Shown here: positions 1 through 64,000 of the stretch, piece by piece | Layout: the number at the start of each line of letters is the position of its first letter | Numbering within the stretch: the first letter of the stretch is position 1 | Assembly (NCBI GenBank): GCA_964408485.1 | Contig: CAYOZJ010000001.1 | Location: 28,366 to 92,365, forward strand | Reading direction: 5' to 3' | DNA: 64,000 nucleotides | Source: an uncultured Gammaproteobacteria bacterium | GTDB taxonomy: Bacteria > Patescibacteriota > Microgenomatia > Levybacterales > UBA12049 | The notes under the pieces: model-generated | Seen by the model: only the letters and a program-made list of their open reading frames with translations | The model's database searches: none | Told to the model about the DNA's origin: nothing | Position numbers and translations under genes: made by a program

Positions 1-1
1 T

Positions 2-337
2 AATCTTATCCTAATACAATCCATGATGGATCTTGGTATTTTGGATTTTACAAATGGAAAATGGCATTTAGACACAGAGGATCCACAAAAATTGGCAGGA
101 TATCATACAAGCACTAAGAATGCTTTTTTGGAATTTGCAAAAATTTATGAAGCAACAGATCCTGAAGTATCCAAGGCAGAAACAGCTGCATTTAAGGCAA
201 AATATCTAGACATTCCTTCACGTAAAATGCTTCAGCTCGTGCGTGATTCAGGAATTCTCTCAGAAAACGAATATCGAGCAGAAATGCAGAAGTATTATCC
301 CACAGATGGAAGAAGAACAGAACCTAATGCTGCATAA
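2..337 (+). CDS. hypothetical protein, 5'-truncated at window edge
   Basis: The reading frame has no stop codon back to position 2, so the start likely lies upstream of the window. A terminator hairpin follows at about 445-468. No recognisable family. Confidence 0.4.
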   Translation, partial: NLILIQSMMDLGILDFTNGKWHLDTEDPQKLAGYHTSTKNAFLEFAKIYEATDPEVSKAETAAFKAKYLDIPSRKMLQLVRDSGILSENEYRAEMQKYYPTDGRRTEPNAA

Positions 338-470
338 GTCTTGTCAAGGAAAATAGTTTTTTGTATAATAAATTCTCTTATGAACAAACAGATTATTGGC
401 ATTATCATTATTACCCGTTAGGGTGGGGATAATGCTGCTGTTGCAACCCCGCCATTGAGCGGGTTTTTTA

Positions 471-704
471 GTGGCTATGACAGAAAACCATACAAGAGAA
501 AAAATTATTAATGAACAGGCTGGTTTAGATAATAAACGAGTTCCAAGAGTTTCTGCACGCGATGCACGATTTTGGCCACGTATAACTGTGGATAGCAAGC
601 ATAGCCTAGGAGGAAAATATGTTCCTAGAGATGTAAACGTTTGGACGGACAGCAAAGGTAATACAATACCAGGAGGAGATCATGCTAATGAGGTTAAATG
701 GTAA
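471..704 (+). CDS. small hypothetical protein (77 aa)
   Basis: ORF with a GTG at 471 or an ATG at 477, directly after the upstream terminator. A plausible basic small protein. The opposite-strand ORF 344..655 is judged spurious. Confidence 0.35.
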   Translation: MAMTENHTREKIINEQAGLDNKRVPRVSARDARFWPRITVDSKHSLGGKYVPRDVNVWTDSKGNTIPGGDHANEVKW

Positions 705-819
705 AAACCTATTGCGTGTATACACTGGCCTCTTGCAATGAGTGAAAAGTTTTGATATTCTAATTATCACAATGACATTCTCAAAAAGATTTAGTTTTTT
801 CTTTTTTAACTCCTTAGAT

Positions 820-898
820 GGGGGAGAATGTAGTTGCTAAACTAATTTAGACAAAAGCACAACAACTCCCCACAGCGGGAGTTTTTTTGTGGGTTATG
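820..898 (+). ncRNA. structured RNA motif ending in an intrinsic terminator (family F, copy 1)
   Basis: GGGGGAG...TGTAGTTGCT...CTCCCC ACAGC GGGAG followed by T7. The same architecture is seen at 2637-2690, 6342-6390 and 13178-13251. Confidence 0.4.
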
Positions 899-914
899 GA
901 AGGAGGTGAAACAT

Positions 915-1064
915 ATGGCAGTAGAAGCAAAAGCAAAAACAGATAAACGGACAGATAGACTTCCAGGACCTGCACCTGTTGATCCTGTTTATCGAAGAGA
1001 AAGGCCAAACGCCAGGGAAGTTTACGAAAATAAAAGAAGGGAAGACAGAAAACCAGGCTTCTAA
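915..1064 (+). CDS. small basic hypothetical protein (49 aa), not in the ORF track
   Basis: ATG at 915 preceded by GGAAGGAGGTGAAACAT, a strong SD. Stop TAA at 1062-1064. The C-terminal ...RKPGF resembles the C-terminal part of ORF 2782. Confidence 0.4.
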   Translation: MAVEAKAKTDKRTDRLPGPAPVDPVYRRERPNAREVYENKRREDRKPGF

Positions 1065-1166
1065 TTTCATTTTTTATGAAACTGACAAGGGTTGTAAAGA
1101 GACGTCTTTATGACCCTTGTTTTTATACTTTTGAACAACAATGAATTTTGTTATAATTGAGCGTAC

Positions 1167-1240
1167 GGAGTTATAGCTCAGTTGGTTAGAGCGTTTCATT
1201 GACATTGAAAAGGTCACTGGTTCGAGTCCAGTTAGCTCCA
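1167..1240 (+). tRNA. tRNA-Val (anticodon GAC)
   Basis: Cloverleaf folds by hand: acceptor GGAGUUA/UAGCUCC, D-stem GCUC/GAGC, anticodon stem UUUCA/UGAAA with loop UUGACAU, T-stem ACUGG/CCAGU with loop UUCGAGU. CCA is not encoded. Confidence 0.8.
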
Positions 1241-1390
1241 CACTTCGGCAAGCTCAGTGCGAGCTAGACGTAATTAAATAAAGATCTAGACAAAAGTTTA
1301 CCCTGAGGGAAGCCGAAGGGAGTCCAGTACCGTCCACAAGAATCCCATACTACTTATATACTTAGCCTCAAAATTATTCTTCTGAACCTA

Positions 1391-1419
1391 TTGACAAATT
1401 ATTAAATTAACCCTATAAT
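1391..1419 (+). promoter_or_regulatory. consensus sigma70-type promoter TTGACA-N17-TATAAT
   Basis: Perfect -35 (1391-1396) and -10 (1414-1419) hexamers with a 17-nt spacer. The ATG of ORF 1426 lies 7 nt downstream, implying a leaderless transcript. Confidence 0.5.
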
Positions 1420-1425
1420 AGTTGT

Positions 1426-1641
1426 ATGTTAATCGCACCAAAACGAATGACGACTCCCAAACGGGGAATAAGTCCAAGACGACTAGCTGATACTGTAGAC
1501 ATAACAGAGCTTCGAGATGATCTTGCTGAAAAGATTGTAGAAAGAAATAAGCGTTTAAAAAGCCTCGAGCTTCAAGGAAAGATGGCACTTGTAGAGGCTG
1601 CTACACTTTTTGTTGAACGAGAAATTCGAAAGCTAAAATAA
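1426..1641 (+). CDS. small hypothetical protein (71 aa), possibly leaderless
   Basis: ORF begins at the predicted transcription start of the consensus promoter. Charged helical protein with no family recognised. Confidence 0.35.
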   Translation: MLIAPKRMTTPKRGISPRRLADTVDITELRDDLAEKIVERNKRLKSLELQGKMALVEAATLFVEREIRKLK

Positions 1642-1695
1642 TCCTTCATCACTTGTTACCTCAAACATACAATAATTTTCTGCTATACTTTTTCT

Positions 1696-2250
1696 GTGAC
1701 CCGAGAAACAGCTCTTCAAATTCTTACCAAACACCTTTCCAATAAAGTACTTCTTAAGCATTCATTAGCAGTTGAGGCTGTAATGCGGTCGTTAGCGCCT
1801 ATGTTTAAGGGAGATATAGAAGAATGGGGCATAGCAGGACTACTTCACGATGCAGACTACGACGAAGCAAAAGGACAGCCAGAAAGGCATGGATTTCTTC
1901 TTTTTCAACTTGAGCCAAATATGATTCCCAGTGTTGTCGAGCACGCAATTAAATCTCATAATTTTGAAGATACGCATATTGCACCAGAATCTCCCATGGA
2001 CTGGGCATTGTATTGCTGCGACGACCTAACGGGAATCATTACCGAGCTTGCCCAAGCACAGAAAGAAAAGGTCCTGTCATCAATCTCTTCCCAACAAATT
2101 GTCCAAGAGCTACTAGAAAAGCATAAAAACAAGAAAAATACACATCTTGCTGCTTTTCTGTCTGAGGAAAAATTAGGCATACCCCTCGAGCAATTTGTTA
2201 TTTTAAACTTAAAAGCAATGCAAGCAGCTCATGAAGAATTGGGATTATAG
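1696..2250 (+). CDS. HD-domain phosphohydrolase
   Basis: H...HD motif (GLLHDADYDE) and later conserved His typical of the HD/HDIG superfamily. GTG start. A TGCTATACT extended -10 lies 6 nt upstream. Confidence 0.65.
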   Translation: MTRETALQILTKHLSNKVLLKHSLAVEAVMRSLAPMFKGDIEEWGIAGLLHDADYDEAKGQPERHGFLLFQLEPNMIPSVVEHAIKSHNFEDTHIAPESPMDWALYCCDDLTGIITELAQAQKEKVLSSISSQQIVQELLEKHKNKKNTHLAAFLSEEKLGIPLEQFVILNLKAMQAAHEELGL

Positions 2251-2287
2251 ATATTGACTTCTTTTTTCTTCTGTTTATACTAAAAAT

Positions 2288-2563
2288 ATGATAAAGAAAA
2301 ACCAACCAGTCACAAAAGAAGAACTTAAAGAGGTGCTAAGAGACTATCCCACAAAAGATTATTTAGAAGACAGATTGGAGCTGTTTGAAAAAGGTATTGT
2401 CGAAGAGTTGGACGAGCGCATGGATAAGAAGTTTAAAATATACTTTAAAACAAACTTTGACGCGTTCTATCAAAGACTTATGAAGGGGATGGGTATTACC
2501 GTTGTAACCCATGAACAGAGAATCACAAAACTTGAAGACACTGTTTTCCCAACCAAAAGTTGA
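2288..2563 (+). CDS. hypothetical protein (91 aa)
   Basis: Intact ORF with a charged helical composition. No family recognised. Confidence 0.4.
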   Translation: MIKKNQPVTKEELKEVLRDYPTKDYLEDRLELFEKGIVEELDERMDKKFKIYFKTNFDAFYQRLMKGMGITVVTHEQRITKLEDTVFPTKS

Positions 2564-2690
2564 CAACATAATTTTCTTTATGATAAACTTATTAGTAATG
2601 AAACGACAAATTGCATTAACAACTACTACAACTCTTAGTTAGGAGGTTGTAGTTGCTGTGCAAAATATGACCTCCGAAAGGAGGTTTTTT
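2560..2690 (+). ncRNA. candidate small RNA: promoter (TTGACA-N18-TAAACT with upstream TG) plus ~100-nt transcript ending in family-F terminator (copy 2)
   Basis: -35 at 2560-2565, TGaTAAACT at 2581-2589. Inside are the stem CTACAAC...GTTGTAG, AGGAGG...CCTCC GAAA GGAGG and T6 (2671-2690). Confidence 0.4.
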
Positions 2691-2781
2691 GATGGAAAAC
2701 GTCCTTTCGAATAAAACGAGAGGCCTATCGAAGAGATTTCTCACTTTGTTCGAAATGACAAAGAGAAGGAGGTGAGAAAAT

Positions 2782-2976
2782 ATGATAGAAGAAGGTGAGG
2801 ATAGGTCTGATATATTAAGACAAAACGATAGAATCCTTATGGAAGTTATGCCAGAAAAAGCCGGCAGACGATGGAAACCGTTAGTTTTGATTAGGCAAGG
2901 AAACCAATGGGAAAAAGGTGAGGTAAGACGGGTTCGTAAACCTGGATTTCTTCAACGACTATTCCATAGGGCCTAG
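2782..2976 (+). CDS. small hypothetical protein (64 aa)
   Basis: ATG preceded by AAGGAGGTGAGAAAAT (strong SD). Contains RKPGF like ORF 915. Confidence 0.35.
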   Translation: MIEEGEDRSDILRQNDRILMEVMPEKAGRRWKPLVLIRQGNQWEKGEVRRVRKPGFLQRLFHRA

Positions 2977-3047
2977 AAATAAGGGAGAAGGGCGAACGTC
3001 GACCTGCCTTACTCCTTTCAAAGCAAAAATGAATTTGATACTATTAT

Positions 3048-3072
3048 GTCATTCTGAACGAAGCGAAGAATC
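3048..3072. repeat. short hairpin repeat unit GTCATTCTGAACGAAGCGAAGAATC (family A)
   Basis: Member of the dispersed GTCATYC...GRATC family, whose copies are listed in the findings. Confidence 0.7.
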
Positions 3073-3080
3073 TAGAAATA

Positions 3081-3131
3081 GGTGAGCAAACCTCACCCCA
3101 ACCCTCTCCTAAAAGGCGAGGGAGATCAAGG
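3081..3131 (+). promoter_or_regulatory. conserved thrS leader: GGTGAG-loop-CTCACC hairpin plus CCCTCTCC-TAAAAGG-CGAGGGAG hairpin (family D)
   Basis: The same two-hairpin arrangement, with the same GTCAT-type element before it, precedes pheS at 6470-6524. A TAAAAGG/TAGAAGG loop sits between complementary CCTCTCC/GGAGAGG arms just 5' of the AAGGA RBS. Confidence 0.45.
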
Positions 3132-3139
3132 AAAAATTT

Positions 3140-4900
3140 ATGAATATGGAAAAATTACAACATCTTAGGCATACGGCAGCACATTTACTTGCTGCAGCTG
3201 TTTTGCGCTTATATCCTGGCGCACATAATGCCATAGGACCATCAATCGAGGAAGGATTTTACCAAGACTTTGATATGGGCGAGCATAAAATTTCTGAGAA
3301 TGATCTTCCAAAAATAGAGGAAGAAATGAGAAAAATTGTTAAAGATTGGCATCACTTTGAAGTAAAAGAAGTAACACCGGATGAAGCAAGAAAAGCATTT
3401 GCTCACAATCCTTATAAATCAGAGCTTATAGAGGAGTTTGCTAAAGAAGGCAAAACAATTACCCTCAATAATCCTGGTGATTTTCTCGATCTTTGTAAAG
3501 GCGGACACTCTGACAACCCAGCAGAAGAGCTGAAGCATTTCAAGCTAATGAAGCTTGCTGGTGCATATTGGAGGGGAAGCGAAAAAAATAAAATGCTTAC
3601 CAGAATTTATGGAACAGCATTTTTCTCTCAAAAAGAATTGGATGACTATCTCCAAATGCTTGAAGAGGCAGAAAAACGAGACCATAAAAAATTAGGCAAA
3701 GAACTTGATCTATTTTTCTTTACAGAAACAGCTCCAGGTATGCCATATTGGTTACCAAAAGGACTTATTGTCTTCAATGAGCTTCTTAATTTTTCAAGAA
3801 GTGTAAGGAAAAGCTACGGCTATACAGAAATCATGACACCCATTATGTCCAAAAAGGAATTGTATGAGACATCAGGACATTGGTTTCATTACAGAGATGA
3901 CATGTTTATTTCCCCAATGAGCTATCTTCGCGGAGATAGTAAGGATCCATACGTTGGAGCAGAGATTTTTGGCATAAAACCAATGAATTGCCCCAATGCA
4001 ATGACTGTTTTTGCATCTATGACACGCTCGTATAGAGATTTGCCAATGAGATTATCCGAAACAACAGCACTTCATAGATTTGAATTATCTGGAACACTGA
4101 ATGGACTTTTCAGGGCGCGAGAATTTCATCAGGATGACTCCCATATTTTTGTGGGCATGAATCAAGTGGGAGAAGAATTTCAGAGAATTATTGAAACAAT
4201 TGAAATTTTCTATAAAGCGTTTGATCTTAAATACAAGCTTCGCTTTGGCACAAGACCAGAAAACTTTATGGGAGAAGCAAAGGACTGGGATATTGCAGAA
4301 AGAGAACTCAAGGTTGTTTTAGACAAATCAGGCCAAGAGTACTTCGAAGCAGCAGGAGAAGGGGCATTTTACGGACCAAAAATAGATATTCTTATGAAAG
4401 ACTCATTGGGCCGTGAATGGCAAACAGGGACAATTCAGCTTGATTTCCAGCAACCGAAAAATTTTAAACTAAAATACACAGATAGTGAAGGGAAGGATGT
4501 CCAACCTGCAGCATTCCATGTAGCGATTTATGGCTCATTTGAGCGCTTCCTTGGCATTCTTATTGAGAATTTTGAAGGAAAGCTTCCAACCTGGCTCGCG
4601 CCTGTCCAAGTTGCCCTTCTTCCTATTGCTGACAGGCACAATGACTATGCACAAAGTGTGGCTAAAGAGCTTGAAAAGATGGGATTTCGTGCAGAAGTTG
4701 ACAGTAGCCCAGAACGTCTCCAGGCTAAAATACGCAATGCAACTTTACAACATGTACCATTTATGGGTATAATAGGGGACAAGGAAATTGAGAATAAGGC
4801 TATCTCTGTAAGGAAACGAAGCAGTGAAGATTTAGGACCAATCTCTTTAGACCAATTTTTAGCCCAACTTAAGGGAGAAGTAGAAAACAAAGTTGTATAA
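3140..4900 (+). CDS. thrS: threonyl-tRNA synthetase
   Basis: Class II aaRS with HLRHTAAHLLAAAV, a tRNA_SAD editing-domain region and an anticodon-binding domain. At 586 aa it lacks the N-terminal TGS domain. Confidence 0.95.
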   Translation: MNMEKLQHLRHTAAHLLAAAVLRLYPGAHNAIGPSIEEGFYQDFDMGEHKISENDLPKIEEEMRKIVKDWHHFEVKEVTPDEARKAFAHNPYKSELIEEFAKEGKTITLNNPGDFLDLCKGGHSDNPAEELKHFKLMKLAGAYWRGSEKNKMLTRIYGTAFFSQKELDDYLQMLEEAEKRDHKKLGKELDLFFFTETAPGMPYWLPKGLIVFNELLNFSRSVRKSYGYTEIMTPIMSKKELYETSGHWFHYRDDMFISPMSYLRGDSKDPYVGAEIFGIKPMNCPNAMTVFASMTRSYRDLPMRLSETTALHRFELSGTLNGLFRAREFHQDDSHIFVGMNQVGEEFQRIIETIEIFYKAFDLKYKLRFGTRPENFMGEAKDWDIAERELKVVLDKSGQEYFEAAGEGAFYGPKIDILMKDSLGREWQTGTIQLDFQQPKNFKLKYTDSEGKDVQPAAFHVAIYGSFERFLGILIENFEGKLPTWLAPVQVALLPIADRHNDYAQSVAKELEKMGFRAEVDSSPERLQAKIRNATLQHVPFMGIIGDKEIENKAISVRKRSSEDLGPISLDQFLAQLKGEVENKVV

Positions 4901-5474
4901 ACGTACATTCAGTCCAAGACAACAATTTCGAATAAATGAGCGAATTTTCGCAAATTCTCTTCGGGTTTTGGACATAGAGGGCAAACAAGTTGGTGTTCTT
5001 TCAAAAACAGAAGCATTAAATAAAGCTCGCGAATTAGGAGTAGACCTGGTCGAAGTCGCACCACAAGCTACCCCTCCTGTTGCTAGACTTATTGATTACA
5101 ATAAGTTTTTGTACCAGGTAGAGAAGAAAAAGCGAGAAGAAAAACGAAAAGCAAAATCAACCGAGACAAAAGAAGTGAGGCTTGGACCCTTTATGGGTGC
5201 AGCCGATCTGGATAACATGACCAATCGGGCGAAAGGCTTTTTGCAGGACGGAAATAAAGTCCGTTTAGTGCTGAAATTCAGGGGAAGACAAATTGTTCAT
5301 CCTGAATTTGGACATGAAACAATTCAGAAGATGGTTGCAGCGTTAGCAGATGTTTCGAAAGTCGAAAAAGAACCTCGACTTGAAGGAAAACAGCTTATTG
5401 CAATTATCTCACCAGAAAGGAAAAAAACAAAAAATGAAGAAGAAAATCAAGAACTCAGTAGCCAGACGGTTTAA
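4893..5474 (+). CDS. infC: translation initiation factor IF-3
   Basis: INERI...LRVLDIEGKQVGVL...ARELGVDLVEV IF3 N- and C-domain signatures in the classic infC-rpmI-rplT order. Lys/Glu-rich C-terminal extension. Confidence 0.9.
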   Translation: MYKRTFSPRQQFRINERIFANSLRVLDIEGKQVGVLSKTEALNKARELGVDLVEVAPQATPPVARLIDYNKFLYQVEKKKREEKRKAKSTETKEVRLGPFMGAADLDNMTNRAKGFLQDGNKVRLVLKFRGRQIVHPEFGHETIQKMVAALADVSKVEKEPRLEGKQLIAIISPERKKTKNEEENQELSSQTV

Positions 5475-5628
5475 AGTTACCAAAACAGGTAAGGTACTTT
5501 TTGCACATCAAAATGCAGGGCATTTAAAAGCAGCAAAGTCTAACCGAAATAAAAGACGTAATAAAGTCCCAGGAGTACTTCCTGAAATGTTTGGAAGAAA
5601 AATAAAGAAGATGCTAGGGTATCTATAA
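5434..5628 (+). CDS. rpmI: 50S ribosomal protein L35
   Basis: MKKKIKNSVARRFKVTKTGKVLFAHQNAGH matches the L35 pattern (KxKTxxxxxKRFKxTxxGKV). The start was chosen at the internal Met, so it overlaps the infC 3' end. The ORF-track start at 5350 is probably too long. Confidence 0.8.
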   Translation: MKKKIKNSVARRFKVTKTGKVLFAHQNAGHLKAAKSNRNKRRNKVPGVLPEMFGRKIKKMLGYL

Positions 5629-5688
5629 AGAAAGGTTTATTCTTCGAGCGAAGCGAGAAGTTCTCACATTCGTTCGAACAATACATAT

Positions 5689-6039
5689 ATGAGAGTTAAA
5701 AGAGGAACAGTATCAAGACGAAAACATAATAAGCTTCTAGAACAAGCAGCGGGTTACCGTGGATCTCGTTCTAAATTAGTCCGCACAGCTAAACAAGCAG
5801 TACTTCAAGCAGGAAGTTATGCCTTTGCGGGTCGAAAGAATAAAAAGCGAGACTTCAGACAACTCTGGATTACCAGAATTTCTGAGGCAGCTAAAGAGCA
5901 GGAATTTTCCTACAGTAAGCTCATGAATAAACTTAAAAATGCCAACATTACCCTTGATAGAAAGATTCTTGCAGATATTGTTAATAGTGACCCAGAAACC
6001 TTTACACACTTGGTTGAAATGGCAAAGAAAGCCAACTAA
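5689..6039 (+). CDS. rplT: 50S ribosomal protein L20
   Basis: MRVKRGTVSRRKHNKLLEQAAGYRG...RDFRQLWITRI, the canonical L20 sequence. Confidence 0.95.
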   Translation: MRVKRGTVSRRKHNKLLEQAAGYRGSRSKLVRTAKQAVLQAGSYAFAGRKNKKRDFRQLWITRISEAAKEQEFSYSKLMNKLKNANITLDRKILADIVNSDPETFTHLVEMAKKAN

Positions 6040-6040
6040 T

Positions 6041-6304
6041 ATGTCAGCGGGTAGAAATCTTCATATAGAACGAGGTAATCTTCTAGAGAAATATAATGCA
6101 GCTACAACACGATTAACAGATGCAAAAAGAGAACATGGACGAAGAGGAAGTGCAGTAGCAGACGATAAACAGGAAGCGGGGCAATTAAGTAGAGCACTGG
6201 CAGCAAATAGAATTGCGCTAAAGGAAGAAAACAATACAGCACACGAAAGATATGTTCTTGGAAAAGCACAAGCGCAAGATCACAACACTCTTAATCAAGG
6301 ATGA
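6041..6304 (+). CDS. small hypothetical protein (87 aa)
   Basis: ATG at 6041 immediately after the rplT stop. The upstream part of ORF-track 5939..6304 overlaps rplT in another frame and was discarded. Low confidence. Confidence 0.3.
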   Translation: MSAGRNLHIERGNLLEKYNAATTRLTDAKREHGRRGSAVADDKQEAGQLSRALAANRIALKEENNTAHERYVLGKAQAQDHNTLNQG

Positions 6305-6341
6305 CAAATAAACTCTTTTTCTTTACATTTATTTCCTTTAA

Positions 6342-6390
6342 TTAGGAGGTTTTGTAGTGAAAAGCAAAAACCTCCGAAGGGAGGTTTTTT
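6342..6390 (+). terminator. family-F motif copy 3: AGGAGG...CCTCC GAAG GGAGG T6
   Basis: Hairpin CCTCC/GGAGG followed by a T-run. The upstream AGGAGG is complementary to the same CCTCC. Confidence 0.55.
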
Positions 6391-6393
6391 AAT

Positions 6394-6450
6394 GTCATCC
6401 CGCACTAGATGCGGGATCCAGAATTAGATTCCTGCTTTCGCAGGAATGAC
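6394..6450. repeat. composite hairpin repeat: GTCATCC-CGCACTAGATGCG-GGATC plus GATTCCTGC-TTTC-GCAGGAATGAC
   Basis: Two hairpin units in opposite orientation give overall terminal inverted repeats GTCAT...ATGAC. The same composite is at 16108-16167 and, in-frame, inside recG and the HhH-GPD gene. Confidence 0.7.
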
Positions 6451-6469
6451 AATCTGTTCTATAATCTAT

Positions 6470-6524
6470 GTGAGGAAATAACCTCACCTCAATCCTCTCC
6501 TAGAAGGAGAGGAAGAATAAAAGG
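6470..6524 (+). promoter_or_regulatory. conserved pheS leader (GTGAGG-loop-CCTCAC hairpin plus CCTCTCC-TAGAAGG-AGAGG hairpin; family D)
   Basis: Paralogous to the thrS leader at 3081-3131, immediately 5' of the pheS RBS. Confidence 0.45.
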
Positions 6525-6536
6525 AGAAAATTATAT

Positions 6537-7598
6537 ATGGAAGAACAATTAATGCAATTAAAAAATGATGCGCTAAGTCTTATCTTGGATGCATCTGACA
6601 AAAAAACGCTTGAGGAAATTAAGCTTCAATTTCTAGGAAAGAGTGGCAAGCTGACTCTGGCATTAAAAGATATTACAAAAGTTCCAATGGAAAAAAGGGC
6701 AGAAGTAGGCAAATTAGCTAATGAAGTAAAGCAGTCAGTTGAGGAAGCAATAGAGCGACAAGGAGAAGGCCTTACCCATAAGAGCCGTGAGACAAAGCGT
6801 CTGTCTTTAGACGTTACCAATCCAGGAATCAAGCCTCCACTTGGCCATTTACATTTAATAACGCAGGCAATTCAAGAAATTACCAGTATCTTTGAAAAAA
6901 TTGGATTTACTCGCGTAAGATATCCTGAAATTGATTGGGATTATTATGCATTTACTGCACTTAATTTTCCGGAAAATCATCCTGCACGAGATGATTGGGA
7001 AACATTTTTTACAAAAGAAGATACCGATAGTAAAAAAGGGCAAATTGTCCTTACGCCACATACATCTAATGGGCAGGTTAGAGAAATGGAGCGAGCTGTT
7101 GCAGAGAGTAAGGTAACAGGGCAACCAGTGAGTATCCGCATGCTCAATATTGCAAAATGCTACAGAAGGCAATCTGATGTCTCCCATACGCAAATGTTTC
7201 ATCAATTCGAAGGGCTTGTTGTTGGAGAAAATATTTCCATTGTCCATTTGAAGGGAGTACTGGATTATTTTGTAAAGTCATACTTCGGAGAAAATCGCAC
7301 ATCTCGAATCCGACCGTATCACTTTCAATTTACCGAACCCTCTTTTGAAATAGATGTTACGTGTGGCGTGTGTCTAGGCAAAGGATGCAAGCTCTGTAAA
7401 GCAGGATGGCTAGAAATGGGCGGAGCAGGTATGGTACATCCAAATGTCCTAAAATATGGCGGTGTTGATACGAAAAAATACACGGGCTTTGCATTTGGCT
7501 GGGGAGTCGAGCGAGTGCTCATGATGAAAGAGGGAATAGAGATAGATGACTTACGTTTACTCTATTCTAATAAATTAGAGTTTCTAGAACAGTTTTAA
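6537..7598 (+). CDS. pheS: phenylalanyl-tRNA synthetase alpha subunit
   Basis: Class II motifs (FQFTEPSFEIDV, GWLEMGGAGMVHPNVL). Confidence 0.95.
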   Translation: MEEQLMQLKNDALSLILDASDKKTLEEIKLQFLGKSGKLTLALKDITKVPMEKRAEVGKLANEVKQSVEEAIERQGEGLTHKSRETKRLSLDVTNPGIKPPLGHLHLITQAIQEITSIFEKIGFTRVRYPEIDWDYYAFTALNFPENHPARDDWETFFTKEDTDSKKGQIVLTPHTSNGQVREMERAVAESKVTGQPVSIRMLNIAKCYRRQSDVSHTQMFHQFEGLVVGENISIVHLKGVLDYFVKSYFGENRTSRIRPYHFQFTEPSFEIDVTCGVCLGKGCKLCKAGWLEMGGAGMVHPNVLKYGGVDTKKYTGFAFGWGVERVLMMKEGIEIDDLRLLYSNKLEFLEQF

Positions 7599-7599
7599 T

Positions 7600-7971
7600 A
7601 TGAAAATTACATCATATGATCAGGCAATTCATGTAACAAAGCCAACAGGACTTAAGGTGAGTTATTATTTATTTGATGAATATGAGGTGCACGTAAATGA
7701 GCAGCCACCACACAGTGTTCAAGATTGGCATCATCATGAAAAGATTTGGGAAAGTCTCATTATTTTAGAAGGGGAGTTAATCGCTAAATGGAAAGAAAAT
7801 GGGGAAGAAAAACAAGCAACCGTTAAAGCAGGAGATATTATTGAAACTGAGCATACACCGCATATTTTTGAGAACCAAACAGATAGTACGGTAAAGTTTA
7901 TTGTTTTAAAACAAGTAACAACAGGGGGGAATAAAAGGGAATTACTTAAAACAGATAAGGTTTTGGATTAA
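7600..7971 (+). CDS. cupin-domain protein
   Basis: Two-His cupin-like motifs (WHHHEKIW...GDIIETEHTPH). Sits between pheS and pheT. Confidence 0.55.
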   Translation: MKITSYDQAIHVTKPTGLKVSYYLFDEYEVHVNEQPPHSVQDWHHHEKIWESLIILEGELIAKWKENGEEKQATVKAGDIIETEHTPHIFENQTDSTVKFIVLKQVTTGGNKRELLKTDKVLD

Positions 7972-7973
7972 CT

Positions 7974-9929
7974 ATGGATATAAAAATACTTGATTCACAC
8001 TTACGAGAATATTTGCATACAGATGCCAAACCTATGGAGATTGCAAAAGCAGTATCCTTGACAAGTGCATCTATTGAACGTGTTGAACAATACGGAAAAG
8101 ATTTTGTGTATTCTGTAGAAATAACAACCAACAGACCGGATATGGTTAGTGTTTACGGCCTAGCAAGAGAAGCAGCTGCTGTTTTACCGTCCTTTGGATT
8201 TAGCGCAAAATTAGTACCTCTCAAACTTCCTGAAGTAAAAGTTGAAACAGATAAAAAAGAAAGTATAAAAGTTGTCAATGACGACACACTAGTAAGACGG
8301 GTTATGGGAGTTATTATAGAAGTTACAAAAGGAGAGTCGCCACAATATATGAAAGACCGACTTGATGCTGCAGGAATAAGAAGTCTTAATAATATTATTG
8401 ATGTCACTAATTATGTAATGCTTGAAATTGGTCATCCAACTCATGCATTTGATTACGATAGACTAACAACTAAGCAACTTATCATTAGACCTTCCAAAAA
8501 AGGAGAAAAGGTTATTACGCTTGATAAGAAAGAACACATACTACAGGGAGGCGATATTGTGGCAGATGATGGAACAGGTGAGATAGTTGACCTTCTCGGC
8601 GTAATGGGAACAGCAAATAGTGTCGTGACAGATAGCACGAAGCGAGTATTTTTCTTTCTCGACAATAATGATCCGTGGAAAATCAGAAAAACATCTATGG
8701 GCCTAGCTATTCGGACCGAGGCAGCAGCGCTCAACGAGAAGGGAGTCGACCCACAACTTGCTGAAGTAGCACTCAAAAGAGGAGTAGAGTTGTATAGACA
8801 GATGGGTGGAAAAGTTGTTAGTGACGTCATTGACATCTATCCGGGGAAAGTAAAACAGACAACAGTACGTGTTACTGTTGAGGAGATTTCCAAAATCATT
8901 GGTGTTGACGTAAAGGGGCGTCAAGCAGTCAAAATCCTGACAGATTTAGGTTTTGAAGTCTCTGAAAATTCTAGCAGTCTTACAGTTAAAGTGCCAAGTT
9001 GGCGGGAAGGGGACGTTGCAATTCCAGAAGATGTTATCGAAGAAGTCGCAAGATTGTATGGGTATCATAATATTCCGGTAAGACTTCCACCCTTCACTAT
9101 TCATAGTTTTTATCATCAAGGACAGAGTCAATTTTTCTGGGAACAGAAAGTAAAAGACGCATTAAAGTATTGGGGACTAACAGAAGTGTACACATACTCT
9201 ATGGTAAGTGAAACGCTTTTTGAAGGACCTCTAGAAGAAGCAGTAACGCTAGCAAATGCATTGGATAGCGAGCATGTCCATATGCGAGCAACACTAACAC
9301 CCAGCTTACTTCAAGTAGTTGCAGAGAATAAAGCACGTGAGAATGTGGCCATTTTTGAAATTGCCAATGTCTACAAGAAAAATAAGAAAGAAAAACTTCC
9401 CGATGAATTGCGAAGTCTCAGCTTTGTCCTAAAAGGAGAAAAGGGAACTTTTGCTAACGCAAAGGGGATTGTAGAGCAACTATTACATGAGCTGGGCATT
9501 CATAATGCTATTTATAGAGACTCCGAACTTGGTGGCATTGGAGCGAGTGTGTATATTGGAAAAGAGTCTATTGGCACAATTGAGGTTATGGAAAGCAGAT
9601 TGGTAACAGCAGAACTTAATTTTGAAAAGCTACTTATGCATGTAACCTTAAAAAAAGTCTATAAGCCACTCAGCAAATATCCTGCAATTACGGAAGACGT
9701 GTCATTCCTACTGCCTGAAGAAGTAAAAACAGGAGATGTTATAGAAGATATTCGTTTAACTGATAAGTTAATTGTAAACATTGAACTTCTTGATGTGTTT
9801 GAGAATAGCCGAACATTCCATGTTGTGTATCAAGATCCAGAAAGAAATCTAACAACAGAAGATGTGAGTGGTATTCATAAGAAAATTATTTCCTCTGTTG
9901 AGAAAAAGTTTAAAGGAAAGGCAAAATAG
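7974..9929 (+). CDS. pheT: phenylalanyl-tRNA synthetase beta subunit (short form)
   Basis: B3/B4 and B5 domains plus the C-terminal catalytic-like and FDX-ACB regions are recognisable. At 651 aa it lacks the N-terminal tRNA-binding domain. Confidence 0.9.
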   Translation: MDIKILDSHLREYLHTDAKPMEIAKAVSLTSASIERVEQYGKDFVYSVEITTNRPDMVSVYGLAREAAAVLPSFGFSAKLVPLKLPEVKVETDKKESIKVVNDDTLVRRVMGVIIEVTKGESPQYMKDRLDAAGIRSLNNIIDVTNYVMLEIGHPTHAFDYDRLTTKQLIIRPSKKGEKVITLDKKEHILQGGDIVADDGTGEIVDLLGVMGTANSVVTDSTKRVFFFLDNNDPWKIRKTSMGLAIRTEAAALNEKGVDPQLAEVALKRGVELYRQMGGKVVSDVIDIYPGKVKQTTVRVTVEEISKIIGVDVKGRQAVKILTDLGFEVSENSSSLTVKVPSWREGDVAIPEDVIEEVARLYGYHNIPVRLPPFTIHSFYHQGQSQFFWEQKVKDALKYWGLTEVYTYSMVSETLFEGPLEEAVTLANALDSEHVHMRATLTPSLLQVVAENKARENVAIFEIANVYKKNKKEKLPDELRSLSFVLKGEKGTFANAKGIVEQLLHELGIHNAIYRDSELGGIGASVYIGKESIGTIEVMESRLVTAELNFEKLLMHVTLKKVYKPLSKYPAITEDVSFLLPEEVKTGDVIEDIRLTDKLIVNIELLDVFENSRTFHVVYQDPERNLTTEDVSGIHKKIISSVEKKFKGKAK

Positions 9930-9930
9930 T

Positions 9931-10209
9931 ATGGTGCATGGAAAAAAAGGCGGAGAATCTTTAGAAGGATTATCGAGAGAACAAAACAAACCCAGAAGAG
10001 TAAGAAGAGTTTCTGTAACAGTAACAGCAGAAGCTGCAGAAAGAATATCAGGACTTCTTGGAACAGAACTTTTTAGAAGAGCTATGAAATGGCATGAAGA
10101 GCCAAATGCTGACCCAGAATTTGAAACTTTCGGAGCAATGACAAGACTTGGCAGCTCTTTAGGAAAAACAGCGCGAAGGATGAGAGAGGAAGAGCTTCAA
10201 GAAGAGTAG
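9931..10209 (+). CDS. small hypothetical basic protein
   Basis: ATG at 9931 just after the pheT stop. The ORF-track start at 9868 overlaps pheT and was not used. Confidence 0.35.
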   Translation: MVHGKKGGESLEGLSREQNKPRRVRRVSVTVTAEAAERISGLLGTELFRRAMKWHEEPNADPEFETFGAMTRLGSSLGKTARRMREEELQEE

Positions 10210-10215
10210 TAACAA

Positions 10216-10246
10216 GATTGCCACGTAGCGAGCTCCTCGCAATGAC
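10216..10246. repeat. hairpin repeat unit GATTGCCACG-TAGCGAGCTCCT-CGCAATGAC (family A/B)
   Basis: GATT...AATGAC flanks around an imperfect inverted repeat, in the spacer between the small ORF and the PBP 3' end. Confidence 0.6.
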
Positions 10247-10280
10247 ACATGATTCTTAATTCATACTTCTTGATTCTACG

Positions 10281-12566
10281 TTACGGTGTAGGCGTTGGGG
10301 TCGTTGGTTGGGTTGGCTGAATGTTAAGTGACTTCAATAAATCATCTGGTGGGTACCACTGATAATCTGCTGCTGAATGATTATCCTTAATCCATTGGTC
10401 TATTCCTGCTTGCCACCTATTTTGTCCATCTGTTGAGACTGGATCGTCTTCTCGGACTATATAGTAGATCTTTCCATCCTTACTTTGATACACAGGACTT
10501 GCTGATGTTGGCTCGGTTCCCTTGATGAAATATTCAGAACGTGTTGGCTGATTATTATAAGGAAGTCCACCAAAAAGCGTATCTACATTTACTGCTACAA
10601 TATTATCCGGCTTTTGCGGTTCTTCATTGGGCTTGCCCTTAAGCACATAGCTCATAATCTTATTCCAAATAGGGGACGCACCTGTTATACCTGATGCAAT
10701 TGCCTGATTCATTGCCGTATTGTCATTATTACCAACCCATACGCCGACAACATAAGACGGCGTGTACCCAACAGTCCAGTTGTCCTTTTTACTATCTGTC
10801 GTACCTGTTTTGACACTCACTGTCTTACCTGACACAACAAGCCAAGAATTTGTTCCGAATTCCAGAGAGCGGGCATTATTATCTAGTAATATATGAGAAA
10901 TTAGATACGTTACTTCTTTCGGCATTACTTGCACACCCGGCTTATCGTGATTTTCAAAAAGCACATTCCCATGACTATCAGTCACCTTAAGTATCGAGAC
11001 CGGGTCATGTCTCTGCCCTTGATCTGCAAATACGCTGTATGCTGTCATTTCATCAAGAAGTGTTGTTTCACGTCCTCCCAGGACAAGAGAGAGTCCTACA
11101 TCTTTCATATTTTCAGCCGTTGGCTCCCAATTCGTAATACCCATGTTGTAGCCTGTTGTCATCGTATCTTTAATACCTACTTTTGCAAGCATCTTTACTG
11201 CTGGAATATTCATAGAATTGCCCAAGGCAAAGCGAAGCTGAATGGGTCCATGATATTTTCCATCATAGTTAACTGGGGTATAGGTCGGATTCGCTGCCTC
11301 TCCTGTTGGAAAATCTGTCTTTACATCCATTATTTCTGTTGCCGGTGTATAACCTTTTTCAAAAGCTGTTGCATACATAATAGGCTTTAGAGACGATCCC
11401 GGCTGTCTATTAGCTAGAGCATCGTTATAATTCCCATCAATTGTTGTATCAAAATAATCTGTATTACCAACCATTGCTAAAATCTGGCCATTTTTTGGAT
11501 CCATTACCATTGCTGCGCCATTTGCAACATGATACCCCTTTAGATTTGCAATTTCTGTCTTCACGATATCTTCTGCATGTTTTTCGTAATCGTAATCGAG
11601 CGTTGTTGTTACTTGCAGTCCACCATTTTCTACAGCTGCTTCCCCAAATTGCTGTGCGAGAAGTTGTTTGACATACATTACCCAGTGGGGCGCTTTAATA
11701 GACCGATCGGTATCGGAGAATTTCATTGCTTGCACTTCTTTGTAGGCACTGTCATCCTCTTTTTGGGAAATATATCCTTCTTGCTGCATTGCATCGAGTA
11801 CTGCCTTTGTTCTGGCTAAATAGTATTTATTACCAGTAAATGGTGAGTACACACTTGGCGCCTGAGGAAGTCCTGCTAAAAATGCAGACTGCGCTAAATC
11901 CAGATCTTTCACATCTTTTCCAAAGTAAGCTTGCGCTGCAGATTCTACACCAATATTTGCTCCCCCATATGGTACGTCGTTAAGATACATTTCCAAAATT
12001 TGATCTTTGGAATATCTTTTATCCACTTGGATTGCCAAGATAAGCTCTTTGAGTTTTCGGACAAAGGTTTGTTGTGTGTCCTGAAGAAGGACATTTTTGA
12101 CTAATTGTTGAGTAAGTGTAGACCCTCCTCCTTCAATTCTTCGATAAACAATAAGATAAACTGCCGAGCGAAGATATCCTGTTACAGAAAATCCTGAATT
12201 AGTATAAAAATTTCTATCCTCGATGGAGATTGTTGCGCGTTGGACATTTTTTGGAATATCTTTTAATTGGACATAGGCTCTATTTTGATCTTTATACACA
12301 GAGTAGAGAAGTACGCCCTTTCTGTCAAAAATACGTGTAGACTCTGCAAGACTACTATTAATGAGTTTTCCCGGAGCGGGAAGATCGCGTCCATACCAAA
12401 TAAAGAGGAAAACAAAAATAACAACACCGATAATAAGCGCAAAAAGTGTAAGTCTGGCAAGACGACTATAGAGCACCATTCGAGACGATCCATTCACTGG
12501 GGGAAAGAGAAATCGCCAAAAACTAACAAGCAAACTCTGACGGCGACGCCTAGAGCGGAATTCCAT
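10281..12566 (-). CDS. class A penicillin-binding protein (transglycosylase/transpeptidase)
   Basis: GT51 motif GGSTLTQQLVKN, transpeptidase SxxK and KTG(T) motifs, N-terminal TM segment, Pro/Thr-rich C-terminus. Start placed at MEFRSRRRR; the ORF-track start at 12641 is also possible. Confidence 0.9.
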   Translation of the reverse strand: MEFRSRRRRQSLLVSFWRFLFPPVNGSSRMVLYSRLARLTLFALIIGVVIFVFLFIWYGRDLPAPGKLINSSLAESTRIFDRKGVLLYSVYKDQNRAYVQLKDIPKNVQRATISIEDRNFYTNSGFSVTGYLRSAVYLIVYRRIEGGGSTLTQQLVKNVLLQDTQQTFVRKLKELILAIQVDKRYSKDQILEMYLNDVPYGGANIGVESAAQAYFGKDVKDLDLAQSAFLAGLPQAPSVYSPFTGNKYYLARTKAVLDAMQQEGYISQKEDDSAYKEVQAMKFSDTDRSIKAPHWVMYVKQLLAQQFGEAAVENGGLQVTTTLDYDYEKHAEDIVKTEIANLKGYHVANGAAMVMDPKNGQILAMVGNTDYFDTTIDGNYNDALANRQPGSSLKPIMYATAFEKGYTPATEIMDVKTDFPTGEAANPTYTPVNYDGKYHGPIQLRFALGNSMNIPAVKMLAKVGIKDTMTTGYNMGITNWEPTAENMKDVGLSLVLGGRETTLLDEMTAYSVFADQGQRHDPVSILKVTDSHGNVLFENHDKPGVQVMPKEVTYLISHILLDNNARSLEFGTNSWLVVSGKTVSVKTGTTDSKKDNWTVGYTPSYVVGVWVGNNDNTAMNQAIASGITGASPIWNKIMSYVLKGKPNEEPQKPDNIVAVNVDTLFGGLPYNNQPTRSEYFIKGTEPTSASPVYQSKDGKIYYIVREDDPVSTDGQNRWQAGIDQWIKDNHSAADYQWYPPDDLLKSLNIQPTQPTTPTPTP

Positions 12567-12689
12567 ATAGCCTATTATGGCAAAGTTTTGGAGCAAAAAC
12601 AACTCAACTTGCAAAACCAGATAAATTATTATAAGATACACCTTATGACTGGCTTTGACTTAGATTATCGATGTGAACACCCTGATCCA

Positions 12690-13085
12690 CGATATAATGG
12701 CTTGCGTTGTTGGGCAGCAAGATGTAGAGCTGCGGGGGCGGGTAATGCCGCGGGAGATGAAGCTGCAAGTCGCCCAGGTAAACCATTACCTGCAGAACAA
12801 ATCGCTCGAGAAACTCAACGTAATGAAGCCCCAAGATTGTGTGGTAGAGTAGGTAGCAAAGGTAGACGTCAAACTTCATAATCTATGGCTGAATGTTCAA
12901 AATTTGAAGGACTACAATGTTTTCGAAAATGCAAAGCAGGCAAGGCTGGTCGAAGCATAGAAGTAAGACAAGGAAGACTGGGAGATCCAGGAGAAGTTCA
13001 GGAAAGATATGGGAAATCCGCTCAACAAGAATCTGCAAATAGAGATGGGTGTCTTAGGCAGGAGCGAAGTAGACCAAAAATATAA
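12690..13085 (+). ncRNA. rnpB: candidate RNase P RNA (GC-rich ORF-free island)
   Basis: GC content is far above the surrounding DNA and no convincing ORF is present. TGGGCAG...GGGTAATGCCGCGGG resembles the CR-II region AGGGCAGG..GGTAACGCCTGGG. GGTAAACC...CTCGAGAAACTCAACG resembles GGUAAACCCCUCGAGCGAGAAACCCAAAU of CR-III/IV. The 5' P4 strand (GGAAAGUCC) was not confidently located, so the boundaries are uncertain. Confidence 0.4.
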
Positions 13086-13088
13086 TTC

Positions 13089-13251
13089 TTGACATACATA
13101 TTCTTTTTTGCTAAACTAATCCTATAACTATGAAGAGTAATTCAGCACAAAACAGTTATTACTACAGTTTCTCTGACGGGGGAGACTGTACTTGTCGTGC
13201 ATAATTAGCAAATTTCAACAAATACACAATCTCCCACCAGGGAGATTTTTT
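13089..13251 (+). ncRNA. candidate small RNA: promoter TTGACA-N17-TAAACT plus ~125-nt transcript ending in family-F terminator (copy 4)
   Basis: -35 at 13089-13094 and -10 at 13112-13117, the same TAAACT -10 as the 2560 copy. Contains ACTACAG...CTGTAC pairing, GGGGGAG...CTCCC ACCAG GGAGA, and T6 at 13229-13251. Confidence 0.4.
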
Positions 13252-13299
13252 GTGTTCTATAGACATTTTTAAAGATAGCACACAATCCATCCGAAGCCT

Positions 13300-14475
13300 T
13301 TGGCGAAGGAGGATATGGAAAATATGAAAATAATAATAAATAACCAAGCACAAAAGTGGCTTGCTCAAAAGGAAAAGACATACACAAAGCCTTTCAAGAC
13401 AGAAGGAGTAATTTCCATGCACCTGGGAGAATGCTCTTTCCCAATCAAAACTCTGGAGAAAATTTTTCTCAGAACAAATTTTTCTGTAGCGCAGAAATAC
13501 CCAAAACAAACTACAGAAATAAAGAAAAAGCTCGCCAAAACATTTTCTATTACAGAAAACATGCTTGTGATGGGAAATGGGTCAGATGAGATTATTGAAA
13601 ATATTCCTCGGGTATTTTTAAACCCAGGAGATACTGTTCTTGTTGTAGTTCCAACGTTTTTCCGATTTCTTGATGCATCGGAAAAAGCAGGAGCAAAGAT
13701 ACACATAATCAAAACAAAGAAATCTGACAACTTTAGCATTACAGATGACATTACAAAAAAGATTATTCAAACAACGAAAGAGAAAAATATAAAACTTATC
13801 TGGCTTTGTAGCCCCAATAATCCAACAGGAATTCCTATTCCAAAGCAACATATAGAAAAGATTGCCAAGAAAACCAAATCTCTTATTGTATTGGATCAGG
13901 TATATGCAGAATTACAGGAAAATTCTTTTCTTAAACCTAAAGAAATTATTAAGAAGTTTCCGAATATTATCATTCTAAAAAGTTTTTCAAAAGTTTTCGG
14001 CCTTGCGGGACTTCGCGTGGGCTTTGCAATTGCAAATAAAAACATTGCTCAAAAACTTGAGAAATGGAATATGCCTTTTCATATTTCTTCATTGTCTCTT
14101 GAAATCGTAAAGAATGTTTTATCTCAAAAAAATGATATTACCTTAGAGGTAAGAAAAGTTGTAGAAAAAGAAAGAAATTTTTTAATTCACAAATTGAGAA
14201 AACAAAAAAATATAGAAGTTATTGAAGGATCACAGACAAATCTTATTCTTCTTCGTCATAAGACGAAAAATATATTTCAAGAACTTTTTAAAAGAAATAT
14301 TCTTGTTGCTGATTTTAATAATGCAAAAGGTATTGAAGGTATGGGTTTTGCAAGAGTAAGTCTTGGAACAAGAAATCAAAGCGCACTTCTTGTTAAAGCA
14401 TTAAACGATATTGATTCAACCTCTTTCTCTGACTCTGAAAGGAATCTTTCAGAGAATCAATATGAAAGGAGGTGA
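13300..14475 (+). CDS. class I/II PLP-dependent aminotransferase (HisC-like)
   Basis: SFSKVFGLAGLRVGFAIAN lysine motif and NPTG motif typical of the HisC/CobD family. Start may lie at a nearby downstream Met. Confidence 0.8.
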   Translation: MAKEDMENMKIIINNQAQKWLAQKEKTYTKPFKTEGVISMHLGECSFPIKTLEKIFLRTNFSVAQKYPKQTTEIKKKLAKTFSITENMLVMGNGSDEIIENIPRVFLNPGDTVLVVVPTFFRFLDASEKAGAKIHIIKTKKSDNFSITDDITKKIIQTTKEKNIKLIWLCSPNNPTGIPIPKQHIEKIAKKTKSLIVLDQVYAELQENSFLKPKEIIKKFPNIIILKSFSKVFGLAGLRVGFAIANKNIAQKLEKWNMPFHISSLSLEIVKNVLSQKNDITLEVRKVVEKERNFLIHKLRKQKNIEVIEGSQTNLILLRHKTKNIFQELFKRNILVADFNNAKGIEGMGFARVSLGTRNQSALLVKALNDIDSTSFSDSERNLSENQYERR

Positions 14476-14480
14476 GAAAT

Positions 14481-14699
14481 ATGACAGAAAGAAAAGCAAA
14501 AGTTTTTCGAACCGTACCTGAAGGAACACCTATTTCTTCAAGGTCTGTAGGCAAATTGAGAAGCCGATTTGCTGTTGTAGATAACATAAAGGCAGATCCT
14601 ACAGAAATAAGTGAGGATGAATGGGCAGCAGCAGGTTCTATAACTCGGCATCAAAGACATGAACGAGGAAAAACTCACCGGGCAAGGGGAGAAGCTTAA
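14481..14699 (+). CDS. small hypothetical protein (72 aa)
   Basis: AAGGAGGTGAGAAAT ATG, the same RBS context as ORFs 915 and 2782. Confidence 0.4.
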   Translation: MTERKAKVFRTVPEGTPISSRSVGKLRSRFAVVDNIKADPTEISEDEWAAAGSITRHQRHERGKTHRARGEA

Positions 14700-14769
14700 A
14701 GCTCTCTTACGGTAAGTGATTAGTCCGCGGCTAGTCACTTAAAAAATTTCATGCTATACTTTTGACGAT

Positions 14770-15990
14770 ATGGATAAAATAGAAGAACTATTAACAAGAG
14801 GAGTCGATACGGTATATCCAACAACAGACGCTTTGGAAAAAGCTTTGCGTGGTGGAAAAAAATTAACACTCTATCAGGGTTTTGATCCAACCGGCATCCA
14901 AATGCATATCGGTCATATGGTTGGATTTAGAAAGCTTGCGCAGTTTCAAAAGTTAGGACATCACGTAATCTTCCTTATTGGTGACGGAACAGGTCTTGCT
15001 GGAGATCCATCAGGTAAGACACGAGCTCGGGAGAAGTTTTTAAGCAGAGACGAACTTCGAGCAAATGCTTTGGATTATGTTAAGCAAGCAAGTAAATTAG
15101 TTAATTTTGAAGGAGAAAATGCCGTTGAAATTAAATACAACGGTGATTGGCTCACAAAACTAACACTCCAAGACATCCTGGAAATTGCAGGTAACTTTAC
15201 CTTGCAGCAATTAGAAGAGCGTGATTTATTCGAAAAGCGCAAACAAAGTGGTGAGCCAATCAACATGCGGGAATTCATGTATCCACTCCTTCAAGGATAT
15301 GATTCAGTTGCAATGAATGTTGATCTTGAACTAGGTGGATCAGATCAAATGTTTAACATGCTTGCTGGAAGAACTCTTGTTCAAAATATGTTGCGCAAAG
15401 AAAAATTTGTTATGACCACACCCCTTCTTACTGATAGTGAGGGAAGAAAAATTGGCAAGACAGAAGGTAATGTGATTGCACTTAATGATACTCCGGAGAA
15501 GATATTTGGAGACATAATGAATTTACCAGATGAAATAGTTATTAAAGGCTTAGAATACTTAACCGACATTCCAATGCAAGAGATTCACTCAATTGATGAA
15601 AGGATAAATAACGGAGCTAATCCTCAAGAGTTCAAAATGCTACTTGCAACAGAGGTCATAAAACAGCTTACAAGCGAAAAGGATGCTCAAAGGGCAAAAG
15701 TGACATTTGAAAACTCAATTAGACCTACAGCAGATATTTTTCAAATTTCCTTCCCAACTACGCTTGTTTCGGGCGCAACAATCATTGATGGACTAACAGA
15801 ACTACAGCTAGCTACAAGTAGATCAGAGGCTAAGAATTTAGTTAATGCTGGCGGAACAGCGATAATTACAAATGAATCAGGTCAAGTAAAAACTTCCACT
15901 ATTAAAAATCCTTCTGATCTTCTTCCAACAGGAGAATATTTTATTCGCGTTGGCAAGAAACCAATCGTGAAAGTGAAAAAGGAAGAATAA
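14770..15990 (+). CDS. tyrS: tyrosyl-tRNA synthetase
   Basis: HIGH motif (MHIGHMVGF), KMSKS-like KIGKTEG, and a C-terminal S4-like domain. TGCTATACT extended -10 lies 9 nt upstream of the ATG. Confidence 0.95.
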   Translation: MDKIEELLTRGVDTVYPTTDALEKALRGGKKLTLYQGFDPTGIQMHIGHMVGFRKLAQFQKLGHHVIFLIGDGTGLAGDPSGKTRAREKFLSRDELRANALDYVKQASKLVNFEGENAVEIKYNGDWLTKLTLQDILEIAGNFTLQQLEERDLFEKRKQSGEPINMREFMYPLLQGYDSVAMNVDLELGGSDQMFNMLAGRTLVQNMLRKEKFVMTTPLLTDSEGRKIGKTEGNVIALNDTPEKIFGDIMNLPDEIVIKGLEYLTDIPMQEIHSIDERINNGANPQEFKMLLATEVIKQLTSEKDAQRAKVTFENSIRPTADIFQISFPTTLVSGATIIDGLTELQLATSRSEAKNLVNAGGTAIITNESGQVKTSTIKNPSDLLPTGEYFIRVGKKPIVKVKKEE

Positions 15991-16107
15991 GCTTATGGAA
16001 TTTTTTAGAAAGCACCAGTGGGTTTTACGAACACTTATTATTATTGGTAGCTTAGCGCTTATTCTTGGCGCAATTGCCCCATATCTTCTTCTTGGACAAC
16101 AATAATC

Positions 16108-16167
16108 GTCATCCTCGACCTGATCGGGGATCCAGGAAATAGATTGCCGCGCTTCGCTCGCAATGAC
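16108..16167. repeat. composite hairpin repeat (GTCATCCTCGACC..GGGGATC plus GATTGCCGCGCTTCGCTCGCAATGAC)
   Basis: Same two-unit architecture as 6394-6450, immediately upstream of the recG promoter. Confidence 0.7.
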
Positions 16168-16189
16168 AGACGTTGTATAATCACATCAC

Positions 16190-18283
16190 ATGAAACTCTC
16201 AACCCCGATTACTAATGCAGGTAAACTGTATGCAAATTACGCAGGCCGCTTGGAAAAACTCGACATTTTTACCTTAAAGGATTTTTTGTATCACTTGCCA
16301 GCTCGCTATGACGACTTCTCTCATATTGTTGCAATTAAAGATTTGGTCGCTGGCGAGTTAGTAACAATACAGGGACAAATTACCGAAATAACAAATAGCT
16401 ATACACGGTCTCGTAAGCAAATTCAAAAAGCAACAATCACCGACGACAGCGGGACACTGCCTGTTATTTGGTTTAATCAACCATACATCACCAAGACGTT
16501 AAAGTTTGGTGATAGCGTGTCTTTATCAGGGAGAGTGCAATCGGATGGATTTATTCCAAGTCTTGTTGCACCTGATTTTGAAATTATTCCAATGAGCGGT
16601 AGGACAATTCATACTGGCAGGCTTGTCCCAGTGTATCCTGAGACAGCAGGGGTCAGCTCCAAATGGCTAAGACGCCAAGTAGATAAGTTACTTGCAACCT
16701 CTTATGAACTTGTTGAATTTCTACCAGATGAAACGCAAAAACGCCTTGACCTCATGCCATTTAATAAGGCCATTGCTCAGATTCATTTTCCCGATGCTCT
16801 AGGAGAATCAGAAAAAGCCCGCGAGCGCTTAGGATTTGATGAAATCTTTTTACTTCAATTAGCAAATATAAAAAGAAAAAGGGAGTGGCAAGAAAAAGTA
16901 TTAGGAAATACATTTGCGATAGAAAAATTCCAAAAGGAAATTGATAAATTTTGGGAAAGCCTACCATTTGAGCCAACAAGCGCGCAAAGACGAGCAATTC
17001 ATGAGATTATGAGTGACCTTGCTAGCCCTCATGCAATGAATAGATTACTCCAGGGAGATGTAGGAAGTGGCAAAACAATCGTCGCTGGTATTGCAATGTA
17101 TATGGCATTTTTAAATGGTTTTCAATCTGTCCTTATGGCACCAACAGAAATTTTAGCCAATCAACATTACGAAACACTAAAAAAATTACTCGAGCCGCTT
17201 GGAGTAAAGGTTGACTTAGCAACTGGTTCTAAAAAAACAGAACGCGTCATTGCGAGCGAAGCGAAGCAATCTAATATTAATAAGGAGAAGATTGCCGCGT
17301 CGTCTTCGACTCCTCGCAATGACAATTCATTTGACATCCTTATTGGTACCCATGCCGTACTTTCTGACAAGATAAATTACGAAAAATTAGGACTTGTTGT
17401 TATTGATGAGCAACATAGGTTTGGAGTAGAGCAACGATCTATTATTCGCTCCAAAGGCACAAATCCCCATGTCCTTACCATGACAGCAACACCAATCCCT
17501 CGTACCGTTGCGCTTACACTTTATGGGGATCTTGAGCTTTCTATTCTTGATGAAATGCCCAAAGGAAGACAAGTTATTAAGACATGGCTTGTCCCTAATC
17601 AAAAGCGTGAAGCAGGATATGAGTGGATAGAAAAACAAATTAAGAAAGGCGATCAGGCATTTATTGTCTGTCCGTTTATTGAAGAGTCTGAATCCCTAAC
17701 TACTATTAAAGCAGCGAGTAGTGAATTTGAACAACTTCAAAAACATGTTTTCCCAAAGCTCAAACTCGGACTTTTGCACGGAAAAATGCGAGCAAAAGAG
17801 AAAGATGAAGTTTTGGAGAAGTTTCGAAAGGGCAGTATAGATATTCTCGTCGCGACACCAGTTGTTGAAGTTGGCATAGACATTCCAAATGCAACAATTA
17901 TCCTTATTGAGGCAGCAGAAAGATTTGGACTATCACAGCTTCATCAACTCAGAGGTAGAGTTGGGAGAGGAGATAAGCAGTCATATTGCCTTCTTTTTAC
18001 CGAGAGTAGCAGCCCTCAAGCAACCCAACGTCTTAAAAGTATGGAACACATTCATAATGGCGCGGAATTAGCAGAGTTAGACTTAAAAATGCGAGGCTCT
18101 GGGGACTTATACGGCACTCTTCAACACGGCAGAAAATGGCTTAAAATAGCCTCATTTTCCGATACCAGACTTTTGGAAATAGCCAAACAAGAGGCAATAC
18201 GAGTTTTTCCAGATCTAAATAAATATCCACTTCTTATTGAGAAAATTGAAGAAACGGCCACAAAACAGGTTAGTCCAGACTGA
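16190..18283 (+). CDS. recG: ATP-dependent DNA helicase RecG
   Basis: Wedge domain, Walker A GDVGSGKT, DEQH box, helicase C motifs. Carries a 78-nt in-frame repeat insertion at 17246-17323. TATAAT lies 8 nt upstream of the ATG. Confidence 0.95.
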   Translation: MKLSTPITNAGKLYANYAGRLEKLDIFTLKDFLYHLPARYDDFSHIVAIKDLVAGELVTIQGQITEITNSYTRSRKQIQKATITDDSGTLPVIWFNQPYITKTLKFGDSVSLSGRVQSDGFIPSLVAPDFEIIPMSGRTIHTGRLVPVYPETAGVSSKWLRRQVDKLLATSYELVEFLPDETQKRLDLMPFNKAIAQIHFPDALGESEKARERLGFDEIFLLQLANIKRKREWQEKVLGNTFAIEKFQKEIDKFWESLPFEPTSAQRRAIHEIMSDLASPHAMNRLLQGDVGSGKTIVAGIAMYMAFLNGFQSVLMAPTEILANQHYETLKKLLEPLGVKVDLATGSKKTERVIASEAKQSNINKEKIAASSSTPRNDNSFDILIGTHAVLSDKINYEKLGLVVIDEQHRFGVEQRSIIRSKGTNPHVLTMTATPIPRTVALTLYGDLELSILDEMPKGRQVIKTWLVPNQKREAGYEWIEKQIKKGDQAFIVCPFIEESESLTTIKAASSEFEQLQKHVFPKLKLGLLHGKMRAKEKDEVLEKFRKGSIDILVATPVVEVGIDIPNATIILIEAAERFGLSQLHQLRGRVGRGDKQSYCLLFTESSSPQATQRLKSMEHIHNGAELAELDLKMRGSGDLYGTLQHGRKWLKIASFSDTRLLEIAKQEAIRVFPDLNKYPLLIEKIEETATKQVSPD
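17246..17323. repeat. composite hairpin repeat inserted in-frame within recG (78 nt, 26 codons)
   Basis: GTCATTGCGAGCGAAGCGAAGCAATC, a spacer, then GATTGCCGCGTCGTCTTCGACTCCTCGCAATGAC. It encodes ...ASEAKQSNINKEKIAASSSTPRNDNS.... A near-identical second half is in the HhH-GPD gene at 38596-38703. Confidence 0.75.
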
Positions 18284-18325
18284 AGTCTTGCGCAGAGGCT
18301 CAGAATCAGGTAAAATAGACTCACT

Positions 18326-18535
18326 ATGCCACACGAGCCAAAACGACGACATTCAACAGGCAGAAAAGGGAAGAGACGAGCATCAATAAAGCTTGCAGTT
18401 TCTAGTCTTGTTGCATGCGCGAATTGTGGAAAAATGACCTATCCTCACAAAGTCTGTAAATTCTGTGGCTACTACAAAGGCCAGGAAATCGTTAAAATGG
18501 TATCTAAAGCAAAAGTGACAAAAACAACCAGTTAA
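18326..18535 (+). CDS. rpmF: 50S ribosomal protein L32
   Basis: PKRRHSTGRKGKRR...ACANCGKMTYPHKVCKFCGYYKG matches the L32 zinc-ribbon pattern (CxxC...CxxC). Confidence 0.8.
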   Translation: MPHEPKRRHSTGRKGKRRASIKLAVSSLVACANCGKMTYPHKVCKFCGYYKGQEIVKMVSKAKVTKTTS

Positions 18536-18544
18536 AACATTTTT

Positions 18545-18569
18545 GTCATACTGAGTAAAACGAAGGATC
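18545..18569. repeat. hairpin repeat unit GTCATACTGAGTAAAACGAAGGATC
   Basis: Family A unit in the rpmF-nusB spacer. Confidence 0.6.
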
Positions 18570-18586
18570 TTATATCATCATATTGA

Positions 18587-18931
18587 ATGAAAAATCCCCT
18601 TGACCCAAGACATACAAATAGACAAAAATTAGTTGAACAACTCTTTAAGGCAGACTTCCACAAACAACCAATTACCAATAAAGCAAAGCAAATCCTAGAA
18701 AAAAAGGAAGCATTGGATGAGTATATCCGAAAAGCAGCACCTGAATTTCCTATAGAAAAGATTAATAAAGTGGATTTGGCAATTTTGCGCTTAGCAGTGT
18801 ACGAGCTTTTTATTGAGAAAAGTACGCCTCCAAAAGTTGTGGTTGATGAGGCAATCGAGCTTGCGAAAGAATACGGAGGCGAGCATAGCAGTGGCTTTAT
18901 TAACGGAGCCCTTGGCAAACTGATACAATAA
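18587..18931 (+). CDS. nusB: transcription antitermination factor NusB
   Basis: VDLAILRLAVYEL...PKVVVDEAIELAKEYGGEHSSGFINGALGK matches the conserved NusB core. Confidence 0.8.
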   Translation: MKNPLDPRHTNRQKLVEQLFKADFHKQPITNKAKQILEKKEALDEYIRKAAPEFPIEKINKVDLAILRLAVYELFIEKSTPPKVVVDEAIELAKEYGGEHSSGFINGALGKLIQ

Positions 18932-18940
18932 ATTAATACA

Positions 18941-19603
18941 ATGACTTTACCAGAATTTAACAATAAAAATCTTTTTGACCAGGCTTTTACTCATCGGTCA
19001 TACTTAAATGAGGCAAAAGAGAAAGTAGAATCCAACGAACGATTGGAATTTTTGGGGGACAGTATCTTGTCGTTTGTTGTTTCACGCGAACTTTTTGTTA
19101 GGTATCCAGAGTACGATGAAGGAATTCTTACTAATATTCGCTCTCTTCTTGTAAATACACGAATTCTGGCGGAAGTTGCCCATTCTCTTGGATTTGGACA
19201 ATTTCTTCTTCTCTCTAAAGGCGAGATTGAGGCAAAGGGAAGGGAAAATCAGAGCCTTCTTGCAGATAGCTTCGAGTCATATATTGGCGCACTTTTTCTT
19301 GACCAAGGACTGGAAGTTGTGTCTAAATTTGTGCTAGACAATCTTCTGCCCAAAATGAAAACAGTTGTTGAAAGTAAGCAGTTTAAAGATCCAAAAAGCC
19401 TCTTTCAAGAACAAACTCAATCTCTTCATCATGCTTCACCTGTCTATAAAGTTACCGGAGAAGCAGGACCTTCTCATGCAAAGATATTTACTGTTGGGGT
19501 ATTTGTGAAAGACATTCTAAAGGGTGAAGGAAAGGGAAAATCCAAGCAAATTGCCGAGGAAATGGCTGCAAAGCAGGCTCTTGAGAAGAAAGCTGAAAAA
19601 TGA
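18941..19603 (+). CDS. rnc: ribonuclease III
   Basis: ERLEFLGDSIL RNase III signature plus a C-terminal dsRBD. Confidence 0.95.
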   Translation: MTLPEFNNKNLFDQAFTHRSYLNEAKEKVESNERLEFLGDSILSFVVSRELFVRYPEYDEGILTNIRSLLVNTRILAEVAHSLGFGQFLLLSKGEIEAKGRENQSLLADSFESYIGALFLDQGLEVVSKFVLDNLLPKMKTVVESKQFKDPKSLFQEQTQSLHHASPVYKVTGEAGPSHAKIFTVGVFVKDILKGEGKGKSKQIAEEMAAKQALEKKAEK

Positions 19604-19614
19604 TAAAATAACAC

Positions 19615-19841
19615 GTATGTTAGTAATTAGACTCACCAAAACAGGTCACAAAGGCGAAGCAAAATATAGACTCGTTGTTACAGAGAGACGTTATCGACGA
19701 GATGGCAAACCAGCAGAGCAGCTTGGTTGGGTTGTCAAAACATCAAAGGGTATCCAAAAAGAGCTCAAAATGGATAGAGTACAATACTGGATATCTCAAG
19801 GCGCACGACCATCCGCAACAGTTAAAAAATTGATTGCGTAA
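19615..19841 (+). CDS. rpsP: 30S ribosomal protein S16
   Basis: MLVIRLTKTGHKGEAKYRLVV...DRVQYWISQGARPSATV. Start at the internal Met; the ORF-track 5' extension overlaps rnc. Confidence 0.9.
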
Positions 19842-19865
19842 ATTATAATTACAAAATTTATGCAA

Positions 19866-19889
19866 TCATCCTGAGCAGTGCGAAGGATC
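19866..19889. repeat. hairpin repeat unit ATCATCCTGAGCAGTGCGAAGGATC
   Basis: Family A unit in the rpsP-KH spacer. Confidence 0.6.
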
Positions 19890-19903
19890 TCATACCTAGA
19901 AAT

Positions 19904-20140
19904 ATGAAAGATATTTTAGAATACATCGTTAAAAATCTTGTAGAAGATCCAACTAGTGTTACTGTTACCGAAGAAGAGCTTGACGGTGTTGTAACACTTA
20001 CCATTACTCCAAGCAAAGAAGACATGGGAAAGCTTATTGGAAAAGGTGGCAAGATAATCCGCGCAATTCGAAATCTTATGAAAATCCCAGCAATGAAGCA
20101 AAACAAAAAAGTTAACGTCCAACTTGCTGAAAACCTCTAA
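19904..20140 (+). CDS. KH-domain RNA-binding protein (YlqC/UPF0109-like)
   Basis: GKLIGKGGKIIRAIRNL KH GXXG motif, in the conserved rpsP-KH-trmD gene neighbourhood. Confidence 0.75.
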   Translation: MKDILEYIVKNLVEDPTSVTVTEEELDGVVTLTITPSKEDMGKLIGKGGKIIRAIRNLMKIPAMKQNKKVNVQLAENL

Positions 20141-20170
20141 AGCATATTTCAAACCTGCTACAATTACCCT

Positions 20171-20968
20171 ATGAAGGTTACTATTCTCACTCTTTTTCCC
20201 GAAATGTTTGATGGACCATTTCGAGAATCTATTCTCAAACATGCCCAGCAAAAGGGATTATTGGAAATTACGTTAGTAAATATCCGAGATTTTGGAGAAG
20301 GACGACATAAAATCGTTGACGACAAACCCTATGGGGGTGGAGTTGGAATGGTAATGAAAGTTGATATTTTAGATAAAGCGATTCAAGCAGTAAAGGATAA
20401 CTCATTAGATACAACCCAACAAAAGGTAATTCTTCTCGATGCCAGAGGAAAAACATTTGTTCAGGAAAAAGCAAAAGAATTTTCAGGACTAAAACATCTT
20501 ATTATTCTTTGTGGACACTATGAGGGTGTGGACGAAAGAATAAGAGATCTTGTCGATGAAACAATTTCCCTTGGGGACTTTATTCTGACAGGGGGAGAAA
20601 TTCCTGCAATGATTATTGTAGATAGCGTTACTAGACTTATCCCTAGTGTGTTAAAAGACGATGCAACCCTTAAGGAATCGTTCAGCATAATCCATAGCAC
20701 TGCATCCCAACCTCACCCTGACCCGGCCAGGCTTGTCAAGCAAGCAGCCTCTCTCACTTCGTTCAGTCCGGCCCTAAAAGGAGAGGGAAATCAAGGAGAT
20801 GTTTCTTTATTAGAATTTCCTCAATATACTACACCAAGAGAATACAATGGAAAAGAAGTTCCTAATGTCTTACTGTCTGGCAATCATAAAGAAATAGAAA
20901 AATGGAGAAAAGAAAAGTCTCTTGAAATAACTCAACAACACAGACCTGATCTTCTTAAAAAGAATTAA
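20171..20968 (+). CDS. trmD: tRNA (guanine37-N1)-methyltransferase
   Basis: MKVTILTLFPEMF...YGGGVGMV SPOUT-fold motifs. Carries an in-frame insertion of about 120 nt (20690-20808) and a C-terminal extension. TACAAT lies 7 nt upstream of the ATG. Confidence 0.95.
   Translation: MKVTILTLFPEMFDGPFRESILKHAQQKGLLEITLVNIRDFGEGRHKIVDDKPYGGGVGMVMKVDILDKAIQAVKDNSLDTTQQKVILLDARGKTFVQEKAKEFSGLKHLIILCGHYEGVDERIRDLVDETISLGDFILTGGEIPAMIIVDSVTRLIPSVLKDDATLKESFSIIHSTASQPHPDPARLVKQAASLTSFSPALKGEGNQGDVSLLEFPQYTTPREYNGKEVPNVLLSGNHKEIEKWRKEKSLEITQQHRPDLLKKN
20690..20808. repeat. repeat-derived in-frame insertion in trmD (about 40 codons)
   Basis: Contains AACCTCACCC ... CCCTAAAAGGAGAGGGAAATCAAGG (family D) interrupted by CCGGCCAGG...CTCTCTCACTTCGTTCAGTCCGG (reverse family-A core ctgaacgaag). 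Encodes IIHSTASQPHPDPARLVKQAASLTSFSPALKGEGNQGDVS between the conserved DSF and LLE.P.YT segments. Confidence 0.6.
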
Positions 20969-20988
20969 CCACAAAAATATTGGAGTTA

Positions 20989-21828
20989 TTACTGCGCGCT
21001 CCCACTTGCAGAACTTGTTGGTGCGACAGTTACGCTTGGTGTTGGCGAAAGACTAACTATTGGACTTGGCGACACAGTTACTGTTGGCCCCGATTTAATC
21101 GGGGTTGGTGTCACTGATGGAATAATAGTTGCCGAAGAACTTGAAATAGTAGCATTTTGCAAATCATTACCACTTGCAAGAGTAGTCAAAAGCGTCTGAT
21201 CCGCTTGCCCTAGGATAGGAAGGGGATTACCGTCTTGAAAGACAATTTTTGGAATTGCTGCATAATAAAAGACAACCGTTACTGTTATTGACTCATTAGC
21301 ATTTACCGCAATTGCAATAGAATCAGACAAGGGAAGCTGTTTTTTTAATTGTGCAGCAAAACGTTGAGCAGAAAGTAAGTCCCCCTTAAGCGTTACATTT
21401 AATTGTACCGGCAACTGTGCTGTGGCTTTTCCTTTTTGATCTAACCCTGTCAAATCTCCCAATGAAAATGAATAATCTCCAAGAAGTGACCCGGATACGG
21501 CAGCGGCATTTTGGAGTGAATTCACAATGCCCGCAAAATCCTTTTCTGCAGGGAGCGCAGAGGTCGCTGTTGTTAATAGTTGATTTAACTTAACATCGTC
21601 AAGAGAGGTGAGGAGAGACAAGTTTTGACGCATAACTGAGACCTTTTGCGTATCAACGGCCAATGCATCTTTCTGCGCAAAGAAAGATTCCATTTGGGCA
21701 AGTACGACAAACCAAAAAAGTAACACGCAGACAAAAATTGTTGCAACAGGTATTATGAATGCACGATACCGATAATACAAACTTTTAAAAACTAATTGAT
21801 CAATAGTTACTCGTTGATTTGTGTTCAT
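20989..21828 (-). CDS. pilO: type IV pilus assembly protein PilO-like
   Basis: Single N-terminal TM segment, coiled coil, periplasmic domain. Position after pilM-pilN. Pro/Thr/Ser-rich C-terminal tail. Confidence 0.6.
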   Translation of the reverse strand: MNTNQRVTIDQLVFKSLYYRYRAFIIPVATIFVCVLLFWFVVLAQMESFFAQKDALAVDTQKVSVMRQNLSLLTSLDDVKLNQLLTTATSALPAEKDFAGIVNSLQNAAAVSGSLLGDYSFSLGDLTGLDQKGKATAQLPVQLNVTLKGDLLSAQRFAAQLKKQLPLSDSIAIAVNANESITVTVVFYYAAIPKIVFQDGNPLPILGQADQTLLTTLASGNDLQNATISSSSATIIPSVTPTPIKSGPTVTVSPSPIVSLSPTPSVTVAPTSSASGSAQ

Positions 21829-22358
21829 AATAAATCCCCACTTATTGTCAGGACATACTTCCCTCCCTTTTCATCGGAAACTAATCCCTCCACGGTGACA
21901 TTTTTTAAAACCTTTTTTGACGAAATGAGTGTAATAAAATTATCCACTGTCTTACCTAAAAGGGAAACATCTGAAGCAGAGACAGCAATAGATACTGTCT
22001 TTTGATCAAGAACAAAATTGGTAATACTTACGCCATCGGGAATTTGCTTTACAAAGGTTGCTATTGATTGGTCAAAATTACTTTTAGTTTTTTGAAGTAT
22101 TTTTATTTTGTTAATCCTATCAACAATAATAAGATACTTTGCTGTTTTACTCTGCAAAAGCGTTAGCTGTGCAATAATTCGCGACTCTTCATTCTTAACT
22201 GCAATAATGCTTGGGTCACGGCTTAGAAGAAAAAAAAGAATAGAAAGGGATAAAACCAATACAACAGAAACAACTGCTCCTATTTTTGAAAAAAGAAGAA
22301 GCCGTTCTTCAGAAAAGAATCCAATGTTTTTTTGTGGCAGTAGGTTAATATCACTCAT
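21825..22358 (-). CDS. pilN: type IV pilus assembly protein PilN
   Basis: N-terminal INLLP motif, single TM segment, fimbrial-assembly domain. Confidence 0.7.
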   Translation of the reverse strand: MSDINLLPQKNIGFFSEERLLLFSKIGAVVSVVLVLSLSILFFLLSRDPSIIAVKNEESRIIAQLTLLQSKTAKYLIIVDRINKIKILQKTKSNFDQSIATFVKQIPDGVSITNFVLDQKTVSIAVSASDVSLLGKTVDNFITLISSKKVLKNVTVEGLVSDEKGGKYVLTISGDLL

Positions 22359-22360
22359 GG

Positions 22361-23389
22361 TCAGTCGCGCATTGCAAGCCCAGCAGCAATTGCATACTCC
22401 GGAGCATTATCAATAATATCTTTTGGCACCTCCTGCGGGACAAGAAGCTTCCATGGATTGATTATTGCTGTCTCAACATTCGTATTTGCTGTAAAATAGG
22501 TTGCAAGACCAGGAAGCTTAGCCGATCCTCCAGCTAAAATAATTTGTTTAATTGGATCATCAGCATATTTTGTATTATAAAAAGCCAATGCCTTTCTGAC
22601 TTCAGTGAGAATACTGGAAAGAATTGGCTCGGTTACTTTACCAATTTTTCCACCTAATGCGCTATCTGCAAGCCCATATGCTTTCTTGTACTCCTCAGCT
22701 TGCTGCATAGCAAAACCTAAATCCGCTGCTATTGCCCGAGAAATTGCCACCCCTCCTGTTGCAAGAGAAAAGGTAAAGACCAAAACACCATTCTTAATAA
22801 TTGCCAACGATGTACTCATTGCGCCAATATTGACAATAAGTGTTGCAGGAAAATGGTCATCGGTAATAACAGCACGTGTTAGGGAAATAATCTCTGTCTC
22901 CACAGCATTAAGGGTAAGTCCTGCGATACCCAAAATTTTTTCATATCTTTCAATAAGTCCTGTTGGTGCACCAACAAGCAAAACCTGCATAAGTGCGCCT
23001 GCTTCTTTTGTTGTCGGGCGAGAAAGCACTTTATAATCAAGGGTTATGGTTGTTAACGGAACAGGAATATATTGCTCTGCCTCCCAATAAATAGCTGATG
23101 CCAACTCTTTATCAGAAAGTGTTGGTATTTCTATAACTTTTGTATAAACCTGATTTTCAGGAAGAGCGACAGTAACATACCTTGTAGAGATTTTTGCTTC
23201 ACTGACTAAGGTCCGTATTGCTTTTGCCATTTCCTCTTGATCAAGAGGGGATTCTGACATAATTCCCCTTTGAGGAGCGGGCATAACAAGCGCAGACGAC
23301 AAGAAAAAACCATTGGTGTCTTTTGCAAGCCAAACTGCTTTTATTGCATGCGTACCGATATCAAGACCGAATGCTTTTTGTTTTGTCAT
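22361..23389 (-). CDS. pilM: type IV pilus assembly ATPase-like protein PilM
   Basis: Actin-like fold (FGLDIGTHAIKAV...). 4-nt overlaps with neighbours indicate an operon. Confidence 0.85.
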   Translation of the reverse strand: MTKQKAFGLDIGTHAIKAVWLAKDTNGFFLSSALVMPAPQRGIMSESPLDQEEMAKAIRTLVSEAKISTRYVTVALPENQVYTKVIEIPTLSDKELASAIYWEAEQYIPVPLTTITLDYKVLSRPTTKEAGALMQVLLVGAPTGLIERYEKILGIAGLTLNAVETEIISLTRAVITDDHFPATLIVNIGAMSTSLAIIKNGVLVFTFSLATGGVAISRAIAADLGFAMQQAEEYKKAYGLADSALGGKIGKVTEPILSSILTEVRKALAFYNTKYADDPIKQIILAGGSAKLPGLATYFTANTNVETAIINPWKLLVPQEVPKDIIDNAPEYAIAAGLAMRD

Positions 23390-24258
23390 TTTGGTGAAAA
23401 AATTGAAAAGAAAAATTCTGAAGGCACACTATCGTATCCCTGAAAGAAGCTTATTTTTCTAACAGTTTGCGTATCGCTTCCTCCTGCCGTACCAGTCGAG
23501 GTAATAATTTTTCCTTGAATAGGTAACCCTGCACCTTTTATGCCAATTGTCCCTGCTTTGTATAAAGGAATTACTCGCGCAAGAAGACCGCTTGTCACAT
23601 CTATTTGCATACGGTAGTTAAATGTCGCACTTCCATTTATTCCATCAACAACAAATGCTCCTGCTGCAGAGGTAGGACACGATCCTCCAGCCCCAACAGC
23701 ACAGAATGAATTAACAGAGCGTCTTGTTGCACACTGGTCAAATGCATACTTTTTAAGCGTTGGGCTAAGCCGTGTACCAGAAATGACTAATACTTCCATT
23801 GCAGGATCACTACATCCATCGGTATTTGTTCCCCAATGAACAGTAAGTGTTCCATTCCAGGCTGTTTGGAAAAGCTGAGAAGGGGTATCTGTGTGAGGGG
23901 AAAGCCATACATCGGTCCCATCATCTTGAAATACAGGATTTCCATTATTAAGGAGAAATTGACTTCCATCGATAAGAGAAATGTCCACATTGCTAATTTG
24001 TGAATTATTTTTATCATGAAGTGATACATCAGAGAGAATAGCCGCACCATTCGTGTCGCCTAATTTTACAGCCTGTTCAACACCAGCTTCTGCTGCAGAA
24101 AATGCAGCCTGCGATGCAGCTTCATCTGTTGAATTACGAAGATTGGTAATACTCCGGGAAGCAAGAGACAATCCAACGGTTAAAACAATCACCATAACAA
24201 GTACGACAATAAGAAGTGCTTGGCCCTTTTCTGATAATCTCTGGGCTTTCTTATCCAT
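23386..24258 (-). CDS. PilX-N-domain minor pilin-like protein
   Basis: N-terminus KGQALLIVVLVMVIVLTVGLSLASRS resembles the PilX N-domain family rather than a class III signal. Confidence 0.5.
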   Translation of the reverse strand: MDKKAQRLSEKGQALLIVVLVMVIVLTVGLSLASRSITNLRNSTDEAASQAAFSAAEAGVEQAVKLGDTNGAAILSDVSLHDKNNSQISNVDISLIDGSQFLLNNGNPVFQDDGTDVWLSPHTDTPSQLFQTAWNGTLTVHWGTNTDGCSDPAMEVLVISGTRLSPTLKKYAFDQCATRRSVNSFCAVGAGGSCPTSAAGAFVVDGINGSATFNYRMQIDVTSGLLARVIPLYKAGTIGIKGAGLPIQGKIITSTGTAGGSDTQTVRKISFFQGYDSVPSEFFFSIFSPK

Positions 24259-24369
24259 ATACTCATGATATATATCTGAAATTGAGGTGTCAACAAAGTG
24301 AATGTAGTACGTATTAGGTAGTATGTTTTACGCAATAAGATACTTTATTTATACAAAACTTTATACATA

Positions 24370-24963
24370 CTACCTATTTATATTTCGTATACCAATTGAT
24401 GTCTGGAAAACAACAGCGCTTTGAGAAGCAAGTTGCTCTGCAAACGTACTGCTTGATGATTGTTGCAGCGAAAAGTTTATTAAAATAACTGGTAAGTCAG
24501 AATTGCTTTCTTGAGAACAAGTGAATGAACATGATTTCAATGAAACCTGTGATGTATCCAGCAGACTTGCACCATTTGATGATATTGTTGAACTTGTACA
24601 CGCGTAGGTTATTTGCTGATTATCAGGCGTAAGAAGAGAAATAGAATTTGCCGTTACCGGTGGACTGCAGGGAAAAGGAGTCACCAAACCTCTCGCATCC
24701 CGAATAGTTTTAGCCATTTGTGAAAGAGTATAATTTCCATTATTTTGCACAAGTGTAACAATATCTGTTTTATGGGATGTTCTAAATGTTGTTACGAGAA
24801 TACTAAATACGATCGATCCAACGACAATAAAAATTGCAATAACGGCAAGCATTTCAACAAGAGTAAACCCACGCGAAGAGCATAGGGCGAAGGGTCTAGG
24901 GCACAGAATGTCCTTATTCTTTTTAACTCTATGCTCTGTGCTATATGCTCTATGCTTTTTCAT
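24370..24963 (-). CDS. prepilin-type N-terminal cleavage/methylation domain protein (pseudopilin)
   Basis: RGFTLVEMLAVIAIFIVVG class III signal motif. Confidence 0.7.
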   Translation of the reverse strand: MKKHRAYSTEHRVKKNKDILCPRPFALCSSRGFTLVEMLAVIAIFIVVGSIVFSILVTTFRTSHKTDIVTLVQNNGNYTLSQMAKTIRDARGLVTPFPCSPPVTANSISLLTPDNQQITYACTSSTISSNGASLLDTSQVSLKSCSFTCSQESNSDLPVILINFSLQQSSSSTFAEQLASQSAVVFQTSIGIRNINR

Positions 24964-25508
24964 GGCGTTGGAAAAACAGTGAAATCAGAAAAACATGTAG
25001 ACAGTGTTACAGAGTGACAAAAAGGATTTAATGTGTCTTGGCATTTTGGATCATACCATGATGTCCTAACAGTTATCTTAACGTTTGCTGATAGCGCATT
25101 TACTTGACCATTTGGCGTAGGACTTACATTACAATCAGCAGAATCATGCTCGACAACAACTTCCCGTACAAATTTATCAACATTTTGACCACAACTTGTG
25201 GTTTTCACCCAACATTGTGCGTTATTACTATCAAGATCAGAGCAGGCTTTTGCCAAACAATATGTATCGTCTGGTAATAATTCTGCCGAGATTGATGCAA
25301 TATTTTCATTGCGCATATCACGAATCAGCTCAATTCCAGCTTGTGTATATTGTGTTGCAATATTTTGGTCTCTCGCAAAGTCACTATTATTTAACGCACT
25401 AAGTGATGCGCTAACAATTGCCCCAATAATAACAACTGCTGCCGTGAGCGCCACTAACACTTCAATAAGTGTCTGTCCTTTCTCATTTGAAATTTTAAAT
25501 TTCATCAC
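24960..25508 (-). CDS. prepilin-type pseudopilin
   Basis: KGQTLIEVLVALTAAVVIIG N-terminal motif. Start overlaps the upstream gene by 4 nt. Confidence 0.65.
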   Translation of the reverse strand: MMKFKISNEKGQTLIEVLVALTAAVVIIGAIVSASLSALNNSDFARDQNIATQYTQAGIELIRDMRNENIASISAELLPDDTYCLAKACSDLDSNNAQCWVKTTSCGQNVDKFVREVVVEHDSADCNVSPTPNGQVNALSANVKITVRTSWYDPKCQDTLNPFCHSVTLSTCFSDFTVFPTP

Positions 25509-26164
25509 TGTATTACTCCTGTTGCAGAAACAGTTGCAATCTTAGTAAACCCATATCCGGTTATACCAATCTGGGGCGTTGCACCTGACGCATTTGTTGT
25601 CACTGCACCAGTAACCGATGAGAAGAAGAAATAGGTTGCTTTTGTTTTACTTGATGTATCAATAGTCACACCCGGATCCTGAATTTTTTTCCCAAGACAA
25701 GTCTGCGTTATTCTTCCTGACCCATCTGAATTCCCATATACTGCTTGTAACTCATAGGTGTTGGTGTTGGTATTACACTGCGCAGATAAACAAAGTGAGC
25801 TAAATGAGCAACAGGCAACTACTTGGTATCCTTCTAATTCGTACCCCTGACCAGTAAATCCATTTGCAAAACAAGTAGTATCGCGAAGTTGGGAAAGCGC
25901 TCGGGATCTGGCAGTAAAAAGGGTTGTCTTAAACTCTTTCATTGCAGTGTCTACCTGCTGAGATCTGCTGTAGCTTACAAATGAGGCAATACCAACAAGG
26001 GAAAGAATTACCATAACAGAAAAAACAATAATAAGCTCTATGAGAGTAAAACCACGCTCATGCTTTGCATGAGAATTTCCAATTTCTAATTTCCAATTTC
26101 TAACAGAAAGTGTTACGGTGTTATTTTTAGAAGAATTTGAAATTTGACATTTGAAATTTGACAT
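25505..26164 (-). CDS. prepilin-type pseudopilin with long leader
   Basis: ERGFTLIELIIVFSVMVIL motif. A ~45-aa leader is encoded by a low-complexity GAAATTTGACATTT tandem repeat. Confidence 0.65.
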   Translation of the reverse strand: MSNFKCQISNSSKNNTVTLSVRNWKLEIGNSHAKHERGFTLIELIIVFSVMVILSLVGIASFVSYSRSQQVDTAMKEFKTTLFTARSRALSQLRDTTCFANGFTGQGYELEGYQVVACCSFSSLCLSAQCNTNTNTYELQAVYGNSDGSGRITQTCLGKKIQDPGVTIDTSSKTKATYFFFSSVTGAVTTNASGATPQIGITGYGFTKIATVSATGVIQ

Positions 26165-26173
26165 TTGAAATTT

Positions 26174-26740
26174 TTATGGGTTATTTTTTGTGTAGTATAC
26201 GCCTGAGGTACATGCACTATCTCCACCTGCAAACGAAGACGTTGAGTCTGTATCTGCTGAATTTTCAAGACATGCAGCAAGAGTATAGGTAGTACCTGTT
26301 GTATCGTAGTAATAACTTCCTACATGGTAATACGTATTACCCAGTGGGTCGCAGGGAATTTTCTGCATATAGGTTGACCCTGAGTAGGTAAAACTAGATG
26401 GAGTAGGGCAGGCAGCACTATTGAGCCTATTTGTCCCACCTTCTGGAGGATAAGTACCAGTATCAGATCTGTATAACTCAAGCGCCGATTGGATTTGTCT
26501 AACGTCAGATTTTCTTTGTGCATCTCTTGCACGCTGTCTAATACCAATAAAATTGGTCATAAGAAGCGTTGAAAGAATACCAATGATCGCAATAACAATA
26601 AGAAGTTCAATAAGAGTAAAGCCAGCGTTGCTGGAAGTTCCAAATCCCAATTTCCAAGAAACAATTAAATTCCAATACCTCAAATTCCACATTGTTTGTA
26701 TCTTGTTTCTTGTTTCTTGTTTCTTGTTCATACAGATCAA
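26174..26740 (-). CDS. type IV major pilin-like protein (paralog 1)
   Basis: NAGFTLIELLIVIAIIGIL followed by ARD..RKSD..QIQSALELYRSDTGTYP, the T4a pilin / GspG-like fold signature. 45-aa leader. Confidence 0.8.
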   Translation of the reverse strand: MICMNKKQETRNKIQTMWNLRYWNLIVSWKLGFGTSSNAGFTLIELLIVIAIIGILSTLLMTNFIGIRQRARDAQRKSDVRQIQSALELYRSDTGTYPPEGGTNRLNSAACPTPSSFTYSGSTYMQKIPCDPLGNTYYHVGSYYYDTTGTTYTLAACLENSADTDSTSSFAGGDSACTSGVYYTKNNP

Positions 26741-26772
26741 TGGTAAATGGTAAATAATAAATCGTCAATGGG

Positions 26773-27416
26773 CTAGGGTGTTGTGTTAGGACTACTAACA
26801 CCATAGTTGCAAGGGTGGTGTTTGCCTGACGCTCCACAATCAACTGCTGCTGGAACGTTACCACATGTGCAGTACGTGAGACTTTCCGGATTATTAATAC
26901 AATTAGAGACCGTGGCTTTGCAAGTTTGTGTGTCATTTGGTCCTTGTTCAATTGACGTATAGAGATAGTATGACTGAGGAGATCCTCCTGGGGCATAGTA
27001 CACATACGTTCTACTAGAATCCGGATCTTTCGGCACAAGATCCATGTATGGCGACCAACCGCCTGATGCTCCCCATCCAAGACTGACACCATTAAAATCT
27101 GTTATGGTGTATGACGAACTGCTTTTTGGATAATTACCATGATCTTGATAATATTGCTCTAATACTCTTTGAATTTGTGCTAAATCAGACTTACGCTCGC
27201 CATCTCGCGCTTTTCTAAATTGCGCAAGGGGATTAAGGGCTGCAAGAGCAAAAACAGCAAGAATTGCTAAGATTCCAATAACGATAATCAATTCTATAAG
27301 AGTAAAGCCAGCGTTGCTGGAAGTTCCAAATCCCAATTTCCAAGAAACAATTAAATTCCAATACCTCAAATTCCAAATTGTTTGTATCTTGTTTCTTGTG
27401 TCTTGTGTCTTCGTCA
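26773..27416 (-). CDS. type IV major pilin-like protein (paralog 2)
   Basis: Leader plus N-terminal helix nearly identical at DNA level to paralog 1. C-terminal domain divergent and Cys-containing. Start placed at MTKTQDTRNK. Confidence 0.8.
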
Positions 27417-27418
27417 TA

Positions 27419-28213
27419 TTAATTAAATGCACAACTTTGACTGCAGTGCTGATCACAATAACAGTGGATATCTCCACCATAGTCTGTACACTGCGTCTTT
27501 GGTGCAATACTATTACATCTATTATCTCCTGTGCATCCATAAAACTGGTCACCAGGGCATGCAAGCGGCGTAGGAGTTGGTGTTATAGTCGGACCACCAC
27601 TGCCACCAGTAACAGTTGGAACTGTATCGCCTTGATTAATAACGTAACTGGCAACTTGGCTACAATCAACACTTCCTGAAATAGTACAGTAATTATAGTT
27701 ATTGGTTCTATACCCATTTGGCACACATGATGTTCGCTGTGCAAGAGGACAAGCATTACTTGGGACAGACGAACTCCGCAGGGCTGAGTACAAGACGTTC
27801 CATTGAGGACAGCTACTCGTTGAGTCAGGCTCATATAAGTAACACTTATCCGAATCACTGCCACAATCAGGATCCTGAGGAACTTTTTCCATATACACAT
27901 GATTATGTACTTTCCAGATCACCCCAAAGGTCAAAGAAGTTGGGTAACATCCAGTATCATTAAAGTAGCTATCAAGTGCCCTTTGAATTTGTCCCAAATC
28001 ATGCTCTCTCTTTCCATCATTTGCTTTATTGTATTGAGCAAGGGGATTAAACGTAGTAATCAGTCCAACAAGAAGAATTCCTAAAATAGCCAAAACAACA
28101 ACTAGCTCAATAAGAGTAAAACCTGATTGATAATGAAACCAACTATACGACTGAGAAAGATTCTTCAAAAACCAAGAATTCTTACTGCGTATTTCCATAA
28201 AAAATCTCCCCAT
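27419..28213 (-). CDS. type IV pilin-like protein with Cys-rich C-terminal domain (paralog 3)
   Basis: QSGFTLIELVVVLAILGIL plus NDGKREHDLGQIQRALDSYFNDTGCYP. About 20 Cys in the C-terminal 120 aa. The start overlaps the pilD 3' end. Confidence 0.8.
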   Translation of the reverse strand: MGRFFMEIRSKNSWFLKNLSQSYSWFHYQSGFTLIELVVVLAILGILLVGLITTFNPLAQYNKANDGKREHDLGQIQRALDSYFNDTGCYPTSLTFGVIWKVHNHVYMEKVPQDPDCGSDSDKCYLYEPDSTSSCPQWNVLYSALRSSSVPSNACPLAQRTSCVPNGYRTNNYNYCTISGSVDCSQVASYVINQGDTVPTVTGGSGGPTITPTPTPLACPGDQFYGCTGDNRCNSIAPKTQCTDYGGDIHCYCDQHCSQSCAFN

Positions 28214-28935
28214 ATTAGTGCTAGTAATGCTCCGAGAAAAAGGAAAGGTCCAAAAGCAATTGTGCTTCCTTTAAATTTCTTTTTCCCTTCTAAAATGAGT
28301 ATGACGCCGCATATACCACCTGTCAAGAAAGCTATATAGTATGCAACAACAATATATGGAAATCCAAGAAGAAATCCTAAAATTGCAACAAGTTTTACAT
28401 CTCCAAACCCCATCCCCCTGCCTTTAGAAAAAAGAAAAATAAGAAAAAGCGGTAAACTAGCCATAATAGCTACAACTAATCGCAAAGGAATCGTTGTGGG
28501 ATCGACAAGGAAAACAGCACACACAACAAGAATTCCAAACACAATAAGCAATGCATCCGACAAGATATGATACTTGATATCCATAATCGCAAGAGCAATC
28601 CCTAGAGAAAACAGTAACGCACTAATTGAATACATACCGAGATGAACCATATCGGTAGGCCACTGAAAAAGAAAAATCCCAATAAAAGCGATGCCAGTGA
28701 GAAGTTCTATGAGAGGGTATTGAAAAGAAAGCTTTTTATGACAATACCTACATTTTCCTCTCAGGAAGGCAAAGGACACAATTGGAATGAGATCAAACGC
28801 AGAAAGAGTATGATGACAAAAATCACAATGTGACCGACCAAAAAGTACTGATTTATTTGCAGGTATTCTATCAATCAAAACATTAAGAAACGAACCCATA
28901 CATAATCCAAAAATAAATAAAAAAAATATTGCCAT
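28165..28935 (-). CDS. pilD: prepilin peptidase (A24 family)
   Basis: N-terminal CxxC...CxxC zinc-binding cytoplasmic domain and polytopic membrane domain (GMGFGDVKL region). Confidence 0.9.
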   Translation of the reverse strand: MAIFFLFIFGLCMGSFLNVLIDRIPANKSVLFGRSHCDFCHHTLSAFDLIPIVSFAFLRGKCRYCHKKLSFQYPLIELLTGIAFIGIFLFQWPTDMVHLGMYSISALLFSLGIALAIMDIKYHILSDALLIVFGILVVCAVFLVDPTTIPLRLVVAIMASLPLFLIFLFSKGRGMGFGDVKLVAILGFLLGFPYIVVAYYIAFLTGGICGVILILEGKKKFKGSTIAFGPFLFLGALLALIWGDFLWKYAVRILGF

Positions 28936-28998
28936 AAAACAACCCTCACCCTTGTATTCCCTCTCCCAAAAGGAGAGGGGGCTTTGTCACGTTACCCA

Positions 28999-30153
28999 TT
29001 ATGCTACCCAATAATTAAGACTATGCATCACAAGAAAAAGTCCTTGTAATAGTAAGCTTATGTAGAGATATGGAAAAGTAATTGTTTCATATTTTTTTTC
29101 ATATGACATAATCGATAAACATACAAATAAAGGAAAAATAATAACCAAATATCTTGTGTATGACATAAAACTACCACCCAAGACGGGCAACAATCCAAAG
29201 CAAAGACTATAAACAAAATATACTGCAGACACTCTTTTTCTCATAAAGAAAAGGGATACAACAAAGGAGAAAAAAAACAGTCTATCAAGCAGGGAATCAG
29301 TAAATCCATGAATATGCAATGGAAAAGTAAACAATGCCTTAAGAAAAAAGAGAGGATTAAAAAGAGAAAAAAATGAATAATGAGAAACAAAATTTTGCTG
29401 TGCGCTAAACTGTGCAAACAAGCTTCCCGCTGTAATATAATAGATGATCATTGCAAGAATAAGCCCAAAAATGGGAAGAAAAAGAAAGAGTGTCTTTTTT
29501 TGTAATACTGTTTTCCCAATAACATGCATTTCGTCATAAAAAGAATGACGAGAATATTCAAGAATATAGGAAAAAAAGAAAGGAATAAGTATCGCAACTC
29601 CAATCAAACGCGTCAACGGAAGGAAGAATGCAACAAGAGATGCTCTGACAAGTTTTTTTTCTTGGAGAAAAAGAAAGAATAAAATAACAAGCAGGAAAAA
29701 CAGACTTTCTGTGTAAATAAGAGAGAAATAAAAACTTGTTGGAAAAGCAAGCAGCAGCAACAGGCTTCTTTTTGCAATTTTTTCGTTGTATTGATTCTTA
29801 ATCAAGAGATAAAACAAGTAAAAGCCGATACAAGAGAAAACATTTGCAAGTACCATCCCTGCAACAAAACTATTTCTTACTATCAACGTTGTGAGAAATA
29901 TAATAAAAGGCAAAAGAGGAGAGAATGCATTAGATTCATCATTTTTATGATATCCTTTCTCGCTTATATAAAGATAGTGCTGTGCATCCCATGTTTTATA
30001 TGAAGTGACAAGTGAAATTTGTTCGCGTATTGGATACGTAAAATTTGCAAAATATGTTGGTGCATTAAATGGTAAAAGAGAAAAACAAAGAAAAATAAAA
30101 ACAACAATACAAATTTTTACTGACAGAATAATAAAAATTATATCTCGTTTCAT
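28999..30153 (-). CDS. polytopic membrane protein, putative GT-C-fold glycosyltransferase
   Basis: About 11 predicted TM segments and a WDAQHYLYISEKGY motif in the first extracytoplasmic loop, reminiscent of GT-C mannosyltransferases. Functional assignment is inferential. Confidence 0.45.
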   Translation of the reverse strand: MKRDIIFIILSVKICIVVFIFLCFSLLPFNAPTYFANFTYPIREQISLVTSYKTWDAQHYLYISEKGYHKNDESNAFSPLLPFIIFLTTLIVRNSFVAGMVLANVFSCIGFYLFYLLIKNQYNEKIAKRSLLLLLAFPTSFYFSLIYTESLFFLLVILFFLFLQEKKLVRASLVAFFLPLTRLIGVAILIPFFFSYILEYSRHSFYDEMHVIGKTVLQKKTLFLFLPIFGLILAMIIYYITAGSLFAQFSAQQNFVSHYSFFSLFNPLFFLKALFTFPLHIHGFTDSLLDRLFFFSFVVSLFFMRKRVSAVYFVYSLCFGLLPVLGGSFMSYTRYLVIIFPLFVCLSIMSYEKKYETITFPYLYISLLLQGLFLVMHSLNYWVA

Positions 30154-30162
30154 ACAATAGGT

Positions 30163-32196
30163 TTATTTACTTGATACTCCAAGCGTATCTTTTGACGCTG
30201 ACAATGCCTTTTGAAAGTCTTTGCGATAGAGTTGGGTATAGGCGATACTTACCTCACTTGCTCTTTTTTTATCTTTAAAACAATTCAGATACATAGTATA
30301 TAAGAGAAAGTATGGTGTTTCTTGATACTGGTTGAGTGCTAGTGATTGAGAAAGATTATCTGCTGCATAGCCACATTTTCCAGCAATTCCAGAATATAAA
30401 ACTCCCAACGCGCTATATGCTTTATCATTATTCGGCTCAATATCGCGGGCTTTTTTATAGAAAGAAAGCGCGCTATCTGTATCTTGATAGCGTGTATAGA
30501 TAAAGGTTCCAGTAGCAATAAGTGAATTACTATACGCATTGGGGATTTCCGCAATTGTTAGGCTATGAGCAACAGGATTTTTTCTTTCTTCAATTGTTGG
30601 AGCATGAAGCGTTGACCAAATAGAACCAACTTGCATTTCGTAACTTTTTTTGTCGGGGAGACGATCTACATCTTGATACATTTCAAAAACAAGTCCGAAA
30701 GGTACCCATATAAGTTTTTCGCCTGTTTTGGGTTGAAATTGAGTTGTTGAAAAAATTCGCCGTGTGCTACTCATCGAACGGACTATCTTTATTAGTGCTT
30801 CTGTTCTATTTTTCGAGCTAACTCCTTTAAGACCATCTGCAATACTATTGTGCGTTACAGGTGTTGCCCCTATATTATAAAGGAGAATGTCTGGCCGGTC
30901 ATGAAGCGCGTAATGCACATACCATGTATTAAAAATTTGTGTATCCCCAGATATAAGAAGTACAGCATTACGCGGCAATGGATCGAGAAAGTCTTTCGCG
31001 TAGGTATCGCCAATCATAAGGGATGCAAGATTTGTCTTAGGGGTATTATAGACAAAAAGCATGAGCGGAATGAAAAGAAAAAGACAGGTAAAAAGAACTT
31101 CATAATGACGTTTGGGTAAAAAGCTTGCAAGACGCACAGTAAATACATAAAGGCCAATTCCAAAAGGAATAAGAAAAATCACCGTTGAAAGTAAGGTAAA
31201 TCGTTCGTATGCACCAATAATAAAACTGCTTGTTAAAGGAAATCCTGCATACATCAAAAAAACTGGACCAGAAAGCAACCACGCAAGAAATAGTGACGTG
31301 AAGAGTATTTTATCCTTTTTGAAAATGTGCCAAAACCCAAGAAAAGTAAGTACTATCGTTGGAATTGTTAACTGAAATAAAAGATACTGTACATAAAGCC
31401 ATAAGGTAACAAGGCGTTGCGCAAAGGAAGGCGTATCAAAAATACCAGCTTGAAAGGTACCATAATCTTTCCGGAGAATTAAATGAAAAAAGGAGGGAAT
31501 ATCATGAACTGAATCCCAATTAATAATTGGGTTATGGGCAGATGCAATAAAAATATATAAGAAAGGTGTTAATCCAAGAACAAATGATAAAAGCAAAAGA
31601 AGAATCAATAACATATTCTTTTTTATCTGAAGAAATAATTGTTTCCCAATTAATAGAAAAAGTGATGGAACGATAAGAATAATTGTTGAATGATGCGTAG
31701 AGGCAAGTCCGAGGCAAAAAAAGAAAAGATACAATACGGGTCCTTTTTTACTTTGACGAAAAAGAAGCGCCAAAAGAAATAGCACAAGCGCAAAGAATGT
31801 ATTTAACATAAATACTTCAGCAACTTCCGCATAAAACCAATAGAGAAAAGAGAATCCAAGAATGAGTGATGCAACAACACTGTTTAATGAATTTTTTGTA
31901 AGTTGCTTGGTAAAAAGATAAAAACATACAACGCCACCTGCTCCCGCAAATGCAGAAATTAACCCAACGGCAAATGCAGGAGAAATACGAGCAAGAATGG
32001 AATGAGTTAGTAAAAATCCTAGAAAGGTGAATAACGGATATCCTGAAGGGTGAGCAACTCCTCCAACGCTTGCTGCTGTTACTAAGTCGCCAACATCTCC
32101 TCCATAAATACTTCTCGAGAGATGACTAACGTAAAGCAGCAAAAATCCACTAAACAAAAATGTGGGCAGGATAATTTTCTTAACTAAAGAGAGCAT
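30163..32196 (-). CDS. DUF2723/TMEM260-like GT-C membrane protein with C-terminal TPR repeats
   Basis: N-terminal polytopic domain with GGDVGDL...HPSGYPLF loop, then a soluble C-terminal TPR region (YKKARDIEPNNDKAYSALGVLY...). Confidence 0.55.
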   Translation of the reverse strand: MLSLVKKIILPTFLFSGFLLLYVSHLSRSIYGGDVGDLVTAASVGGVAHPSGYPLFTFLGFLLTHSILARISPAFAVGLISAFAGAGGVVCFYLFTKQLTKNSLNSVVASLILGFSFLYWFYAEVAEVFMLNTFFALVLFLLALLFRQSKKGPVLYLFFFCLGLASTHHSTIILIVPSLFLLIGKQLFLQIKKNMLLILLLLLSFVLGLTPFLYIFIASAHNPIINWDSVHDIPSFFHLILRKDYGTFQAGIFDTPSFAQRLVTLWLYVQYLLFQLTIPTIVLTFLGFWHIFKKDKILFTSLFLAWLLSGPVFLMYAGFPLTSSFIIGAYERFTLLSTVIFLIPFGIGLYVFTVRLASFLPKRHYEVLFTCLFLFIPLMLFVYNTPKTNLASLMIGDTYAKDFLDPLPRNAVLLISGDTQIFNTWYVHYALHDRPDILLYNIGATPVTHNSIADGLKGVSSKNRTEALIKIVRSMSSTRRIFSTTQFQPKTGEKLIWVPFGLVFEMYQDVDRLPDKKSYEMQVGSIWSTLHAPTIEERKNPVAHSLTIAEIPNAYSNSLIATGTFIYTRYQDTDSALSFYKKARDIEPNNDKAYSALGVLYSGIAGKCGYAADNLSQSLALNQYQETPYFLLYTMYLNCFKDKKRASEVSIAYTQLYRKDFQKALSASKDTLGVSSK

Positions 32197-32202
32197 GAGA
32201 GC

Positions 32203-32763
32203 CTATTGCGAGCACCAATAGCAGGCAGTTGATGTTGGATTACAATCTCCAGTTGGTGAGTGTGGCGAACCATCTCTATTAAATTTAGCATTTGGATCCG
32301 ACCTTTGAGCTTTTGATTGTGGTTGGAAGCAGGCGGTAATATCGGTATCTGTTCCACTGACAATGATACTAGTTAATACACTCGTTACTGTCGTGAAGGC
32401 AGCCTTAATCTCTCCATCTGACACAAGACTACTCAAGCAAGTTACCAAATCAGGATTAAGAGACAATGACGTTGGATTATTATTGCCATTACACCCATTA
32501 TGCCATGGCATACTGTTATGAGTTGTGTAGTAGCGAATATTTGCATCAATAAATTCAACCGCAGTATTTTTAGTGTTCGCATCATTTGCTTTCTTAAGCT
32601 GCTCGAATGGATCAATAGTTGCAACAAGCGCTGCAGCCAAAACACCTAAAATACCAATAACAACAAGGAGTTCGATAAGGGTAAAACCCTTTTGTGAAGA
32701 AATATGAAAACTCCTTAGGAGTTTGGACAGTTTTTTCATGAATCTATACTTTAAGTTAAACAT
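32203..32763 (-). CDS. type IV pilin-like protein
   Basis: KGFTLIELLVVIGILGVLAAALVATI class III signal and N-terminal helix. Start may be the second Met (MKKLSKLL). Confidence 0.75.
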   Translation of the reverse strand: MFNLKYRFMKKLSKLLRSFHISSQKGFTLIELLVVIGILGVLAAALVATIDPFEQLKKANDANTKNTAVEFIDANIRYYTTHNSMPWHNGCNGNNNPTSLSLNPDLVTCLSSLVSDGEIKAAFTTVTSVLTSIIVSGTDTDITACFQPQSKAQRSDPNAKFNRDGSPHSPTGDCNPTSTACYWCSQ

Positions 32764-32885
32764 ACTTTTTTTAACCTTGTCAAGCCCCGTGTTTAGTCTG
32801 TCAATCCCACCACGTAATTACTCTCTTACCTTTCTCTCGCTCCTTTTTGATTTTCTTTTATTTTTAAGAGTAAAAAATAAGTATA

Positions 32886-33397
32886 TGCGTCACCATGATA
32901 CACTTTTTACATATAATAAAAGCAGAGAAAGCAGTTCACCTAACCAACAAGGTCCTCCTTCCACAAATGAAAAGCAAAAACTCCACCATCTCATGAATAG
33001 ATCTCAAACACCACTGCTAGAAGTTACTACGGTTTTTCCTTTTGACTTGTTTCCTGACACGATTGTTATTGATGCAACCAAAGTACATATTATTGATAGG
33101 GAATTTTTCTTCACTGAAGAGATTCACAGTATCCCTATTAAAAATATCGTTGATATTTATGTCGATACAGGACCATTTTTTGCAACTCTTCGAATACTTC
33201 CTCAATTGATATTTCAAAACCAAATTACACAAATTCCAAAACTATGGAAATCAGATGCGATGAAAGCAAGAGATGTCATCCAAGGACTTATTCTTGCAAC
33301 AAAAGAAAATATTAATGTGACAAATCTGCCTGATGAGGTAGATACAGATCAACTGCAGCACGACTTACAATCACTGGGACGACCTCAGCCTCATTGA
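32886..33397 (+). CDS. hypothetical protein (about 170 aa), only plus-strand gene inside the pilus locus
   Basis: ATG at 32886. The ORF-track 5' extension overlaps the pilin on the opposite strand and was discarded. No family recognised. Confidence 0.35.
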
Positions 33398-34593
33398 ATA
33401 CTTGAAGTAAGGTTATAAATTGGAGTAATGATTGAAATAATCAGAAAAGATACGCCAATACCCAACACGATCATAATAAATGGTTCCATTGCCGTTGTTA
33501 ATGTTTTGACTGTCCCATCAACTTCACGCTCAAAGTACTCACTGACTTTAAGGAGCGATTCATCTAATTTTCCTGTTTGCTCGCCAATTTTTACCATTTG
33601 GACAAGAATGGGAGGAAAAATATCAAATGCATTCATAGCGTCCCCAATAGTAACGCCTTTTTCAACGCGCTTGGAAATCTCCTGAATTGCACTTCGATAG
33701 ATAACATTTCCTGTCGTATCAGCTGATTCATTTAATGACTGGACAACAAGCGTCCCTGCACTTATAAGAAGACCAAATGTACGGGTAAATTCAGCCATAA
33801 TGGTCTTTTTGATGAGATTACCAAAAACAGGAAGACGAAGCTTAATTCCATCGGTAATCAGTTTTCCTGAATCAGTTTTTCGCCATCTGTTATATGCAAC
33901 GCCAAACAAAATAACCATGCCCAAGATTAACGGCCAAAATCCAATGGTGAAATCAGAAACACTTACCATAAACTGTGTCGTGGGAGGCAAGGGAATATTG
34001 AGATTTTGGTACAAAACAGTTAATTGAGGAATAACAAAAATCATCATAACAAACATAACAACAACCATAAGGACAACAACAATAACAGGATAGGTAAGAG
34101 CAGACTTAATTGTCGCTTGCAATTTTTGTTGCTTCTCCAAGTTATCAGCAAGCCGCAAAAGTACTTTATCTAAAAATCCAGAAGATTCTGCAGCACGAAT
34201 AAGAGAAATGTAAATCGGATTAAAAATCTTCGGATACTTGGCAATTGCATCGGCAAATGTTTTTCCTTCTTGGACATCTCCTATAAGGCTATTTACCACT
34301 TGCTTCATCGCAGGATTCTGAACTTGTTCTTTTAAAATATTGAGCGCCTGCATAAGTGTTAGACCGGAGGAGAGAATGGATGACAATTGTCTTGTAAATA
34401 AAACCAAATCTTCTGTTGAAGATTTTTGAAAAAGTTGGGAAAAAGAAAAACTATTCGTTGCAATTTGCCTCACAGAAAGTGGCAACATACCTTTCCCTCT
34501 TAGAAATCCCACAGCCTCATTAACATCTCTTGCTTCCAAAACACCCTGGGTTATTTTGCCATCCTTGCTGGTCGCGCGGTACGTTATTTTCAT
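33391..34593 (-). CDS. pilC: type IV pilus platform protein PilC (GspF family)
   Basis: Two GspF-type repeats and three TM segments. Confidence 0.9.
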   Translation of the reverse strand: MKITYRATSKDGKITQGVLEARDVNEAVGFLRGKGMLPLSVRQIATNSFSFSQLFQKSSTEDLVLFTRQLSSILSSGLTLMQALNILKEQVQNPAMKQVVNSLIGDVQEGKTFADAIAKYPKIFNPIYISLIRAAESSGFLDKVLLRLADNLEKQQKLQATIKSALTYPVIVVVLMVVVMFVMMIFVIPQLTVLYQNLNIPLPPTTQFMVSVSDFTIGFWPLILGMVILFGVAYNRWRKTDSGKLITDGIKLRLPVFGNLIKKTIMAEFTRTFGLLISAGTLVVQSLNESADTTGNVIYRSAIQEISKRVEKGVTIGDAMNAFDIFPPILVQMVKIGEQTGKLDESLLKVSEYFEREVDGTVKTLTTAMEPFIMIVLGIGVSFLIISIITPIYNLTSSIQ

Positions 34594-34595
34594 GA

Positions 34596-35675
34596 TTATC
34601 CAACCATTCGAAGTAATTCGTCAGGATGCAAGCTGTAGGATTTTGCTGTATCAAGACTAATTGCTCCTGACAAGACGAGTTGAGAAAGAGAATTGTCTAA
34701 AGCAATCATGCCAACATCTTGTGACGTTTGAATAATTGAGTCTATAAGATGCGTTTTGCCATCTCGTACGTTACTTGCAACTGCTGGTGTCCCAACAAGT
34801 ATCTCAACTGCGGGAATTCGTCCTCCAGAGATTTGAGGAATAAGCCTTTGCGAAATAATGCCCTTTAACGTAAAGGAAAGTTGTGTACGAATTTGAGACT
34901 GTTGGTGCTCTGGAAAACTATCAATTATTCTATCAATTGACTGTGATGCAGAATTTGTATGCAAGGTAGATAAAACCAAATGACCAGTCTCAGCAATTGT
35001 CATTGCAGCAGCCATTGTGTCCGGATCTCGCATTTCTCCAATTAAGACAACGTCTGGATCTTCACGAAGAGCACTTCTGAGAGCCATTGTCCATGAATGA
35101 GTATCTGTCTTCATTTCGCGCTGAGAAATGATACTTTTCCCATTTGGATAAACATATTCAATTGGGTCTTCAATAGTTAATATATGACTACTTCTCGTCA
35201 TATTAATTTCATTAATCATTGAGGCAAGCGTTGTTGATTTTCCTTGTCCTGTTGGGCCAGTTACCAAAATAAATCCTTGACGTAGATTAGCGAAGTTATG
35301 ACAAATTCTTGGTAAATGTAAATCTTCGATTGTTTTGATTGTTTTGGGCAAAAAACGGAAAGCAGCACATAATTGACCTCTTTGGTAATATGCATTCACA
35401 CGAAATCTTCCTAGGTCTCCATAAATTCCTCCACCATATGGCATGGAAAAATCAAGCTCTTTATTTGCTACTAATAAATCTTTTTGCTCAGCAGAGAGCA
35501 AAGTAAAAAGCATACTCGTCACACTTTCCGAACTTAACGCTGCAATCGATGCAACATAGGAAAGGGCACCATCAACACGAATTGCTGGAGGAAGTCCAGG
35601 CAATAAATGCAAATCTGATGCATTACTTTTAACGACTAATTCTAATAATTGTTGTAAATCCATAAGTTCGATCAT
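34596..35675 (-). CDS. pilT: twitching-motility (retraction) ATPase PilT
   Basis: Walker A GPTGQGKSTT, Asp box and His box of PilT/GspE ATPases. Length of about 360 aa is typical of PilT. Confidence 0.9.
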   Translation of the reverse strand: MIELMDLQQLLELVVKSNASDLHLLPGLPPAIRVDGALSYVASIAALSSESVTSMLFTLLSAEQKDLLVANKELDFSMPYGGGIYGDLGRFRVNAYYQRGQLCAAFRFLPKTIKTIEDLHLPRICHNFANLRQGFILVTGPTGQGKSTTLASMINEINMTRSSHILTIEDPIEYVYPNGKSIISQREMKTDTHSWTMALRSALREDPDVVLIGEMRDPDTMAAAMTIAETGHLVLSTLHTNSASQSIDRIIDSFPEHQQSQIRTQLSFTLKGIISQRLIPQISGGRIPAVEILVGTPAVASNVRDGKTHLIDSIIQTSQDVGMIALDNSLSQLVLSGAISLDTAKSYSLHPDELLRMVG

Positions 35676-35752
35676 CGCCTATCGCAAATAGGTAATCGAT
35701 ATAATTTATTAAAACACAAACTATTACCGATAAGCCATATGCGATATGCCCA

Positions 35753-37594
35753 TCATTCCTGCGCAACGCGCAAAACCTCTTCAATTGTTGTTACTCCCGC
35801 GAGTGCTTTAAGATATCCATCTTGTTTCATTGTTATCATTCCTTCTGCAGTTGCTTGCTTTACGATTGTTTCCGCATCTGCTCGCTGCAAAATAAGATGA
35901 GCAATTTTTTCGGTTACTGTAAGGACTTCAAAAATACCAACTCGGCCAATGTATCCTGAGTCACCGCATTGATTACATCCTTTTCCTTTATAGAGCTTTA
36001 CCTCGCCAGTTGGCATAATCGGTCCCAGATTTGTTTTAATCTCCTCAACAAGCTGAGCAGCTGGAATATAGGATTCCTTACAGGTATCACAAATTTTTCT
36101 AACAATTCTTTGTCCCATAACGGCAGTAATTGTTGAAGCAAGTAAAAATGTCTCTGCGCCTAAATCAATAAGACGAGGGAGAGCACCCGATGCATCGGAG
36201 GTATGAAGGGTGGAGAAGACCAAATGGCCAGTGAGTGCCGCTTGGATAGCCAAATCCGTTGTCTCACCGTCTCGGATTTCTCCAACAAGAATAATATTTG
36301 GATCCTGACGAAGAAAACTACGTAATCCGTCAGCAAACGTTAATCCGACAGCTGGATTAATTTGTACTTGATTTACTCCCTGTATTTCATATTCGACCGG
36401 ATCCTCAAGTGACACAATATTTACGCGCGTTGTATTAAGTTTTGCAAGCACAGCATACAGCGTCGTTGTTTTTCCTGATCCCGTAGGTCCGCAAACAAGA
36501 ATAATGCCATGGGGCCGAAGAATTGCTGTCTCCAACGCCTTAAGAGACAATCCGTTAAGTCCGAGTTCTGGCAAAGTTGGGATACCACCTGATTTTCGAA
36601 GAAGTCTCATCACAATTTTTTCACCGTGTACTGTTGGAAGGACAGAAATACGAAGATCAACTTCTTGATTACCAACTTTAAAATTAAACCTGCCGTCTTG
36701 TGGCATGCGATGCTCATCGATTTTCATTTCCGACAAAACCTTAATACGGGAAATAACTGCTTCTTGTACTGTTTTAGGAAGACTCAACCGGTCATACAAA
36801 ATACCATCAATACGGTATCTCACCCGTACCCTGTCATCCATTGGTTCTATGTGCACATCAGATGCGCGGGAATTTACTGCATACTCAAGAATCGTTGCCA
36901 CAATTTTTGCAATTGGCGCTTCTTTAATAATTTGACCAATCTGGCTACTATCAACTGTTTTAGTTGTATTTTCTTGCTTTAGTGCTTCTGTTTCTTTAAC
37001 AGCTCTCCCAACTTCTCCAACTAATTCTTGTCTGTACTGCGCATTAATTGCATTCTTCACGTCTGTTGGTGTTGAGGCAAAAGTTTTTATGGTAAGTCCT
37101 GTTTTTTGTTGAATAAAGGAAAGTGCATCCAAATCTGCTGGGTTACTCATAGCAACCGAGAGAATTTTCGTCTTATCATCGTAAAGAAATGGAATCAGCT
37201 GAAACCGCTCAACAACGGCACGCGGAATAAAACTTAATGCTTCTGGAGAAAAGGATGCTGTTGCTAAATTAATGTAGGGGACACCAAGCATTTGCGCTTT
37301 GGCCTCAGCAATTTTTGCCTCATCCACTATATGCATTTCATCTAATACTTCGTCCGTTGATCTATTCGTTGTTGCGCTTTTTAATTTTATATCGTCATAT
37401 TGCTCTTTGGTAAGCAAATTTTCTCTGAATAATAAATCAGTAACACTCTCTCCAATAGTAGCTGAGACAGGAGGAGCAGGTTGTACCACTACTGAAGGAT
37501 TAAGAACAGGAGCAGCACCTCCGGCAGAAGAGGGAACAACTGGCACATTTGTTCCAACAGGTTGTGCCTGCGGAACGACTTGCTGATCGGGCAT
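35753..37594 (-). CDS. pilB: type IV pilus assembly ATPase PilB (GspE family)
   Basis: Walker A GPTGSGKTTT, N-terminal GspE_N domain, tetracysteine zinc motif CDTC...CNQC. Confidence 0.9.
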   Translation of the reverse strand: MPDQQVVPQAQPVGTNVPVVPSSAGGAAPVLNPSVVVQPAPPVSATIGESVTDLLFRENLLTKEQYDDIKLKSATTNRSTDEVLDEMHIVDEAKIAEAKAQMLGVPYINLATASFSPEALSFIPRAVVERFQLIPFLYDDKTKILSVAMSNPADLDALSFIQQKTGLTIKTFASTPTDVKNAINAQYRQELVGEVGRAVKETEALKQENTTKTVDSSQIGQIIKEAPIAKIVATILEYAVNSRASDVHIEPMDDRVRVRYRIDGILYDRLSLPKTVQEAVISRIKVLSEMKIDEHRMPQDGRFNFKVGNQEVDLRISVLPTVHGEKIVMRLLRKSGGIPTLPELGLNGLSLKALETAILRPHGIILVCGPTGSGKTTTLYAVLAKLNTTRVNIVSLEDPVEYEIQGVNQVQINPAVGLTFADGLRSFLRQDPNIILVGEIRDGETTDLAIQAALTGHLVFSTLHTSDASGALPRLIDLGAETFLLASTITAVMGQRIVRKICDTCKESYIPAAQLVEEIKTNLGPIMPTGEVKLYKGKGCNQCGDSGYIGRVGIFEVLTVTEKIAHLILQRADAETIVKQATAEGMITMKQDGYLKALAGVTTIEEVLRVAQE

Positions 37595-37649
37595 TACTTT
37601 TATAATAGGCGCTCCTGCGTTATACTGTCAAGGAAGGAGTGGAAAAATG

Positions 37650-37765
37650 AGCGAGTGACGAAGACCCCTCGTTATCGCTCTTTGAGCTGACGTACGAATA
37701 GTACTGAAGTCCGATTTAATCGGACTGAAAAGGCGAAAAGGAAGATTAGTGGGGTCAAGGAAGGA
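37650..37765 (+). repeat. about 115-nt conserved intergenic element (family C, copy 1)
   Basis: GAGCGAGTG...CGAATAGTACTGAAGTCCGATTTAATCGGACTGAAAAGGCGAAAAGG...GGGGTCAAGG shares extended similarity with 62768-62900. It contains the hairpin TCCGATTTAATCGGA. Confidence 0.55.
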
Positions 37766-37768
37766 TGT

Positions 37769-38425
37769 ATGCAAAGTTTTATTATTGCTTCCCGCAACAC
37801 AGAAAAAAGAAAAGACTATATAGAAAGTTTTTGCACCAGCAAATCTATTAGCCAATTTGACAAGCACTATATACAACCTGGAGAAAATTCCTTTGGTATT
37901 ACCGAAATCAGAAATGTTCAAAAAACAGCATTCCTTCGTCCACAAAAAGGAAGTGAGAAAGCAATTATTTTGGAGAATGCCCAAAAGCTTACTACAGAGG
38001 CCCAAAACGCATTACTCAAAATGCTGGAAGAACCTCCTACAAATACCTATATTTTCTTGTCTGCAACAACAGAGAATTTCTTTCTTCCAACTATCCTCTC
38101 ACGATGCAAGCTGATTATATTGCCAGAACAAGACACTACGATTTCTGATGAAGAAAAAGAGATACTACACAGTCAGATACAAATTATGACAACAGGTACT
38201 GTTGGCGATAAATTATATCTTGCTGAAAAGGTAGCAGGGGAGAAGGAGAAAATAGGGGAGTGGTTACGAGAAATCGTACTCCTTCTTCGAGACAACATGC
38301 TCGAAGATCCAAAGAATGCTACATATCCTAATTTTATTGTACAAATGCAGGAAGCGAGTAAGTTTTTCCAAACAACAAATGTCGCCCCACGAGTATTACT
38401 TGAGCATACATTTCTTTCTCTATGA
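37769..38425 (+). CDS. holB: DNA polymerase III delta' subunit-like (short)
   Basis: AQNALLKMLEEPP and TILSRC motifs of clamp-loader delta'. Reduced length of 218 aa. Confidence 0.7.
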   Translation: MQSFIIASRNTEKRKDYIESFCTSKSISQFDKHYIQPGENSFGITEIRNVQKTAFLRPQKGSEKAIILENAQKLTTEAQNALLKMLEEPPTNTYIFLSATTENFFLPTILSRCKLIILPEQDTTISDEEKEILHSQIQIMTTGTVGDKLYLAEKVAGEKEKIGEWLREIVLLLRDNMLEDPKNATYPNFIVQMQEASKFFQTTNVAPRVLLEHTFLSL

Positions 38426-39099
38426 AATTTAATGATCCAATACTGCAGGAGTTAGTCAAAAAATATCCTGCGCCAAAATTTGAAGACCGGACAGGAAAAC
38501 TTTATGAAGAATTGGTTGAATCTATTATTTCCCAACAACTATCTGTCAAAGCATCAGATACTATATATAAGCGGTTTAAGGACTTATTTAAACCTGTCAT
38601 TGCGAACAGTGCGCGACCCCTCGGCGAAGATAGTCCCGAGTCGGGAAAGCAATCTAATACAAATAACGAGATTGCCGCGTCGTCTTCGACTCCTCGCAAT
38701 GACGCCTTCCCATCGCCTCAACAAGTTCTTGCCATGTCGGACGAACTTCTTCGAACAGCAGGTATTTCTTTTCAAAAAATTTCCTATATAAAAAGTGTTG
38801 CCGATGCTTTTATTTCCGATTTAATTGATGTTGAAAAAATAAAGAAAATGACTAATGATGAAGTGATTGAGACACTTACCCAAATTCGGGGAGTAGGGAA
38901 GTGGACTGCAGAAATGACTCTTATTTTTACACTCAAAAAACCTGATGTATTTTCTTTGGGAGACTTAGGTCTTCGCAATGCAATTACCAAGCTGTATGGA
39001 ATAACAGATCAAAAGAAAATGCTTGAGTTATCTGAAACCTGGAAACCTTTTAGAAGTTATGCGTGTTGGTATTTGTGGAGAAGTCTGGAGAATAGTTAA
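38422..39099 (+). CDS. HhH-GPD superfamily DNA glycosylase (AlkA/3-methyladenine glycosylase II-like)
   Basis: Helix-hairpin-helix GVGKWTAEM followed by a catalytic Asp. Contains a 108-nt in-frame repeat insertion at 38596-38703. Confidence 0.7.
   Translation: MKFNDPILQELVKKYPAPKFEDRTGKLYEELVESIISQQLSVKASDTIYKRFKDLFKPVIANSARPLGEDSPESGKQSNTNNEIAASSSTPRNDAFPSPQQVLAMSDELLRTAGISFQKISYIKSVADAFISDLIDVEKIKKMTNDEVIETLTQIRGVGKWTAEMTLIFTLKKPDVFSLGDLGLRNAITKLYGITDQKKMLELSETWKPFRSYACWYLWRSLENS
38596..38703. repeat. composite hairpin repeat inserted in-frame within the HhH-GPD glycosylase gene (108 nt, 36 codons)
   Basis: GTCATTGCGAAC...GGGAAAGCAATC plus TAATACAAATAACGA plus GATTGCCGCGTCGTCTTCGACTCCTCGCAATGAC. 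The 33-nt second unit is identical to the recG copy. Encodes ...ARPLGEDSPESGKQSNTNNEIAASSSTPRNDA.... Confidence 0.75.
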
Positions 39100-39446
39100 C
39101 CTTGTTGCTGTGGAGCTTGTGGTTCAGTTGCTAAGCGCGTTGCCCTATTGACTCTCCACCTTGAAGCTGCTTCTTCTGCATTGTTTCCGTGAAGAATTTC
39201 GTCACCCTTAGATTTTGCGGTAGATGCACCAACAATTGCTGCCACCGGAATAAGAGGATGAACAACAACTGAAACAAGACCAATTATTATGGTTGCTCTT
39301 GTTCTTCCTGGAGTCCTACGTCTTGCTGCATCTGATAAAGCTTTTTCTCTACGATATTCTTCTGCTGCAGCATTTTCATCAAGAAGGAGTTGAACTCCTG
39401 CGGGTAACTTTGCTCTTTCGGAAAGTGATGTAGATCCTTTTTTCAT
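39096..39446 (-). CDS. hypothetical membrane-anchored protein (116 aa)
   Basis: ORF with one hydrophobic segment. No family recognised. Confidence 0.4.
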   Translation of the reverse strand: MKKGSTSLSERAKLPAGVQLLLDENAAAEEYRREKALSDAARRRTPGRTRATIIIGLVSVVVHPLIPVAAIVGASTAKSKGDEILHGNNAEEAASRWRVNRATRLATEPQAPQQQG

Positions 39447-39540
39447 CTATTTATTTTTTATCAACTTATAGTGATTTTGTCAAGTAAGAAAAATGCTTAA
39501 AGGGAGTACAAATCTCTGTTACAAAAACAGATTACTATAG

Positions 39541-41526
<1,986 letters not shown>

Positions 41527-41665
41527 GTATCATGTATTAAGTATCACGTAGTGTGTACACATTTTCATAATACGTAATACTTGCTACATACTACATCTTG
41601 ATCATGTAGATAAGCAGTAGGTTGCAAAAGAACTATAATATATATATTATAAGAGGAATAAAACT

Positions 41666-42205
41666 ATGCCAGACTTTAATAAAATATTAACACCAGGAAA
41701 AGTAGATGAGGGAATGGTAAATGCAATTGTTGATATTCCGGAGGGTTCTTCTTTAAAAATTGAATATGACCGCGAGCATGGTATGTTTGTGTTAGACAGA
41801 GTAGAACCAGATATTTTTGCAAAACCAGTTAATTATGGTTTTATCCCGGCGACAAAAGATACAGATGGAGACGAATTAGACGTCTTATTGGTAACAGATG
41901 AACCAATCCCAACAGGGACATTGGTACATAGTAAAGTAGTGGGTATTTTTAACTTTGAAGACGATGGGGAAATGGATTACAAAATTGTCTGTGTCCCAGA
42001 AGACGACAGAAATACTGGAGACAGTATTAATTCCCTTGATGATTTAGGTAAACGCTGGCAGCAAAAAATTGAATTCCACTTTGCACACTACAAAGATCTT
42101 AAAAAACCAGGGACAACCAAAGTCTTAGGATGGGGAGATGTTGAAGAAGCAAAAAAAATTATTCATGAGTGCATAGAGCGCTTCCAGAATGAAGGATTTA
42201 AGTAG
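41666..42205 (+). CDS. ppa: inorganic pyrophosphatase (family I)
   Basis: DGDELDVLL and EYDREHG motifs. Sits between gyrB and gyrA. Confidence 0.95.
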   Translation: MPDFNKILTPGKVDEGMVNAIVDIPEGSSLKIEYDREHGMFVLDRVEPDIFAKPVNYGFIPATKDTDGDELDVLLVTDEPIPTGTLVHSKVVGIFNFEDDGEMDYKIVCVPEDDRNTGDSINSLDDLGKRWQQKIEFHFAHYKDLKKPGTTKVLGWGDVEEAKKIIHECIERFQNEGFK

Positions 42206-42335
42206 TAGACGATAGATGATTGATAATAGAAGATGGGTTTGGAAAATAGAAAATTGTTTGTAGAACTTCTACCTTCAATCTTCTAGCTTCTACCACTACT
42301 TTCTATAATCTATTTTCTATCGTCAAATATTTTAT

Positions 42336-44867
42336 ATGGCAGATATAGGCCAATTACAAAAAGCTGAATTAACATTTGAAATGAAACGGGCGTATTTGGA
42401 TTACGCCATGTCTGTTATTGTTGATCGCGCACTTCCAGACGTGAGAGATGGCCTTAAACCAGTCCATCGTCGCATTTTGTATGCAATGAGCGAGATGGGA
42501 CTGGACCACTCCAGCAAATACAAAAAGTCCGCAACTGTTGTTGGAGAAGTGCTCGGAAAATACCATCCACATGGAGACGTACCAGTGTATGATGCAATGG
42601 TTCGTTTGGCTCAAGAATTTTCACTTCGGTATCCGCTTATTGACGGACAAGGAAACTTTGGATCACTTGACGGCGACCCACCAGCAGCCATGCGTTATAC
42701 TGAGGCACGAATGGCAGCAATTGCATCTGAAATGCTGTGGGATTTAGATAAAGAAACAGTAGACACAAGACCAAATTTTGATTCTTCAAGGCAAGAACCT
42801 ATCTATTTACCAGCAAAATTACCAAATCTCCTTCTTGCCGGTGCAGAAGGTATTGCAGTTGGCATGGCAACCAAAATTCCCCCACATAATTTGTCTGAGG
42901 TAATTGATGCAATTCATGCAATGATTGCCAAAACAAAAATTACAAAAGTGGGATTAAAAGAGGGAGAAAAAGAATCTTCCCAAAACGGCGCAAAAGGAAC
43001 TCATTCTTCAACAGACCAAATAACACTCACCACAGACATTACTATTGAAGAACTCCTCGAACATATTAAAGGCCCTGATTTCCCAACGAGAGGAATGATT
43101 TATGACATTACAGAAATTCGAAATCTTTATACAACGGGTAAGGGTAAAATTATTATTCGCGGCAAGGCAGAAATTGAAGAAATAGGACAGGGAAAAAGTG
43201 CAATTATTATTACCGAGCTGCCATACCAAGTAAATAAAGCGCTTCTTGTTGCAAGAATTGCCGATTTGGCAAAAGAGAAAAAAGTAGAGGGCATTTCAGA
43301 TTTACGAGATGAATCAGATAGACACGGTCTTCGAGTAGTTATTGAGCTTAAGCGAGATGCAGCGCCAAAAAAAGTACTCAATAATCTTTACAAGAATACA
43401 GCACTCCAAACCTCTTTCCCAGGAAATGTCGTAGCACTTGTTAATGGCACACCTCAGACTCTTACCCTTAAAGCAATTTTAGAAGAATACCTTAAGCACC
43501 GATTTATTGTTATTACAAGGCGATCTGAATTTGAGCTTCGCCAAGCAAAAGCAAGGCTTCATATTTTAGAAGGACTCAAAATTGCAGTAGACCATATTGA
43601 TGCAGTCATTAAGACAATTCGTGAATCAAAAGACCAGGAAGAAGCAAAGAAAAACTTAATGGAAAAGTTTAAATTATCAGAGCTTCAATCAACAGCAATC
43701 TTAGATATGCAACTCAGACGCCTCGCAGCACTTGAGCGGCAAAAGATTGAAGATGAGTTGCTTATGATTAAAGAAACAATTGCTTATATAGAAGACTTAC
43801 TCGCACATCCTGAGAAAATTCTTAAAGTAGTTGGAGAAGAATTAACACACCTGAAAGAAAAATATGGAGACGAAAGACGTACCAAAGTGTACAAAGGAAA
43901 AGTCGATGAATTCTCTGAAGAAGATTTAATTCCTAATGAGCCAACCGTAATTACTATTACCAACACAGGATACATAAAACGCCAATCAACCAATTCATTC
44001 CATACACAAAATAGAGGAGGGAAGGGAATTAAAGGCATGACAACAAAAGAAGAAGATGACATTATGAATATTCGCTATGCTCAGACCCATGATAATTTGC
44101 TTTTCTTTACCAATAAAGGAAAGGTATTCCAGCTAAAAGCATATGAAATTGCAGAATCTTCTCGCACCAGTAAGGGTAGTGCAATTGTTAACTTACTTAA
44201 TATAGAAGCAGGGGAGAAGATTGAGTCATTTATTAATTATCAGGGCAAATTAAAAGACACGTATGTATTCCTGACAACTCGAAATGGGACAGTTAAAAAA
44301 TCAAAAGTCAGTGAATTTGAAAATATTAGGAAAAGTGGCATTGTTGCGATAAAATTAGATAAAGGAGACGAATTAGTATGGAGCACCTTAACATCTGATG
44401 ATGATGAGATACTTCTTGTTACAAAAGAAGGAAAGGCAATTCGATTTAATGAAAAACAAGTACGTGCAATGGGAAGAGCAACACAAGGAGTACGGGGAGT
44501 TAAAATAAATGCAACCGATGAAGTGATTAGTATGGATATTGTCCATCACGACGACAAAGATGCAGTACTTTTTACTATTATGGAAAATGGATTAGGCAAG
44601 AAAACACTTGCTAGTGAATTTAGAGGCCAAACACGAGGTGGCATGGGAGTAAAAGTTGCTAATGTTACCGAGAAAACAGGAAAAGTAGCCGTGTCACAGA
44701 TTGTTCCACCAAATTGCACAAGTGTTATTATTACATCCAAAAAGGGACAGGTAGTACAGCTTGAGTTAAAATCTATTCCCAAGCTTTCCCGCGCAACACA
44801 AGGCGTTATCTTAATGCGATTTAGTAAATCCGGCGATCACGTTGCCTCAGCAACCTGCGTAGAATAA
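42336..44867 (+). CDS. gyrA: DNA gyrase subunit A
   Basis: [28 protein letters not shown] catalytic Tyr region and a C-terminal beta-pinwheel repeat domain. Confidence 0.95.
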
Positions 44868-44911
44868 CTACTTGATTTTATTTTATTTGCTCTTTATAAT
44901 CCTTACTTAAT

Positions 44912-45175
44912 ATGTCAGGACAACAAGGATCAAGAAGAAACCCCTCGGGAAGACCAACCCCCGCTCAAGATGAAATCTTAGATATGGCTAGATCAAGAGG
45001 AACGTTTGACTTACGCGTATTAAGAGAAGAAGCAAACCTTCGTGAGTTATCAATTCCTTATGAGGGAGCATTGAGAAGACTTGCAGAAAATCAAGGAGTC
45101 GAGGTCAAGGGTAACAAAAAATGGCGTTCAGATCTAGAGAAAAAACTCCAAAGCAAACCAGCGGAATCTGAATAA
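44912..45175 (+). CDS. small hypothetical protein (87 aa)
   Basis: Intact ORF, basic. No family recognised. Confidence 0.4.
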   Translation: MSGQQGSRRNPSGRPTPAQDEILDMARSRGTFDLRVLREEANLRELSIPYEGALRRLAENQGVEVKGNKKWRSDLEKKLQSKPAESE

Positions 45176-45198
45176 AGAAATTTTGCTATAATAGCCTC

Positions 45199-46053
45199 AT
45201 GTTGTTAGATGGAAAAACAGTTGCCAATTATATTCTTGCTGGACTTATCGAGCGTGTAGATTTGCTGCAAGAGCAAAATATTCAGCCTCACTTGGCTGTT
45301 ATTCAAGTTGGGGAAAATCCCGAATCCACTTCTTATATTGTCCAGAAAGAAAAAAAAGCTAGAGAAATTGGTGTAGTTGTAAGCGTTTATAATCATCCAG
45401 AGGATATATCTCAGGAAAAGTTACAAGAAACAATTGATTTTCTACAAAAAGACGGCACAATTCATGGCATTATCTTGCAGCTACCCATTCCAAAAAGTCT
45501 TGACGCACAAAAACTTATTGATTCAATTCCACCAGAAAAAGATGTTGATGGATTTGTACCCAACTCACCATTTATTGTCCCCATTGCTGCCGCAATTATG
45601 AAGCTCTTGGAGGTGCCAATGATGAAAGAAGCACTAACAACAGGAGAATCCTTTAACGAATGGCTTTTATCCAAGCAGATTGTTGTTATGGGAAAAGGGA
45701 CAACAGGAGGAATGCCAATTATTCAAGAACTTCAAAAAAGAGGAGTCGAGCCTATTGTCATTGATTCAAAGACACAAAACCCAACAGAAGCAACAAAACG
45801 CGCAGATATTATTATAACCGCTGTTGGCAAACCTGGAATTTTAACAAGAGATATGATTAAAGAGGACGCTATCCTTCTAAATGTTGGCATGACAAGGGAA
45901 GGTGACGGCAAGTTTGTTGGAGATTACACTGAAGAAGACATAAAGGATATTGCTGGGTGGTACAGCCCAACTCCAGGCGGCGTTGGACCGGTTAATGTGG
46001 CATGTTTACTCGAAAATGTTGTAATAGCTGCAGAGAAAACATCTTCAAATTGA
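45199..46053 (+). CDS. folD: bifunctional methylene-THF dehydrogenase/methenyl-THF cyclohydrolase
   Basis: N-terminal catalytic and C-terminal NAD(P)-binding domains (GKGTTGGMPI..., PGGVGPVNVACLLEN). Confidence 0.9.
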   Translation: MLLDGKTVANYILAGLIERVDLLQEQNIQPHLAVIQVGENPESTSYIVQKEKKAREIGVVVSVYNHPEDISQEKLQETIDFLQKDGTIHGIILQLPIPKSLDAQKLIDSIPPEKDVDGFVPNSPFIVPIAAAIMKLLEVPMMKEALTTGESFNEWLLSKQIVVMGKGTTGGMPIIQELQKRGVEPIVIDSKTQNPTEATKRADIIITAVGKPGILTRDMIKEDAILLNVGMTREGDGKFVGDYTEEDIKDIAGWYSPTPGGVGPVNVACLLENVVIAAEKTSSN

Positions 46054-46081
46054 CAAAGAAAATACAATTTCCATTTTCTTT

Positions 46082-46106
46082 GTCATCCTGAGCAAAGCGA
46101 AGGATC
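46082..46106. repeat. hairpin repeat unit GTCATCCTGAGCAAAGCGAAGGATC
   Basis: Family A unit just after folD, followed by a promoter-like TTGACA-N18-CATAAT at 46149-46178 and two intrinsic terminators at about 46186-46216 and 46253-46280. Confidence 0.6.
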
Positions 46107-46312
46107 TCTCATCAATTGTAAGAATCTAATGAAGAAAAGGTAAGTACTTGACAGAATTTCCATTGTTGTATCATAATTAAACTCCAGAGACATATGAAAT
46201 ACTCTGGTTTTTTTGAAGCTAAGAAGCTCTTTATTATTAATAAGACGAAGTATCAAACGCCCACACAGGCGTTTTTTTTTGACATTTTTGCAGCCTACCA
46301 GCTGCATTTTTA

Positions 46313-47428
46313 TTGCGTATGAGAAGTGCCAACGAAGTACCAACATTGCTATCCAACTTTGCAGTTAAACGCACCACAGCAAACTCTGAGTCATCTTACG
46401 CAGTACGCCGTTTCCCTCGTCTTGGAGCTATAAGAAGAGGGGGAGGGGGAGAAGATAGACAACCTAATATTAAAGTTCCTCGACCTGATATGGAAAAAAC
46501 GCTTACGCTGTTTCAGCAAAGTGCGGAAAAAACAGGACTGGAAATTGGCCAACATGACCCTGCGGTAAAACTTCTCCGTGTTACAGGAATCGGATTTGGA
46601 GACTCACGCGAAAATCCTAATATGCATCCAGCAGAAGCGCTCATGCAAATCAACGATGGGACAGGAAACTCTCTGAGATTTCGTCTCATTAACCAGGGAT
46701 CATTCACTGACGGAGAAGGACGAGTATGGGACGGAAGAGTTGTCGCATTTGTCGAGCAAGCAAAAATTCATGGACAAAATATCGACTTAACTCATGAAAT
46801 GACTCACGAGGGTTTTGTTTTTCTTACTAAAGGTATGCCTGATATTCTTCAACAAGTAAAAAATGGGGATCAACCTACAGCAACAATCCGCCAAGAAACA
46901 CCAGACGCGGTTTGTTTTATTGACGGTCATCACACATTTATTGGAAGACATGACATGGGATGTTACTGTAAAGAAGAACGAGAAGCATCCCTTGCCGTTA
47001 TTCACGCTACAGGCGGGGTGAGCAGTCTTATGCCAGGCACAGGAAATGGCAATGGAAGAAGAGCACAAGACATGCAAATTGCCGCACGCTATAGCCTTGC
47101 AGAAAACGACAGCTCTCTTGAATTACTTCCTTCCTATCCTGAGGTCTATAACAGAATGGGCAAGAAGGGCGATGATAGGAATAGGACACTAAAAATTTCA
47201 ACCCTCCTTCTTGAACATCTTTTCCAAATAAAAAATGTTCCAAATATCACAACGTTAACTGAAAGCAAAGCAAAGCAAAATGTTTGGAATGAATTTGGTG
47301 CACAACACATGGTAACTGGACAGTCTCTCCATGTAACTCCTGTTGACCACCCTGACTCACGATACAAACAGCAAGTTTTGGGTTACTCACGAGCAGACGA
47401 AGTACCTTTCCCGCTTCAGCGCAGATAA
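46313..47428 (+). CDS. hypothetical protein with HExxH motif (putative metallo-hydrolase)
   Basis: LTHEMTHEGF contains HEMTH, an HExxH zinc-binding motif. No other family signature. Part of the integrase-adjacent cargo. Start may be a downstream Met. Confidence 0.45.
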   Translation: MRMRSANEVPTLLSNFAVKRTTANSESSYAVRRFPRLGAIRRGGGGEDRQPNIKVPRPDMEKTLTLFQQSAEKTGLEIGQHDPAVKLLRVTGIGFGDSRENPNMHPAEALMQINDGTGNSLRFRLINQGSFTDGEGRVWDGRVVAFVEQAKIHGQNIDLTHEMTHEGFVFLTKGMPDILQQVKNGDQPTATIRQETPDAVCFIDGHHTFIGRHDMGCYCKEEREASLAVIHATGGVSSLMPGTGNGNGRRAQDMQIAARYSLAENDSSLELLPSYPEVYNRMGKKGDDRNRTLKISTLLLEHLFQIKNVPNITTLTESKAKQNVWNEFGAQHMVTGQSLHVTPVDHPDSRYKQQVLGYSRADEVPFPLQRR

Positions 47429-47471
47429 AAGAATCTTGTCAATAAGTGGGTTTTCCCATATACTGTCTAAT

Positions 47472-48020
47472 ATGCCTCTTACCAAATCAGATATTGCCAA
47501 GGAGTATCAACCTTTCATAAGTGTCCAGGATTATTCTCCCAAGCAAAAAATTGAAGGCGTAGAAGTTGTTGAAATAAAAGTCTTTACTGGGGAAGACGGC
47601 GACTTTTCCGAATTAGCACGACTCACGCCAAGTGGAAAATTAGAAGGATTTCCTGATTTTCAAGTGCGACAAATGAGTAGATCCAAAGTTATGCCAAAAT
47701 CTGTCAAGGCATGGCATTTTCATTTAAAGCAAGATGAAATCCAGACAGTACTTCCTGAAGATAAATTAATTATTGGTCTGTGGGACCTGAGGGAAAAATC
47801 TAAGACAAAGAGTATGACCATGAGGCTAGCATTTGGGGGAGGAAAGGCTCACTGGCTTTATATCCCTAAAGGAGTTGCACACGGCTACATGAATCCATTC
47901 GAAACACCAGCAACAGTACTCTATATGATGAACGAGCAATTTGATATAAAAAATCCAGATGAAATGCGCATGCCCTGGGACGCAATGGGTAAAGAATTTT
48001 GGGAATTAGCCAAAGAATAG
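47472..48020 (+). CDS. RmlC-like cupin (dTDP-4-dehydrorhamnose 3,5-epimerase family)
   Basis: WHFHLKQDE...IPKGVAHGY resembles RmlC catalytic His and Tyr motifs. Start placed at MPLTKSD. Confidence 0.55.
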   Translation: MPLTKSDIAKEYQPFISVQDYSPKQKIEGVEVVEIKVFTGEDGDFSELARLTPSGKLEGFPDFQVRQMSRSKVMPKSVKAWHFHLKQDEIQTVLPEDKLIIGLWDLREKSKTKSMTMRLAFGGGKAHWLYIPKGVAHGYMNPFETPATVLYMMNEQFDIKNPDEMRMPWDAMGKEFWELAKE

Positions 48021-48085
48021 CCTCAAAGCGTAAGAATTTGTCTTATAGTATTGACATTTCTGAAAGAAATGTTTATAATGCTCAT

Positions 48086-48964
48086 ATGAATCGAGTACCC
48101 GAAGGCTACGTGCCAGGTAATTATTCTCAAACTCCTGATGTAAGTAAAGTTCCACTAGTCGGAGGAGCGGTAAATGTACTATCTCAGGTGAATATGACAA
48201 GAAAGCGAGCATTGGCAGCTTCCCGGGCAGTTGCACAAACACCAGGAAGAGCAATCGAGGCAGGAAGAAACGCTGCACAACATGCAAGAACAGATATAAG
48301 CAGAGGCTTAACTTCTAAAACAAAAGCTATTGAAACAGGAATAGACCAGGCGAGTCAAGCACTTGCTGAACGCGCAGAAAGAGCAAAAGCCGATCTAGGT
48401 AATAGTATTACCTCTACGTTAAAGGCAGCTGAAGCTGCAATCAACACAAGCAACCAAAGACTTGACACTACTGGACAGAGGCTTGCCCAACGATTTGAAA
48501 CTACAATGACAAATCTAGATACCAGACTTAGTCATGTAAAGGCTGCTATTGAAAGCGTAGAAACGAAGATCGATGACGCGATGGGATTGAAAAAAACTCA
48601 AGCATTTTCAGAACCAAAATTACCTACACCCCCGACACACAGACAAACCAAAACTATTAATAGGCGCGAATATACTCCAGATGAAAACGCAGGACAAGAT
48701 GAAAGACCTAAAGTAAGAAATACTACAGAACCGAGCTATGTGGATCTGCGATCTCACGACTTAGGTCAAAATACTCTACGCGAGACTAGAAAACCTACTG
48801 ACCCTAATAGTCGTTCCAATGATCTTGAGCTAGGTGCAGATGGTAAACCATGGGATGTTGCCCTACGTGAGAGACTTGGCGTACCAAAACCAGGAACCTA
48901 TATTTCAAGTCCTGAGCAAAGAAAAGCAGAACTGCAAGAAGTCTTTAGACGTTACCATTTATAA
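48086..48964 (+). CDS. hypothetical helical-repeat protein
   Basis: Long amphipathic, coiled-coil-like repeats (ALAERAERAKADLGNSITSTLKAAEAA...). No family recognised. Confidence 0.45.
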   Translation: MNRVPEGYVPGNYSQTPDVSKVPLVGGAVNVLSQVNMTRKRALAASRAVAQTPGRAIEAGRNAAQHARTDISRGLTSKTKAIETGIDQASQALAERAERAKADLGNSITSTLKAAEAAINTSNQRLDTTGQRLAQRFETTMTNLDTRLSHVKAAIESVETKIDDAMGLKKTQAFSEPKLPTPPTHRQTKTINRREYTPDENAGQDERPKVRNTTEPSYVDLRSHDLGQNTLRETRKPTDPNSRSNDLELGADGKPWDVALRERLGVPKPGTYISSPEQRKAELQEVFRRYHL

Positions 48965-48965
48965 T

Positions 48966-49988
48966 TTATTTCCCCTTATTACCACTGTGAAATTGCTTGT
49001 GAATGTCTCTTAACTGCTTATTTGTGATATGCGTGTAAATTTGGGTTGTGGCAATGTTTTTATGCCCAAGCATTTCTTGTACACTTCTCAAATCCGCCCC
49101 GTTAGACAATAAGTCTGTTGCAAAACTATGTCGCAAGGTATGGACCGTTGCATCAACAGGTATCCGGGCTATCCGCACATACTTTTTTACCATTCGCTCT
49201 ACACTTCGTGGCGTTAGTCGCATTTTCTCTCCACCATTCTCGGGCATTTCCTTACCAGAGTAGCGAATAAAAAGAGGCTTATACACGTCTTCTCTAGCAG
49301 CCATATATTTCTCGATCCAATCTGCAGCTCTATCGGAAATAAAGACCACACGCGCTCGTCCGCCTTTTCCAATAACACCAAACTCGCGTCTTTCTATATT
49401 TATCTGCTGATGATTTAACTTACATAGCTCAGACACACGAAGACCAGTCGAGAAGAGGAGTTCTAGCATTGCTCTATCTCGAATTCCCTCAATTTTGGAC
49501 GTATCGATACTCGTTACCATTCTGTCTATATGATCTCGCTCTAAAAATTTAAGGCTTCTAGATTCTGTTTTGGGTAAATCAATTTTTGTCGGCTCAAGTG
49601 TCTTGACATCATTTTTTAAAAGAAATTTCAAAAAAGACCGAAGACAAATAATGTAGTAATTTTGGGTAACGCGTTTCATCGTCATCCCGTGCAAGTCCAT
49701 TTTGGATGCTAAAAATACTCTAAATCTTCTTACTGTCTGCACGTCTAAATCTTCTATTGTTTTATGTGTCTGCGTTGTCCCAAACCATTCACCAAATACT
49801 TCTAAGTAGTGCCTATAATCTCTAATAGTAAGTTTGGAGCAATTTCGCTCAACAGATAAGTAGTCTAAGAAATCATTTATATGAAGGAGTAGGGAAGGGG
49901 GCATATTATTTTCAGGGGTAGGGATAGGCAAATGTGTTTCTTCGGGAATTACTGAAACAACTGGTGCTAAAACATCTTGGGCAGTCAT
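48966..49988 (-). CDS. tyrosine recombinase (XerC/XerD / phage-integrase family)
   Basis: C-terminal catalytic R...HxxR...Y motifs (HTLRHSFATDLL...LGHKNIATTQIYTHI) and N-terminal SAM-like core-binding domain. Cannot tell whether it is the chromosomal Xer or an element integrase. Confidence 0.85.
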   Translation of the reverse strand: MTAQDVLAPVVSVIPEETHLPIPTPENNMPPSLLLHINDFLDYLSVERNCSKLTIRDYRHYLEVFGEWFGTTQTHKTIEDLDVQTVRRFRVFLASKMDLHGMTMKRVTQNYYIICLRSFLKFLLKNDVKTLEPTKIDLPKTESRSLKFLERDHIDRMVTSIDTSKIEGIRDRAMLELLFSTGLRVSELCKLNHQQINIERREFGVIGKGGRARVVFISDRAADWIEKYMAAREDVYKPLFIRYSGKEMPENGGEKMRLTPRSVERMVKKYVRIARIPVDATVHTLRHSFATDLLSNGADLRSVQEMLGHKNIATTQIYTHITNKQLRDIHKQFHSGNKGK

Positions 49989-50065
49989 AGATATTGATGA
50001 TTTATAATTTATTATTTACCATTGACGAAAACTTTTATGGACATATTAATTAGAATATTTTGCGA

Positions 50066-50126
50066 CGTGAAAACTCATGTCGTAAAATGTAACAACCTCT
50101 TAACTTATTCTGCGACGTGAAAACTC
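50066..50126 (+). promoter_or_regulatory. two direct repeats ATTYTGCGACGTGAAAACTC (40-nt periodicity) in the divergent integrase / ORF50148 spacer
   Basis: Copies at 50066-50086 and 50104-50126. Related GTGCGACGTT at 51501-51510 and CGTGAAAAGT / CGTGAAACCT at 51995-52030. Confidence 0.5.
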
Positions 50127-50147
50127 TTTTGTCAACTCTTCTACTTA

Positions 50148-51005
50148 GTGTACAATTGTTCTATGAATTTAAGGAAAGCAATTGTTCAAGTTCAGCAAAT
50201 TGGTCTTGAGCATGGATTTACCATAGTCATTGTTGGAGGCGCGCTAGTGCGACTTATTGGTAAAAAAACAACAATTACAAAAATAGATGCAGACAAAAAA
50301 AATATTTTTCTTGAAGGAGCAGAAAATCCGACAACCAAAAGGGAAGACGCTAAAACAACAGTAGATATAGATTGTATTGCTTTCTCAAATAACCATGATC
50401 CTTTTGAAAAAGAAGTAAGAAAAGACTTCGAAAATCTGCAGAAAGATCTAAAAAAGCTACAACAATCAGACTTTCCTGCTATATCTCTAGAACCAGTCCT
50501 ATATCATCCATATTTCCCCAAACCAAATAATCTTCTTCAATTTGTCTCATCTGTTGAATCCTACCATGACCATGACTATTTTTTCCGTTTGGGAAGCATT
50601 AAACAGGATGTTAAGAAATCATCTCTTTCATTCTGGACATACACATTTGATAATTCAGACCAACAAATTACAAGCCTTAGTCCTTTGGCAATTCAACTAC
50701 GGTATAAAATCCGCGGATTCTCTATAAAACCTAAAGATAAAGAAAAAATATTTGGAAATAAATCAGCATTTGCTCAATTTACTGCAGGTTTTAATACAAA
50801 AACCAAGGACGCTTATAAAAATGACTATGCTGAGTGGGATAAATTTGCAGAAAGCGTGAGCAATGCCAAACAACCATCTCTACGACTCAAGAAAGCCCTC
50901 TGGGACGCGTATTGGAACACAATTGGCACATACCTCGCTCATGGTACAGGATTTGTTGGGAAATTGCTTTTGCCTCTTGGCAATACCTTCTTTGCGGGAA
51001 AATGA
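50148..51005 (+). CDS. hypothetical protein (285 aa)
   Basis: Intact ORF with no recognisable motifs. Confidence 0.4.
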   Translation: MYNCSMNLRKAIVQVQQIGLEHGFTIVIVGGALVRLIGKKTTITKIDADKKNIFLEGAENPTTKREDAKTTVDIDCIAFSNNHDPFEKEVRKDFENLQKDLKKLQQSDFPAISLEPVLYHPYFPKPNNLLQFVSSVESYHDHDYFFRLGSIKQDVKKSSLSFWTYTFDNSDQQITSLSPLAIQLRYKIRGFSIKPKDKEKIFGNKSAFAQFTAGFNTKTKDAYKNDYAEWDKFAESVSNAKQPSLRLKKALWDAYWNTIGTYLAHGTGFVGKLLLPLGNTFFAGK

Positions 51006-51015
51006 TTGTTACCTT

Positions 51016-51195
51016 TTACCCACGCTCTGTATGAACCGAAGTTTGTTCTCTTGTTCTCTCATCGTGTTCTTTCGCAACTTCATCTGCTTTACTAAATTCT
51101 GCATACTTATTGCTTTTTCTTTCACCACCTTGACCAGGTTTTACATTTTTCCTAGCGTCGCGTTGTGCTTTTTGAAAATTTGACTTTGAAGCCAT
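51016..51195 (-). CDS. small basic hypothetical protein
   Basis: MASKSNFQKAQRDARKNVKPGQGGERK.... Start taken at the internal Met. Confidence 0.3.
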   Translation of the reverse strand: MASKSNFQKAQRDARKNVKPGQGGERKSNKYAEFSKADEVAKEHDERTREQTSVHTERG

Positions 51196-52200
51196 TTGAG
51201 AAAATATAAAATATTTGCAAACCCTTGTCAACAGAGAGTTAATTGTGCATTTATCATTTAATAAAAACTACAGCTTTAATGAAAAAAGTAAATTTACTTT
51301 ATAAACAAGCACTGTTTATAAAACTTTTAAGTCCTGTAGTAGGGGATAGGACAATTTTTAGACCTGTCAAAAAGAGAGAATATTAAGCCGAAGAATGAAA
51401 GGTGTAATGACAAATGTGTCGTTATTTCTACAAAGTAATAAGCAGTAATCAAACCTCCTCCCCAGGACTCCAGCCTGAGTGACGTCGTAAAAGTATTATT
51501 GTGCGACGTTATTACATGAGCTTCCCTTGGGTCTTTACGTGGTATTTTTTGTCTTTTAAGACAAAGGCATTTGTCTATAAGTAACTCTTTATGGTAGGGG
51601 TAATAGACCTCTTCTCTAAGAAGAGAACGATAAATTAATGAACAAGTGTTCGTCCCTTCATGTACCTATTCGTCCTAAGGCATCCTAGGCCACTACTTTC
51701 CCCGAAAGGCCTAAGCAGCATTACGATTTGGTTGCCAATTAAGGCTAAAGTCTCTAAATTAGCTTCAATCTGTAAGAAATATGAGAGCAACTATGATGGT
51801 TTAGATTGATTTATCGACCTAAACTTTCCATTTTAGCCTCGAAATGCGAATAGTCGTTCGACTTTTTTTCATTCATTTCAGTACAGACTGTATCAAGAAG
51901 GAGGTACTCTTTCACATCACAATATGAATATTCACGCTTGTGCTACCCGCATATACTCGCTTTATGGTGAAGCATATATGCTTTCTTGTTTAGAGGGCCG
52001 TGAAAAGTGAGGCTTTAAAACCCGTGAAACCTCTTGAGTTATCCACATTGAGCTTGTCGAAATGTCCTATAATTTTAGATATTTTATTATAGGTCTTATA
52101 GTTTATGTGTATCAAACTATATCATTTGAGGCTATTTTCCTAAAATACCCACTCTCCTCTTCCCTAGTTGATTAAGAAGAAATTTTTATTTTATTCGTAG

Positions 52201-52398
52201 CTAGTTAGCCTCAGAATTATTTGAATCCTGCTCATCCTTCATAAACTCTTCATGATGATTAATTGCTTCCTGAGCATTTTTCCTTCGACCTAGAGGTAAT
52301 GAATCATGCATTTTCTGTAATATTTCCTTTACTGTTTCATCTATCTTTCTTCCCCATTTTCTATGTTTGTATGAAGAATATCTATCATTCATTGCCAA
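52201..52398 (-). CDS. small hypothetical protein (65 aa)
   Basis: Intact ORF overlapping the next gene by 10 nt. Confidence 0.3.
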   Translation of the reverse strand: MAMNDRYSSYKHRKWGRKIDETVKEILQKMHDSLPLGRRKNAQEAINHHEEFMKDEQDSNNSEAN

Positions 52399-53237
52399 TT
52401 ACTAAACCACAATAAAACAAAAACAGCAACAACTGCAACCCAAGAATACTCCCAGAGTACACTTTTAAAAAGCCTTTTATCTAACCAAACATGCGTAAGT
52501 CCGGTAAAAATATAAAATACAGCAGCAATAAAAAGAGCAAAAACAGTTGGTGGCGTTGGCCAAAACCACAAGAGCGCAGCAAACTCCGTCATACAAATAG
52601 TAAGGATACCATTCCACAGTAAATCATCCCGCACGCTCTTCCCTAGTGTATACGTCCAAATACTGTGGAGGAAAAATAAAAAGGTAAATAATGCAAATAA
52701 CCCAAGTGTTGGAAAAATACTAAGTCGAAAAGAAAAAATAGTATTTGTTACAAAAAAGTATGCAACAAGGGTTATGACAAAGGTAACGATTCTCGCACTG
52801 CTTAGTAACGCTATTGTGCGAATACTTCCTACAACAAAGATATTCTCAGAAAGCAAAACTGAGTACATTCCAATTGCAAAAAGTGAGGTAAGGATTAATC
52901 TTGTCAAAAGTCTTGCTGGCGCCAGAAAGTAGAAAAAACCAAAAGACAAACTCCATAAAAAAGGAAGGGTTAATGGATAGATTGAGAAATTTGAAAATAA
53001 GTCGTCACCAAGTGACATGATAACCAACAAATCTGTTACAACAGCAAGAATGCCTGCGAAAAGTACACCGTAGCCACTAAAAAGATACTCTGAAGAAAAA
53101 AGACCAACAGACAAAAGTCCAACAGTAATGACAAATTTTTGCCTTTTGCTCAAAGAAATTCTTGAACCATTTTCTTTTTTATGAGGTTTTGGTTGCAAGT
53201 GTGGCGGAAGCAACCTAATAAATATATTCTGTATCAT
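52389..53237 (-). CDS. polytopic membrane protein, unknown function
   Basis: About 8 predicted TM segments. Confidence 0.5.
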   Translation of the reverse strand: MIQNIFIRLLPPHLQPKPHKKENGSRISLSKRQKFVITVGLLSVGLFSSEYLFSGYGVLFAGILAVVTDLLVIMSLGDDLFSNFSIYPLTLPFLWSLSFGFFYFLAPARLLTRLILTSLFAIGMYSVLLSENIFVVGSIRTIALLSSARIVTFVITLVAYFFVTNTIFSFRLSIFPTLGLFALFTFLFFLHSIWTYTLGKSVRDDLLWNGILTICMTEFAALLWFWPTPPTVFALFIAAVFYIFTGLTHVWLDKRLFKSVLWEYSWVAVVAVFVLLWFSNWQ

Positions 53238-53240
53238 CTG

Positions 53241-53960
53241 CTACACCATGTTTGAGTATGTTTTCTGTACGTCATCCAACTCTTCAATTCTTTCAAGCAA
53301 ATTCATTACTTTCTCGCCTGTTGCATCATCTACTTCCATTGTTACTGTTGGTTTAAAAATCAGTTCCATTTCCTTAACAACTATCCCCTTATCAGAAAGA
53401 CTATCCCTCACCTTTGCTAAATCAGAGGGATTCGTGTAGACAAATGCCAATTCGTCTGCTTCTTCTACATCTTCTGCCCCGCTATCTGCTGCTTCCAAGA
53501 AAAGATCATCAAATGACTTGTTACCCTTTTCTACTACTAATTGCCCCATTTTTTTAAATTGATAACTTACCGATCCCATGGCTCCCATATTTCCCCCATT
53601 TTTATTAAACGCGTTTGCAACTTCACTTGTTGTTCTATTTTTATTATCCGTTGCCGCCTCAACAATAATCCCAACTCCATTTGGACCAAAACCTTCATAC
53701 AGCACCTCTTCCATGACTCCTCCACCTTTCCCTGCTCCCTTTTCAATTGCCCGTTCTATATTTTCTTTGGGCATATTTGCTGCTCTTGCTGCCTCTACAG
53801 CAAGTCGAAGTCGAAAATTTTGTGCAGGATCAGGAACACCGCCTCCGGAAACAACGGCAATAGAAATTGCTTTTGAAAGTTTGGTAAAAATTGCGCCACG
53901 CTTTGCATCGTTGGCACCTTTTTGACGTTTAATTGTTGACCATTTTGAATGTCCAGACAT
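53241..53960 (-). CDS. yebC: YebC/PmpR-family transcriptional regulator
   Basis: MSGHSKWSTIKRQKGANDAKRGAIFTKLSK canonical N-terminus. Confidence 0.9.
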   Translation of the reverse strand: MSGHSKWSTIKRQKGANDAKRGAIFTKLSKAISIAVVSGGGVPDPAQNFRLRLAVEAARAANMPKENIERAIEKGAGKGGGVMEEVLYEGFGPNGVGIIVEAATDNKNRTTSEVANAFNKNGGNMGAMGSVSYQFKKMGQLVVEKGNKSFDDLFLEAADSGAEDVEEADELAFVYTNPSDLAKVRDSLSDKGIVVKEMELIFKPTVTMEVDDATGEKVMNLLERIEELDDVQKTYSNMV

Positions 53961-54003
53961 AAAATGCTTAGGGCATAGTGCCTAGTGCTTAGAGAAAAAC
54001 TCT

Positions 54004-54774
54004 ATGCTCTTTGCCCTATGCTCTTTGCGTAATTATACCTCTTCCACCTTGACTTTTGCAATGAAGACCGTTACAATTTTTCAATTAGAAACTACTAAAT
54101 TCTTCAAAATGACTTCTTTAAAAACACAAGCAATCCAAATAGCCCTCCTTGGTGATTGGCAACAAGCAGCGAGCCTAAATACGCAAATTATTAAAGAAAA
54201 TCCCAAAGATACCGAAGCCCTTAACCGCTTAGCATTTGCCCTGACTGCCTTGGGAAATAATAAAGAGGCAAAAGAAACATATGAGCGCGTTCTCATTCTT
54301 GATCCACTTAATCCAATTGCATCACGTGGACTTAAAAGAATCGCTACACCAGGTAGTCATGCTGCAATTCCAACACATTTGGTAAGTAATATGTTTTTAG
54401 AAGAGTCAGGTAAAACAAAAATTGTGAGCTTACTAAATACCGCTCCGGCAAAGGAAATTCATAGTCTGCAAATTGGTCAAACAGTATTGCTTTGCAAAAA
54501 ACGTAATAAAATTTTTATCCAAGGGGAAAGCAAGGAATATATTGGTGTACTTCCCGATGATTTAGGAAGACGACTTATTAAATTTATTGACGGCGGAAAT
54601 GACTACGAAGCATATATAAAGTCTGCCAACGATCATGGAGTTGTTATTTTCCTTAAGGAAACAAAACGAGCAAATCGTTTTAAAAACCAACCGTCATTTT
54701 TATTCGGTGACAAAACACATCTTTCTTTCAGCAAAACCCCTGCAAAAGTTCCTCAAGAGGAAGTTGAAGAGTGA
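54004..54774 (+). CDS. TPR-repeat hypothetical protein
   Basis: TPR-like helices (EALNRLAFALTALGNNKEAKETYERVLILDPLNP). Start may be the downstream MTSLKTQ. Confidence 0.45.
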   Translation: MLFALCSLRNYTSSTLTFAMKTVTIFQLETTKFFKMTSLKTQAIQIALLGDWQQAASLNTQIIKENPKDTEALNRLAFALTALGNNKEAKETYERVLILDPLNPIASRGLKRIATPGSHAAIPTHLVSNMFLEESGKTKIVSLLNTAPAKEIHSLQIGQTVLLCKKRNKIFIQGESKEYIGVLPDDLGRRLIKFIDGGNDYEAYIKSANDHGVVIFLKETKRANRFKNQPSFLFGDKTHLSFSKTPAKVPQEEVEE

Positions 54775-55021
54775 TTACTACTTTGCCAATAGGCATTTAT
54801 TGAAAATAGTATTAGCGGTGGCCAATTCTTCTGAAGCAAGTTTGCCTGGTGCTAACCAAGTTTATTTTTTCTTGTAGTAGTACAGCACTCTCCCCTTTGC
54901 CAATTTTTCCTTTACTTCTGCTACCTCTCTTTGCTTTTTTGATTCACGAATGAGCGAAGTATACGAAATAACAACAGAAATAATAACTAAAAGGAAAATA
55001 ACAATGGCAAGAATCATAGTC

Positions 55022-55810
55022 TTATTCTACCAGGGAAATACTTTTTTTGCCAAGAATAAGCGTGATGTCCGAAAGTCCAGGCTCTGTTGCATGGATAACT
55101 TGCCCATTAAAGAGCCGTTGTAATCGATTAATCGTATACGAATTTGTCTGCTGTGCTGAAATAGTTGTCCCGTCTTGTACGGAATCTGATGTAATAACAG
55201 AAATAACATTCACACCAATGGTAGTTAACATGTGGGCAAGCTTTGATCCAATACCACTTTCCCCTGTTGCATTCACAATGGTAACGCTTTCATTGTCATT
55301 GTATATAGTGGTATCAACAAAAAGACTGGGAAGCTCTTTTTCCGTCACAGTTGCATCAACTGGCAGTGTTATGGAAGCATGCTGAAAGTCACTGGGCTTA
55401 AGGGAATTTGTAAAAATGAGTAACCTTACTTTGTCGATGATTGTCATACCGCTTTCAGATTTTGTCCCAAAAAGCATTGTCCCAACAAGTTTTGATGTAT
55501 CTTGCATTGTATTCATCTGAATTGTTGCATCTGTGGGAATTCCTAGATATTTTCCAAAACCGTGGTCTGTGCTACCGGTAATAAAAAGTGTTACAACTGA
55601 TTTTTTGTCTGGATTAAATGCAATAATCTCGCCTCTAGCTTTACTTTCATCAACTTCAACAATATATTGATGCGCGCTATCAAATGCGGATGCCCGAAGA
55701 ACTAAAAATAGCTTGAGAAGAATTCCACTAAAAACAAGTAGACCTATGCAGATAAAAAAAATTACTGCAATCTTTAAACTTGCATCATGATGACTGGGCG
55801 AGCGTCTCAT
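55022..55810 (-). CDS. membrane-anchored LytR_C-domain protein
   Basis: N-terminal TM segment. C-terminal VTIVNATGESGIGSKLAHMLTTIGVNV resembles the LytR_C (cell-envelope-related) domain. Confidence 0.45.
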   Translation of the reverse strand: MRRSPSHHDASLKIAVIFFICIGLLVFSGILLKLFLVLRASAFDSAHQYIVEVDESKARGEIIAFNPDKKSVVTLFITGSTDHGFGKYLGIPTDATIQMNTMQDTSKLVGTMLFGTKSESGMTIIDKVRLLIFTNSLKPSDFQHASITLPVDATVTEKELPSLFVDTTIYNDNESVTIVNATGESGIGSKLAHMLTTIGVNVISVITSDSVQDGTTISAQQTNSYTINRLQRLFNGQVIHATEPGLSDITLILGKKSISLVE

Positions 55811-56438
55811 ACTGGGCAGAAATTGAGCCTATTTTTCTCGTTTTTCTTTTTTTATTTGTACTGGTGCAACAAAGACAGGTCTTGTTGAAAGAGAAGACCC
55901 TGTACCACCAGATCCTTGTTTTTTCTTCTTTTTTTCTCTTTTACCAAAGTCTCCAAATGATCCCATTTTTTACACCTCCTTTGTGCTTTAATGGTAGCAA
56001 ATTAAAAATATATGAACAAGACCTTGATTTGATATAAATTAGGTAATAGAATTGCATTCAAATTTGCATAAAACAATAGAGAGTGATAGAATTATAGGCC
56101 ATATGGCAATAAGAGCTGACATAAATCCCGAACCTTTCTGGAATGATGATATTCGAGTTGATAGAAATCCCGAACCTTTGCGATGGGCTGATGTTCGAGA
56201 AGAAGTTTTGAACAATACAGCTGGTGAAGGCGTAGGGCAAGATTTCAAGTAAAAAATGCAGAAGAGGATTCATATCAAACCCTCGAACGATTAGAAAGCG
56301 AGATCCATGACAGACATGCAGTTGCTGCAGCAGAAGAATTAACATGGAGACGACCTAATCAATCAAGAGTACCAAAAAGACGGGATGAACTTGATTTTTT
56401 AAAATTTCTACGTGAGCGAGGAAGACTCAAGTCTTAAG

Positions 56439-57311
56439 TTATTTTTCTTCAAAAGATTTTAGCACTTCACTCAATTCATTCGGCAAAGGTGCCTCAAAGT
56501 CCATTTTCTTTCCATTTATTGGATGGGTAAAGGAAATATGCGCTGCGTGAAGAAAAACGCGAGGAAGTACCCTCCTGTCTTCTCTACTTACTTTCCTCCC
56601 GGCATATAGCTCGTCACCAAAAATTGGATGACCAATGTATTGCAAATGGACTCTAATTTGATGTGTTCTACCTGTTTTGGGGAAAAGCCTAACAAAAGAA
56701 AGGATTTCTTTTGTTTTAGGACTTTCTAAATACCTCTCGACTTCGTAATGCGTAACAGATTCCCTACCTCCAGCCACAACACCAAACCGCTTACGATTAA
56801 ATTCTAACCGTCCAACAGGTACATTTATTTCCCCTTTTGCTGGAAGAATTTTCCCATGGGCAAGAGCAATGTAATTTTTCTCAATTACTCTTTCTTTAAA
56901 TTGTTTTTGCAGCTCAATAAAACTATCCAGTGTTTTGGCAACAAGCATAACTCCTGATGTTTCTTTATCAAGGCGGTGAACAATACCTGCGCGGTTGGCA
57001 AAGGCGTCCTCGGGAGGTTCCCAATTGGGATTCCATTGTTCTGGTAAACGTTGTTCTTTAAGTAAACCCGCGCCGCCTGTCGACACTTCGTGCGCAGGCA
57101 AGCTCCTCACTTCGTTCGTCCGCTCCCATTCTCCTTCTTTTCTTTGCGTAATAAGACGGATAGGATTTTTAGGGATATGGAGGTAATCTTGCACCATCTC
57201 TTGCAAAGTAATGACATGTGCAGTTGTGTCTGAGTTATTTACAATTACTCCCGCAGGCTTATTAACAACGAGCAAATCAGTATCCTCATAGATCACATCA
57301 AGCCTACTCAT
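56439..57311 (-). CDS. RluA-family pseudouridine synthase
   Basis: VVNKPAGV and HRLDKETSG catalytic Asp motif. An in-frame insertion of about 45-50 aa lies between the conserved blocks (57000-57149). Confidence 0.85.
   Translation of the reverse strand: MSRLDVIYEDTDLLVVNKPAGVIVNNSDTTAHVITLQEMVQDYLHIPKNPIRLITQRKEGEWERTNEVRSLPAHEVSTGGAGLLKEQRLPEQWNPNWEPPEDAFANRAGIVHRLDKETSGVMLVAKTLDSFIELQKQFKERVIEKNYIALAHGKILPAKGEINVPVGRLEFNRKRFGVVAGGRESVTHYEVERYLESPKTKEILSFVRLFPKTGRTHQIRVHLQYIGHPIFGDELYAGRKVSREDRRVLPRVFLHAAHISFTHPINGKKMDFEAPLPNELSEVLKSFEEK
57000..57149. repeat. repeat-derived in-frame insertion in the RluA-family gene
   Basis: Plus-strand text contains CAAGCTCCTCACTTCGTTCGTCCGCTCCC, closely matching CAGCCTCTCTCACTTCGTTCAGTCCGGCCC in the trmD insertion. 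Encodes TQRKEGEWERTNEVRSLPAHEVSTGGAGLLKEQRLPEQWNPNWEPPEDAF, which is not found in family homologues. Confidence 0.5.
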
Positions 57312-57979
57312 GCTTTTTGTTGTGTCTTTCTAAATTGTGCAATAAGAAAACATACAAAAAGAAGGAAAAAAAGTGCCACAGAAATACTAATATCTATGGG
57401 TAATGCCTTAAAGCGAATAGTAAGAAAGCTTGATATAAGAAAAGCCACATTAACAACAAAAAGACTAATGAGTGCTGCAGATCCATCTTTCCAAGAAAAT
57501 GTATTAGATAATTTTTGCAGTAAGATAAAAAGAATAAGCAAAACGCATGCTTCTATTCCAAATCCAGCGGCAAGGAAAAAGTCTTTTCTGTAAAGCACCT
57601 CCCCTGCCCTCCCAGCAAAAAACATAACTGTGGATAAAAGAAAAGACAAGGTGAAAATATCAAACAACTTTCCCAAAGGGAATTTTTTTCTCATGGCAAA
57701 AAGATACAACACGCTACATCCTCCGAAAAGAAGACCACTCGCAGTAAGTCCTGGAAAATACGGAATAATAAAAAAAACAAAAGGGTTTAAAAAATTCAAT
57801 GAAAAATGTGTTAGAGCGTAAAAAAGTCGTGAGAAGAAAAGTCCACCAAGTCCAACAAAAAATGCGATATCAAAAATGGTTTGTGGTGTAACATTTCGAC
57901 GAAGCAAAACAAAATCATCTTTTGAAAAAACAAAAAGACAAAATAAAAATACGATGATACAAAGCGCAAGAGTAATCAT
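57308..57979 (-). CDS. polytopic membrane protein, unknown function
   Basis: 6-7 predicted TM segments. Start overlaps the MFS gene stop by 4 nt. Confidence 0.45.
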   Translation of the reverse strand: MITLALCIIVFLFCLFVFSKDDFVLLRRNVTPQTIFDIAFFVGLGGLFFSRLFYALTHFSLNFLNPFVFFIIPYFPGLTASGLLFGGCSVLYLFAMRKKFPLGKLFDIFTLSFLLSTVMFFAGRAGEVLYRKDFFLAAGFGIEACVLLILFILLQKLSNTFSWKDGSAALISLFVVNVAFLISSFLTIRFKALPIDISISVALFFLLFVCFLIAQFRKTQQKA

Positions 57980-59235
57980 GAATGTTTTGTTAGTAAGCGA
58001 ATTATACCAATAATGCCAACACTTATCCCAAGTACCATAAGGACTGCTGCCACACCATAAATATCTGCCAACGATCCAACAATAACAATCGGAAGTAACG
58101 AGAGAAGCGATATGAGCGAGTTAAGCGCACCGTATATTTTCCCCCGTACTTCGTCATTTGTTTCTTCCTGAATAAGCGTATTTGCTGGCACAAACATAAA
58201 TGCATTTGCAAGTCCCGAAAAGAAGGCAAGGATCGCCATAAAGTGAATTTGCGTAAATTGGAGAAATGGTGGAACCTGCGTATTGTATGGTTTTATATGA
58301 GACACCACTTCCCCACCAAAAGGCAAAAGAAAAAGCGCTAAGGCTGTTGTGAAGATACCAACATTAATAATTGTTTCTTTAGAAACGTGATGGAAATAAT
58401 TTGTTAACACAAAGGCGCCAACCCCCATACCTACCGCAGCAGGTAAAACAAATAACAATGGAAAACTACTTACGGGAATTTTAAGAATATGCGTTGCAAA
58501 TCCTGGCCCAATAACCGCAATAACTAACACTAAGATTTGTGAAATTGCTAAAAGCAAAAATGAATGAGATATTTTTCTGCTCGCAAAAATGATATGAATT
58601 GCCGATGTAATTTCTCCCCCAATAGTAAGTGTTTTTGCTTTTTTGGATTGTTTTTTTACTTCTTGAGATCGTTTGATAAGACTGGAAAAAATACTAGCGA
58701 GCAAAAACATTCCTGTTAATGCAAAAAAGACATTACTCTGTCCAAAGAAAATAAGAAGTGGTCCAGACAAAGCATAGGCAATAAGAAGTGATCCATAAAA
58801 TGCAATCCCAAAAAGTGCATTGGCCGATAACAACAATTTTTTATCAACAAGAAGTGGAATCATTGGCGTTTCAGCAGGAATAAAAAATTGCGTTGCTGTT
58901 GCAACGGCAAACGTAAGTATATATACACCGATCAAACTACTGTGCATATACGCAAGGATTAAAAGAATGATTGCGCGTACAATATTCGTTATAGTCAATA
59001 CATGTTTTTTGTCCTGATGGTCAACAAATACTCCTGCAAAAATGCCAAAGAGAATTGCTGGGAGTAAAAAGGCAATCATAATCCCCGACACCGCTGTATT
59101 CGAATTCGTTAAGGAAAAAACAACCAAAAGAAGAATGAAATTTGTCATATTGGAAGCAATTTGTGAGAGAACTTCGGCAAGCCAGAGGAATAAAAATGGT
59201 CTATTCTTAAGAGATGCAAAGAGATGATTTTCCAT
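57976..59235 (-). CDS. MFS transporter
   Basis: 12 TM segments with MFS-like loop motifs. Start placed at MENHLF. Confidence 0.75.
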   Translation of the reverse strand: MENHLFASLKNRPFLFLWLAEVLSQIASNMTNFILLLVVFSLTNSNTAVSGIMIAFLLPAILFGIFAGVFVDHQDKKHVLTITNIVRAIILLILAYMHSSLIGVYILTFAVATATQFFIPAETPMIPLLVDKKLLLSANALFGIAFYGSLLIAYALSGPLLIFFGQSNVFFALTGMFLLASIFSSLIKRSQEVKKQSKKAKTLTIGGEITSAIHIIFASRKISHSFLLLAISQILVLVIAVIGPGFATHILKIPVSSFPLLFVLPAAVGMGVGAFVLTNYFHHVSKETIINVGIFTTALALFLLPFGGEVVSHIKPYNTQVPPFLQFTQIHFMAILAFFSGLANAFMFVPANTLIQEETNDEVRGKIYGALNSLISLLSLLPIVIVGSLADIYGVAAVLMVLGISVGIIGIIRLLTKHS

Positions 59236-59288
59236 GCTGTACAAGTATATCACTGCACACAACGTCTGTCAGCAGATTGTAATAGAAG

Positions 59289-59843
59289 TTATACACGTTC
59301 TGTATAAGCACCTGTCCTTGTATCCACCCTAACTGTATCCCCTACGTTAATGAAGAGGGGTACTTTTGTTGAAAGTCCATTTTCGAGTGTTGCTTCTTTG
59401 AAAACATTCGATGCAGAATTACCCTTAACACCTGGTGCAGTATCGGTAACTTTTAAGTCAACTTTTGGCGGCATAAGCAAAGAAAGTGCTTCCGTATCTC
59501 TAAAAGAAACTGGATAATTTTGTCCTTCTTTGAGGAAAGCTGCTTCAGGCAGAATATTTAGCGCAATAGTAACTTGCTCAAAGCTAACTGGATCCATAAA
59601 GTATGCACTATCTCCATCTTGGTATAAGTATTGCATTTCCCGCTTTAAGACAGATACATCTTGTACTTTTTGGCCATTAACATAGCCTTTCTCTGAAATA
59701 CTTCCTGTGCGAAGATTCTTTACTTTTACTTTAATCGTAGCGCTCCCTCTTCCCATTTTAACGTGCTCAAAGGATACTACCTGGAGTAAATTGCCATATT
59801 CCTCATAAATTGCACCCTGGCGAAGGTCATTTACTGAAATCAT
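59289..59843 (-). CDS. efp: elongation factor P
   Basis: MISVNDLRQGAIYEEYGNLLQVVSFEHVKMGRGSATIKVKVKNLRTGS with three OB/KOW domains. Confidence 0.95.
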   Translation of the reverse strand: MISVNDLRQGAIYEEYGNLLQVVSFEHVKMGRGSATIKVKVKNLRTGSISEKGYVNGQKVQDVSVLKREMQYLYQDGDSAYFMDPVSFEQVTIALNILPEAAFLKEGQNYPVSFRDTEALSLLMPPKVDLKVTDTAPGVKGNSASNVFKEATLENGLSTKVPLFINVGDTVRVDTRTGAYTERV

Positions 59844-59884
59844 AAAGACAATTATACTGTTTTGAACTGAGATTTTCCAGTGGG

Positions 59885-60127
59885 CTATGGTCTTCCATTT
59901 TCTGGATCACTTAACCATATATTTAGTAAGGTTCGTTCAAGGCGCATATCCTCAACATCGCTTGTCAATTCTTCAGGAGTTGAAAAACCTCTATCGCCTC
60001 TTGCCCGCCTCGCTACTGCTCTTTCATGTACTCGATTATGATGCGCAGCTGCAACCTCACCTAATAGCCTTCCGGCATCTCGTGGGGTTATTGCTGATAT
60101 TCCGTGTCGTGTTCGATCCGCTGTCAT
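59885..60127 (-). CDS. GC-rich small ORF of doubtful coding status
   Basis: ORFs are present on both strands in a locally GC-rich, Arg-rich stretch. It could equally be a structured RNA. Confidence 0.2.
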   Translation of the reverse strand: MTADRTRHGISAITPRDAGRLLGEVAAAHHNRVHERAVARRARGDRGFSTPEELTSDVEDMRLERTLLNIWLSDPENGRP

Positions 60128-60148
60128 AGAGGGAGAATACCAAGGGGT

Positions 60149-62692
60149 TTATTGTTTGTCAAGATATTTCTCAATCGCTTCTCTATCCCGCTTTGCCCAA
60201 TCAAGATTTGATTCAATTTGCTCTTTTACTTGTCTCATGGCTTTATCGAGTTTGGGATATGGATGAGAGGTAAAAAATGCAAAAATGTCTTTTGCCAAAG
60301 TCTCATCTACAATGCTTGCTGCACCGTCAATAATCCAATCCATTTCTATTCCTTCCATTCTCTCTAATAATTCGTCCCAATGATCTTTTACAAATTGCCA
60401 TGTTACCTGCCATCCTTTTTTATTTCCAAAACTTATCACTAAAAATCGTCCGATATCCTGTGTCCTGACATGTTCTGACAAAGAAAAATCTAAGGCCTTC
60501 TTAATGATATTTGGATCTTCAAATAAACACATTGCGTTACCAATTCTATTTTTTTCTGAAGATAATTCTTCTTTGATATAGAGATTTTTAAGAATTTCAA
60601 ATTCTTTTTCTCCACTATTCTCTGCTGTAATGACATACACAATACCACGAACATCGGTGTCAACAGTACTTTTATCTTTAACTGCCTTCTCAAATAATTC
60701 TTTTGCTTTTGCTATTGTCTCTTTATCTTTATACATCCCAAGAGATGAAAGAATGGTGCTTCGTAGTAGAATATCTTCATGTAAATCACCAGCTTTTTTC
60801 TCCCACCCAACTCTTTTACCAACTTCTGAAAAAATACTGCACGCATATGACGCAAATTGTTTTTCTGAATTTTCTGTATCTAATATGTTTTCAACTTTCC
60901 CCAATTTTCCAGCTAAACTTGCCCAGACAATGTAGGAAGTTTCATTTTTATATGATTTTGCCAGTTCTAATGCCTTAACGACAGAGGAATATCCACTTTC
61001 TGCAGAGTCAAATGCATCACGAATAATTCCCATTCTATCAACACTAGGAAGAAGTTTTCCTTCAATTGGTTGTTTTAACACCGAGTAGAGCGCTTCATCA
61101 TAAACTGTTCTAGCAAAACTGGTTTCACCCACATTTAGCTTTATCCATGATGGAGTTTTTGCAAACTCTGTTGATTTTTTATCGAGAAGCAATGTCTCTT
61201 CTTTTCCATCCATACTACTTTTTAGAGGTACAGACCACACTGTTGTATCTTTTGACTGTTTACGGGAAATTGCATTGCTAAAGAATCTCTCCTGCGTAAT
61301 ATGCAGTTTTTCACCAAAACTTTTTACAGAAAGAATTGGATAACCAGGCTTTTGTGTAAAGGTACGCATAATATGGGTCACCTGCTTACCAGACACTTTC
61401 TCTAACGCAATCCACAAATCCTCTGTTTCTGCATTGCCATATGAATGCTTTTTTAAATAATGTCGTAGTCCTTCACGAAAATCCTTTTCACCTAAATAGG
61501 TTGCCACCATTTGAATAATGCTTGCTCCTTTTGAGTAGCTTACTTCATCAAAGTTTTCAGAAATCTTCTCTACACTTGTTATTTTTGATTGAATTGGGTG
61601 GGTATTTTCAAGACTATCCAGCCCCATTGCTCTATTATGGTCTAGTACTGCAAACTGCTCCCACACTTTCCATTCAGGGAAGAATTTGTCCATCCCCGCA
61701 TATTCCATGTAGGATGCAAATCCTTCATTAAGCCACAGGTCTTCCCACCACTTCATGGTAACTAAATTACCAAACCACATGTGTGTTAATTCATGCGCAA
61801 TAACTGTTGCAACCCATTGCTTGTTAGCAGCAGAGGTCTGCTCGGAGTCAACAAGAATTGCTACTTCGCGAGCGGTAATTGCTCCCCAATTTTCCATTGC
61901 TCCTGCGTCAAAATCAGGAATAGCAATAAGATCCATAACAGGAAGTGGATATTTAATGTCAAAATATTCCTCATAGAATGGCAACATTTTTACTGTTGTA
62001 CTTAGTGCAAATTGCGCTTGTGATTTTTTCCCAGGAGTTACATATACCCGCACCCTAATTCCACTTGTCGTTGTATCTTCAAGGTATTCAAATTCACCAA
62101 CAATAAATGCCAATGCATAGGTAGCCATTTTGGGAGTTGGGGAAAATGTAACTGTCTTGTATCCATTCTCATGCTCAACAGTATGCGTATCCACTGTATT
62201 AGAAATTGCAGTCAAGTGGCTTGGGATCATAAGGGAAATAGTAAAAATAGCTTTTGCCAATGGATCATCTATAGATGGAAAAACTTCCCGAGCGCCAATT
62301 TCTTCAAATTGTGTTGTTGCTAAATGTCTTGTCTCTCCATTTACAGAATAAGCACTCTTGTACCAACCTTTGAGTTTTTCTCCAATTACTCCTTTGAAAA
62401 CCAGTTGGACTTTGTGTTGACCTTTTTCAATACCTTTTGAAAAATGCAAAACAACTGCCATTTCTTTTTCTTTATAGGAAATTTCTGCTTCTATTTGCTT
62501 CTCCCCTTCCAAAAGCACTGCTTTTGTAACCTCGACATTTTTTGCATGAAGCAAAATGTCTTGTGTAGGTTTTTCTAAAGAAAATGTAATGGTTTCTTCC
62601 CCTGTAAAAGTAAATGCCTGCATATCAGGCTTAAGAAGAATGTCGTATTCTAAGGGTTTTATAATGTGGAGCAATCTGTCTTCTAGATTCAT
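60149..62692 (-). CDS. pepN: M1-family aminopeptidase N
   Basis: GAMEN and HELTHMWFGN...x18...E gluzincin motifs. C-terminal ERAP1-like domain. Confidence 0.9.
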   Translation of the reverse strand: MNLEDRLLHIIKPLEYDILLKPDMQAFTFTGEETITFSLEKPTQDILLHAKNVEVTKAVLLEGEKQIEAEISYKEKEMAVVLHFSKGIEKGQHKVQLVFKGVIGEKLKGWYKSAYSVNGETRHLATTQFEEIGAREVFPSIDDPLAKAIFTISLMIPSHLTAISNTVDTHTVEHENGYKTVTFSPTPKMATYALAFIVGEFEYLEDTTTSGIRVRVYVTPGKKSQAQFALSTTVKMLPFYEEYFDIKYPLPVMDLIAIPDFDAGAMENWGAITAREVAILVDSEQTSAANKQWVATVIAHELTHMWFGNLVTMKWWEDLWLNEGFASYMEYAGMDKFFPEWKVWEQFAVLDHNRAMGLDSLENTHPIQSKITSVEKISENFDEVSYSKGASIIQMVATYLGEKDFREGLRHYLKKHSYGNAETEDLWIALEKVSGKQVTHIMRTFTQKPGYPILSVKSFGEKLHITQERFFSNAISRKQSKDTTVWSVPLKSSMDGKEETLLLDKKSTEFAKTPSWIKLNVGETSFARTVYDEALYSVLKQPIEGKLLPSVDRMGIIRDAFDSAESGYSSVVKALELAKSYKNETSYIVWASLAGKLGKVENILDTENSEKQFASYACSIFSEVGKRVGWEKKAGDLHEDILLRSTILSSLGMYKDKETIAKAKELFEKAVKDKSTVDTDVRGIVYVITAENSGEKEFEILKNLYIKEELSSEKNRIGNAMCLFEDPNIIKKALDFSLSEHVRTQDIGRFLVISFGNKKGWQVTWQFVKDHWDELLERMEGIEMDWIIDGAASIVDETLAKDIFAFFTSHPYPKLDKAMRQVKEQIESNLDWAKRDREAIEKYLDKQ

Positions 62693-62767
62693 AGGAATAA
62701 TTTGTTGAACTGAGTGTAGCTAAAAGTATATAATATGAAAGCTGAAAACGAAAGACTCAGCTTACCC

Positions 62768-62900
62768 GGGCGAGTGGTGGAATGCGAAGTCCGCCGACCA
62801 ATTTTGGCATGAGGCGTATTCGAATAGAATTGAAATCCGATTCAATCGGATTGAAAAGCCGAATGCGAAAATAAGGCGGGGTAGACACGCGGAGCGAAAA
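62768..62900 (+). repeat. family-C intergenic element (copy 2) beginning with a tRNA-Leu-like 5' fragment
   Basis: GGGCGAGTGGTGGAATG resembles the first 17 nt of the adjacent tRNA-Leu (GGGCAAGTGGCGGAATG). Then CGAATAGAATTGAAATCCGATTCAATCGGATTGAAAAGCCGAA... is homologous to 37650-37765. Confidence 0.5.
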
Positions 62901-62947
62901 GGATTTGTTGATCAGATTCAATTAGTAAGTTTAAATAAAGAATATTA

Positions 62948-63034
62948 GGGCAAGTGGCGGAATGGTATACGCGTCAGTCTCAAAAACTGATGGTTATAAT
63001 GACTATGAGGGTTCGAGTCCCTCCTTGCCCACCA
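62948..63034 (+). tRNA. tRNA-Leu (anticodon CAA), CCA encoded
   Basis: Acceptor GGGCAAG/CUUGCCC, anticodon stem UCAGU/ACUGA with loop CUCAAAA, long variable arm, T-stem GAGGG/CCCUC with loop UUCGAGU, 3' ACCA. Confidence 0.85.
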
Positions 63035-63041
63035 GAATAAT

Positions 63042-63635
63042 TTATTTTCCTCCGCCTCCACCCGGAATTGGTCCTGGTCTTTTAACACCCCGTCCAAAAC
63101 CTCTTGGATCTGCCCATCTTGGTGCATTTATTGGTGCATTTGGATCTCCATGTTCATATACACGAGGTCTTCTATCGGCTGGACCAGCTGGTTGGTTTCC
63201 GTTCAGATAATCTGTCCCACCTCCTGGTCCATGACGTAAAGGCTTAAGTCTTCCATGGGTTTGGGCATATTGAGTTGGCGTCATTCCATTATCAACTTGT
63301 GATGGAGAAGGATATCTTGGTTTCCTTAAAAGGAAAGGCAATTTAGAAAAAAATTTCTCCCTGGATTCATTGCCTCTTCTTCTAGAAATTTCTGCTTTTC
63401 TTTCTTCTCTTTCCTCTGGAGTTCGATACCGAACATCATCAATCTGTTGATTCAACGCCTCCTGTTGAACTCTTCTACGATCAGTTGGGCTTAACCTACC
63501 AAGTCGCTTTTCTGCTAAGTGTTTTTCCTCTTGGTAAGGATCATAAAAAAGATAATTCTTATTTTCCCTTTCTAATTGATCCAGATATTCTGTTGCTTCT
63601 CGTTTTACCTGATCTTCTGTTAATCTTTCTACCAC
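63042..63635 (-). CDS. hypothetical protein with Gly/Pro-rich C-terminus
   Basis: Charged N-terminal half followed by a G/P/R-rich low-complexity tail. Confidence 0.45.
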   Translation of the reverse strand: MVERLTEDQVKREATEYLDQLERENKNYLFYDPYQEEKHLAEKRLGRLSPTDRRRVQQEALNQQIDDVRYRTPEEREERKAEISRRRGNESREKFFSKLPFLLRKPRYPSPSQVDNGMTPTQYAQTHGRLKPLRHGPGGGTDYLNGNQPAGPADRRPRVYEHGDPNAPINAPRWADPRGFGRGVKRPGPIPGGGGGK

Positions 63636-63689
63636 AGCACTATTATACTCCTGACCGTCAAATCAGGCTAAATACAATAAATCCCGGAC

Positions 63690-63712
63690 GTGCCGGGATT
63701 TATATAATGCAA
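63690..63712. terminator. bidirectional hairpin AAATCCCGGACGTGCCGGGATTT
   Basis: Perfect 8-bp GC-rich stem flanked by A/T runs, between two convergent-looking minus-strand ORFs. Confidence 0.5.
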
Positions 63713-63721
63713 GAGACTAGC

Positions 63722-64000
63722 TTACGCCTTTTTTCCCATTGCATCGAGTTTTGCTTCTATTCTATCTAGACTATCAAGAATTTCATTCAAAACATCTTCT
63801 GCATAGGAATAGTCATCTTCTCCTGCTGGCTTTTTATGCTCTGGCATAGGAGCAACAGGCATTGGTGCAGATGCTAAATCTGCCATTGGATTAACTGCTG
63901 GTGCAGGCATAGCAGGCTCTGGTGCTACTTGCATAGGTTCTGGCATAACAGGCGCTGGTGGCGGTGGTGTCATTCCTGCAACGTCGCTCATACTATTCAT
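63722..64000 (-). CDS. Pro/Ala/Met-rich small protein with C-terminal coiled coil
   Basis: The ATG is the last codon of the window (63998-64000). The PxxP-rich N-terminal half ends in ...LDSLDRIEAKLDAMGKKA. Confidence 0.4.
   Translation of the reverse strand: MNSMSDVAGMTPPPPAPVMPEPMQVAPEPAMPAPAVNPMADLASAPMPVAPMPEHKKPAGEDDYSYAEDVLNEILDSLDRIEAKLDAMGKKA

What the first reader, a model, noticed from the sequence alone, without database searches (positions are those of the whole stretch)
20690..20808. trmD carries a nested repeat-derived insertion
TrmD has about 40 extra residues between the conserved DSF and LLE.P.YT blocks. The DNA here is a family-D element (AACCTCACC...CCCTAAAAGGAGAGGGAAATCAAGG, also found intergenically before thrS and pheS). 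That element is itself interrupted by a GC-rich inverted repeat, CCGGCCAGG...CTCTCTCACTTCGTTCAGTCCGG, which carries the reverse family-A core (ctgaacgaag). The insertion is flanked by the direct repeat CGTTCAG, which may be a target-site duplication.
Basis: partly seen in the sequence, partly recalled or inferred. Interest (0 to 1): 0.7.

Follow-up and report, generated by a model that had tools for sequence, protein, structure and literature searches.

The report
Nested hairpin-repeat insertion inside trmD

Summary
The observation largely holds. trmD (20171..20968, +) encodes a complete TrmD with a 41-residue linker between E169-S170-F171 and LLEFPQYT. About 110 of the 120 closest homologues have linkers of 3-10 residues, and the nearest have 3. 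The extra DNA is a copy of repeat family "D" (AACCTCACCC..CCCTCTCC-loop-GGAGAGGGAGATCAAGG), which has three intergenic copies in this window. Its left hairpin arm is interrupted by 45-48 nt of a second family ("N"). N has a conserved loop, GGAC(T)GAACGAAGTGAGGA, closed by a covarying 4-bp stem, and it is widespread in low-GC metagenome contigs, often in frame inside housekeeping genes. The proposed target-site duplication (CGTTCAG) is not supported: its second copy lies inside the insert, and an 8-mer repeat is expected by chance. D elements also sit at this trmD site, in the same orientation and frame, in two other lineages that do not group with this one. Seven further relatives carry unrelated inserts there. 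AlphaFold2 predicts both TrmD domains confidently and the insert as disordered. Most likely this is a tolerated, translated insertion of a selfish or structural repeat in a permissive loop. That makes it a new member of a known kind (Rickettsia palindromic elements, intragenic REPs), which I did not find described for CPR bacteria. No transposase was found.

The parts
20171..20968 (+). trmD coding sequence (265 aa), intact. It keeps all 44 invariant residues of the 76-sequence alignment.
20684..20806 (+). Codons 172-212: the 41-residue linker SIIHSTASQPHPDPARLVKQAASLTSFSPALKGEGNQGDVS between E169-S170-F171 and LLEFPQYT. The nearest relatives have 3 residues here, so about 114 nt are extra. GC is 52-57% against 38.5% for the window.
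20687..20708 (+). ATAATCCATAGCACTGCATCCC, the 5' part of the extra DNA. Its origin is uncertain. It weakly resembles the sequence left of the pheS-upstream D copy (ATAATCTATG..). It could be the 5' part of the D element or older linker codons.
   Evidence: sequence reading; inference
20709..20726 (+). Left part of the family-D element (AACCTCACCCTGACCCGG). The left hairpin arm CCCTCTCC is missing or overwritten.
20727..20774 (-). Nested family-N element. On the - strand it reads GGGCC GGACTGAACGAAGTGAGAGA GGCT GCTTG CTTGA CAAGC CTGG. It adds a net 45 nt (15 codons). CCGGCC occurs at both borders (20723-28 and 20768-73).
20775..20796 (+). Right part of the family-D element (TAAAAGGAGAGGGAAATCAAGG)
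20678..20685 (+). TCGTTCAG, copy 1 of the proposed target-site duplication, in the ESFS codons. Copy 2 is at 20759-20766, inside the conserved loop of N. Judged to be a chance match.
3081..3131 (+). Intergenic D copy: GGTGAG..CTCACC hairpin plus CCCTCTCC-TAAAA-GGCGAGGG hairpin plus GAGATCAAGG. It ends 8 nt before the thrS start codon. A family-A hairpin (3048-3072) lies just upstream.
6470..6515 (+). Intergenic D copy upstream of pheS. It folds well (z -5.2 for 6420-6520).
28942..28980 (+). Intergenic D copy between two - strand genes, just upstream of the prepilin-peptidase start codon (28935)
57066..57131 (-). Second N-family copy in the window, in frame in an RluA-family pseudouridine synthase gene (EWERTNEVRSLPAHEVSTGGAG)

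Best explanation
About 114 nt of composite repeat DNA sit in frame in the codons for the flexible interdomain linker of TrmD, directly after the catalytic E-S-F motif. A family-D hairpin element arrived first. A 45-48-nt family-N hairpin element then landed in the left arm of the D hairpin, in the opposite orientation, and destroyed that hairpin. Both families are short, GC-rich, stem-loop repeats that are multi-copy in this genome and far beyond it. Most of their reading frames contain no stop codon (3 of 6 for D, 5 of 6 for N).

The insert is most likely transcribed and translated as a 38-residue, low-complexity, disordered loop. The enzyme tolerates it because the two folded domains and the E169-S170-F171 motif are untouched. 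It is therefore a survivor of repeat proliferation, not an added functional domain. Insertions persist only in open frames and in permissive loops, which would explain why the same linker carries different repeats in different CPR lineages.

Shown here: the repeat homology, the nesting, the empty site in the nearest relative, the recurrence at this site, the intact ORF and conserved residues, and the covarying stem of N.

Inferred: the order of the two events, translation and tolerance, and the way the repeats spread. Spread is presumed to be trans-mobilisation or hairpin-dependent copying, as proposed for REP and RPE elements, but no enzyme was identified.
For: - TrmD identity and insert position.
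- Linker lengths: about 110 of the 120 closest homologues have 3-10 residues, and the nearest (78-80% identical: P0002, P0004, P0006) have 3.
- Empty site: the syntenic relative L085 reads TTC AGC ACG AAT CTT TTG GAA.
- D copies: three intergenic copies in the window fold as hairpins, and the six-copy alignment shows a 45-nt block unique to the trmD copy.
- N family: 83 metagenome loci match its core.
  - 17 aligned members show 98.5% pairing in the 4-bp stem. There are 16 double-sided changes, and 0 of 500 shuffles reach the observed score.
  - The trmD copy fits the family, with stem GGCC/GGCT and second hairpin GCTTG/CAAGC.
  - L113 shares its second half, GGCTGCTTGCTTGACAAGCC.
- N lies in frame in YchF, RadA (two contigs, same site), a UvrC-like protein and trigger factor in other contigs.
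- The window holds more in-frame repeat inserts, in RecG, an HhH-GPD glycosylase-like ORF and an RluA-family synthase.
- AlphaFold2: mean pLDDT 87.6, about 50 across the insert, and above 90 in nearly all 10-residue blocks outside the linker region.
- All 44 invariant alignment columns are kept.
- Open frames of D and N.
- The linker is disordered in free TrmD, and Asp169, Ser170 and Phe171 are functional residues (PMC5372744).
Against: - There is no direct evidence of transcription, translation or enzyme activity.
- The trmD copy itself has lost hairpin potential, so its family membership rests on sequence alone.
- The borders of N within D are not clean. Five D bases (TCTCC) are replaced rather than simply split, so a plain cut-and-paste insertion does not fit exactly.
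- No transposase was found among 20 otherwise unassigned ORFs of the window; the only recombinase is XerC/D-like.
- Only 64 kb of the genome was available.
- The insert lies only 1-2 residues after F171, which the TrmD review describes as functionally required. Tolerance is therefore plausible but not guaranteed.
Confidence: 0.78

Rival explanations
1. The recurrence at this codon position reflects a sequence- or structure-directed insertion mechanism, meaning a true target site such as the GAATC of the GAA-TCN-TTY (E-S-F) codons. On this reading, the selective filter of a permissive loop is not the whole explanation.
For: - D elements sit at this trmD site in three lineages in the same orientation and the same reading frame (PHP(N/D)P..GEG(D/N)QG).
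- Those three lineages never cluster in 60 bootstrap replicates.
- A (G/T)AATC lies 6-22 nt upstream of AACCTCACC in the thrS-upstream, pheS-upstream and all three trmD copies (sequence reading).
- RecG and RadA also show the same site hit repeatedly.
Against: - The distance from ESF to the D element differs between lineages (0, 7 and 8 codons).
- Ten different inserts from several unrelated repeat families occupy the linker.
- With 3 of 6 D frames open, three hits sharing one frame has a chance probability of about 1 in 9.
- No target-site duplication is seen.
Confidence: 0.25
2. One ancestral D insertion in trmD was inherited by the three lineages and precisely lost in the many short-linker relatives, or was moved between lineages by recombination.
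For: The site, orientation and frame are the same in all three. The right junction is similar in the window and in L084 (G-[D/Q]-V-S-LLE).
Against: - Each D-bearing TrmD has nearest relatives (80-83% identical) that lack D. The three are only 68-74% identical to each other.
- The smallest tree split containing any two of them holds 69-91 taxa in the observed tree and at least 12 in every bootstrap replicate.
- Many exact deletions would therefore be needed.
- The left junctions differ.
Confidence: 0.1
3. The insert is an adaptive, functional extension of the TrmD linker, for example for tRNA contact or for a CPR-specific partner.
For: - The linker folds onto the tRNA during catalysis (PMC5372744).
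- Other Microgenomates carry a conserved 30-residue insert at the same site, so length there can be functional.
- AlphaFold2 draws a weak helix at residues 185-195.
Against: - The insert is a singleton: its cluster has one member and no close relative shares it.
- Its DNA matches intergenic repeats.
- The predicted confidence across it is low.
- The peptide is low-complexity.
Confidence: 0.08
4. The segment is removed after transcription or translation (intron- or intein-like), or it is an assembly chimera.
For: The N stems covary, which implies a single-stranded structure. N copies also lie in or beside tRNA-gene fragments.
Against: - There is no Rfam match, even at E<=1.
- It is far too short for an intein or a group I/II intron.
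- Every in-gene copy examined is in frame and free of stop codons, which splicing would not require.
- The identical protein is on record from NCBI and from a Logan assembly, and similar inserts occur in unrelated samples.
Confidence: 0.04

Closest known systems
Rickettsia palindromic elements (RPE; Ogata et al. 2000 and 2002, as summarised in PMC10969869 and PMC3733652)
   Same: These are short palindromic repeats with open reading frames. They are inserted in frame in unrelated housekeeping genes, including RNA-modification and DNA-repair genes. They sit at positions compatible with the protein fold, in a small-genome, host-dependent bacterium, and no dedicated transposase is known.
   Different: No sequence relationship was tested or is expected. 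D (about 45-70 nt) and N (about 50 nt) are shorter than RPE-1 (about 150 bp). Here, two families are nested. The same site is also hit independently in several lineages, and both families extend far beyond one genus.
Intragenic REPs, GTAG- and CGTC-tagged (Di Nocera et al. 2013, PMC3733652)
   Same: These are 20-40-bp stem-loops, found singly, as dimers or in clusters, that encode 20-80 residues inside replication, repair and RNA-related genes. The CGTC class lacks a dedicated transposase. The window's RecG insert starts with CGTCATTGCG.. and ends with ..CGCAATGAC, which is a CGTC-type inverted dimer.
   Different: D and N carry neither a GTAG nor a CGTC tag. CPR bacteria are not among the phyla that paper's results open by listing for GTAG repeats (Proteobacteria, Cyanobacteria, Chloroflexi, PVC). 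I read only passages of the paper.
Bacterial MITEs that make in-frame fusions (for example Coxiella QMITE1, PMC5896051; review PMC10969869)
   Same: They are non-autonomous repeats that overlap ORFs and add peptide segments.
   Different: MITEs have terminal inverted repeats and target-site duplications and are 100-400 bp long. Neither feature was found for D or N.
REPINs and Neisseria dRS3 / Correia-type repeats (recalled from memory; a lead only)
   Same: Inverted doublets of hairpins of the GTCAT..ATGAC kind occur in RecG, in the glycosylase-like ORF and in the P0121 trmD insert. The hairpin ATTCC(C/T)GCGAAAGC(G/A)GGAAT resembles dRS3.
   Different: This was not tested. It concerns the companion family A, not D or N.

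Membership tests
TrmD, tRNA (guanine37-N1)-methyltransferase | Matches the family HMMs above the curated cut-off | tested here: met
   PF01746 scores 178.7 bits (cut-off 27.3). TIGR00088 scores 268 bits (cut-off 195) and NF000648 scores 281 bits (cut-off 220).
TrmD, tRNA (guanine37-N1)-methyltransferase | Catalytic linker motif Asp169-Ser170-Phe171 plus the conserved C-terminal-domain start LLE.P.YT | tested here: met
   E169-S170-F171 is invariant in 76 relatives, with E replacing D in the whole clade. LLEFPQYT is present. The roles of these residues come from PMC5372744. Activity was not tested.
In-frame palindromic repeat insertion (RPE / intragenic-REP kind) | The inserted DNA belongs to a multi-copy repeat family that also occurs intergenically in the same genome | tested here: met
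   D has 3 intergenic copies in 64 kb. N has a second copy in the RluA-family gene.
In-frame palindromic repeat insertion (RPE / intragenic-REP kind) | Orthologues in close relatives lack the segment, and the reading frame and flanking conserved residues are kept | tested here: met
In-frame palindromic repeat insertion (RPE / intragenic-REP kind) | Hairpin-forming potential of the element | tested here: inconclusive
   Intergenic D copies form clear hairpins, and the stem of N covaries. The trmD copy folds no better than shuffled sequence (z +1.3) because N disrupts the D stem.
In-frame palindromic repeat insertion (RPE / intragenic-REP kind) | The insert lies in a surface or loop position compatible with the fold | tested here: met
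   In the AlphaFold2 model the insert has pLDDT about 50, while nearly all 10-residue blocks outside the linker region are above 90. The linker is disordered in free TrmD crystal structures (PMC5372744). This is a prediction only.
Rickettsia RPE families proper | Sequence homology to RPE-1 to RPE-10 | not tested
Membership is not claimed.
REP / REPIN mobilised by RAYT | GTAG (or CGTC) terminal tetranucleotide on the hairpin | tested here: not met
   Neither D nor N has such a tag (sequences). Only the separate GTCAT family does (CGTCAT in RecG).
REP / REPIN mobilised by RAYT | A RAYT or IS200/IS605 Y1 transposase gene flanked by the repeats | tested here: inconclusive
   None was found among 20 unassigned ORFs of the window; only a XerC/D-like recombinase was seen. 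The rest of the genome was not available.
MITE | Terminal inverted repeats and a target-site duplication flanking the element | tested here: not met
   The ends of D (AACCTCAC / GATCAAGG) are not inverted repeats. The proposed duplication TCGTTCAG does not flank the insert and is at chance level.
Self-splicing intron / intein | A ribozyme or intein core of adequate size | tested here: not met
   No Rfam hit at E<=1 in 20500-21000. At 114 nt / 38 aa it is far below the size of known introns or inteins (established knowledge).

The most novel reading that the evidence does not exclude
CPR (Microgenomates-type) genomes may be colonised by a superfamily of short hairpin repeats. These have conserved loops (GARCGAAGYGAR, containing the stable GCGAAGC/ACGAAGT mini-hairpin) and freely covarying stems. 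Alongside them is a cross-phylum element, CCTCACCCYAACCCTCTCC-loop-GGAGAGGG.

On this reading the repeats insert into each other's hairpins and, repeatedly and independently, into the same codons of essential genes (trmD, recG, radA). That would point to a structure- or sequence-directed copying mechanism without a known transposase. It would also make these repeats a general source of new protein loops in these minimal genomes, possibly including the conserved 30-residue TrmD insert of Roizmanbacteria-type lineages.
Probability: 0.25. Interest if true: 0.75.

Novelty: new member of a known kind. Interest (0 to 1): 0.55.

Why it matters
TrmD is essential and is an antibiotic target. A 38-residue repeat-encoded loop lying one or two residues after its catalytic E/D-S-F motif shows how much that linker can tolerate.

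This locus is also a clean, datable example of selfish or structural repeats being written into essential proteins of ultra-small CPR bacteria, because it has an empty site, a single-element state and a nested state. I found no paper describing this for CPR.

The same linker is hit by several families, and by family D three times. The window therefore provides a natural experiment for separating target preference from selective filtering. It also flags a source of annotation and alignment noise in CPR proteomes.

Tried and rejected
- **Target-site duplication (CGTTCAG).** Rejected. The second copy lies inside N's conserved loop, and an 8-mer repeat is expected by chance. The CCGGCC repeat at N's borders (20723-28 and 20768-73) is noted but ambiguous, because part of it belongs to N's own stem.
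- **"GC-rich inverted repeat".** The fold of 20720-20775 is no better than shuffled sequence.
- **Rfam.** The whole window at gathering threshold gave only two tRNAs. The region 20500-21000 at E<=1 gave nothing.
- **Further D or N copies in related DNA.** About 1 Mb of related genome loci holds none, apart from the trmD of L082 and L084.
- **Peptide-profile search for more D-bearing TrmDs.** 13 candidates shared words with the query and none scored.
- **Second homologue search, seeded with P0007.** It added no new D-bearing TrmD.
- **Literature search by sequence strings.** It returned only primer and epitope-tag matches.
- **Literature search for CPR terms with MITE or RPE.** No relevant paper was found.
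- **Transposase hunt.** Twenty unassigned ORFs gave none.
- **N as a tRNA intron.** Rejected for the cases read. L137 is an 18-nt 5' duplicate of the neighbouring tRNA-Thr followed by N. L089 is a duplicate of the 3' end of tRNA-Tyr with N in its T-loop. Neither is a complete interrupted gene.

Full report
**What is at the locus.** The ORF 20171..20968 (+) is a complete TrmD (Pfam PF01746, E 1.5e-52; NCBIfam equivalogs above cut-off). It lies in the conserved context rnc, rpsP, KH-protein, trmD, followed by pilM-type genes on the opposite strand. Solved TrmD structures align to residues 1-171 and 211-264 and have only 1-6 residues in between. The window protein therefore carries about 40 extra residues between E169-S170-F171 and LLEFPQYT. 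The whole clade has E where H. influenzae TrmD has the catalytic Asp169. The extra DNA is 52-57% GC in a 38.5% GC window.

**Relatives.**
- About 110 of the 120 closest homologues have linkers of 3-10 residues. The nearest (78-80% identical once the insert is set aside; 67-68% by BLASTP: P0002, P0004, P0006) have 3.
- The syntenic relative L085 shows the empty site: GAG TCA TTC AGC ACG AAT CTT TTG GAA.
- No relative has the same 40-residue segment, even after a second search seeded with P0007.

**Family D.**
- The right half of the insert (CCCTAAAAGGAGAGGGAAATCAAGG) recurs at 3107-3131 (3 mismatches, 0 expected). AACCTCACC recurs as well.
- Full copies lie 8 nt upstream of thrS (3081-3131), upstream of pheS (6470-6515), and at 28942-28980.
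- The consensus is AACCTCACCCyAACCCTCTCC-loop-GGmGAGGGAGATCAAGG.
- The intergenic copies fold as hairpins. The trmD copy does not (z +1.3).

**The nested piece.** Aligning six D copies isolates one 45-nt block that is present only in the window's trmD copy. The block replaces the left stem arm CCCTCTCC.
- Read on the - strand, this piece is GGGCC-GGACTGAACGAAGTGAGAGA-GGCT-GCTTG-CTTGA-CAAGC-CTGG.
- A metagenome scan for its core returned 83 loci.
- Many low-GC contigs carry the same architecture: a 4-bp stem, the conserved loop GGAC(T)GAACGAAGTGAGG(G)A, the complementary 4 bp, then a second hairpin GCCTG..CAGGC.
- In 17 aligned members the stem is 98.5% paired, in variants GAGC/GCTC, GAAC/GTTC, GGGC/GCCC, GGAC/GTCC, GATC/GATC and GGCC/GGCT. 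There are 16 double-sided changes, no shuffle out of 500 reaches the observed score, and shifted registers pair only 28-47%.
- The window holds a second typical member, in frame in an RluA-family pseudouridine synthase (57066-57131).
- Locus L113 shares the trmD copy's second half, GGCTGCTTGCTTGACAAGCC.

The nested piece is therefore a member of a distinct family, which I call N. Family A (GTCATTCTGAACGAAGCGAAGAATC; D4) shares only the loop motif GAACGAAG(C/T)GA with it.

**Claims that fail.**
- TCGTTCAG occurs at 20678-85 and at 20759-66. The second copy is part of N's conserved loop and lies 30-40 nt before the end of the insert. One 8-mer repeat in 300 nt is what chance gives (shuffle mean 0.86; 47% of shuffles have at least 1).
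- The piece is not a convincing inverted repeat.
- N's borders in D are not a clean split. TCTCC is replaced, and CCGGCC at both borders overlaps N's own stem.

**A recurrent site.** Ten of the 120 closest TrmDs have linkers of 17 or more residues.
- Two carry D in the same orientation and frame. L082 (P0007) has an intact D: CCT CAC CCT AAC CCT CTC CCT GCA AAG CAG GGC GAG GGA GAT CAG GGA. L084 (P0027) has a D with a perfect 16-nt palindrome, TCCGCCAGCTGGCGGA, in its loop.
- The three D-bearing proteins are 68-74% identical to each other, yet each has insert-free neighbours at 80-83% identity. They never cluster in 60 bootstrap replicates. This favours three independent gains.
- Their left junctions also differ: 8, 7 and 0 codons after ESF in the window, L082 and L084 respectively.
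- The window's NJ sister (P0031/P0121) instead carries an inverted pair of GTCAT-type hairpins. P0040 carries a 16-nt palindrome, TGCCTGCCGGCAGGCA.
- Other CPR TrmDs carry simple-sequence or other inserts at this site. Roizmanbacteria-type lineages have a conserved 30-residue insert there. The non-CPR TrmDs in the same sample have short linkers.

**A genome-wide habit.**
- RecG (17240-17323) carries CGTCATTGCGAGCGAAGCGAAGCAATC..GATTGCCGCG..CGCAATGAC in frame. The segment is absent from L085 RecG. L082 RecG has a different insert at the same position.
- An HhH-GPD glycosylase-like ORF (38596-38703) carries the same doublet, with another hairpin nested in its first loop.
- Elsewhere, N lies in frame in YchF, RadA (two contigs, same site), a UvrC-like protein and trigger factor.
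- D has 3 of 6 frames open and N has 5 of 6.

**How it most likely works.**
- AlphaFold2 (76-sequence alignment) gives mean pLDDT 87.6. The value is about 50 over residues 172-212 and above 90 in nearly all 10-residue blocks outside the linker region.
- All 44 invariant residues are kept.
- In crystal structures the linker is disordered until tRNA binds. Asp169, Ser170 and Phe171 act in catalysis and AdoMet sensing (PMC5372744).
- The best reading is a translated, tolerated, disordered loop encoded by repeat DNA. It survives because it is in an open frame and at a permissive position.
- The way the repeats spread is inferred only. No transposase was found among 20 unassigned ORFs; the only recombinase is XerC/D-like. 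Neither D nor N has terminal inverted repeats, a target-site duplication, or a GTAG/CGTC tag.

**Comparison with known systems.** The phenomenon matches Rickettsia palindromic elements and intragenic REPs: in-frame palindromic repeats in housekeeping genes, with CGTC-type REPs lacking a dedicated transposase (PMC3733652; PMC10969869). Membership of those named families is not claimed. Features not matched in the literature I read:
- the host group, CPR;
- the nesting of one family in another;
- the triple independent hit at one site;
- the breadth of both families. The 19-mer CCTCACCCYAACCCTCTCC alone occurs in more than 120 viral or prophage contigs with GC from 0.36 to 0.72. Most copies are followed by a variable loop and GGAGAGGG or a close variant.

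**Verdict.** The target-site duplication is wrong and the nested piece is reassigned to family N. This is a new member of a known kind, of moderate interest.

Noticed in passing
window 17240-17323 (RecG, 16190..18283 +): In-frame 28-residue insert ERVIASEAKQSNINKEKIAASSSTPRND. It is encoded by an inverted doublet of GTCAT-type hairpins (CGTCATTGCGAGCGAAGCGAAGCAATC ... GATTGCCGCGTCGTCTTCGACTCCTCGCAATGAC). It is absent from RecG of the nearest relative L085. L082 RecG has an unrelated insert at the same position.
   Followed up: partly
window 38596-38703 (HhH-GPD glycosylase-like ORF, 38422..39099 +): The same hairpin doublet is in frame here; its right arm is 100% identical to 17289-17323. The loop of the first hairpin carries a further nested GC-rich hairpin (..GACCCCTCGGCGAAGATAGTCCCGAGTCGGG..). 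This is a second case of nesting in the window.
   Followed up: partly
window 57066-57131 and about 56980-57235 (RluA-family pseudouridine synthase, 56439..57311 -): About 55 extra residues lie between the NKPAG and HRLD motifs, compared with RluD structures. Part of this segment is a typical N-family element (EWERTNEVRSLPAHEVSTGGAG).
   Followed up: partly
window 3081-3139, 6470-6536, 28936-28980: All three intergenic D copies end 7-21 nt from a start codon (thrS, pheS, prepilin peptidase). They place purine-rich Shine-Dalgarno-like runs (AAGGA, AAGGAG, GGTGAGGG) in front of it, in either orientation. This may be chance in short intergenic spacers, or the repeats may be donating ribosome-binding sites.
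   Followed up: no
Most copies are followed by a variable stem extension or loop and GGAGAGGG or a close variant. An element conserved this well across such different genomes is unexplained here.
   Followed up: partly
L137:1236-1340, L138, L089:6118-6210, L156:9050-9140, L105, L147: N-family elements sit in tRNA gene clusters next to or inside partial tRNA duplicates. One case is an 18-nt 5' copy of tRNA-Thr followed by N. Another is a copy of the T-arm and 3' end of tRNA-Tyr with N in the T-loop. ARAGORN calls no gene at these positions.
   Followed up: partly
L006, L012, L013, L024, L029, L032, L038, L042, L052, L068, L072, L076 (TrmD linker): Roizmanbacteria- and Microgenomates-type TrmDs share a conserved 30-residue insert at exactly the same linker position (for example SEYEVDYLIKILGENEILKKLKEKRIKKTK). 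In L016 this insert is itself interrupted by a repeat-like NRPARRSPASRDEVG.
   Followed up: no
L172:5550-6359 (P0040 TrmD) and L082:4854-6950 (RecG): Further small hairpin inserts lie at other positions of the same proteins. In TrmD the segment QPEADRPLD is encoded by CCAGAGGCTGATCGTCCTCTGG. In L082 RecG there is a segment KNLPAGRQA.
   Followed up: no
window 6428-6452: The hairpin GATTCCTGCTTTCGCAGGAATGAC is the same sequence, in reverse complement, as the first arm of the repeat inserted in frame in the trmD linker of the window's NJ sister lineage (P0121, peptide VIPAKAGIQ).
   Followed up: partly
TrmD residue 169 (window 20675-20677) and alignment A3: All 76 aligned Microgenomates-type TrmDs have Glu where H. 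influenzae and E. coli TrmD have the catalytic base Asp169.
   Followed up: no

Follow-up and report, generated by a model that had tools for sequence, protein, structure and literature searches.

Within the window, by which we mean the whole 64,000-nucleotide (64 kb) stretch of DNA analysed, positions 20989-37594 encode PilB, PilT, PilC, a pilin, two GT-C enzymes, PilD, three further pilins, three minor pilins, a PilX/GspK-like protein and PilM-N-O, in that order (Table 1), with holB on one side of the locus and trmD on the other. Open reading frame (ORF) calls confirmed the coordinates and order of all 17 minus-strand genes named in the original prediction, including both an extension (PilB) and a retraction (PilT) ATPase, each with a T2SSE match, and the Walker motif that it claimed for the ATPases is visible in the PilB translation. 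The single contiguous minus-strand run that it described is broken between pilC and the first pilin by a conserved plus-strand gene, homologues of which lie in the same place in other loci (tblastn; L053/L002, 47% identity, 4e-38; L007; L009) and which has a weak match to bPH_3 (0.019) as its sole Pfam match.

Table 1. Genes and other features of the pilus locus (window coordinates).
Feature	Positions	Strand	Evidence and remarks
sigma-70-like promoter match TTGACA-18-TATTAT, upstream of pilB	37602..37631	-	11/12 in holB-pilB gap; consensus match only
pilB, extension ATPase, 613 aa	35753..37594	-	Pfam T2SSE 1.2e-127, MshEN 5e-13; Walker A GPTGSGKTT; CxxC...CxxC motif
pilT, retraction ATPase, 359 aa	34596..35675	-	Pfam T2SSE 1.3e-43, without N-terminal MshEN
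pilC, platform protein, 400 aa	33391..34593	-	Pfam T2SSF 8.8e-62, two stretches
small conserved gene, 170 aa, convergent with pilC	32885..33397	+	tblastn homologues, weak bPH_3 match
PilA0 pilin, 178 aa	32203..32739	-	N_methyl 9.2e-9; alternative ATG 32763
GT-C 1, TMEM260-like protein O-glycosyltransferase (predicted), 677 aa, C-terminal TPR	30163..32196	-	Pfam PF11028 6.2e-20
GT-C 2, PIG-V/PMT_2-like GT-C enzyme, 384 aa	28999..30153	-	sub-threshold PMT_2; AlphaFold fold
pilD, prepilin peptidase/N-methyltransferase, 256 aa	28165..28935	-	Pfam A24_N_bact 3.2e-33, Peptidase_A24 2.2e-13; GFGDVK motif visible
pilin 1: pilin domain, Gly/Pro-Thr linker, Cys-rich C-terminal module of ~45 aa	27419..28213	-	N_methyl 6.5e-9, GspG-like 2.4e-11
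pilin 2, T2SSG-like, 214 aa, 37-aa leader	26773..27417	-	T2SSG 4.4e-7, N_methyl
pilin 3, GspG-like, 185 aa, 37-aa leader	26174..26731	-	T2SSG 6.5e-9; TIGR01710 GspG 3.2e-20
minor pilin 4, GspH-like position, 38-aa leader from 7/14-nt arrays	25505..26164	-	N_methyl 2.4e-6
minor pilin 5 (G↓QTLIE)	24960..25508	-	N_methyl 2.3e-4, borderline; one-to-one orthologues in 20 loci
minor pilin 6 (G↓FTLVE)	24370..24963	-	N_methyl 1.3e-5; orthologues in 20 loci
PilX/GspK-like protein, 290 aa, without Glu5	23386..24258	-	PilX_N 3.4e-4 (below cut-off), GspK 0.067
pilM, 342 aa	22361..23389	-	Pfam PilM_2 1.6e-55
pilN, 177 aa	21825..22358	-	Pfam PilN 2.6e-4; orthologue matches; N-terminal motif
pilO, 279 aa, C-terminal Ser/Thr/Pro-rich tail of ~60 aa	20989..21828	-	orthologue profile; Pfam matches of orthologues
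160-nt direct repeat copy (family D2)	26573..26732		90% identical to 27259-27418
six period-7/14 tandem arrays, pilin 5' ends	24927..27411		TRF

Profile searches of Pfam and NCBIfam identified PilB, PilT, PilC, PilD and PilM directly, and PilN and PilO through orthologues and their profiles; the PilX-like protein, which is kept in 20 loci with 35-84% identity, stayed below threshold. PilT is 94% identical to its L005 orthologue. Pfam PilN is matched by 10 of 20 PilN orthologues and only marginally by the window protein, whose PilM-binding INLLP motif, at the N-terminus, is invariant and whose best match in the PDB is Myxococcus xanthus PilN (3jc8, E=0.012); the PilO of the window gave no Pfam match when searched alone, 16 of 24 of its orthologues match Pfam PilO, and the orthologue profile finds M. 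xanthus PilO (3jc8, 2.4e-5). A scan for promoters, as a whole not enriched over shuffled sequences, gave the consensus match upstream of pilB and a second promoter-like match (11/12) at 24265-24293 by the PilX/GspK-like gene. No secretin-like protein appeared in a Pfam scan of 47 window ORFs, 27 of them outside the locus (8 further ORFs, each 120 aa or longer and most of them overlapping or shadow frames, do not belong to this set), which bears out a T4aP-like, secretin-less pilus machine of monoderm type, with the envelope assignment drawn from the 64 kb window only. Homology shows that G↓F(Q)TLIE is where PilD cuts the pilin leaders, that PilB and PilC build the pilins into a filament which PilT retracts, that PilM-N-O make up the alignment complex at the cytoplasmic membrane, and that the three minor pilins with the PilX/GspK-like protein form the usual priming or tip set.

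Seven ORFs carry a class-III signal peptide, G↓(F/Q)TL(I/V)E with Glu5. PilA0 and pilins 1 to 3 had been described as four major-pilin paralogs; they fall instead into distinct orthologous groups, each conserved one-to-one in more than 20 related loci, and are not recent paralogs. PilA0, for which 1568 homologues were retrieved, has a mature N-terminus (FTLIELLVVIGILG.LAAALVATIDPFEQL) that is near-identical across ~30 loci. AlphaFold modelling, proposed earlier for the pilins, gave a lollipop-shaped AF2 model of PilA0 (pLDDT 84) that matches none of the solved pilins significantly, which makes the position of a candidate site, a conserved Thr-Thr after alpha1, speculative. Pilin 1, whose 5' end overlaps the 3' end of pilD, has a linker and Cys-rich module such as minor or adhesin pilins more typically carry; the L005 and L053 orthologues have this module too, and elsewhere it is rare, a search giving a single strong representative match. 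Pilin 2 has one-to-one orthologues in 20 loci (40-79% identity); as the start of this third pilin we rejected the TTG of the longest ORF, the true start being ATG 27417. The L003 orthologue of minor pilin 4 weakly resembles GspH, and the leader of minor pilin 4 (MSNFKCQIS...NWK) is kept in L085, L017 and L045.

In both pilin 2 and pilin 3 the 160-nt repeat takes in the leader together with the initial ~17 codons of the mature protein, and the leader it carries is specific to the window, as the L005 orthologues of these pilins have leaders that measure 8 and 17 aa. The tandem arrays (24927-24956, 26074-26103, 26134-26173, 26696-26728, 26739-26771 and 27382-27411) form part of a wider pattern, in which 7-nt tandem arrays are concentrated in pilin leader-coding regions and enriched at pilin leaders over 80 related loci.

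Four conserved pilins raise the possibility of functional division rather than redundancy, with one machinery producing both a PilA0-based pilus and a GspG-like fibre of pilin 3 or pilin 2, for example for DNA uptake or secretion. PilA0 (50-80% identity between orthologues) and pilin 3, second in conservation among the pilins (48-67%), are unusually conserved, exceeding PilD or GT-C 1; their head domains are unrelated; pilins 2 and 3 match T2SSG/GspG and, weakly, ComGC; and Saccharibacteria produce two distinct T4P, in a study that also cites heteropolymeric monoderm pili (PMC11623550). However, PilB, PilC and PilD are each encoded just once in the locus, and co-assembly of all pilins into one filament is equally conceivable. 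We hold two fibres to be a tentative proposal, on balance doubtful, though one compatible with the glycosylation model developed below.

The two membrane proteins embedded among the pilin genes are GT-C enzymes, as predicted, GT-C 1 by its Pfam TMEM260-like match (72 bits against a cut-off of 24) and GT-C 2 by its AlphaFold fold. GT-C 1 is homologous to human TMEM260 (9rql) along its full length; the match takes in both the GT-C and the Rossmann-like domain (E=3.5e-34 for the sequence by itself, 2.3e-65 for a profile), and its residues D34, H49, R242, Y245, R332 and D418 correspond to TMEM260 D52, H67, R264, Y267, R355 and D441, which mutagenesis or structure assigns to donor binding or catalysis (bioRxiv 10.64898/2026.03.17.711096); all six are invariant in 21 homologues. 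Residues 564-637 form a TPR, the element through which the protein-specific TMEM260 family recognises peptides and recruits its acceptor (bioRxiv 10.64898/2026.03.17.711096). The gene starts 6 nt after that of PilA0, with no terminator between them. Among 76 related loci whose flanks were long enough, 47 have a T4P gene within 3 kb of the GT-C 1 homologue, as do 27/28 of the closer homologues, which have a pilin directly upstream in 22/28 cases and PilD or GT-C 2 directly downstream in 24/28, and in two MAGs a second GT-C 1 paralogue sits beside a second pilin/PilC/PilB cluster (L031/L041; L035/L061). Distant homologues outside CPR have no T4P neighbours, which marks the linkage as specific. 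GT-C 2 reaches only 18 bits against a PMT_2 cut-off of 26 (0.0034), with PMT_2 matched by 9 of 13 orthologues and PIG-V by 3 of 13; in its AF2 model (pLDDT 94.7) the best 37 Foldseek matches in the PDB are all GT-C enzymes, and D56, in a TWDAQHY motif, is invariant. It is found in about one third of related loci, and its lack in the other two thirds indicates that it is not essential to the system.

The TMEM260 homology, invariant residues, TPR, adjacency to PilA0 and T4P synteny together give good support to O-glycosylation of the pilins, and strengthen the link to pilin glycosylation drawn in the original prediction: judging from sequence, the pilins are probably sugar-coated by GT-C 1, with PilA0, by gene neighbourhood, the candidate substrate. 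In this model a polyprenyl-phosphate donor in the transmembrane GT-C core of GT-C 1 would supply the sugar, probably mannose, and the acceptor would be offered as an extended segment by the TPR and Rossmann-like domains of the enzyme. PilA0 would be O-glycosylated on the outside of the membrane, as possibly would other pilins, pilin 1 in its Pro/Thr linker or PilO in its Ser/Thr/Pro-rich tail, and GT-C 2 would extend or diversify the glycan. Against this model, the 64 kb window contains neither a polyprenyl-phosphate-sugar synthase (GT2) nor a flippase.

Alternatively, the GT-C enzymes may serve general cell-envelope or protein glycosylation, acting on surface-layer or wall proteins, on lipoglycans or in a step by which the pilus crosses the wall, and merely share an operon with pilus genes, without the pilins being their specific targets. 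In other phyla, enzymes of the TMEM260 family clearly act on non-pilin substrates, TMEM260-like homologues of Acidobacteria, Verrucomicrobia, Myxococcota and others lack T4P neighbours, GT-C 2 weakly matches a "cell surface glycopolymer formation" family, and the Ser/Thr/Pro-rich tail of PilO and the Pro/Thr linkers are O-glycosylation targets of a generic kind. Yet the near-constant T4P neighbourhood of the closer homologues, an association that re-forms independently with second pilus clusters, and the protein specificity of the TMEM260 family make this unlikely. We regard it as highly improbable that these genes encode, in place of a retractile type IV pilus, a pseudopilus for type II secretion or competence (Com), since, although several pilins score best against GspG/GspH/ComG models and DNA uptake is linked to CPR pili (PMC6744442), the pilin matches are limited to the shared N-terminal helix and below family cut-offs, a dedicated PilT and PilM-N-O are encoded, and the GspD/GspC/GspL-M set was not found at the locus.

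The pairing of PilA0 with GT-C 1 would function as does the pilA-tfpW cassette of Pseudomonas aeruginosa, in which the gene directly after pilA encodes TfpW, a pilin-glycosylating GT-C enzyme that has 11 transmembrane helices and carries its TPR domain in the periplasm (bioRxiv 10.1101/2020.04.19.049825; PMC11841053). As in the group IV pilA-tfpW(-tfpX) arrangement, the glycosyltransferase gene of the window directly follows the pilin gene, and, going by the description of TfpW, both enzymes are ~650-680 aa long, cross the membrane with 11 helices, bear the acidic motif of GT-C enzymes on their first outside loop and end in a large, TPR-containing domain that also lies outside; pilin O-glycosylation takes place on the outside of the membrane, as we infer for the window locus. 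TfpW, in contrast, is described as resembling Emb and ArnT, with a DDX motif, and as transferring D-arabinofuranose, whereas the GGDxGD motif and the catalytic set of GT-C 1 are those of TMEM260, and the window locus has no terminator between the two genes and places the cassette inside the core operon beside pilD. Human TMEM260 shares with GT-C 1 identical donor-binding and catalytic residues, a C-terminal TPR and the homologous GT-C core and Rossmann-like domain, but is an ER enzyme that transfers mannose from dolichol-P-mannose onto the IPT domains of plexins, cMET and RON, a domain that pilins lack. The donor of the bacterial enzyme would have to be a bacterial polyprenyl-phosphate sugar. 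Actinobacterial protein O-mannosylation, initiated by the PMT Rv1002c and with a PimE-type GT-C proposed for elongation, likewise pairs an initiating with a possible elongating GT-C, using polyprenyl-P-mannose outside the membrane and Ser/Thr/Pro-rich acceptor regions; it differs in being GT39-based rather than TMEM260-like, Sec-coupled and general, and not linked to pili.

Firmicutes monoderm T4P, as in Clostridium and the heteropolymeric pilus of Streptococcus sanguinis, resemble the window locus in lacking a secretin, in keeping PilB, PilT, PilC, PilD and PilMNO in one locus and in co-encoding several pilins, including modular ones with extra C-terminal domains, but belong to a different lineage, and we know of no embedded GT-C enzymes in them. 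Secretin-less T4P loci are already familiar from Patescibacteria/CPR (Meheust et al. 2019, PMC6744442; Ch65 Microgenomates, PMC7143001; TM7x T4P-1/T4P-2, PMC11623550/PMC12206443), with the same co-localised PilB, PilT, PilC, PilD, PilM/N/O and several pilins, no PilQ, and the same proposed roles in host attachment, twitching and DNA uptake; no embedded GT-C enzyme is mentioned in these accounts, and glycosylation of TM7x pili has been predicted only by sequence-based glycosite software. Dozens of Patescibacteria loci share the arrangement holB, pilBTC - pilin - GTC1 - (GTC2) - pilD - pilins - pilMNO, trmD, with glycosyltransferase identity down to ~33%. Genes on either side of the locus, together with its relatives, assign the window to the ultrasmall Patescibacteria (Microgenomates/Levybacteria-like), and we consider it likely that it holds the single, complete and chromosomally fixed T4aP-like secretin-less locus of such a bacterium, with a pilin/accessory-glycosyltransferase cassette. 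What is new is the TMEM260-related enzyme between the pilin gene and pilD, conserved across Microgenomates-type genomes, in a pilus for which, from the CPR literature, host attachment or DNA uptake is a plausible role (PMC6744442, PMC11623550).

The gene lying 6 nt downstream of the conserved pilin gene pilA0 encodes a 677-aa enzyme, GT-C 1, that belongs to the TMEM260-like family PF11028, formerly DUF2723 (72.1 bits against a Pfam cut-off of 24.2), and that matches human TMEM260 (9rql_A) at E=3.5e-34 over query residues 15-440 and at E=2.3e-65 when the family profile is used. This homology spans the GT-C and Rossmann-like domains, and the C-terminus carries TPR repeats (TPR_11 at 571-601, with TPR proteins matching profile positions 564-637). 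In the human enzyme D52, H67, R264, Y267 and R355 bind the donor, D441 acts as the catalytic base, and the TPR domain recruits an extended acceptor peptide (bioRxiv 10.64898/2026.03.17.711096). The HMMER alignment places these six residues at D34, H49, R242, Y245, R332 and D418 of GT-C 1, all of them invariant across 21 homologues of 37-100% identity. Since the six functional positions are both matched and invariant, GT-C 1 very probably shares the chemistry of TMEM260, in which a sugar passes from a polyprenyl-phosphate donor to Ser or Thr of a protein acceptor on the outer membrane face.

The gene neighborhood points to pilus proteins as the acceptors. We searched GTDB with the family alignment, taking one genome for each species, used phmmer and a motif script to annotate the 80 best loci, and counted linkage in loci with at least 3 kb of flank; type IV pilus genes lay within 3 kb of GT-C 1 in 27 of 28 closer homologues and in 47 of all 76 loci. 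Among the closer loci, a pilin gene was directly upstream in 22 of the 28 and PilD or GT-C 2, the second glycosyltransferase of the locus, directly downstream in 24. Firestonebacteria homologues abut pilB-pilC. No pilus genes lie close to homologues below about 31% identity from Acidobacteria, Verrucomicrobia, Myxococcota and Elusimicrobia. Two metagenome-assembled genomes (MAGs) carry two TMEM260-like paralogues each (CAYLXX01, loci L031/L041; CAZAEE01, loci L035/L061), one in the main pilus operon and the other beside a second pilin/PilC/PilB cluster without PilT, PilD or PilMNO nearby. It is this repeated association, independent of gene arrangement, that chiefly argues for pilus proteins as the substrates of GT-C 1. 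Horizontal acquisition of the glycosyltransferase genes, hinted at by G+C of 0.34-0.35 across pilD and both GT-C genes versus 0.38-0.41 around them, was rejected, as their synteny holds throughout the lineage and their products are membrane proteins rich in Phe, Leu and Ile; the low G+C and the AT skew (up to 0.27 in the 28-30 kb bin and 0.15 at 30-32 kb) are consistent with membrane-protein composition rather than recent transfer.

PilA0, the pilin paired with GT-C 1, is its candidate substrate by position. Its first 30 mature residues are virtually identical across about 30 loci, its whole-protein identity of 45-80% exceeds that of PilD or the glycosyltransferase in most loci compared, and it has 1568 homologues in the protein database. 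An AF2 model (pLDDT 84) shows a long alpha1 helix and a small head, and structure comparison of this model gave no significant match for the head among solved pilins. The wider set comprises seven ORFs with the prepilin cleavage/methylation motif G|(F/Q)TL(I/V)E and Glu5, six of them above the Pfam N_methyl cut-off and one borderline. The original prediction treated the four major-like pilins as paralogs, a view that the comparison does not support: these four, the three minor pilins and the PilX-like protein each have a one-to-one orthologue in about 20 related loci, where their order is also kept, and are old, distinct genes rather than recent duplicates. Their sequences do not single out one pilin as the major subunit. 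Pilin 3, which is GspG-like, is conserved to a degree similar to PilA0, and neither pilin 3 nor minor pilin 4 had an identical database record in an exact-sequence look-up. Pilin 1 ends in a Gly- or Pro/Thr-rich linker followed by a module of about 45 aa with 8 Cys, which is kept in the related loci L005 and L053 but has only one strong match among 1.84 billion representative proteins, and which may be an adhesin or ligand-binding tip.

GT-C 2 (384 aa) can be placed only at the fold/superfamily level, since it scores below the Pfam thresholds (PMT_2, 18.1 bits versus 26.1) and has no sequence match in the PDB by phmmer or profile search. PMT_2 is recognized in 9 of 13 orthologues and PIG-V-type Mannosyl_trans2 in 3 of 13 (best 5.6e-6 and 8.8e-7, respectively), and many database homologues carry precomputed domains of these types. 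An AF2 model built with 41 sequences (pLDDT 94.7) retrieved only GT-C enzymes at ranks 1-37 of a Foldseek search against the PDB, with E down to 8.6e-5, among them STT3/AglB/PglB, ALG9/12, ArnT, Pmt4, PIG-M and PimE, and D56 in the first outside loop (TWDAQHY) is invariant in the 41 homologues; it was the fold search that settled GT-C 2 as a GT-C-fold enzyme. GT-C 2 is present in only about one third of related loci, and by analogy with PIG-V/PimE-type mannosyl extension it would be an optional enzyme that extends or diversifies the glycan.

The closest functional precedent for the PilA0-GT-C 1 pair is pilA-tfpW of Pseudomonas aeruginosa, in which the gene directly after pilA encodes a 646-aa GT-C enzyme that has 11 transmembrane helices and carries a TPR domain in the periplasm; glycosylation of the pilin by this enzyme defends against pilus-specific phages (bioRxiv 10.1101/2020.04.19.049825; PMC11841053). 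The two enzymes are likened by gene position and description rather than by sequence comparison. As in the TfpW/TfpO cassette, the GT-C 1 gene is co-oriented with and directly downstream of a pilin gene; unlike TfpO/PglL, GT-C 1 has no Wzy_C/O-antigen-ligase domain in Pfam, and whereas a TfpW/TfpO-type cassette has an attenuating terminator between the pilin and accessory genes (PMC11841053), the 6-nt spacer here holds no terminator-like site. We found no paper in the searchable literature that links TMEM260/DUF2723 to pili, and the TMEM260 discovery paper mentions bacteria only as having "distant homologs"; as far as we could find, the family had not been tied to pili before.

Homology shows a system in which prepilins are inserted into the membrane, processed by PilD and polymerized by PilB/PilC on a PilMNO scaffold, with the minor-pilin/PilX-like set priming the filament, PilT retracting it, and no need for an outer-membrane channel. 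Before or after leader cleavage, GT-C 1 would take a hexose, probably mannose, off a polyprenyl-phosphate carrier and attach it to Ser/Thr residues in PilA0, and possibly in other pilins as well, and GT-C 2 would lengthen the glycan. The region right after alpha1 is glycosylated in Neisseria and group IV Pseudomonas pilins, and candidate glycosites here would include the conserved Thr-Thr at that position in PilA0, the Pro/Thr linker of pilin 1 and the Ser/Thr/Pro tail of PilO. As for the sugar-donor synthase, neither a GT2 enzyme nor a flippase was found in the window. Pilin glycosylation, at first a guess from the embedding of two glycosyltransferases among pilins, is raised by the conserved synteny and the TMEM260 homology to a well-supported, testable proposal in which GT-C 1 would O-glycosylate pilins.

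The surrounding machinery is that of a type IVa-like pilus, with PilB, PilT, PilC, PilD, class III pilins and PilM-PilN-PilO all present. Pfam assigns five of these proteins unambiguously: PilB (T2SSE, 426 bits, 1.2e-127; MshEN, 49 bits), PilT, a separate retraction ATPase of 359 aa (T2SSE only, 1.3e-43), PilC (two T2SSF stretches, 8.8e-62), PilD (A24_N_bact and Peptidase_A24) and PilM (PilM_2, 1.6e-55). The ATPase call for PilB holds, its translation containing the Walker A motif GPTGSGKTT along with a tetracysteine motif. As single window sequences PilN and PilO were weak or silent (below Pfam cut-offs), and we built orthologue alignments from related loci: PilN has an invariant N-terminal INLL(P) motif, a Pfam PilN match in 10 of 20 orthologues and Myxococcus PilN as its best PDB match (E=0.012), and the PilO profile matches Myxococcus PilO in the PDB (2.4e-5), with Pfam PilO matched by 16 of 24 orthologues. 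The PilX-like protein has a sub-threshold PilX_N match and no Glu5, as in GspK/PilX-type tip proteins. At its C-terminus PilO also has a low-complexity tail of about 60 aa, rich in Ser, Thr and Pro, that could span the wall or be O-glycosylated. Orthologues do not conserve the C-terminal region: they yield no consensus there, and outside L005 BLAST covers only 69-88% of the window PilO.

No Pfam secretin-family match was present in the 47 window ORFs scanned, 27 of them outside the locus, a set that covers the ORFs of 120 aa or more except for eight, most of which are overlapping frames. The absence of a secretin has been reported for CPR in general (PMC6744442), co-localized type IV pilus genes without one are a described hallmark of these bacteria (PMC6744442; PMC7143001), and the pili of Saccharibacteria have been studied experimentally (PMC11623550). 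Pilus loci of this kind are known biology, and the present one is an ordinary CPR type IV pilus cluster that had been correctly described.

Seventeen minus-strand ORFs, separated by small gaps or overlapping by 4 nt, occupy the 16.6 kb between trmD and holB. ORFs, Pfam matches and orthologue alignments bear out the gene inventory and coordinates of the original prediction, including the order of these 17 genes, but the run is not contiguous as claimed, because a plus-strand gene intervenes between pilC and the first pilin. This gene is real, with homologues of 35-47% identity at the same position in four related loci (L053/L002, L007 and L009), and its only Pfam or NCBIfam match is a weak one to bPH_3, a bacterial PH-domain family (0.019). 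The pilC-pilin junction is a variable insertion point among relatives, measuring about 50 nt in L003 and L004 and holding one small gene in the window. In L002 it has gained about 8 kb of additional genes, a histidine kinase among them, and in L085 a 7TM histidine kinase together with a response regulator and a methyltransferase; a GT87 enzyme is also among the insertions, and the kinases and regulators recall the sensor-regulator pairs that adjoin pilA in other bacteria.

The pilus locus is set among housekeeping genes (thrS, infC, pheST, a class A PBP, recG, rnc and trmD on one side; holB, gyrB, gyrA, folD, efp and others on the other), and the order holB, pil genes, trmD recurs in MAGs titled Levybacteria, Roizmanbacteria, Gottesmanbacteria and "Patescibacteria group". 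The same Patescibacteria-type order is found in many MAGs whose records read 'uncultured Gammaproteobacteria bacterium' (binchicken/SRP co-assemblies; L008, L014, L016, L018, L020-L023, L025 and others), and these titles are evidently wrong; one close relative bears the title 'Candidatus Eisenbacteria'. Rfam matches in the window were limited to two tRNAs, with none in 24000-33500 when the threshold was relaxed to E<=1, and a promoter/terminator scan gave no enrichment over shuffles, with just two 11/12 matches in sensible gaps. Elsewhere in the window, a tyrosine recombinase (Phage_integrase, 2.4e-42) is flanked by three ORFs without Pfam matches and a dTDP-sugar-isomerase-like ORF, a region that may be a small island or simply xerC/D.

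Coordinates of features of the pilus locus and its surroundings (window positions unless another locus is named)
Feature	Position	Strand	Remark
Recombinase-region ORF	46313-47428		no Pfam match
dTDP-sugar-isomerase-like ORF	47343-48020		
Recombinase-region ORF	47999-48964		no Pfam match
Tyrosine recombinase	48966-49988		region 46313-51005
Recombinase-region ORF	50148-51005		no Pfam match
trmD	20171-20968	+	borders pilus locus
PilO C-terminal tail	20989-21170		Ser/Thr/Pro-rich
Pilin 1 C-terminus	27419-27568		linker and Cys-rich module
Low-G+C stretch	28001-32000		pilD and both GT-C genes
GT-C 2	28999-30153		
GT-C 1	30163-32196		
PilA0	32203-32739		
pilC-pilin junction	32740-33390		variable insertion point
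170-aa gene	32885-33397	+	convergent with pilC, 7-nt overlap
holB	37769-38425	+	borders pilus locus
160-nt direct repeat	26573-26732		pilin 3
160-nt direct repeat	27259-27418		pilin 2
Period-7/14 array	24927-24956		pilin 5' end
Period-7/14 array	26074-26103		pilin 5' end
Period-7/14 array	26134-26173		pilin 5' end
Period-7/14 array	26696-26728		pilin 5' end
Period-7/14 array	26739-26771		pilin 5' end
Period-7/14 array	27382-27411		pilin 5' end
Period-7/14 array	10252-10277		non-pilus
Period-7/14 array	35728-35749		non-pilus
Period-7/14 array	42266-42305		non-pilus
Period-7/14 array	50000-50018		non-pilus
Period-7/14 array	53965-54028		non-pilus
Period-7/14 array	L085 13081-13113		pilin gene
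Period-7/14 array	L085 13605-13640		pilin gene
Period-7/14 array	L085 14676-14706		pilin gene
pilC-pilin junction	L085 3600-7450		
pilC-pilin junction	L002 1200-9340		

A side observation concerns the pilin leaders. Counted from the first ATG, leaders are 31-38 aa long in five of the seven window pilins and 26 aa in PilA0 (18 from its second ATG), against a lineage median of 13 aa. A 160-nt direct repeat, 90% identical between pilins 3 and 2, runs from the start codon through the entire 37-aa Trp-rich leader and about 17 mature codons in these two adjacent, otherwise different genes, and is best read as gene conversion between neighbors. The long Trp-rich leader of pilins 2 and 3 (33-37 aa) was rejected as a conserved signal, as it is specific to the window: leaders in the closest relative, L005, are short and unrelated, those of the two orthologues being 8 and 17 aa.

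Period-7/14 arrays of 3-6 copies coincide with the 5' ends of four genes, those for pilins 2 and 3 and for minor pilins 4 and 6. Across 80 related loci and the window (1.42 Mb), arrays of period 7/14/21 numbered 0.92 per kb in pilin 5'/leader zones versus 0.23 in other gene 5' zones and 0.07 elsewhere, an excess of about 4-fold and 13-fold, respectively, whereas repeats of other periods were flat over the same three zones (0.63, 0.57 and 0.45 per kb). Of 34 arrays in the window and related loci, 23 fall inside the leader reading frame, with an ATG upstream and no alternative start after the array, and tandem units not divisible by three, as phase variation calls for, are thereby found inside 5' coding regions; slippage of a 7-nt unit would frameshift the pilin, by analogy with classical contingency loci. 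The minor-pilin-4 leader MSNFKCQIS...NWK (TCAAATT/TCAAATG repeats), however, is kept in relatives with only 33-42% identity in their glycosyltransferases, which argues against rapid array turnover or switching. Eight near-clonal Logan contigs from eight samples (L085-L092) are identical where they overlap, a weak indication against rapid switching, with only one array covered twice. No single heptamer consensus was found among the units, which are diverse and AT-rich. We suggest that the arrays may mediate phase variation or may instead be a regulatory element.

Arrays of this period also occur at intergenic/5' positions away from the pilus genes, one of them 31 nt upstream of gyrA, and so seem to belong to 5' regions in these genomes more generally, recalling the heptanucleotide STRR repeats of cyanobacteria. 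In a bolder reading, the TMEM260 family of protein O-mannosyltransferases would serve Microgenomates-type Patescibacteria as a dedicated, operon-encoded pilin glycosyltransferase, which would be the first function for the bacterial branch of a human disease-gene family. The unusually long pilin leaders, made up of conserved heptanucleotide arrays, would give per-gene control at each pilin 5' end, by slipped-strand on/off switching or regulator binding, with episymbiont pilins both glyco-decorated and individually switchable; we regard this combination as unlikely.

CPR/Patescibacteria are believed to depend mainly on type IV pili for finding and holding host cells and for DNA uptake, and pilin glycans in other bacteria alter adhesion, phage susceptibility and immune recognition. 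The basic locus is ordinary for the group. A conserved, pilus-embedded TMEM260-type enzyme would predict that O-glycosylation of these pili follows a route with no earlier connection to pili. PilA0, small and very conserved, would give a tractable bacterial substrate for TMEM260-type glycosyltransferases, and the pilin-GT-pilD arrangement would serve as a simple marker for comparing CPR surfaces. The only characterized member of the family is the human congenital-heart-defect gene TMEM260.

Follow-up and report, generated by a model that had tools for sequence, protein, structure and literature searches.

A repeat-derived leader module appears to be exchanged by short-tract gene conversion between tandem prepilin genes of a Patescibacteria pilus cluster

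Two neighbouring prepilin genes, B and C, in the stretch of 64,000 nt analysed here (the window) share a sharply bounded and nearly identical tract in the part that encodes their leaders. We put the probability at roughly 65% that this tract records a recent short-tract conversion of about 105 nt between B and C, and that the sequence involved is a repeat-derived, cleavable and tolerated leader module. It is the leader, not the functional head, that passes between stable genes.

Both genes form part of a conserved cluster for type IV pili in a genome of the Patescibacteria (Levybacteria/Microgenomates-like). The features of the cluster are collected in Table 1. Type IV pili are thought to be central to host attachment and DNA uptake in the ultra-small Patescibacteria, whose pilins are known almost solely from sequence. 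The gene order D-C-B-A-E-F is fixed in all seven of the related loci (L numbers below) that hold both B and C.

Table 1. Features of the pilus cluster and of the leader modules, in window coordinates
Feature	Position	Strand	Remarks
PilM-like gene	22361-23389		assigned by synteny with Pfam PilM_2 genes of related loci
Prepilin gene F	24370-24963	-	32-aa leader at 24868-24963, CATAGAG array plus inverted partner
Prepilin gene A	25505-26164	-	38-aa leader at 26051-26164, second module type
Gene A leader parts			TCAAATT array, GGAAATT array, then hairpin CTCATGC-AAA-GCATGAG
Prepilin gene B	26174-26731	-	185 aa, 37-aa leader plus GspG-like mature pilin; Pfam N_methyl, T2SSG
Near-identical tract, B copy (putatively converted)	26610-26713	-	positions 19-122 from ATG; 1 mismatch in 104 nt against C
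Small hairpin CCAGC-AAC-GCTGG	B 26622-26634; C 27308-27320	-	B copy ends in Gly(-1) codon; terminator-like scan
10-bp stem in B, right arm TTGTTTCTTG	26655-26664	-	pairs with CAAGAAACAA in array at 26710-26719; from folding
Heptamer array AAGAAAC (coding strand), 4.7 copies	26696-26728	-	5' end of B leader; Tandem Repeats Finder, TTGTTTC x4.7
Promoter-like site TTGACG-17-TACCAT	26740-26768	-	8 nt upstream of B start
Prepilin gene C	26773-27417	-	214 aa, 37-aa leader plus GspG-like mature pilin; Pfam N_methyl, T2SSG
Near-identical tract, C copy (putatively converted)	27296-27399	-	identical block 27296-27375 inside
10-bp stem in C, equivalent arms	27341-27350 and 27389-27398	-	
Heptamer array AAGACAC/AAGAAAC, 4.3 copies	27382-27411	-	5' end of C leader; TTGTGTC x4.3
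Prepilin gene D	27419-28198	-	26-aa leader; Pfam N_methyl; upstream neighbour of C; syntenic in all related loci
Prepilin peptidase (PilD-like)	28165-28935	-	Pfam A24_N_bact (3e-33), Peptidase_A24; predicted to cut leaders after Gly(-1)
PilB-, PilT- and PilC-like genes	33391-37594		

B and C are ancient GspG-like paralogs, and their heads are homologous and vertically inherited. Both match the Pfam families N_methyl (PF07963; 6e-08 for B and 6e-07 for C, in the cleavage context ...NAG/FTLIEL, where the slash marks the cut) and T2SSG (PF08334), and the two proteins align from end to end by BLASTP at E = 2e-43; the first-pass annotation, which had called their C-terminal domains unrelated, was wrong on this point. 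Orthologs of the two genes are 69-84% identical in amino acid sequence, and at least 120 homologs of C are among the matches listed, most of them aligning from the mature part only (83% of the query covered). Each gene is complete, with its own start at an ortholog-conserved position. The ATG of B (26729-26731) follows a promoter-like site whose -10 region is part of a TACCATT array (26739-26771), as it does in the orthologs of L001, where TTGACC-17-TACCAT-6-ATG stands upstream of both B and A; the program-listed TTG start at 26740 lies upstream of this conserved start. The ATG of C comes one base past the stop codon of gene D (TAA-T-ATG coupling), and L001 is arranged alike.

Several hallmarks of type IV prepilins are present in both proteins, namely a leader ending in Gly, about 21 hydrophobic residues and Glu at +5. 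The leader itself, at 37 aa and with the run IWNLRYWNLIVSWKLGFG, falls outside the short hydrophilic leaders (6-26 aa) of characterised systems. B and C are still prepilins, though with an atypical leader, and its removal after Gly(-1) by the adjacent PilD-like peptidase is expected from the motif.

The near-identical 5' segments noticed in the first-pass annotation were recovered: a repeat finder aligned 26573-26732 with 27259-27418 at 90% identity over 160 nt, and both copies encode the same long leader, MxKxQxTRNKIQT(M/I)WNLRYWNLIVSWKLGFGTSSNAG followed after the cut by FTLIEL. The extent given there, about 26605-26740, needs correction at its upper end: similarity begins at the ATG and not at 26740. 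Numbering from the first base of the start codon (26731 in B, 27417 in C) places mismatches at positions 5, 6, 11, 18 and 42, with the next ones at 123, 127, 129 and 130 and a dense series beyond. Positions 19-122 therefore form a tract of 104 nt with a single mismatch, the outcome of the alignment that had been suggested as a check, and this tract runs from inside the heptamer array just past the ATG to codon 5 of the mature pilin. Its boundaries are abrupt: the first 18 positions contain 4 mismatches and positions 130-200 contain 35, compared with the single one inside. Outside the tract, B and C are 51% identical in an ungapped comparison of positions 130-200, and their codon-aligned remainder shows 44% nucleotide and 35% amino acid identity. 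Within it, a block of 80 nt (26610-26689 in B) is identical, occurs exactly twice in the window and appeared in none of 100 shuffles.

The module is likewise present in B and C of one related genome, L023, which we used in a four-taxon test with the two window genes. In the leader, informative sites group the sequences by genome 14 times and by orthology or in the third way not once, whereas in the mature part, from codon 7 on, 61 sites group by orthology, 11 by genome and 9 in the third way. Leader identities agree: 95% between B and C of the window (99% in the core) and 85% between those of L023, compared with 73-81% for the orthologous pairs. A second, independent case comes from L005/L010, where the gene after B begins with the same module, matching L005-B at 52 of 52 visible nucleotides (55 of 56 in L010). 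With a sharply bounded tract, and a leader and a mature part that follow different groupings, the recent gene conversion proposed in the first-pass annotation holds up well. The leader thus undergoes concerted evolution, confined to this part of the gene and probably brought about by short-tract gene conversion. A weaker signal lies in the codons for GFTLIEL across all paralogs, where the same-codon fraction is 0.44 within genomes and 0.38-0.40 between them (permutation p about 0.02); we set it aside as general evidence of concerted evolution, as differences in codon usage could explain it.

In composition, the module resembles a degenerate, translated palindromic repeat that joins a heptamer array rich in A/C to a partner arm rich in G/T and to a small hairpin of G+C. 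The tandem repeats reported earlier for these leaders are indeed there, both in B and C (Table 1) and in gene A, which has period-7/14 arrays at 26074-26103 and 26134-26173. The start of the B leader, MNKKQETRNK, recurs in the B ortholog of L023, and the array of C lines up with the leader MKTKQDTRYKIQTG of its L005 ortholog, which consists of the array alone. The right stem arm and the stretches flanking both arms form blocks that are invariant among window C, L005-B and L014-F, while the intervening stretch is variable and, in L014-F, has an insert of 39 nt; in window B a single substitution follows directly 3' of the left arm, and the L023 copies are slightly different. The small hairpin has the same variant in L014-F and a shorter form, CAGC-AAT-GCTG, in L023-F. 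As for the other leaders of the window, that of gene A matches the 3' part of the module of B and C (type 1 below) weakly (nhmmer, 26034-26096, E = 0.0018), and the arms of the gene F leader match both orientations of a repeat at 54002-54032. All module copies are open and in frame, their length differences (69 nt and 39 nt) are multiples of three, and genes A and F offer no other start codon in frame; together with starts placed as in the orthologs, these features indicate that the module is translated.

Long leaders of this kind are patchily distributed. The module is missing from both B and C in four of the seven related loci that hold both genes, and the B and C orthologs of L001, L003, L007 and L009 have short, unrelated leaders; ortholog leaders measure 7-16 aa, and the median annotated leader is 11 aa in 116 homologs of C and 16 aa in 118 homologs of B. 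The long leader thus appears to be derived and not an ancestral pilin sequence. The type-1 module heads B and C in the window, B and A in L005/L010, F and A in L013/L014, and C, B and F in L023, and the module type of gene A heads B orthologs elsewhere (L017-B, P0143, P0146, P0157 and P0167). In every case the module fills exactly the interval from the ATG to Gly(-1) of a pilin gene. At sites with the same amino acid, codons are identical between genomes in 78-96% of cases in the leader versus 36-49% in the mature parts, which suggests that the module has had a history different from that of its host genes. At least three types of leader module seem to circulate among the pilin positions of related genomes. 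In a scan of a genome collection, a 22-mer from the conserved arm found L010-L013 and L014-L016, while a 26-mer spanning the variable loop found nothing; scans of viral contigs for the module came back empty and gave no phage link, and a profile search with the leader alignment against an index of 5.8 billion proteins returned nothing. An exhaustive phmmer search with the leader gave three matches, of which P0122 alone is informative, P0121 and P0123 looking like translated tandem repeats unrelated to the pilin locus.

The module also has a possible link to a repeat family dispersed in other Microgenomates. In L019, a 131-nt palindrome is present four to six times in frame, with five or six copies of the element counted within 3 kb, and these copies fold strongly (z = -5 to -7). 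A profile built from it matches both window copies (E = 1.4e-7 and 4e-7) as well as L005-B, L013-F and an intergenic palindrome in a Roizmanbacteria genome, and a related element lies in frame in the TMEM260-like membrane protein P0122, which on comparison did not prove to be a close homolog of the window's own TMEM260-like protein. The likeness of the window module to the L019 element is of a low-complexity kind, with an nhmmer bias of 11-13 bits. The window itself holds two copies of the module only.

Among other accounts of the shared tract, an assembly artefact, with one copy chimeric or a collapsed duplicate, is hardly credible: the source contig is metagenome-assembled and other assemblies break at the module, but the copies differ at five positions in their first 42 nt and have unique flanks unlike each other, the order D-C-B-A is the same in the independent assemblies that hold these genes, and a second genome, L023, independently shows the module in B as well as C. 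We find it very improbable, too, that variable heads are swapped onto a constant module of leader and N-terminal part acting as the handle for recombination, as the first-pass annotation had envisaged and as in Neisseria pilE/pilS or Moraxella Q/I. Tandem pilin genes with an identical 5' segment, divergent 3' parts and a conserved N-terminal motif as an available handle would fit such a scheme. Yet both genes are complete with their own conserved starts, their heads are stable, homologous orthologs in the same order in seven of seven related loci, the mature parts group by orthology (61 sites, compared with 11 and 9), and the module, far from constant, is absent from most of these loci. Nor does the 64-kb window contain truncated or silent copies, which had been suggested as something to look for, or an inverted copy or invertase-type arrangement. 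A mobile origin is less remote, even if it is unlikely that an active palindromic element (MITE- or RPE-like) inserted separately into the leaders of B and C and that their identity reflects recent transposition. The module resembles a multi-copy palindrome that is in frame in L019 genes and intergenic in L015, it is hosted by different paralogs in different genomes and differs less between genomes than its host genes do, and two assemblies break inside it. The window copies, however, are without positions 1-38 of the L019 element, its outer left arm, and so have no terminal inverted repeat pair; no target-site duplication or flanking direct repeats are visible at either of them; the original leader has been replaced whole, leaving no remnant on either side; and the identity continues into the pilin motif (GGC TTT ACT CTT AT). 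The 5' ends differ as the orthologs do, the start of B matching that of L023-B and that of C being collinear with L005-C, and homologous exchange between paralogs is the simpler explanation for a module confined to exactly one interval. An IS200/IS605- or REP-like origin, considered for the hairpin beside TTTAC, was dropped because hairpin sequences vary between modules and the orientation is unfit.

It also seems unlikely that the module is a functional cis-element held identical by selection, whether as a 7-nt slippage phase switch or as a co-regulating RNA hairpin or attenuator. Non-triplet tandem repeats do lie in the 5' coding region of these surface-filament genes (26696-26728 and 27382-27411, period 7), as in simple-sequence-repeat contingency loci. 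At about 4-5 units, however, these arrays are short as well as imperfect. Every one of the roughly 50 pilin genes examined is in frame, and the repeat number is the same in five pairs of near-identical contigs from different samples, each being a consensus assembly. The case for a structured RNA draws on the largely invariant stem region, synonymous sites included, next to a loop that varies and takes an insert, and on the G+C hairpin, flagged as terminator-like, which in A, B, C and F immediately precedes the U-rich codons for FTLI, with similar hairpins of other sequences in L017-B and L014-F. We did not adopt a strongly structured RNA because leader folding was not significantly better than that of shuffled sequence, with z = -0.75 to -1.9 for the leaders of B, C, A and F and z = -1.0 to -1.8 for the window copies of B and C despite their 10-bp stem. 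Moreover, Rfam had no match in 23000-30000 at E <= 1, there are no compensatory changes to prove a structure, most orthologs are without the module, and the hairpin before Gly(-1) is not general among long leaders, being missing in L021 and L022. About as doubtful is the broader notion that interchangeable, repeat-built leaders in this clade are cis-regulatory cassettes that co-regulate the paralogs bearing them, either through an attenuator made of the conserved RNA stem and the hairpin ahead of FTLI or through a frame switch by 7-nt slippage, so that conversion between neighbours would re-assign regulatory class; if true, it would add to the control of pili in episymbiotic bacteria a layer not described before.

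Gene conversion between B and C accordingly remains our preferred reading, and its likely course can be sketched. A recent short-tract event would have overwritten about 105 nt from the heptamer array to codon 5 of the mature pilin (GFTLI). Homology for the exchange was presumably provided at the 5' end by the array and at the 3' end by the conserved N-methylation motif. There is almost no homology between B and C 5' of the ATG, and the 5' junction must therefore fall in the short, imperfect array. As to direction, the presence of the module in B in three lineages suggests transfer from B to C, while the six codons at the start of mature B suggest the opposite, from C to B or from a third donor: none of these codons in the window (GGC TTT ACT CTT ATT GAA) agrees with the closest ortholog, L001-B, and five are the same as in C of the window and in C of L001. 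The signals conflict, in that the 5' arrays look native to each gene and the 3' end of B looks C-like or F-like, and direction and donor are ambiguous. The copied stretch encodes the 37-aa leader, which is predicted to be cut off by the PilD-like peptidase after Gly(-1), and because it is expected to be removed, its sequence may be free to vary. The module would then be one of a few such leader modules that move from one pilin paralog to another inside genomes of this clade, with recombination keeping the modules of neighbours uniform. On our analysis it is most likely tolerated, essentially selfish or neutral DNA in a disposable protein segment, although the nucleotide conservation of the stem arms between genomes could mean that it is functional rather than neutral.

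Our findings suggest that the cleaved prepilin leader is an evolutionary playground: heptamer arrays and palindromic repeats can lengthen it to 37 aa, and it can be swapped between neighbours. On the practical side, such starts will be handled wrongly by gene callers and by programs that predict signal peptides, and assemblies from short reads break within modules. Should the modules regulate expression or switch phase, they would give access to the control of pili in organisms that are as yet beyond manipulation.

The locus can be set beside several known systems. In Neisseria pilE/pilS and Moraxella Q/I, it is the variable 3' parts that change, either by exchange from silent copies truncated at the 5' end or through inversion; a constant 5' part common to pilin genes, and conversion at pilin loci, are shared with the present case, but here the genes are complete, the 3' parts are stable orthologs, and it is the 5' leader that is exchanged. 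The pattern is that of concerted evolution in tandem paralogs, with a sharp near-identical tract, grouping by genome inside and by orthology outside, and junctions in short conserved sequences. It departs from that pattern in that the tract comprises only a cleaved leader and five codons, and in that the converted sequence is itself repeat-derived and also found in paralogs A and F elsewhere. In Neisseria opa genes, CTCTT coding repeats in the signal-peptide region give phase variation. The topic of phase variation is reviewed in PMC11868660. The likeness lies in non-triplet tandem repeats in the leader-coding part of paralogous surface-protein genes. The arrays of B and C differ in being short and imperfect, and switching by them is unproven because no repeat-number variants and no out-of-frame alleles were seen.

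Class III signal peptides have leaders of 6-26 aa, or about 15-30 aa in type IVb prepilins (PMC4471445). B and C resemble the latter in Gly(-1), Phe(+1) and Glu(+5) followed by a hydrophobic helix, in the net positive charge of the leader and in the adjoining gene for a dedicated A24 peptidase; they differ in a leader of 37 aa, outside the quoted ranges, that is rich in Trp and hydrophobic residues and not purely hydrophilic, and in a mature part that is GspG/type IVa-like rather than type IVb.

A further parallel is with Rickettsia palindromic elements (RPEs), palindromic repeats of about 150 bp that occur in frame in protein-coding genes (PMC10969869). We liken the module to RPEs because it sits in different paralogs, is conserved beyond its hosts and resembles a palindrome of 131 nt that is both in frame and intergenic. 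In both systems a short palindromic repeat is translated within host proteins, the hosts are unrelated (here pilins and a TMEM260-like membrane protein, besides intergenic DNA), and the encoded peptide is alike between copies (here IWN[LF]..W[NS]L...W.LGFG). The present module, by contrast, is from another phylum, has no sequence relationship to RPEs and is built from 7-nt arrays; its window copies are truncated and weakly palindromic, it occupies a removable signal-peptide segment, and its spread looks recombinational, between paralogs. The Rickettsia observation of translated palindromic repeats would thus extend to a new phylum and to a disposable segment of a protein.

Genes B and C belong to a minus-strand cluster of type IV pilus genes (table), in which six prepilin genes in tandem (D, C, B, A, E and F) are followed by PilX-, PilM- and PilN-like genes. 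Homologs carry the annotation Patescibacteria or Candidatus Levybacteria, and the order PilD-D-C-B-A-E-F-PilX-PilM is kept in the independent assemblies L001, L003, L007, L009, L017 and L023. Between a pilin gene and pilD stand a TMEM260-like O-mannosyltransferase homolog and a 384-aa polytopic membrane protein (28999-32196), an arrangement kept in L003 and L022 that may reflect pilin glycosylation. One related contig, L014 (DASQJJ010000071.1), is labeled Candidatus Eisenbacteria, yet it has a Patescibacteria-type pilin-PilX-PilM locus; over 1088 nt it shows no difference from a contig of the metagenome from which L010 derives, and it is probably mis-binned.

Genes of the pilus cluster and tandem arrays of period 7/14 in the window
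Feature	Position	Strand
PilB-, PilT-, PilC-like genes	33391-37594	minus
Further prepilin gene	32203-32763	minus
TMEM260-like membrane protein	30163-32196	minus
384-aa membrane protein	28999-30153	minus
PilD-like A24 peptidase	28165-28935	minus
Prepilin gene D	27419-28198	minus
Prepilin gene C	26773-27417	minus
Prepilin gene B	26174-26731	minus
Prepilin gene A	25505-26164	minus
Prepilin gene E	24960-25505	minus
Prepilin gene F	24370-24963	minus
Array	10252-10277	
Array	24927-24956	
Array	26074-26173	
Array	26696-26771	
Array	27382-27411	
Array	35728-35749	
Array	41524-41550	
Array	42266-42305	
Array	50000-50018	
Array	53965-54028	

The near-identical 5' module that the first-pass annotation described in B and C is real, as are its coordinates, translation and low-complexity repeats, the array units being 7 nt long. 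The two 5' segments share 90% identity over 160 nt, and within them lies an 80-nt block without a mismatch, found exactly twice in the window and never in shuffled sequence. Counted from the ATG, mismatches fall at positions 5, 6, 11, 18 and 42 and next at 123, after which identity collapses to 51% (ungapped, positions 130-200) and, across the codon-aligned remainder, to 44% of nucleotides and 35% of amino acids; the shared tract is thus about 104 nt long, beginning within the heptamer array and extending to mature codon 5. Because both proteins match Pfam N_methyl and T2SSG and align over their whole length, the heads are homologous, and their C-terminal domains were wrongly called unrelated. 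Each gene has orthologs in syntenic loci at 69-84% amino-acid identity, relative to which the start codons are conserved in position. The C ATG lies one base past the D stop, as in L001, and the B ATG lies 8 nt downstream of a promoter-like TTGACG-17-TACCAT; in L001, TTGACC-17-TACCAT-6-ATG precedes both B and A. That such TTGAC(G/C)-17-TACCAT sites end 6-8 nt before pilin ATGs (26740-26768 in the window; in L001, upstream of 2399 and of 2915) suggests that pilin mRNAs are leaderless or nearly so. In the window, the -10 region of the B site is duplicated into a TACCATT array.

Window B and C were compared with the B and C genes of L023, with the 111-nt leader and the mature part from codon 7 onward scored apart. 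Within the leader, all 14 informative sites placed copies with their own genome, and neither orthology nor the third grouping had any; in the mature part, 61 sites followed orthology versus 11 and 9 for the other groupings. Leader identity was 95% between window B and C (99% in the core), 85% between L023 B and C, and 73-81% between orthologous pairs. This pattern is the signature of gene conversion limited to the leader; the event would lie very close to the present in the window genome and further back in L023. Recent gene conversion, as first proposed, is therefore upheld, but a variation system that swaps heads is not, since the heads are homologous and mature sites follow orthology. The 5' array of window B matches that of L023 B, and window C has an array collinear with the one in L005 C, so each 5' end looks native. 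At the other end, mature codons 1-6 of window B all differ from the closest ortholog, and 5/6 match C of the window and of L001. At its 3' end the module occurs in two variants (columns 132-160 of alignment A4; 26605-26640 and 27291-27326 in the window): window B and C carry CCAGCAANGCTGG with GGC TTT ACT, the type seen in F and A genes elsewhere, and the B and C copies of L005 and L023 carry TTCGCGTGAAAC with TTC ACG. This linkage of hairpin variant to mature codons implies that exchanged tracts regularly take in the first mature codons.

The long B and C leader is a derived state. Both leaders are short, and unrelated to one another, in L001, L003, L007 and L009 (for example MKLRSNG/F and MKRTAEFG/F, with a slash at the predicted PilD cleavage site), C homologs in the databases have a median annotated leader of 11 aa and B homologs one of 16 aa, and most homolog matches align solely from the mature part onward. 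The B and C leaders of the window are 37 aa long, compared with 6-26 aa in characterized prepilins and up to ~30 aa in type IVb (PMC4471445). In the single related contig represented by L005, L006 and L010, B carries the module (MSMRKIQDTRNKIQTIWNLKHWNLFVSWKLGFGVSRETG/F) and C has the array alone (MKTKQDTRYKIQTG/F), exactly 69 nt shorter than the module-bearing leader; the gene after B (L005/L010) also opens with the module, one base different from the B copy over the 52-56 nt visible before the contig ends. The module heads an F-type pilin in L013/L014, with a 39-nt in-frame insert, and heads C, B and, in shortened form, F in L023. Different paralogs are therefore occupied in different genomes. 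Two independent assemblies, L010 and L014 (3733), end at their 3' ends inside the gene A leader module. L010 and L013/L014 come from one metagenome and may be neighboring parts of a single genome, which would then hold the module in B, A and F.

The gene A leader (26051-26164) is a second module type, in which a TCAAATT array is followed by a GGAAATT array and then by the hairpin CTCATGC-AAA-GCATGAG; because this type elsewhere heads B orthologs (L017-B and the database proteins P0143, P0146, P0157 and P0167), it too moves between paralog positions. It is partly present at gene E of L014, and the peptide heading P0143, GNWKLEIGNSHASHEKG, is nearly that of the gene A leader, the other four B orthologs bearing related versions. 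In L021, C and A begin with a third type (IYDLRF...LNLKS), which in L023 is found on D and A. The gene F leader (24868-24963) is a palindrome whose arms match both orientations of a repeat at 54002-54032, the left arm as reverse complement (27/31 nt) and the right on the forward strand (20/22 nt); that 14-nt tandem repeat sits where a TPR-protein gene begins, 29 kb from F. Arrays of period 7/14 cluster in intergenic regions and gene 5' ends, with a different unit at each site, and many pilin homologs have leaders of 7-aa periodicity that arrays of this sort encode (for example LTSYVLRLTS, KYQISNKYQ and IHDLRF). A CTTCTAC heptamer array directly upstream of gyrA (42336-44867) is enclosed by a long, imperfect inverted repeat whose arms measure ~30 nt (42200-42330). 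Within 49980-50160, which spans a divergent intergenic region (49988-50148), TTGCGACGTGAAAACTC occurs twice with starts 54 nt apart, adjoining a TTTACCATTGACG motif that resembles one upstream of gene B.

In the B and C module, an A/C-rich heptamer array is joined by a G/T-rich partner, whose TTGTTTCTTG pairs with CAAGAAACAA, and by a small G+C hairpin that terminates within the Gly codon. In every case the module spans the interval from ATG to Gly(-1), open and in frame, and window A and F have no alternative in-frame start, which argues that it is translated as a leader peptide and against a 5' UTR. Around the stem arms, two blocks (33 and 21 nt) are the same in window C, L005-B and L014-F, and the loop between them varies. 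The same-codon fraction between genomes is 78-96% in the leader versus 36-49% in mature parts, synonymous positions being kept far better in the module than in its host genes. No line of evidence pointed to a function: leader RNA folding gave weak z-scores relative to shuffled sequence, Rfam gave no match, near-identical contigs showed no differences in repeat number, and all pilin genes examined were in frame. By default, we regard the module as selfish or neutral DNA that is tolerated within a segment predicted to be removed by PilD and that is homogenized by recombination between neighbors. A regulatory or phase-variation role has a low probability; what keeps it in play is the nucleotide-level conservation of the stem region.

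Used as query in an exhaustive protein search, the leader hit P0122, a TMEM260-like membrane protein of L019 (800 aa) whose gene carries a 131-nt palindrome in frame four or five times; this palindrome encodes ...FGIWNFKNWSLFDNWDLGFG... and folds strongly (z = -5 to -7). Together, P0122 and the next gene hold five or six in-frame copies (L019 3580-4775 and 5983-6112), with the sense mRNA strand 7-14 kcal/mol more stable than the antisense. A profile of the L019 copies matches both window copies, L005-B, L013-F and a Roizmanbacteria intergenic palindrome. Since the likeness is low-complexity and the window copies are without the outer left arm, we grade membership of the module in this palindrome family as probable. 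Our findings fall under known phenomena, concerted evolution of tandem paralogs and in-frame palindromic repeats; for the latter, the closest known analogy is the palindromic elements of Rickettsia, likewise translated inside host genes (PMC10969869).
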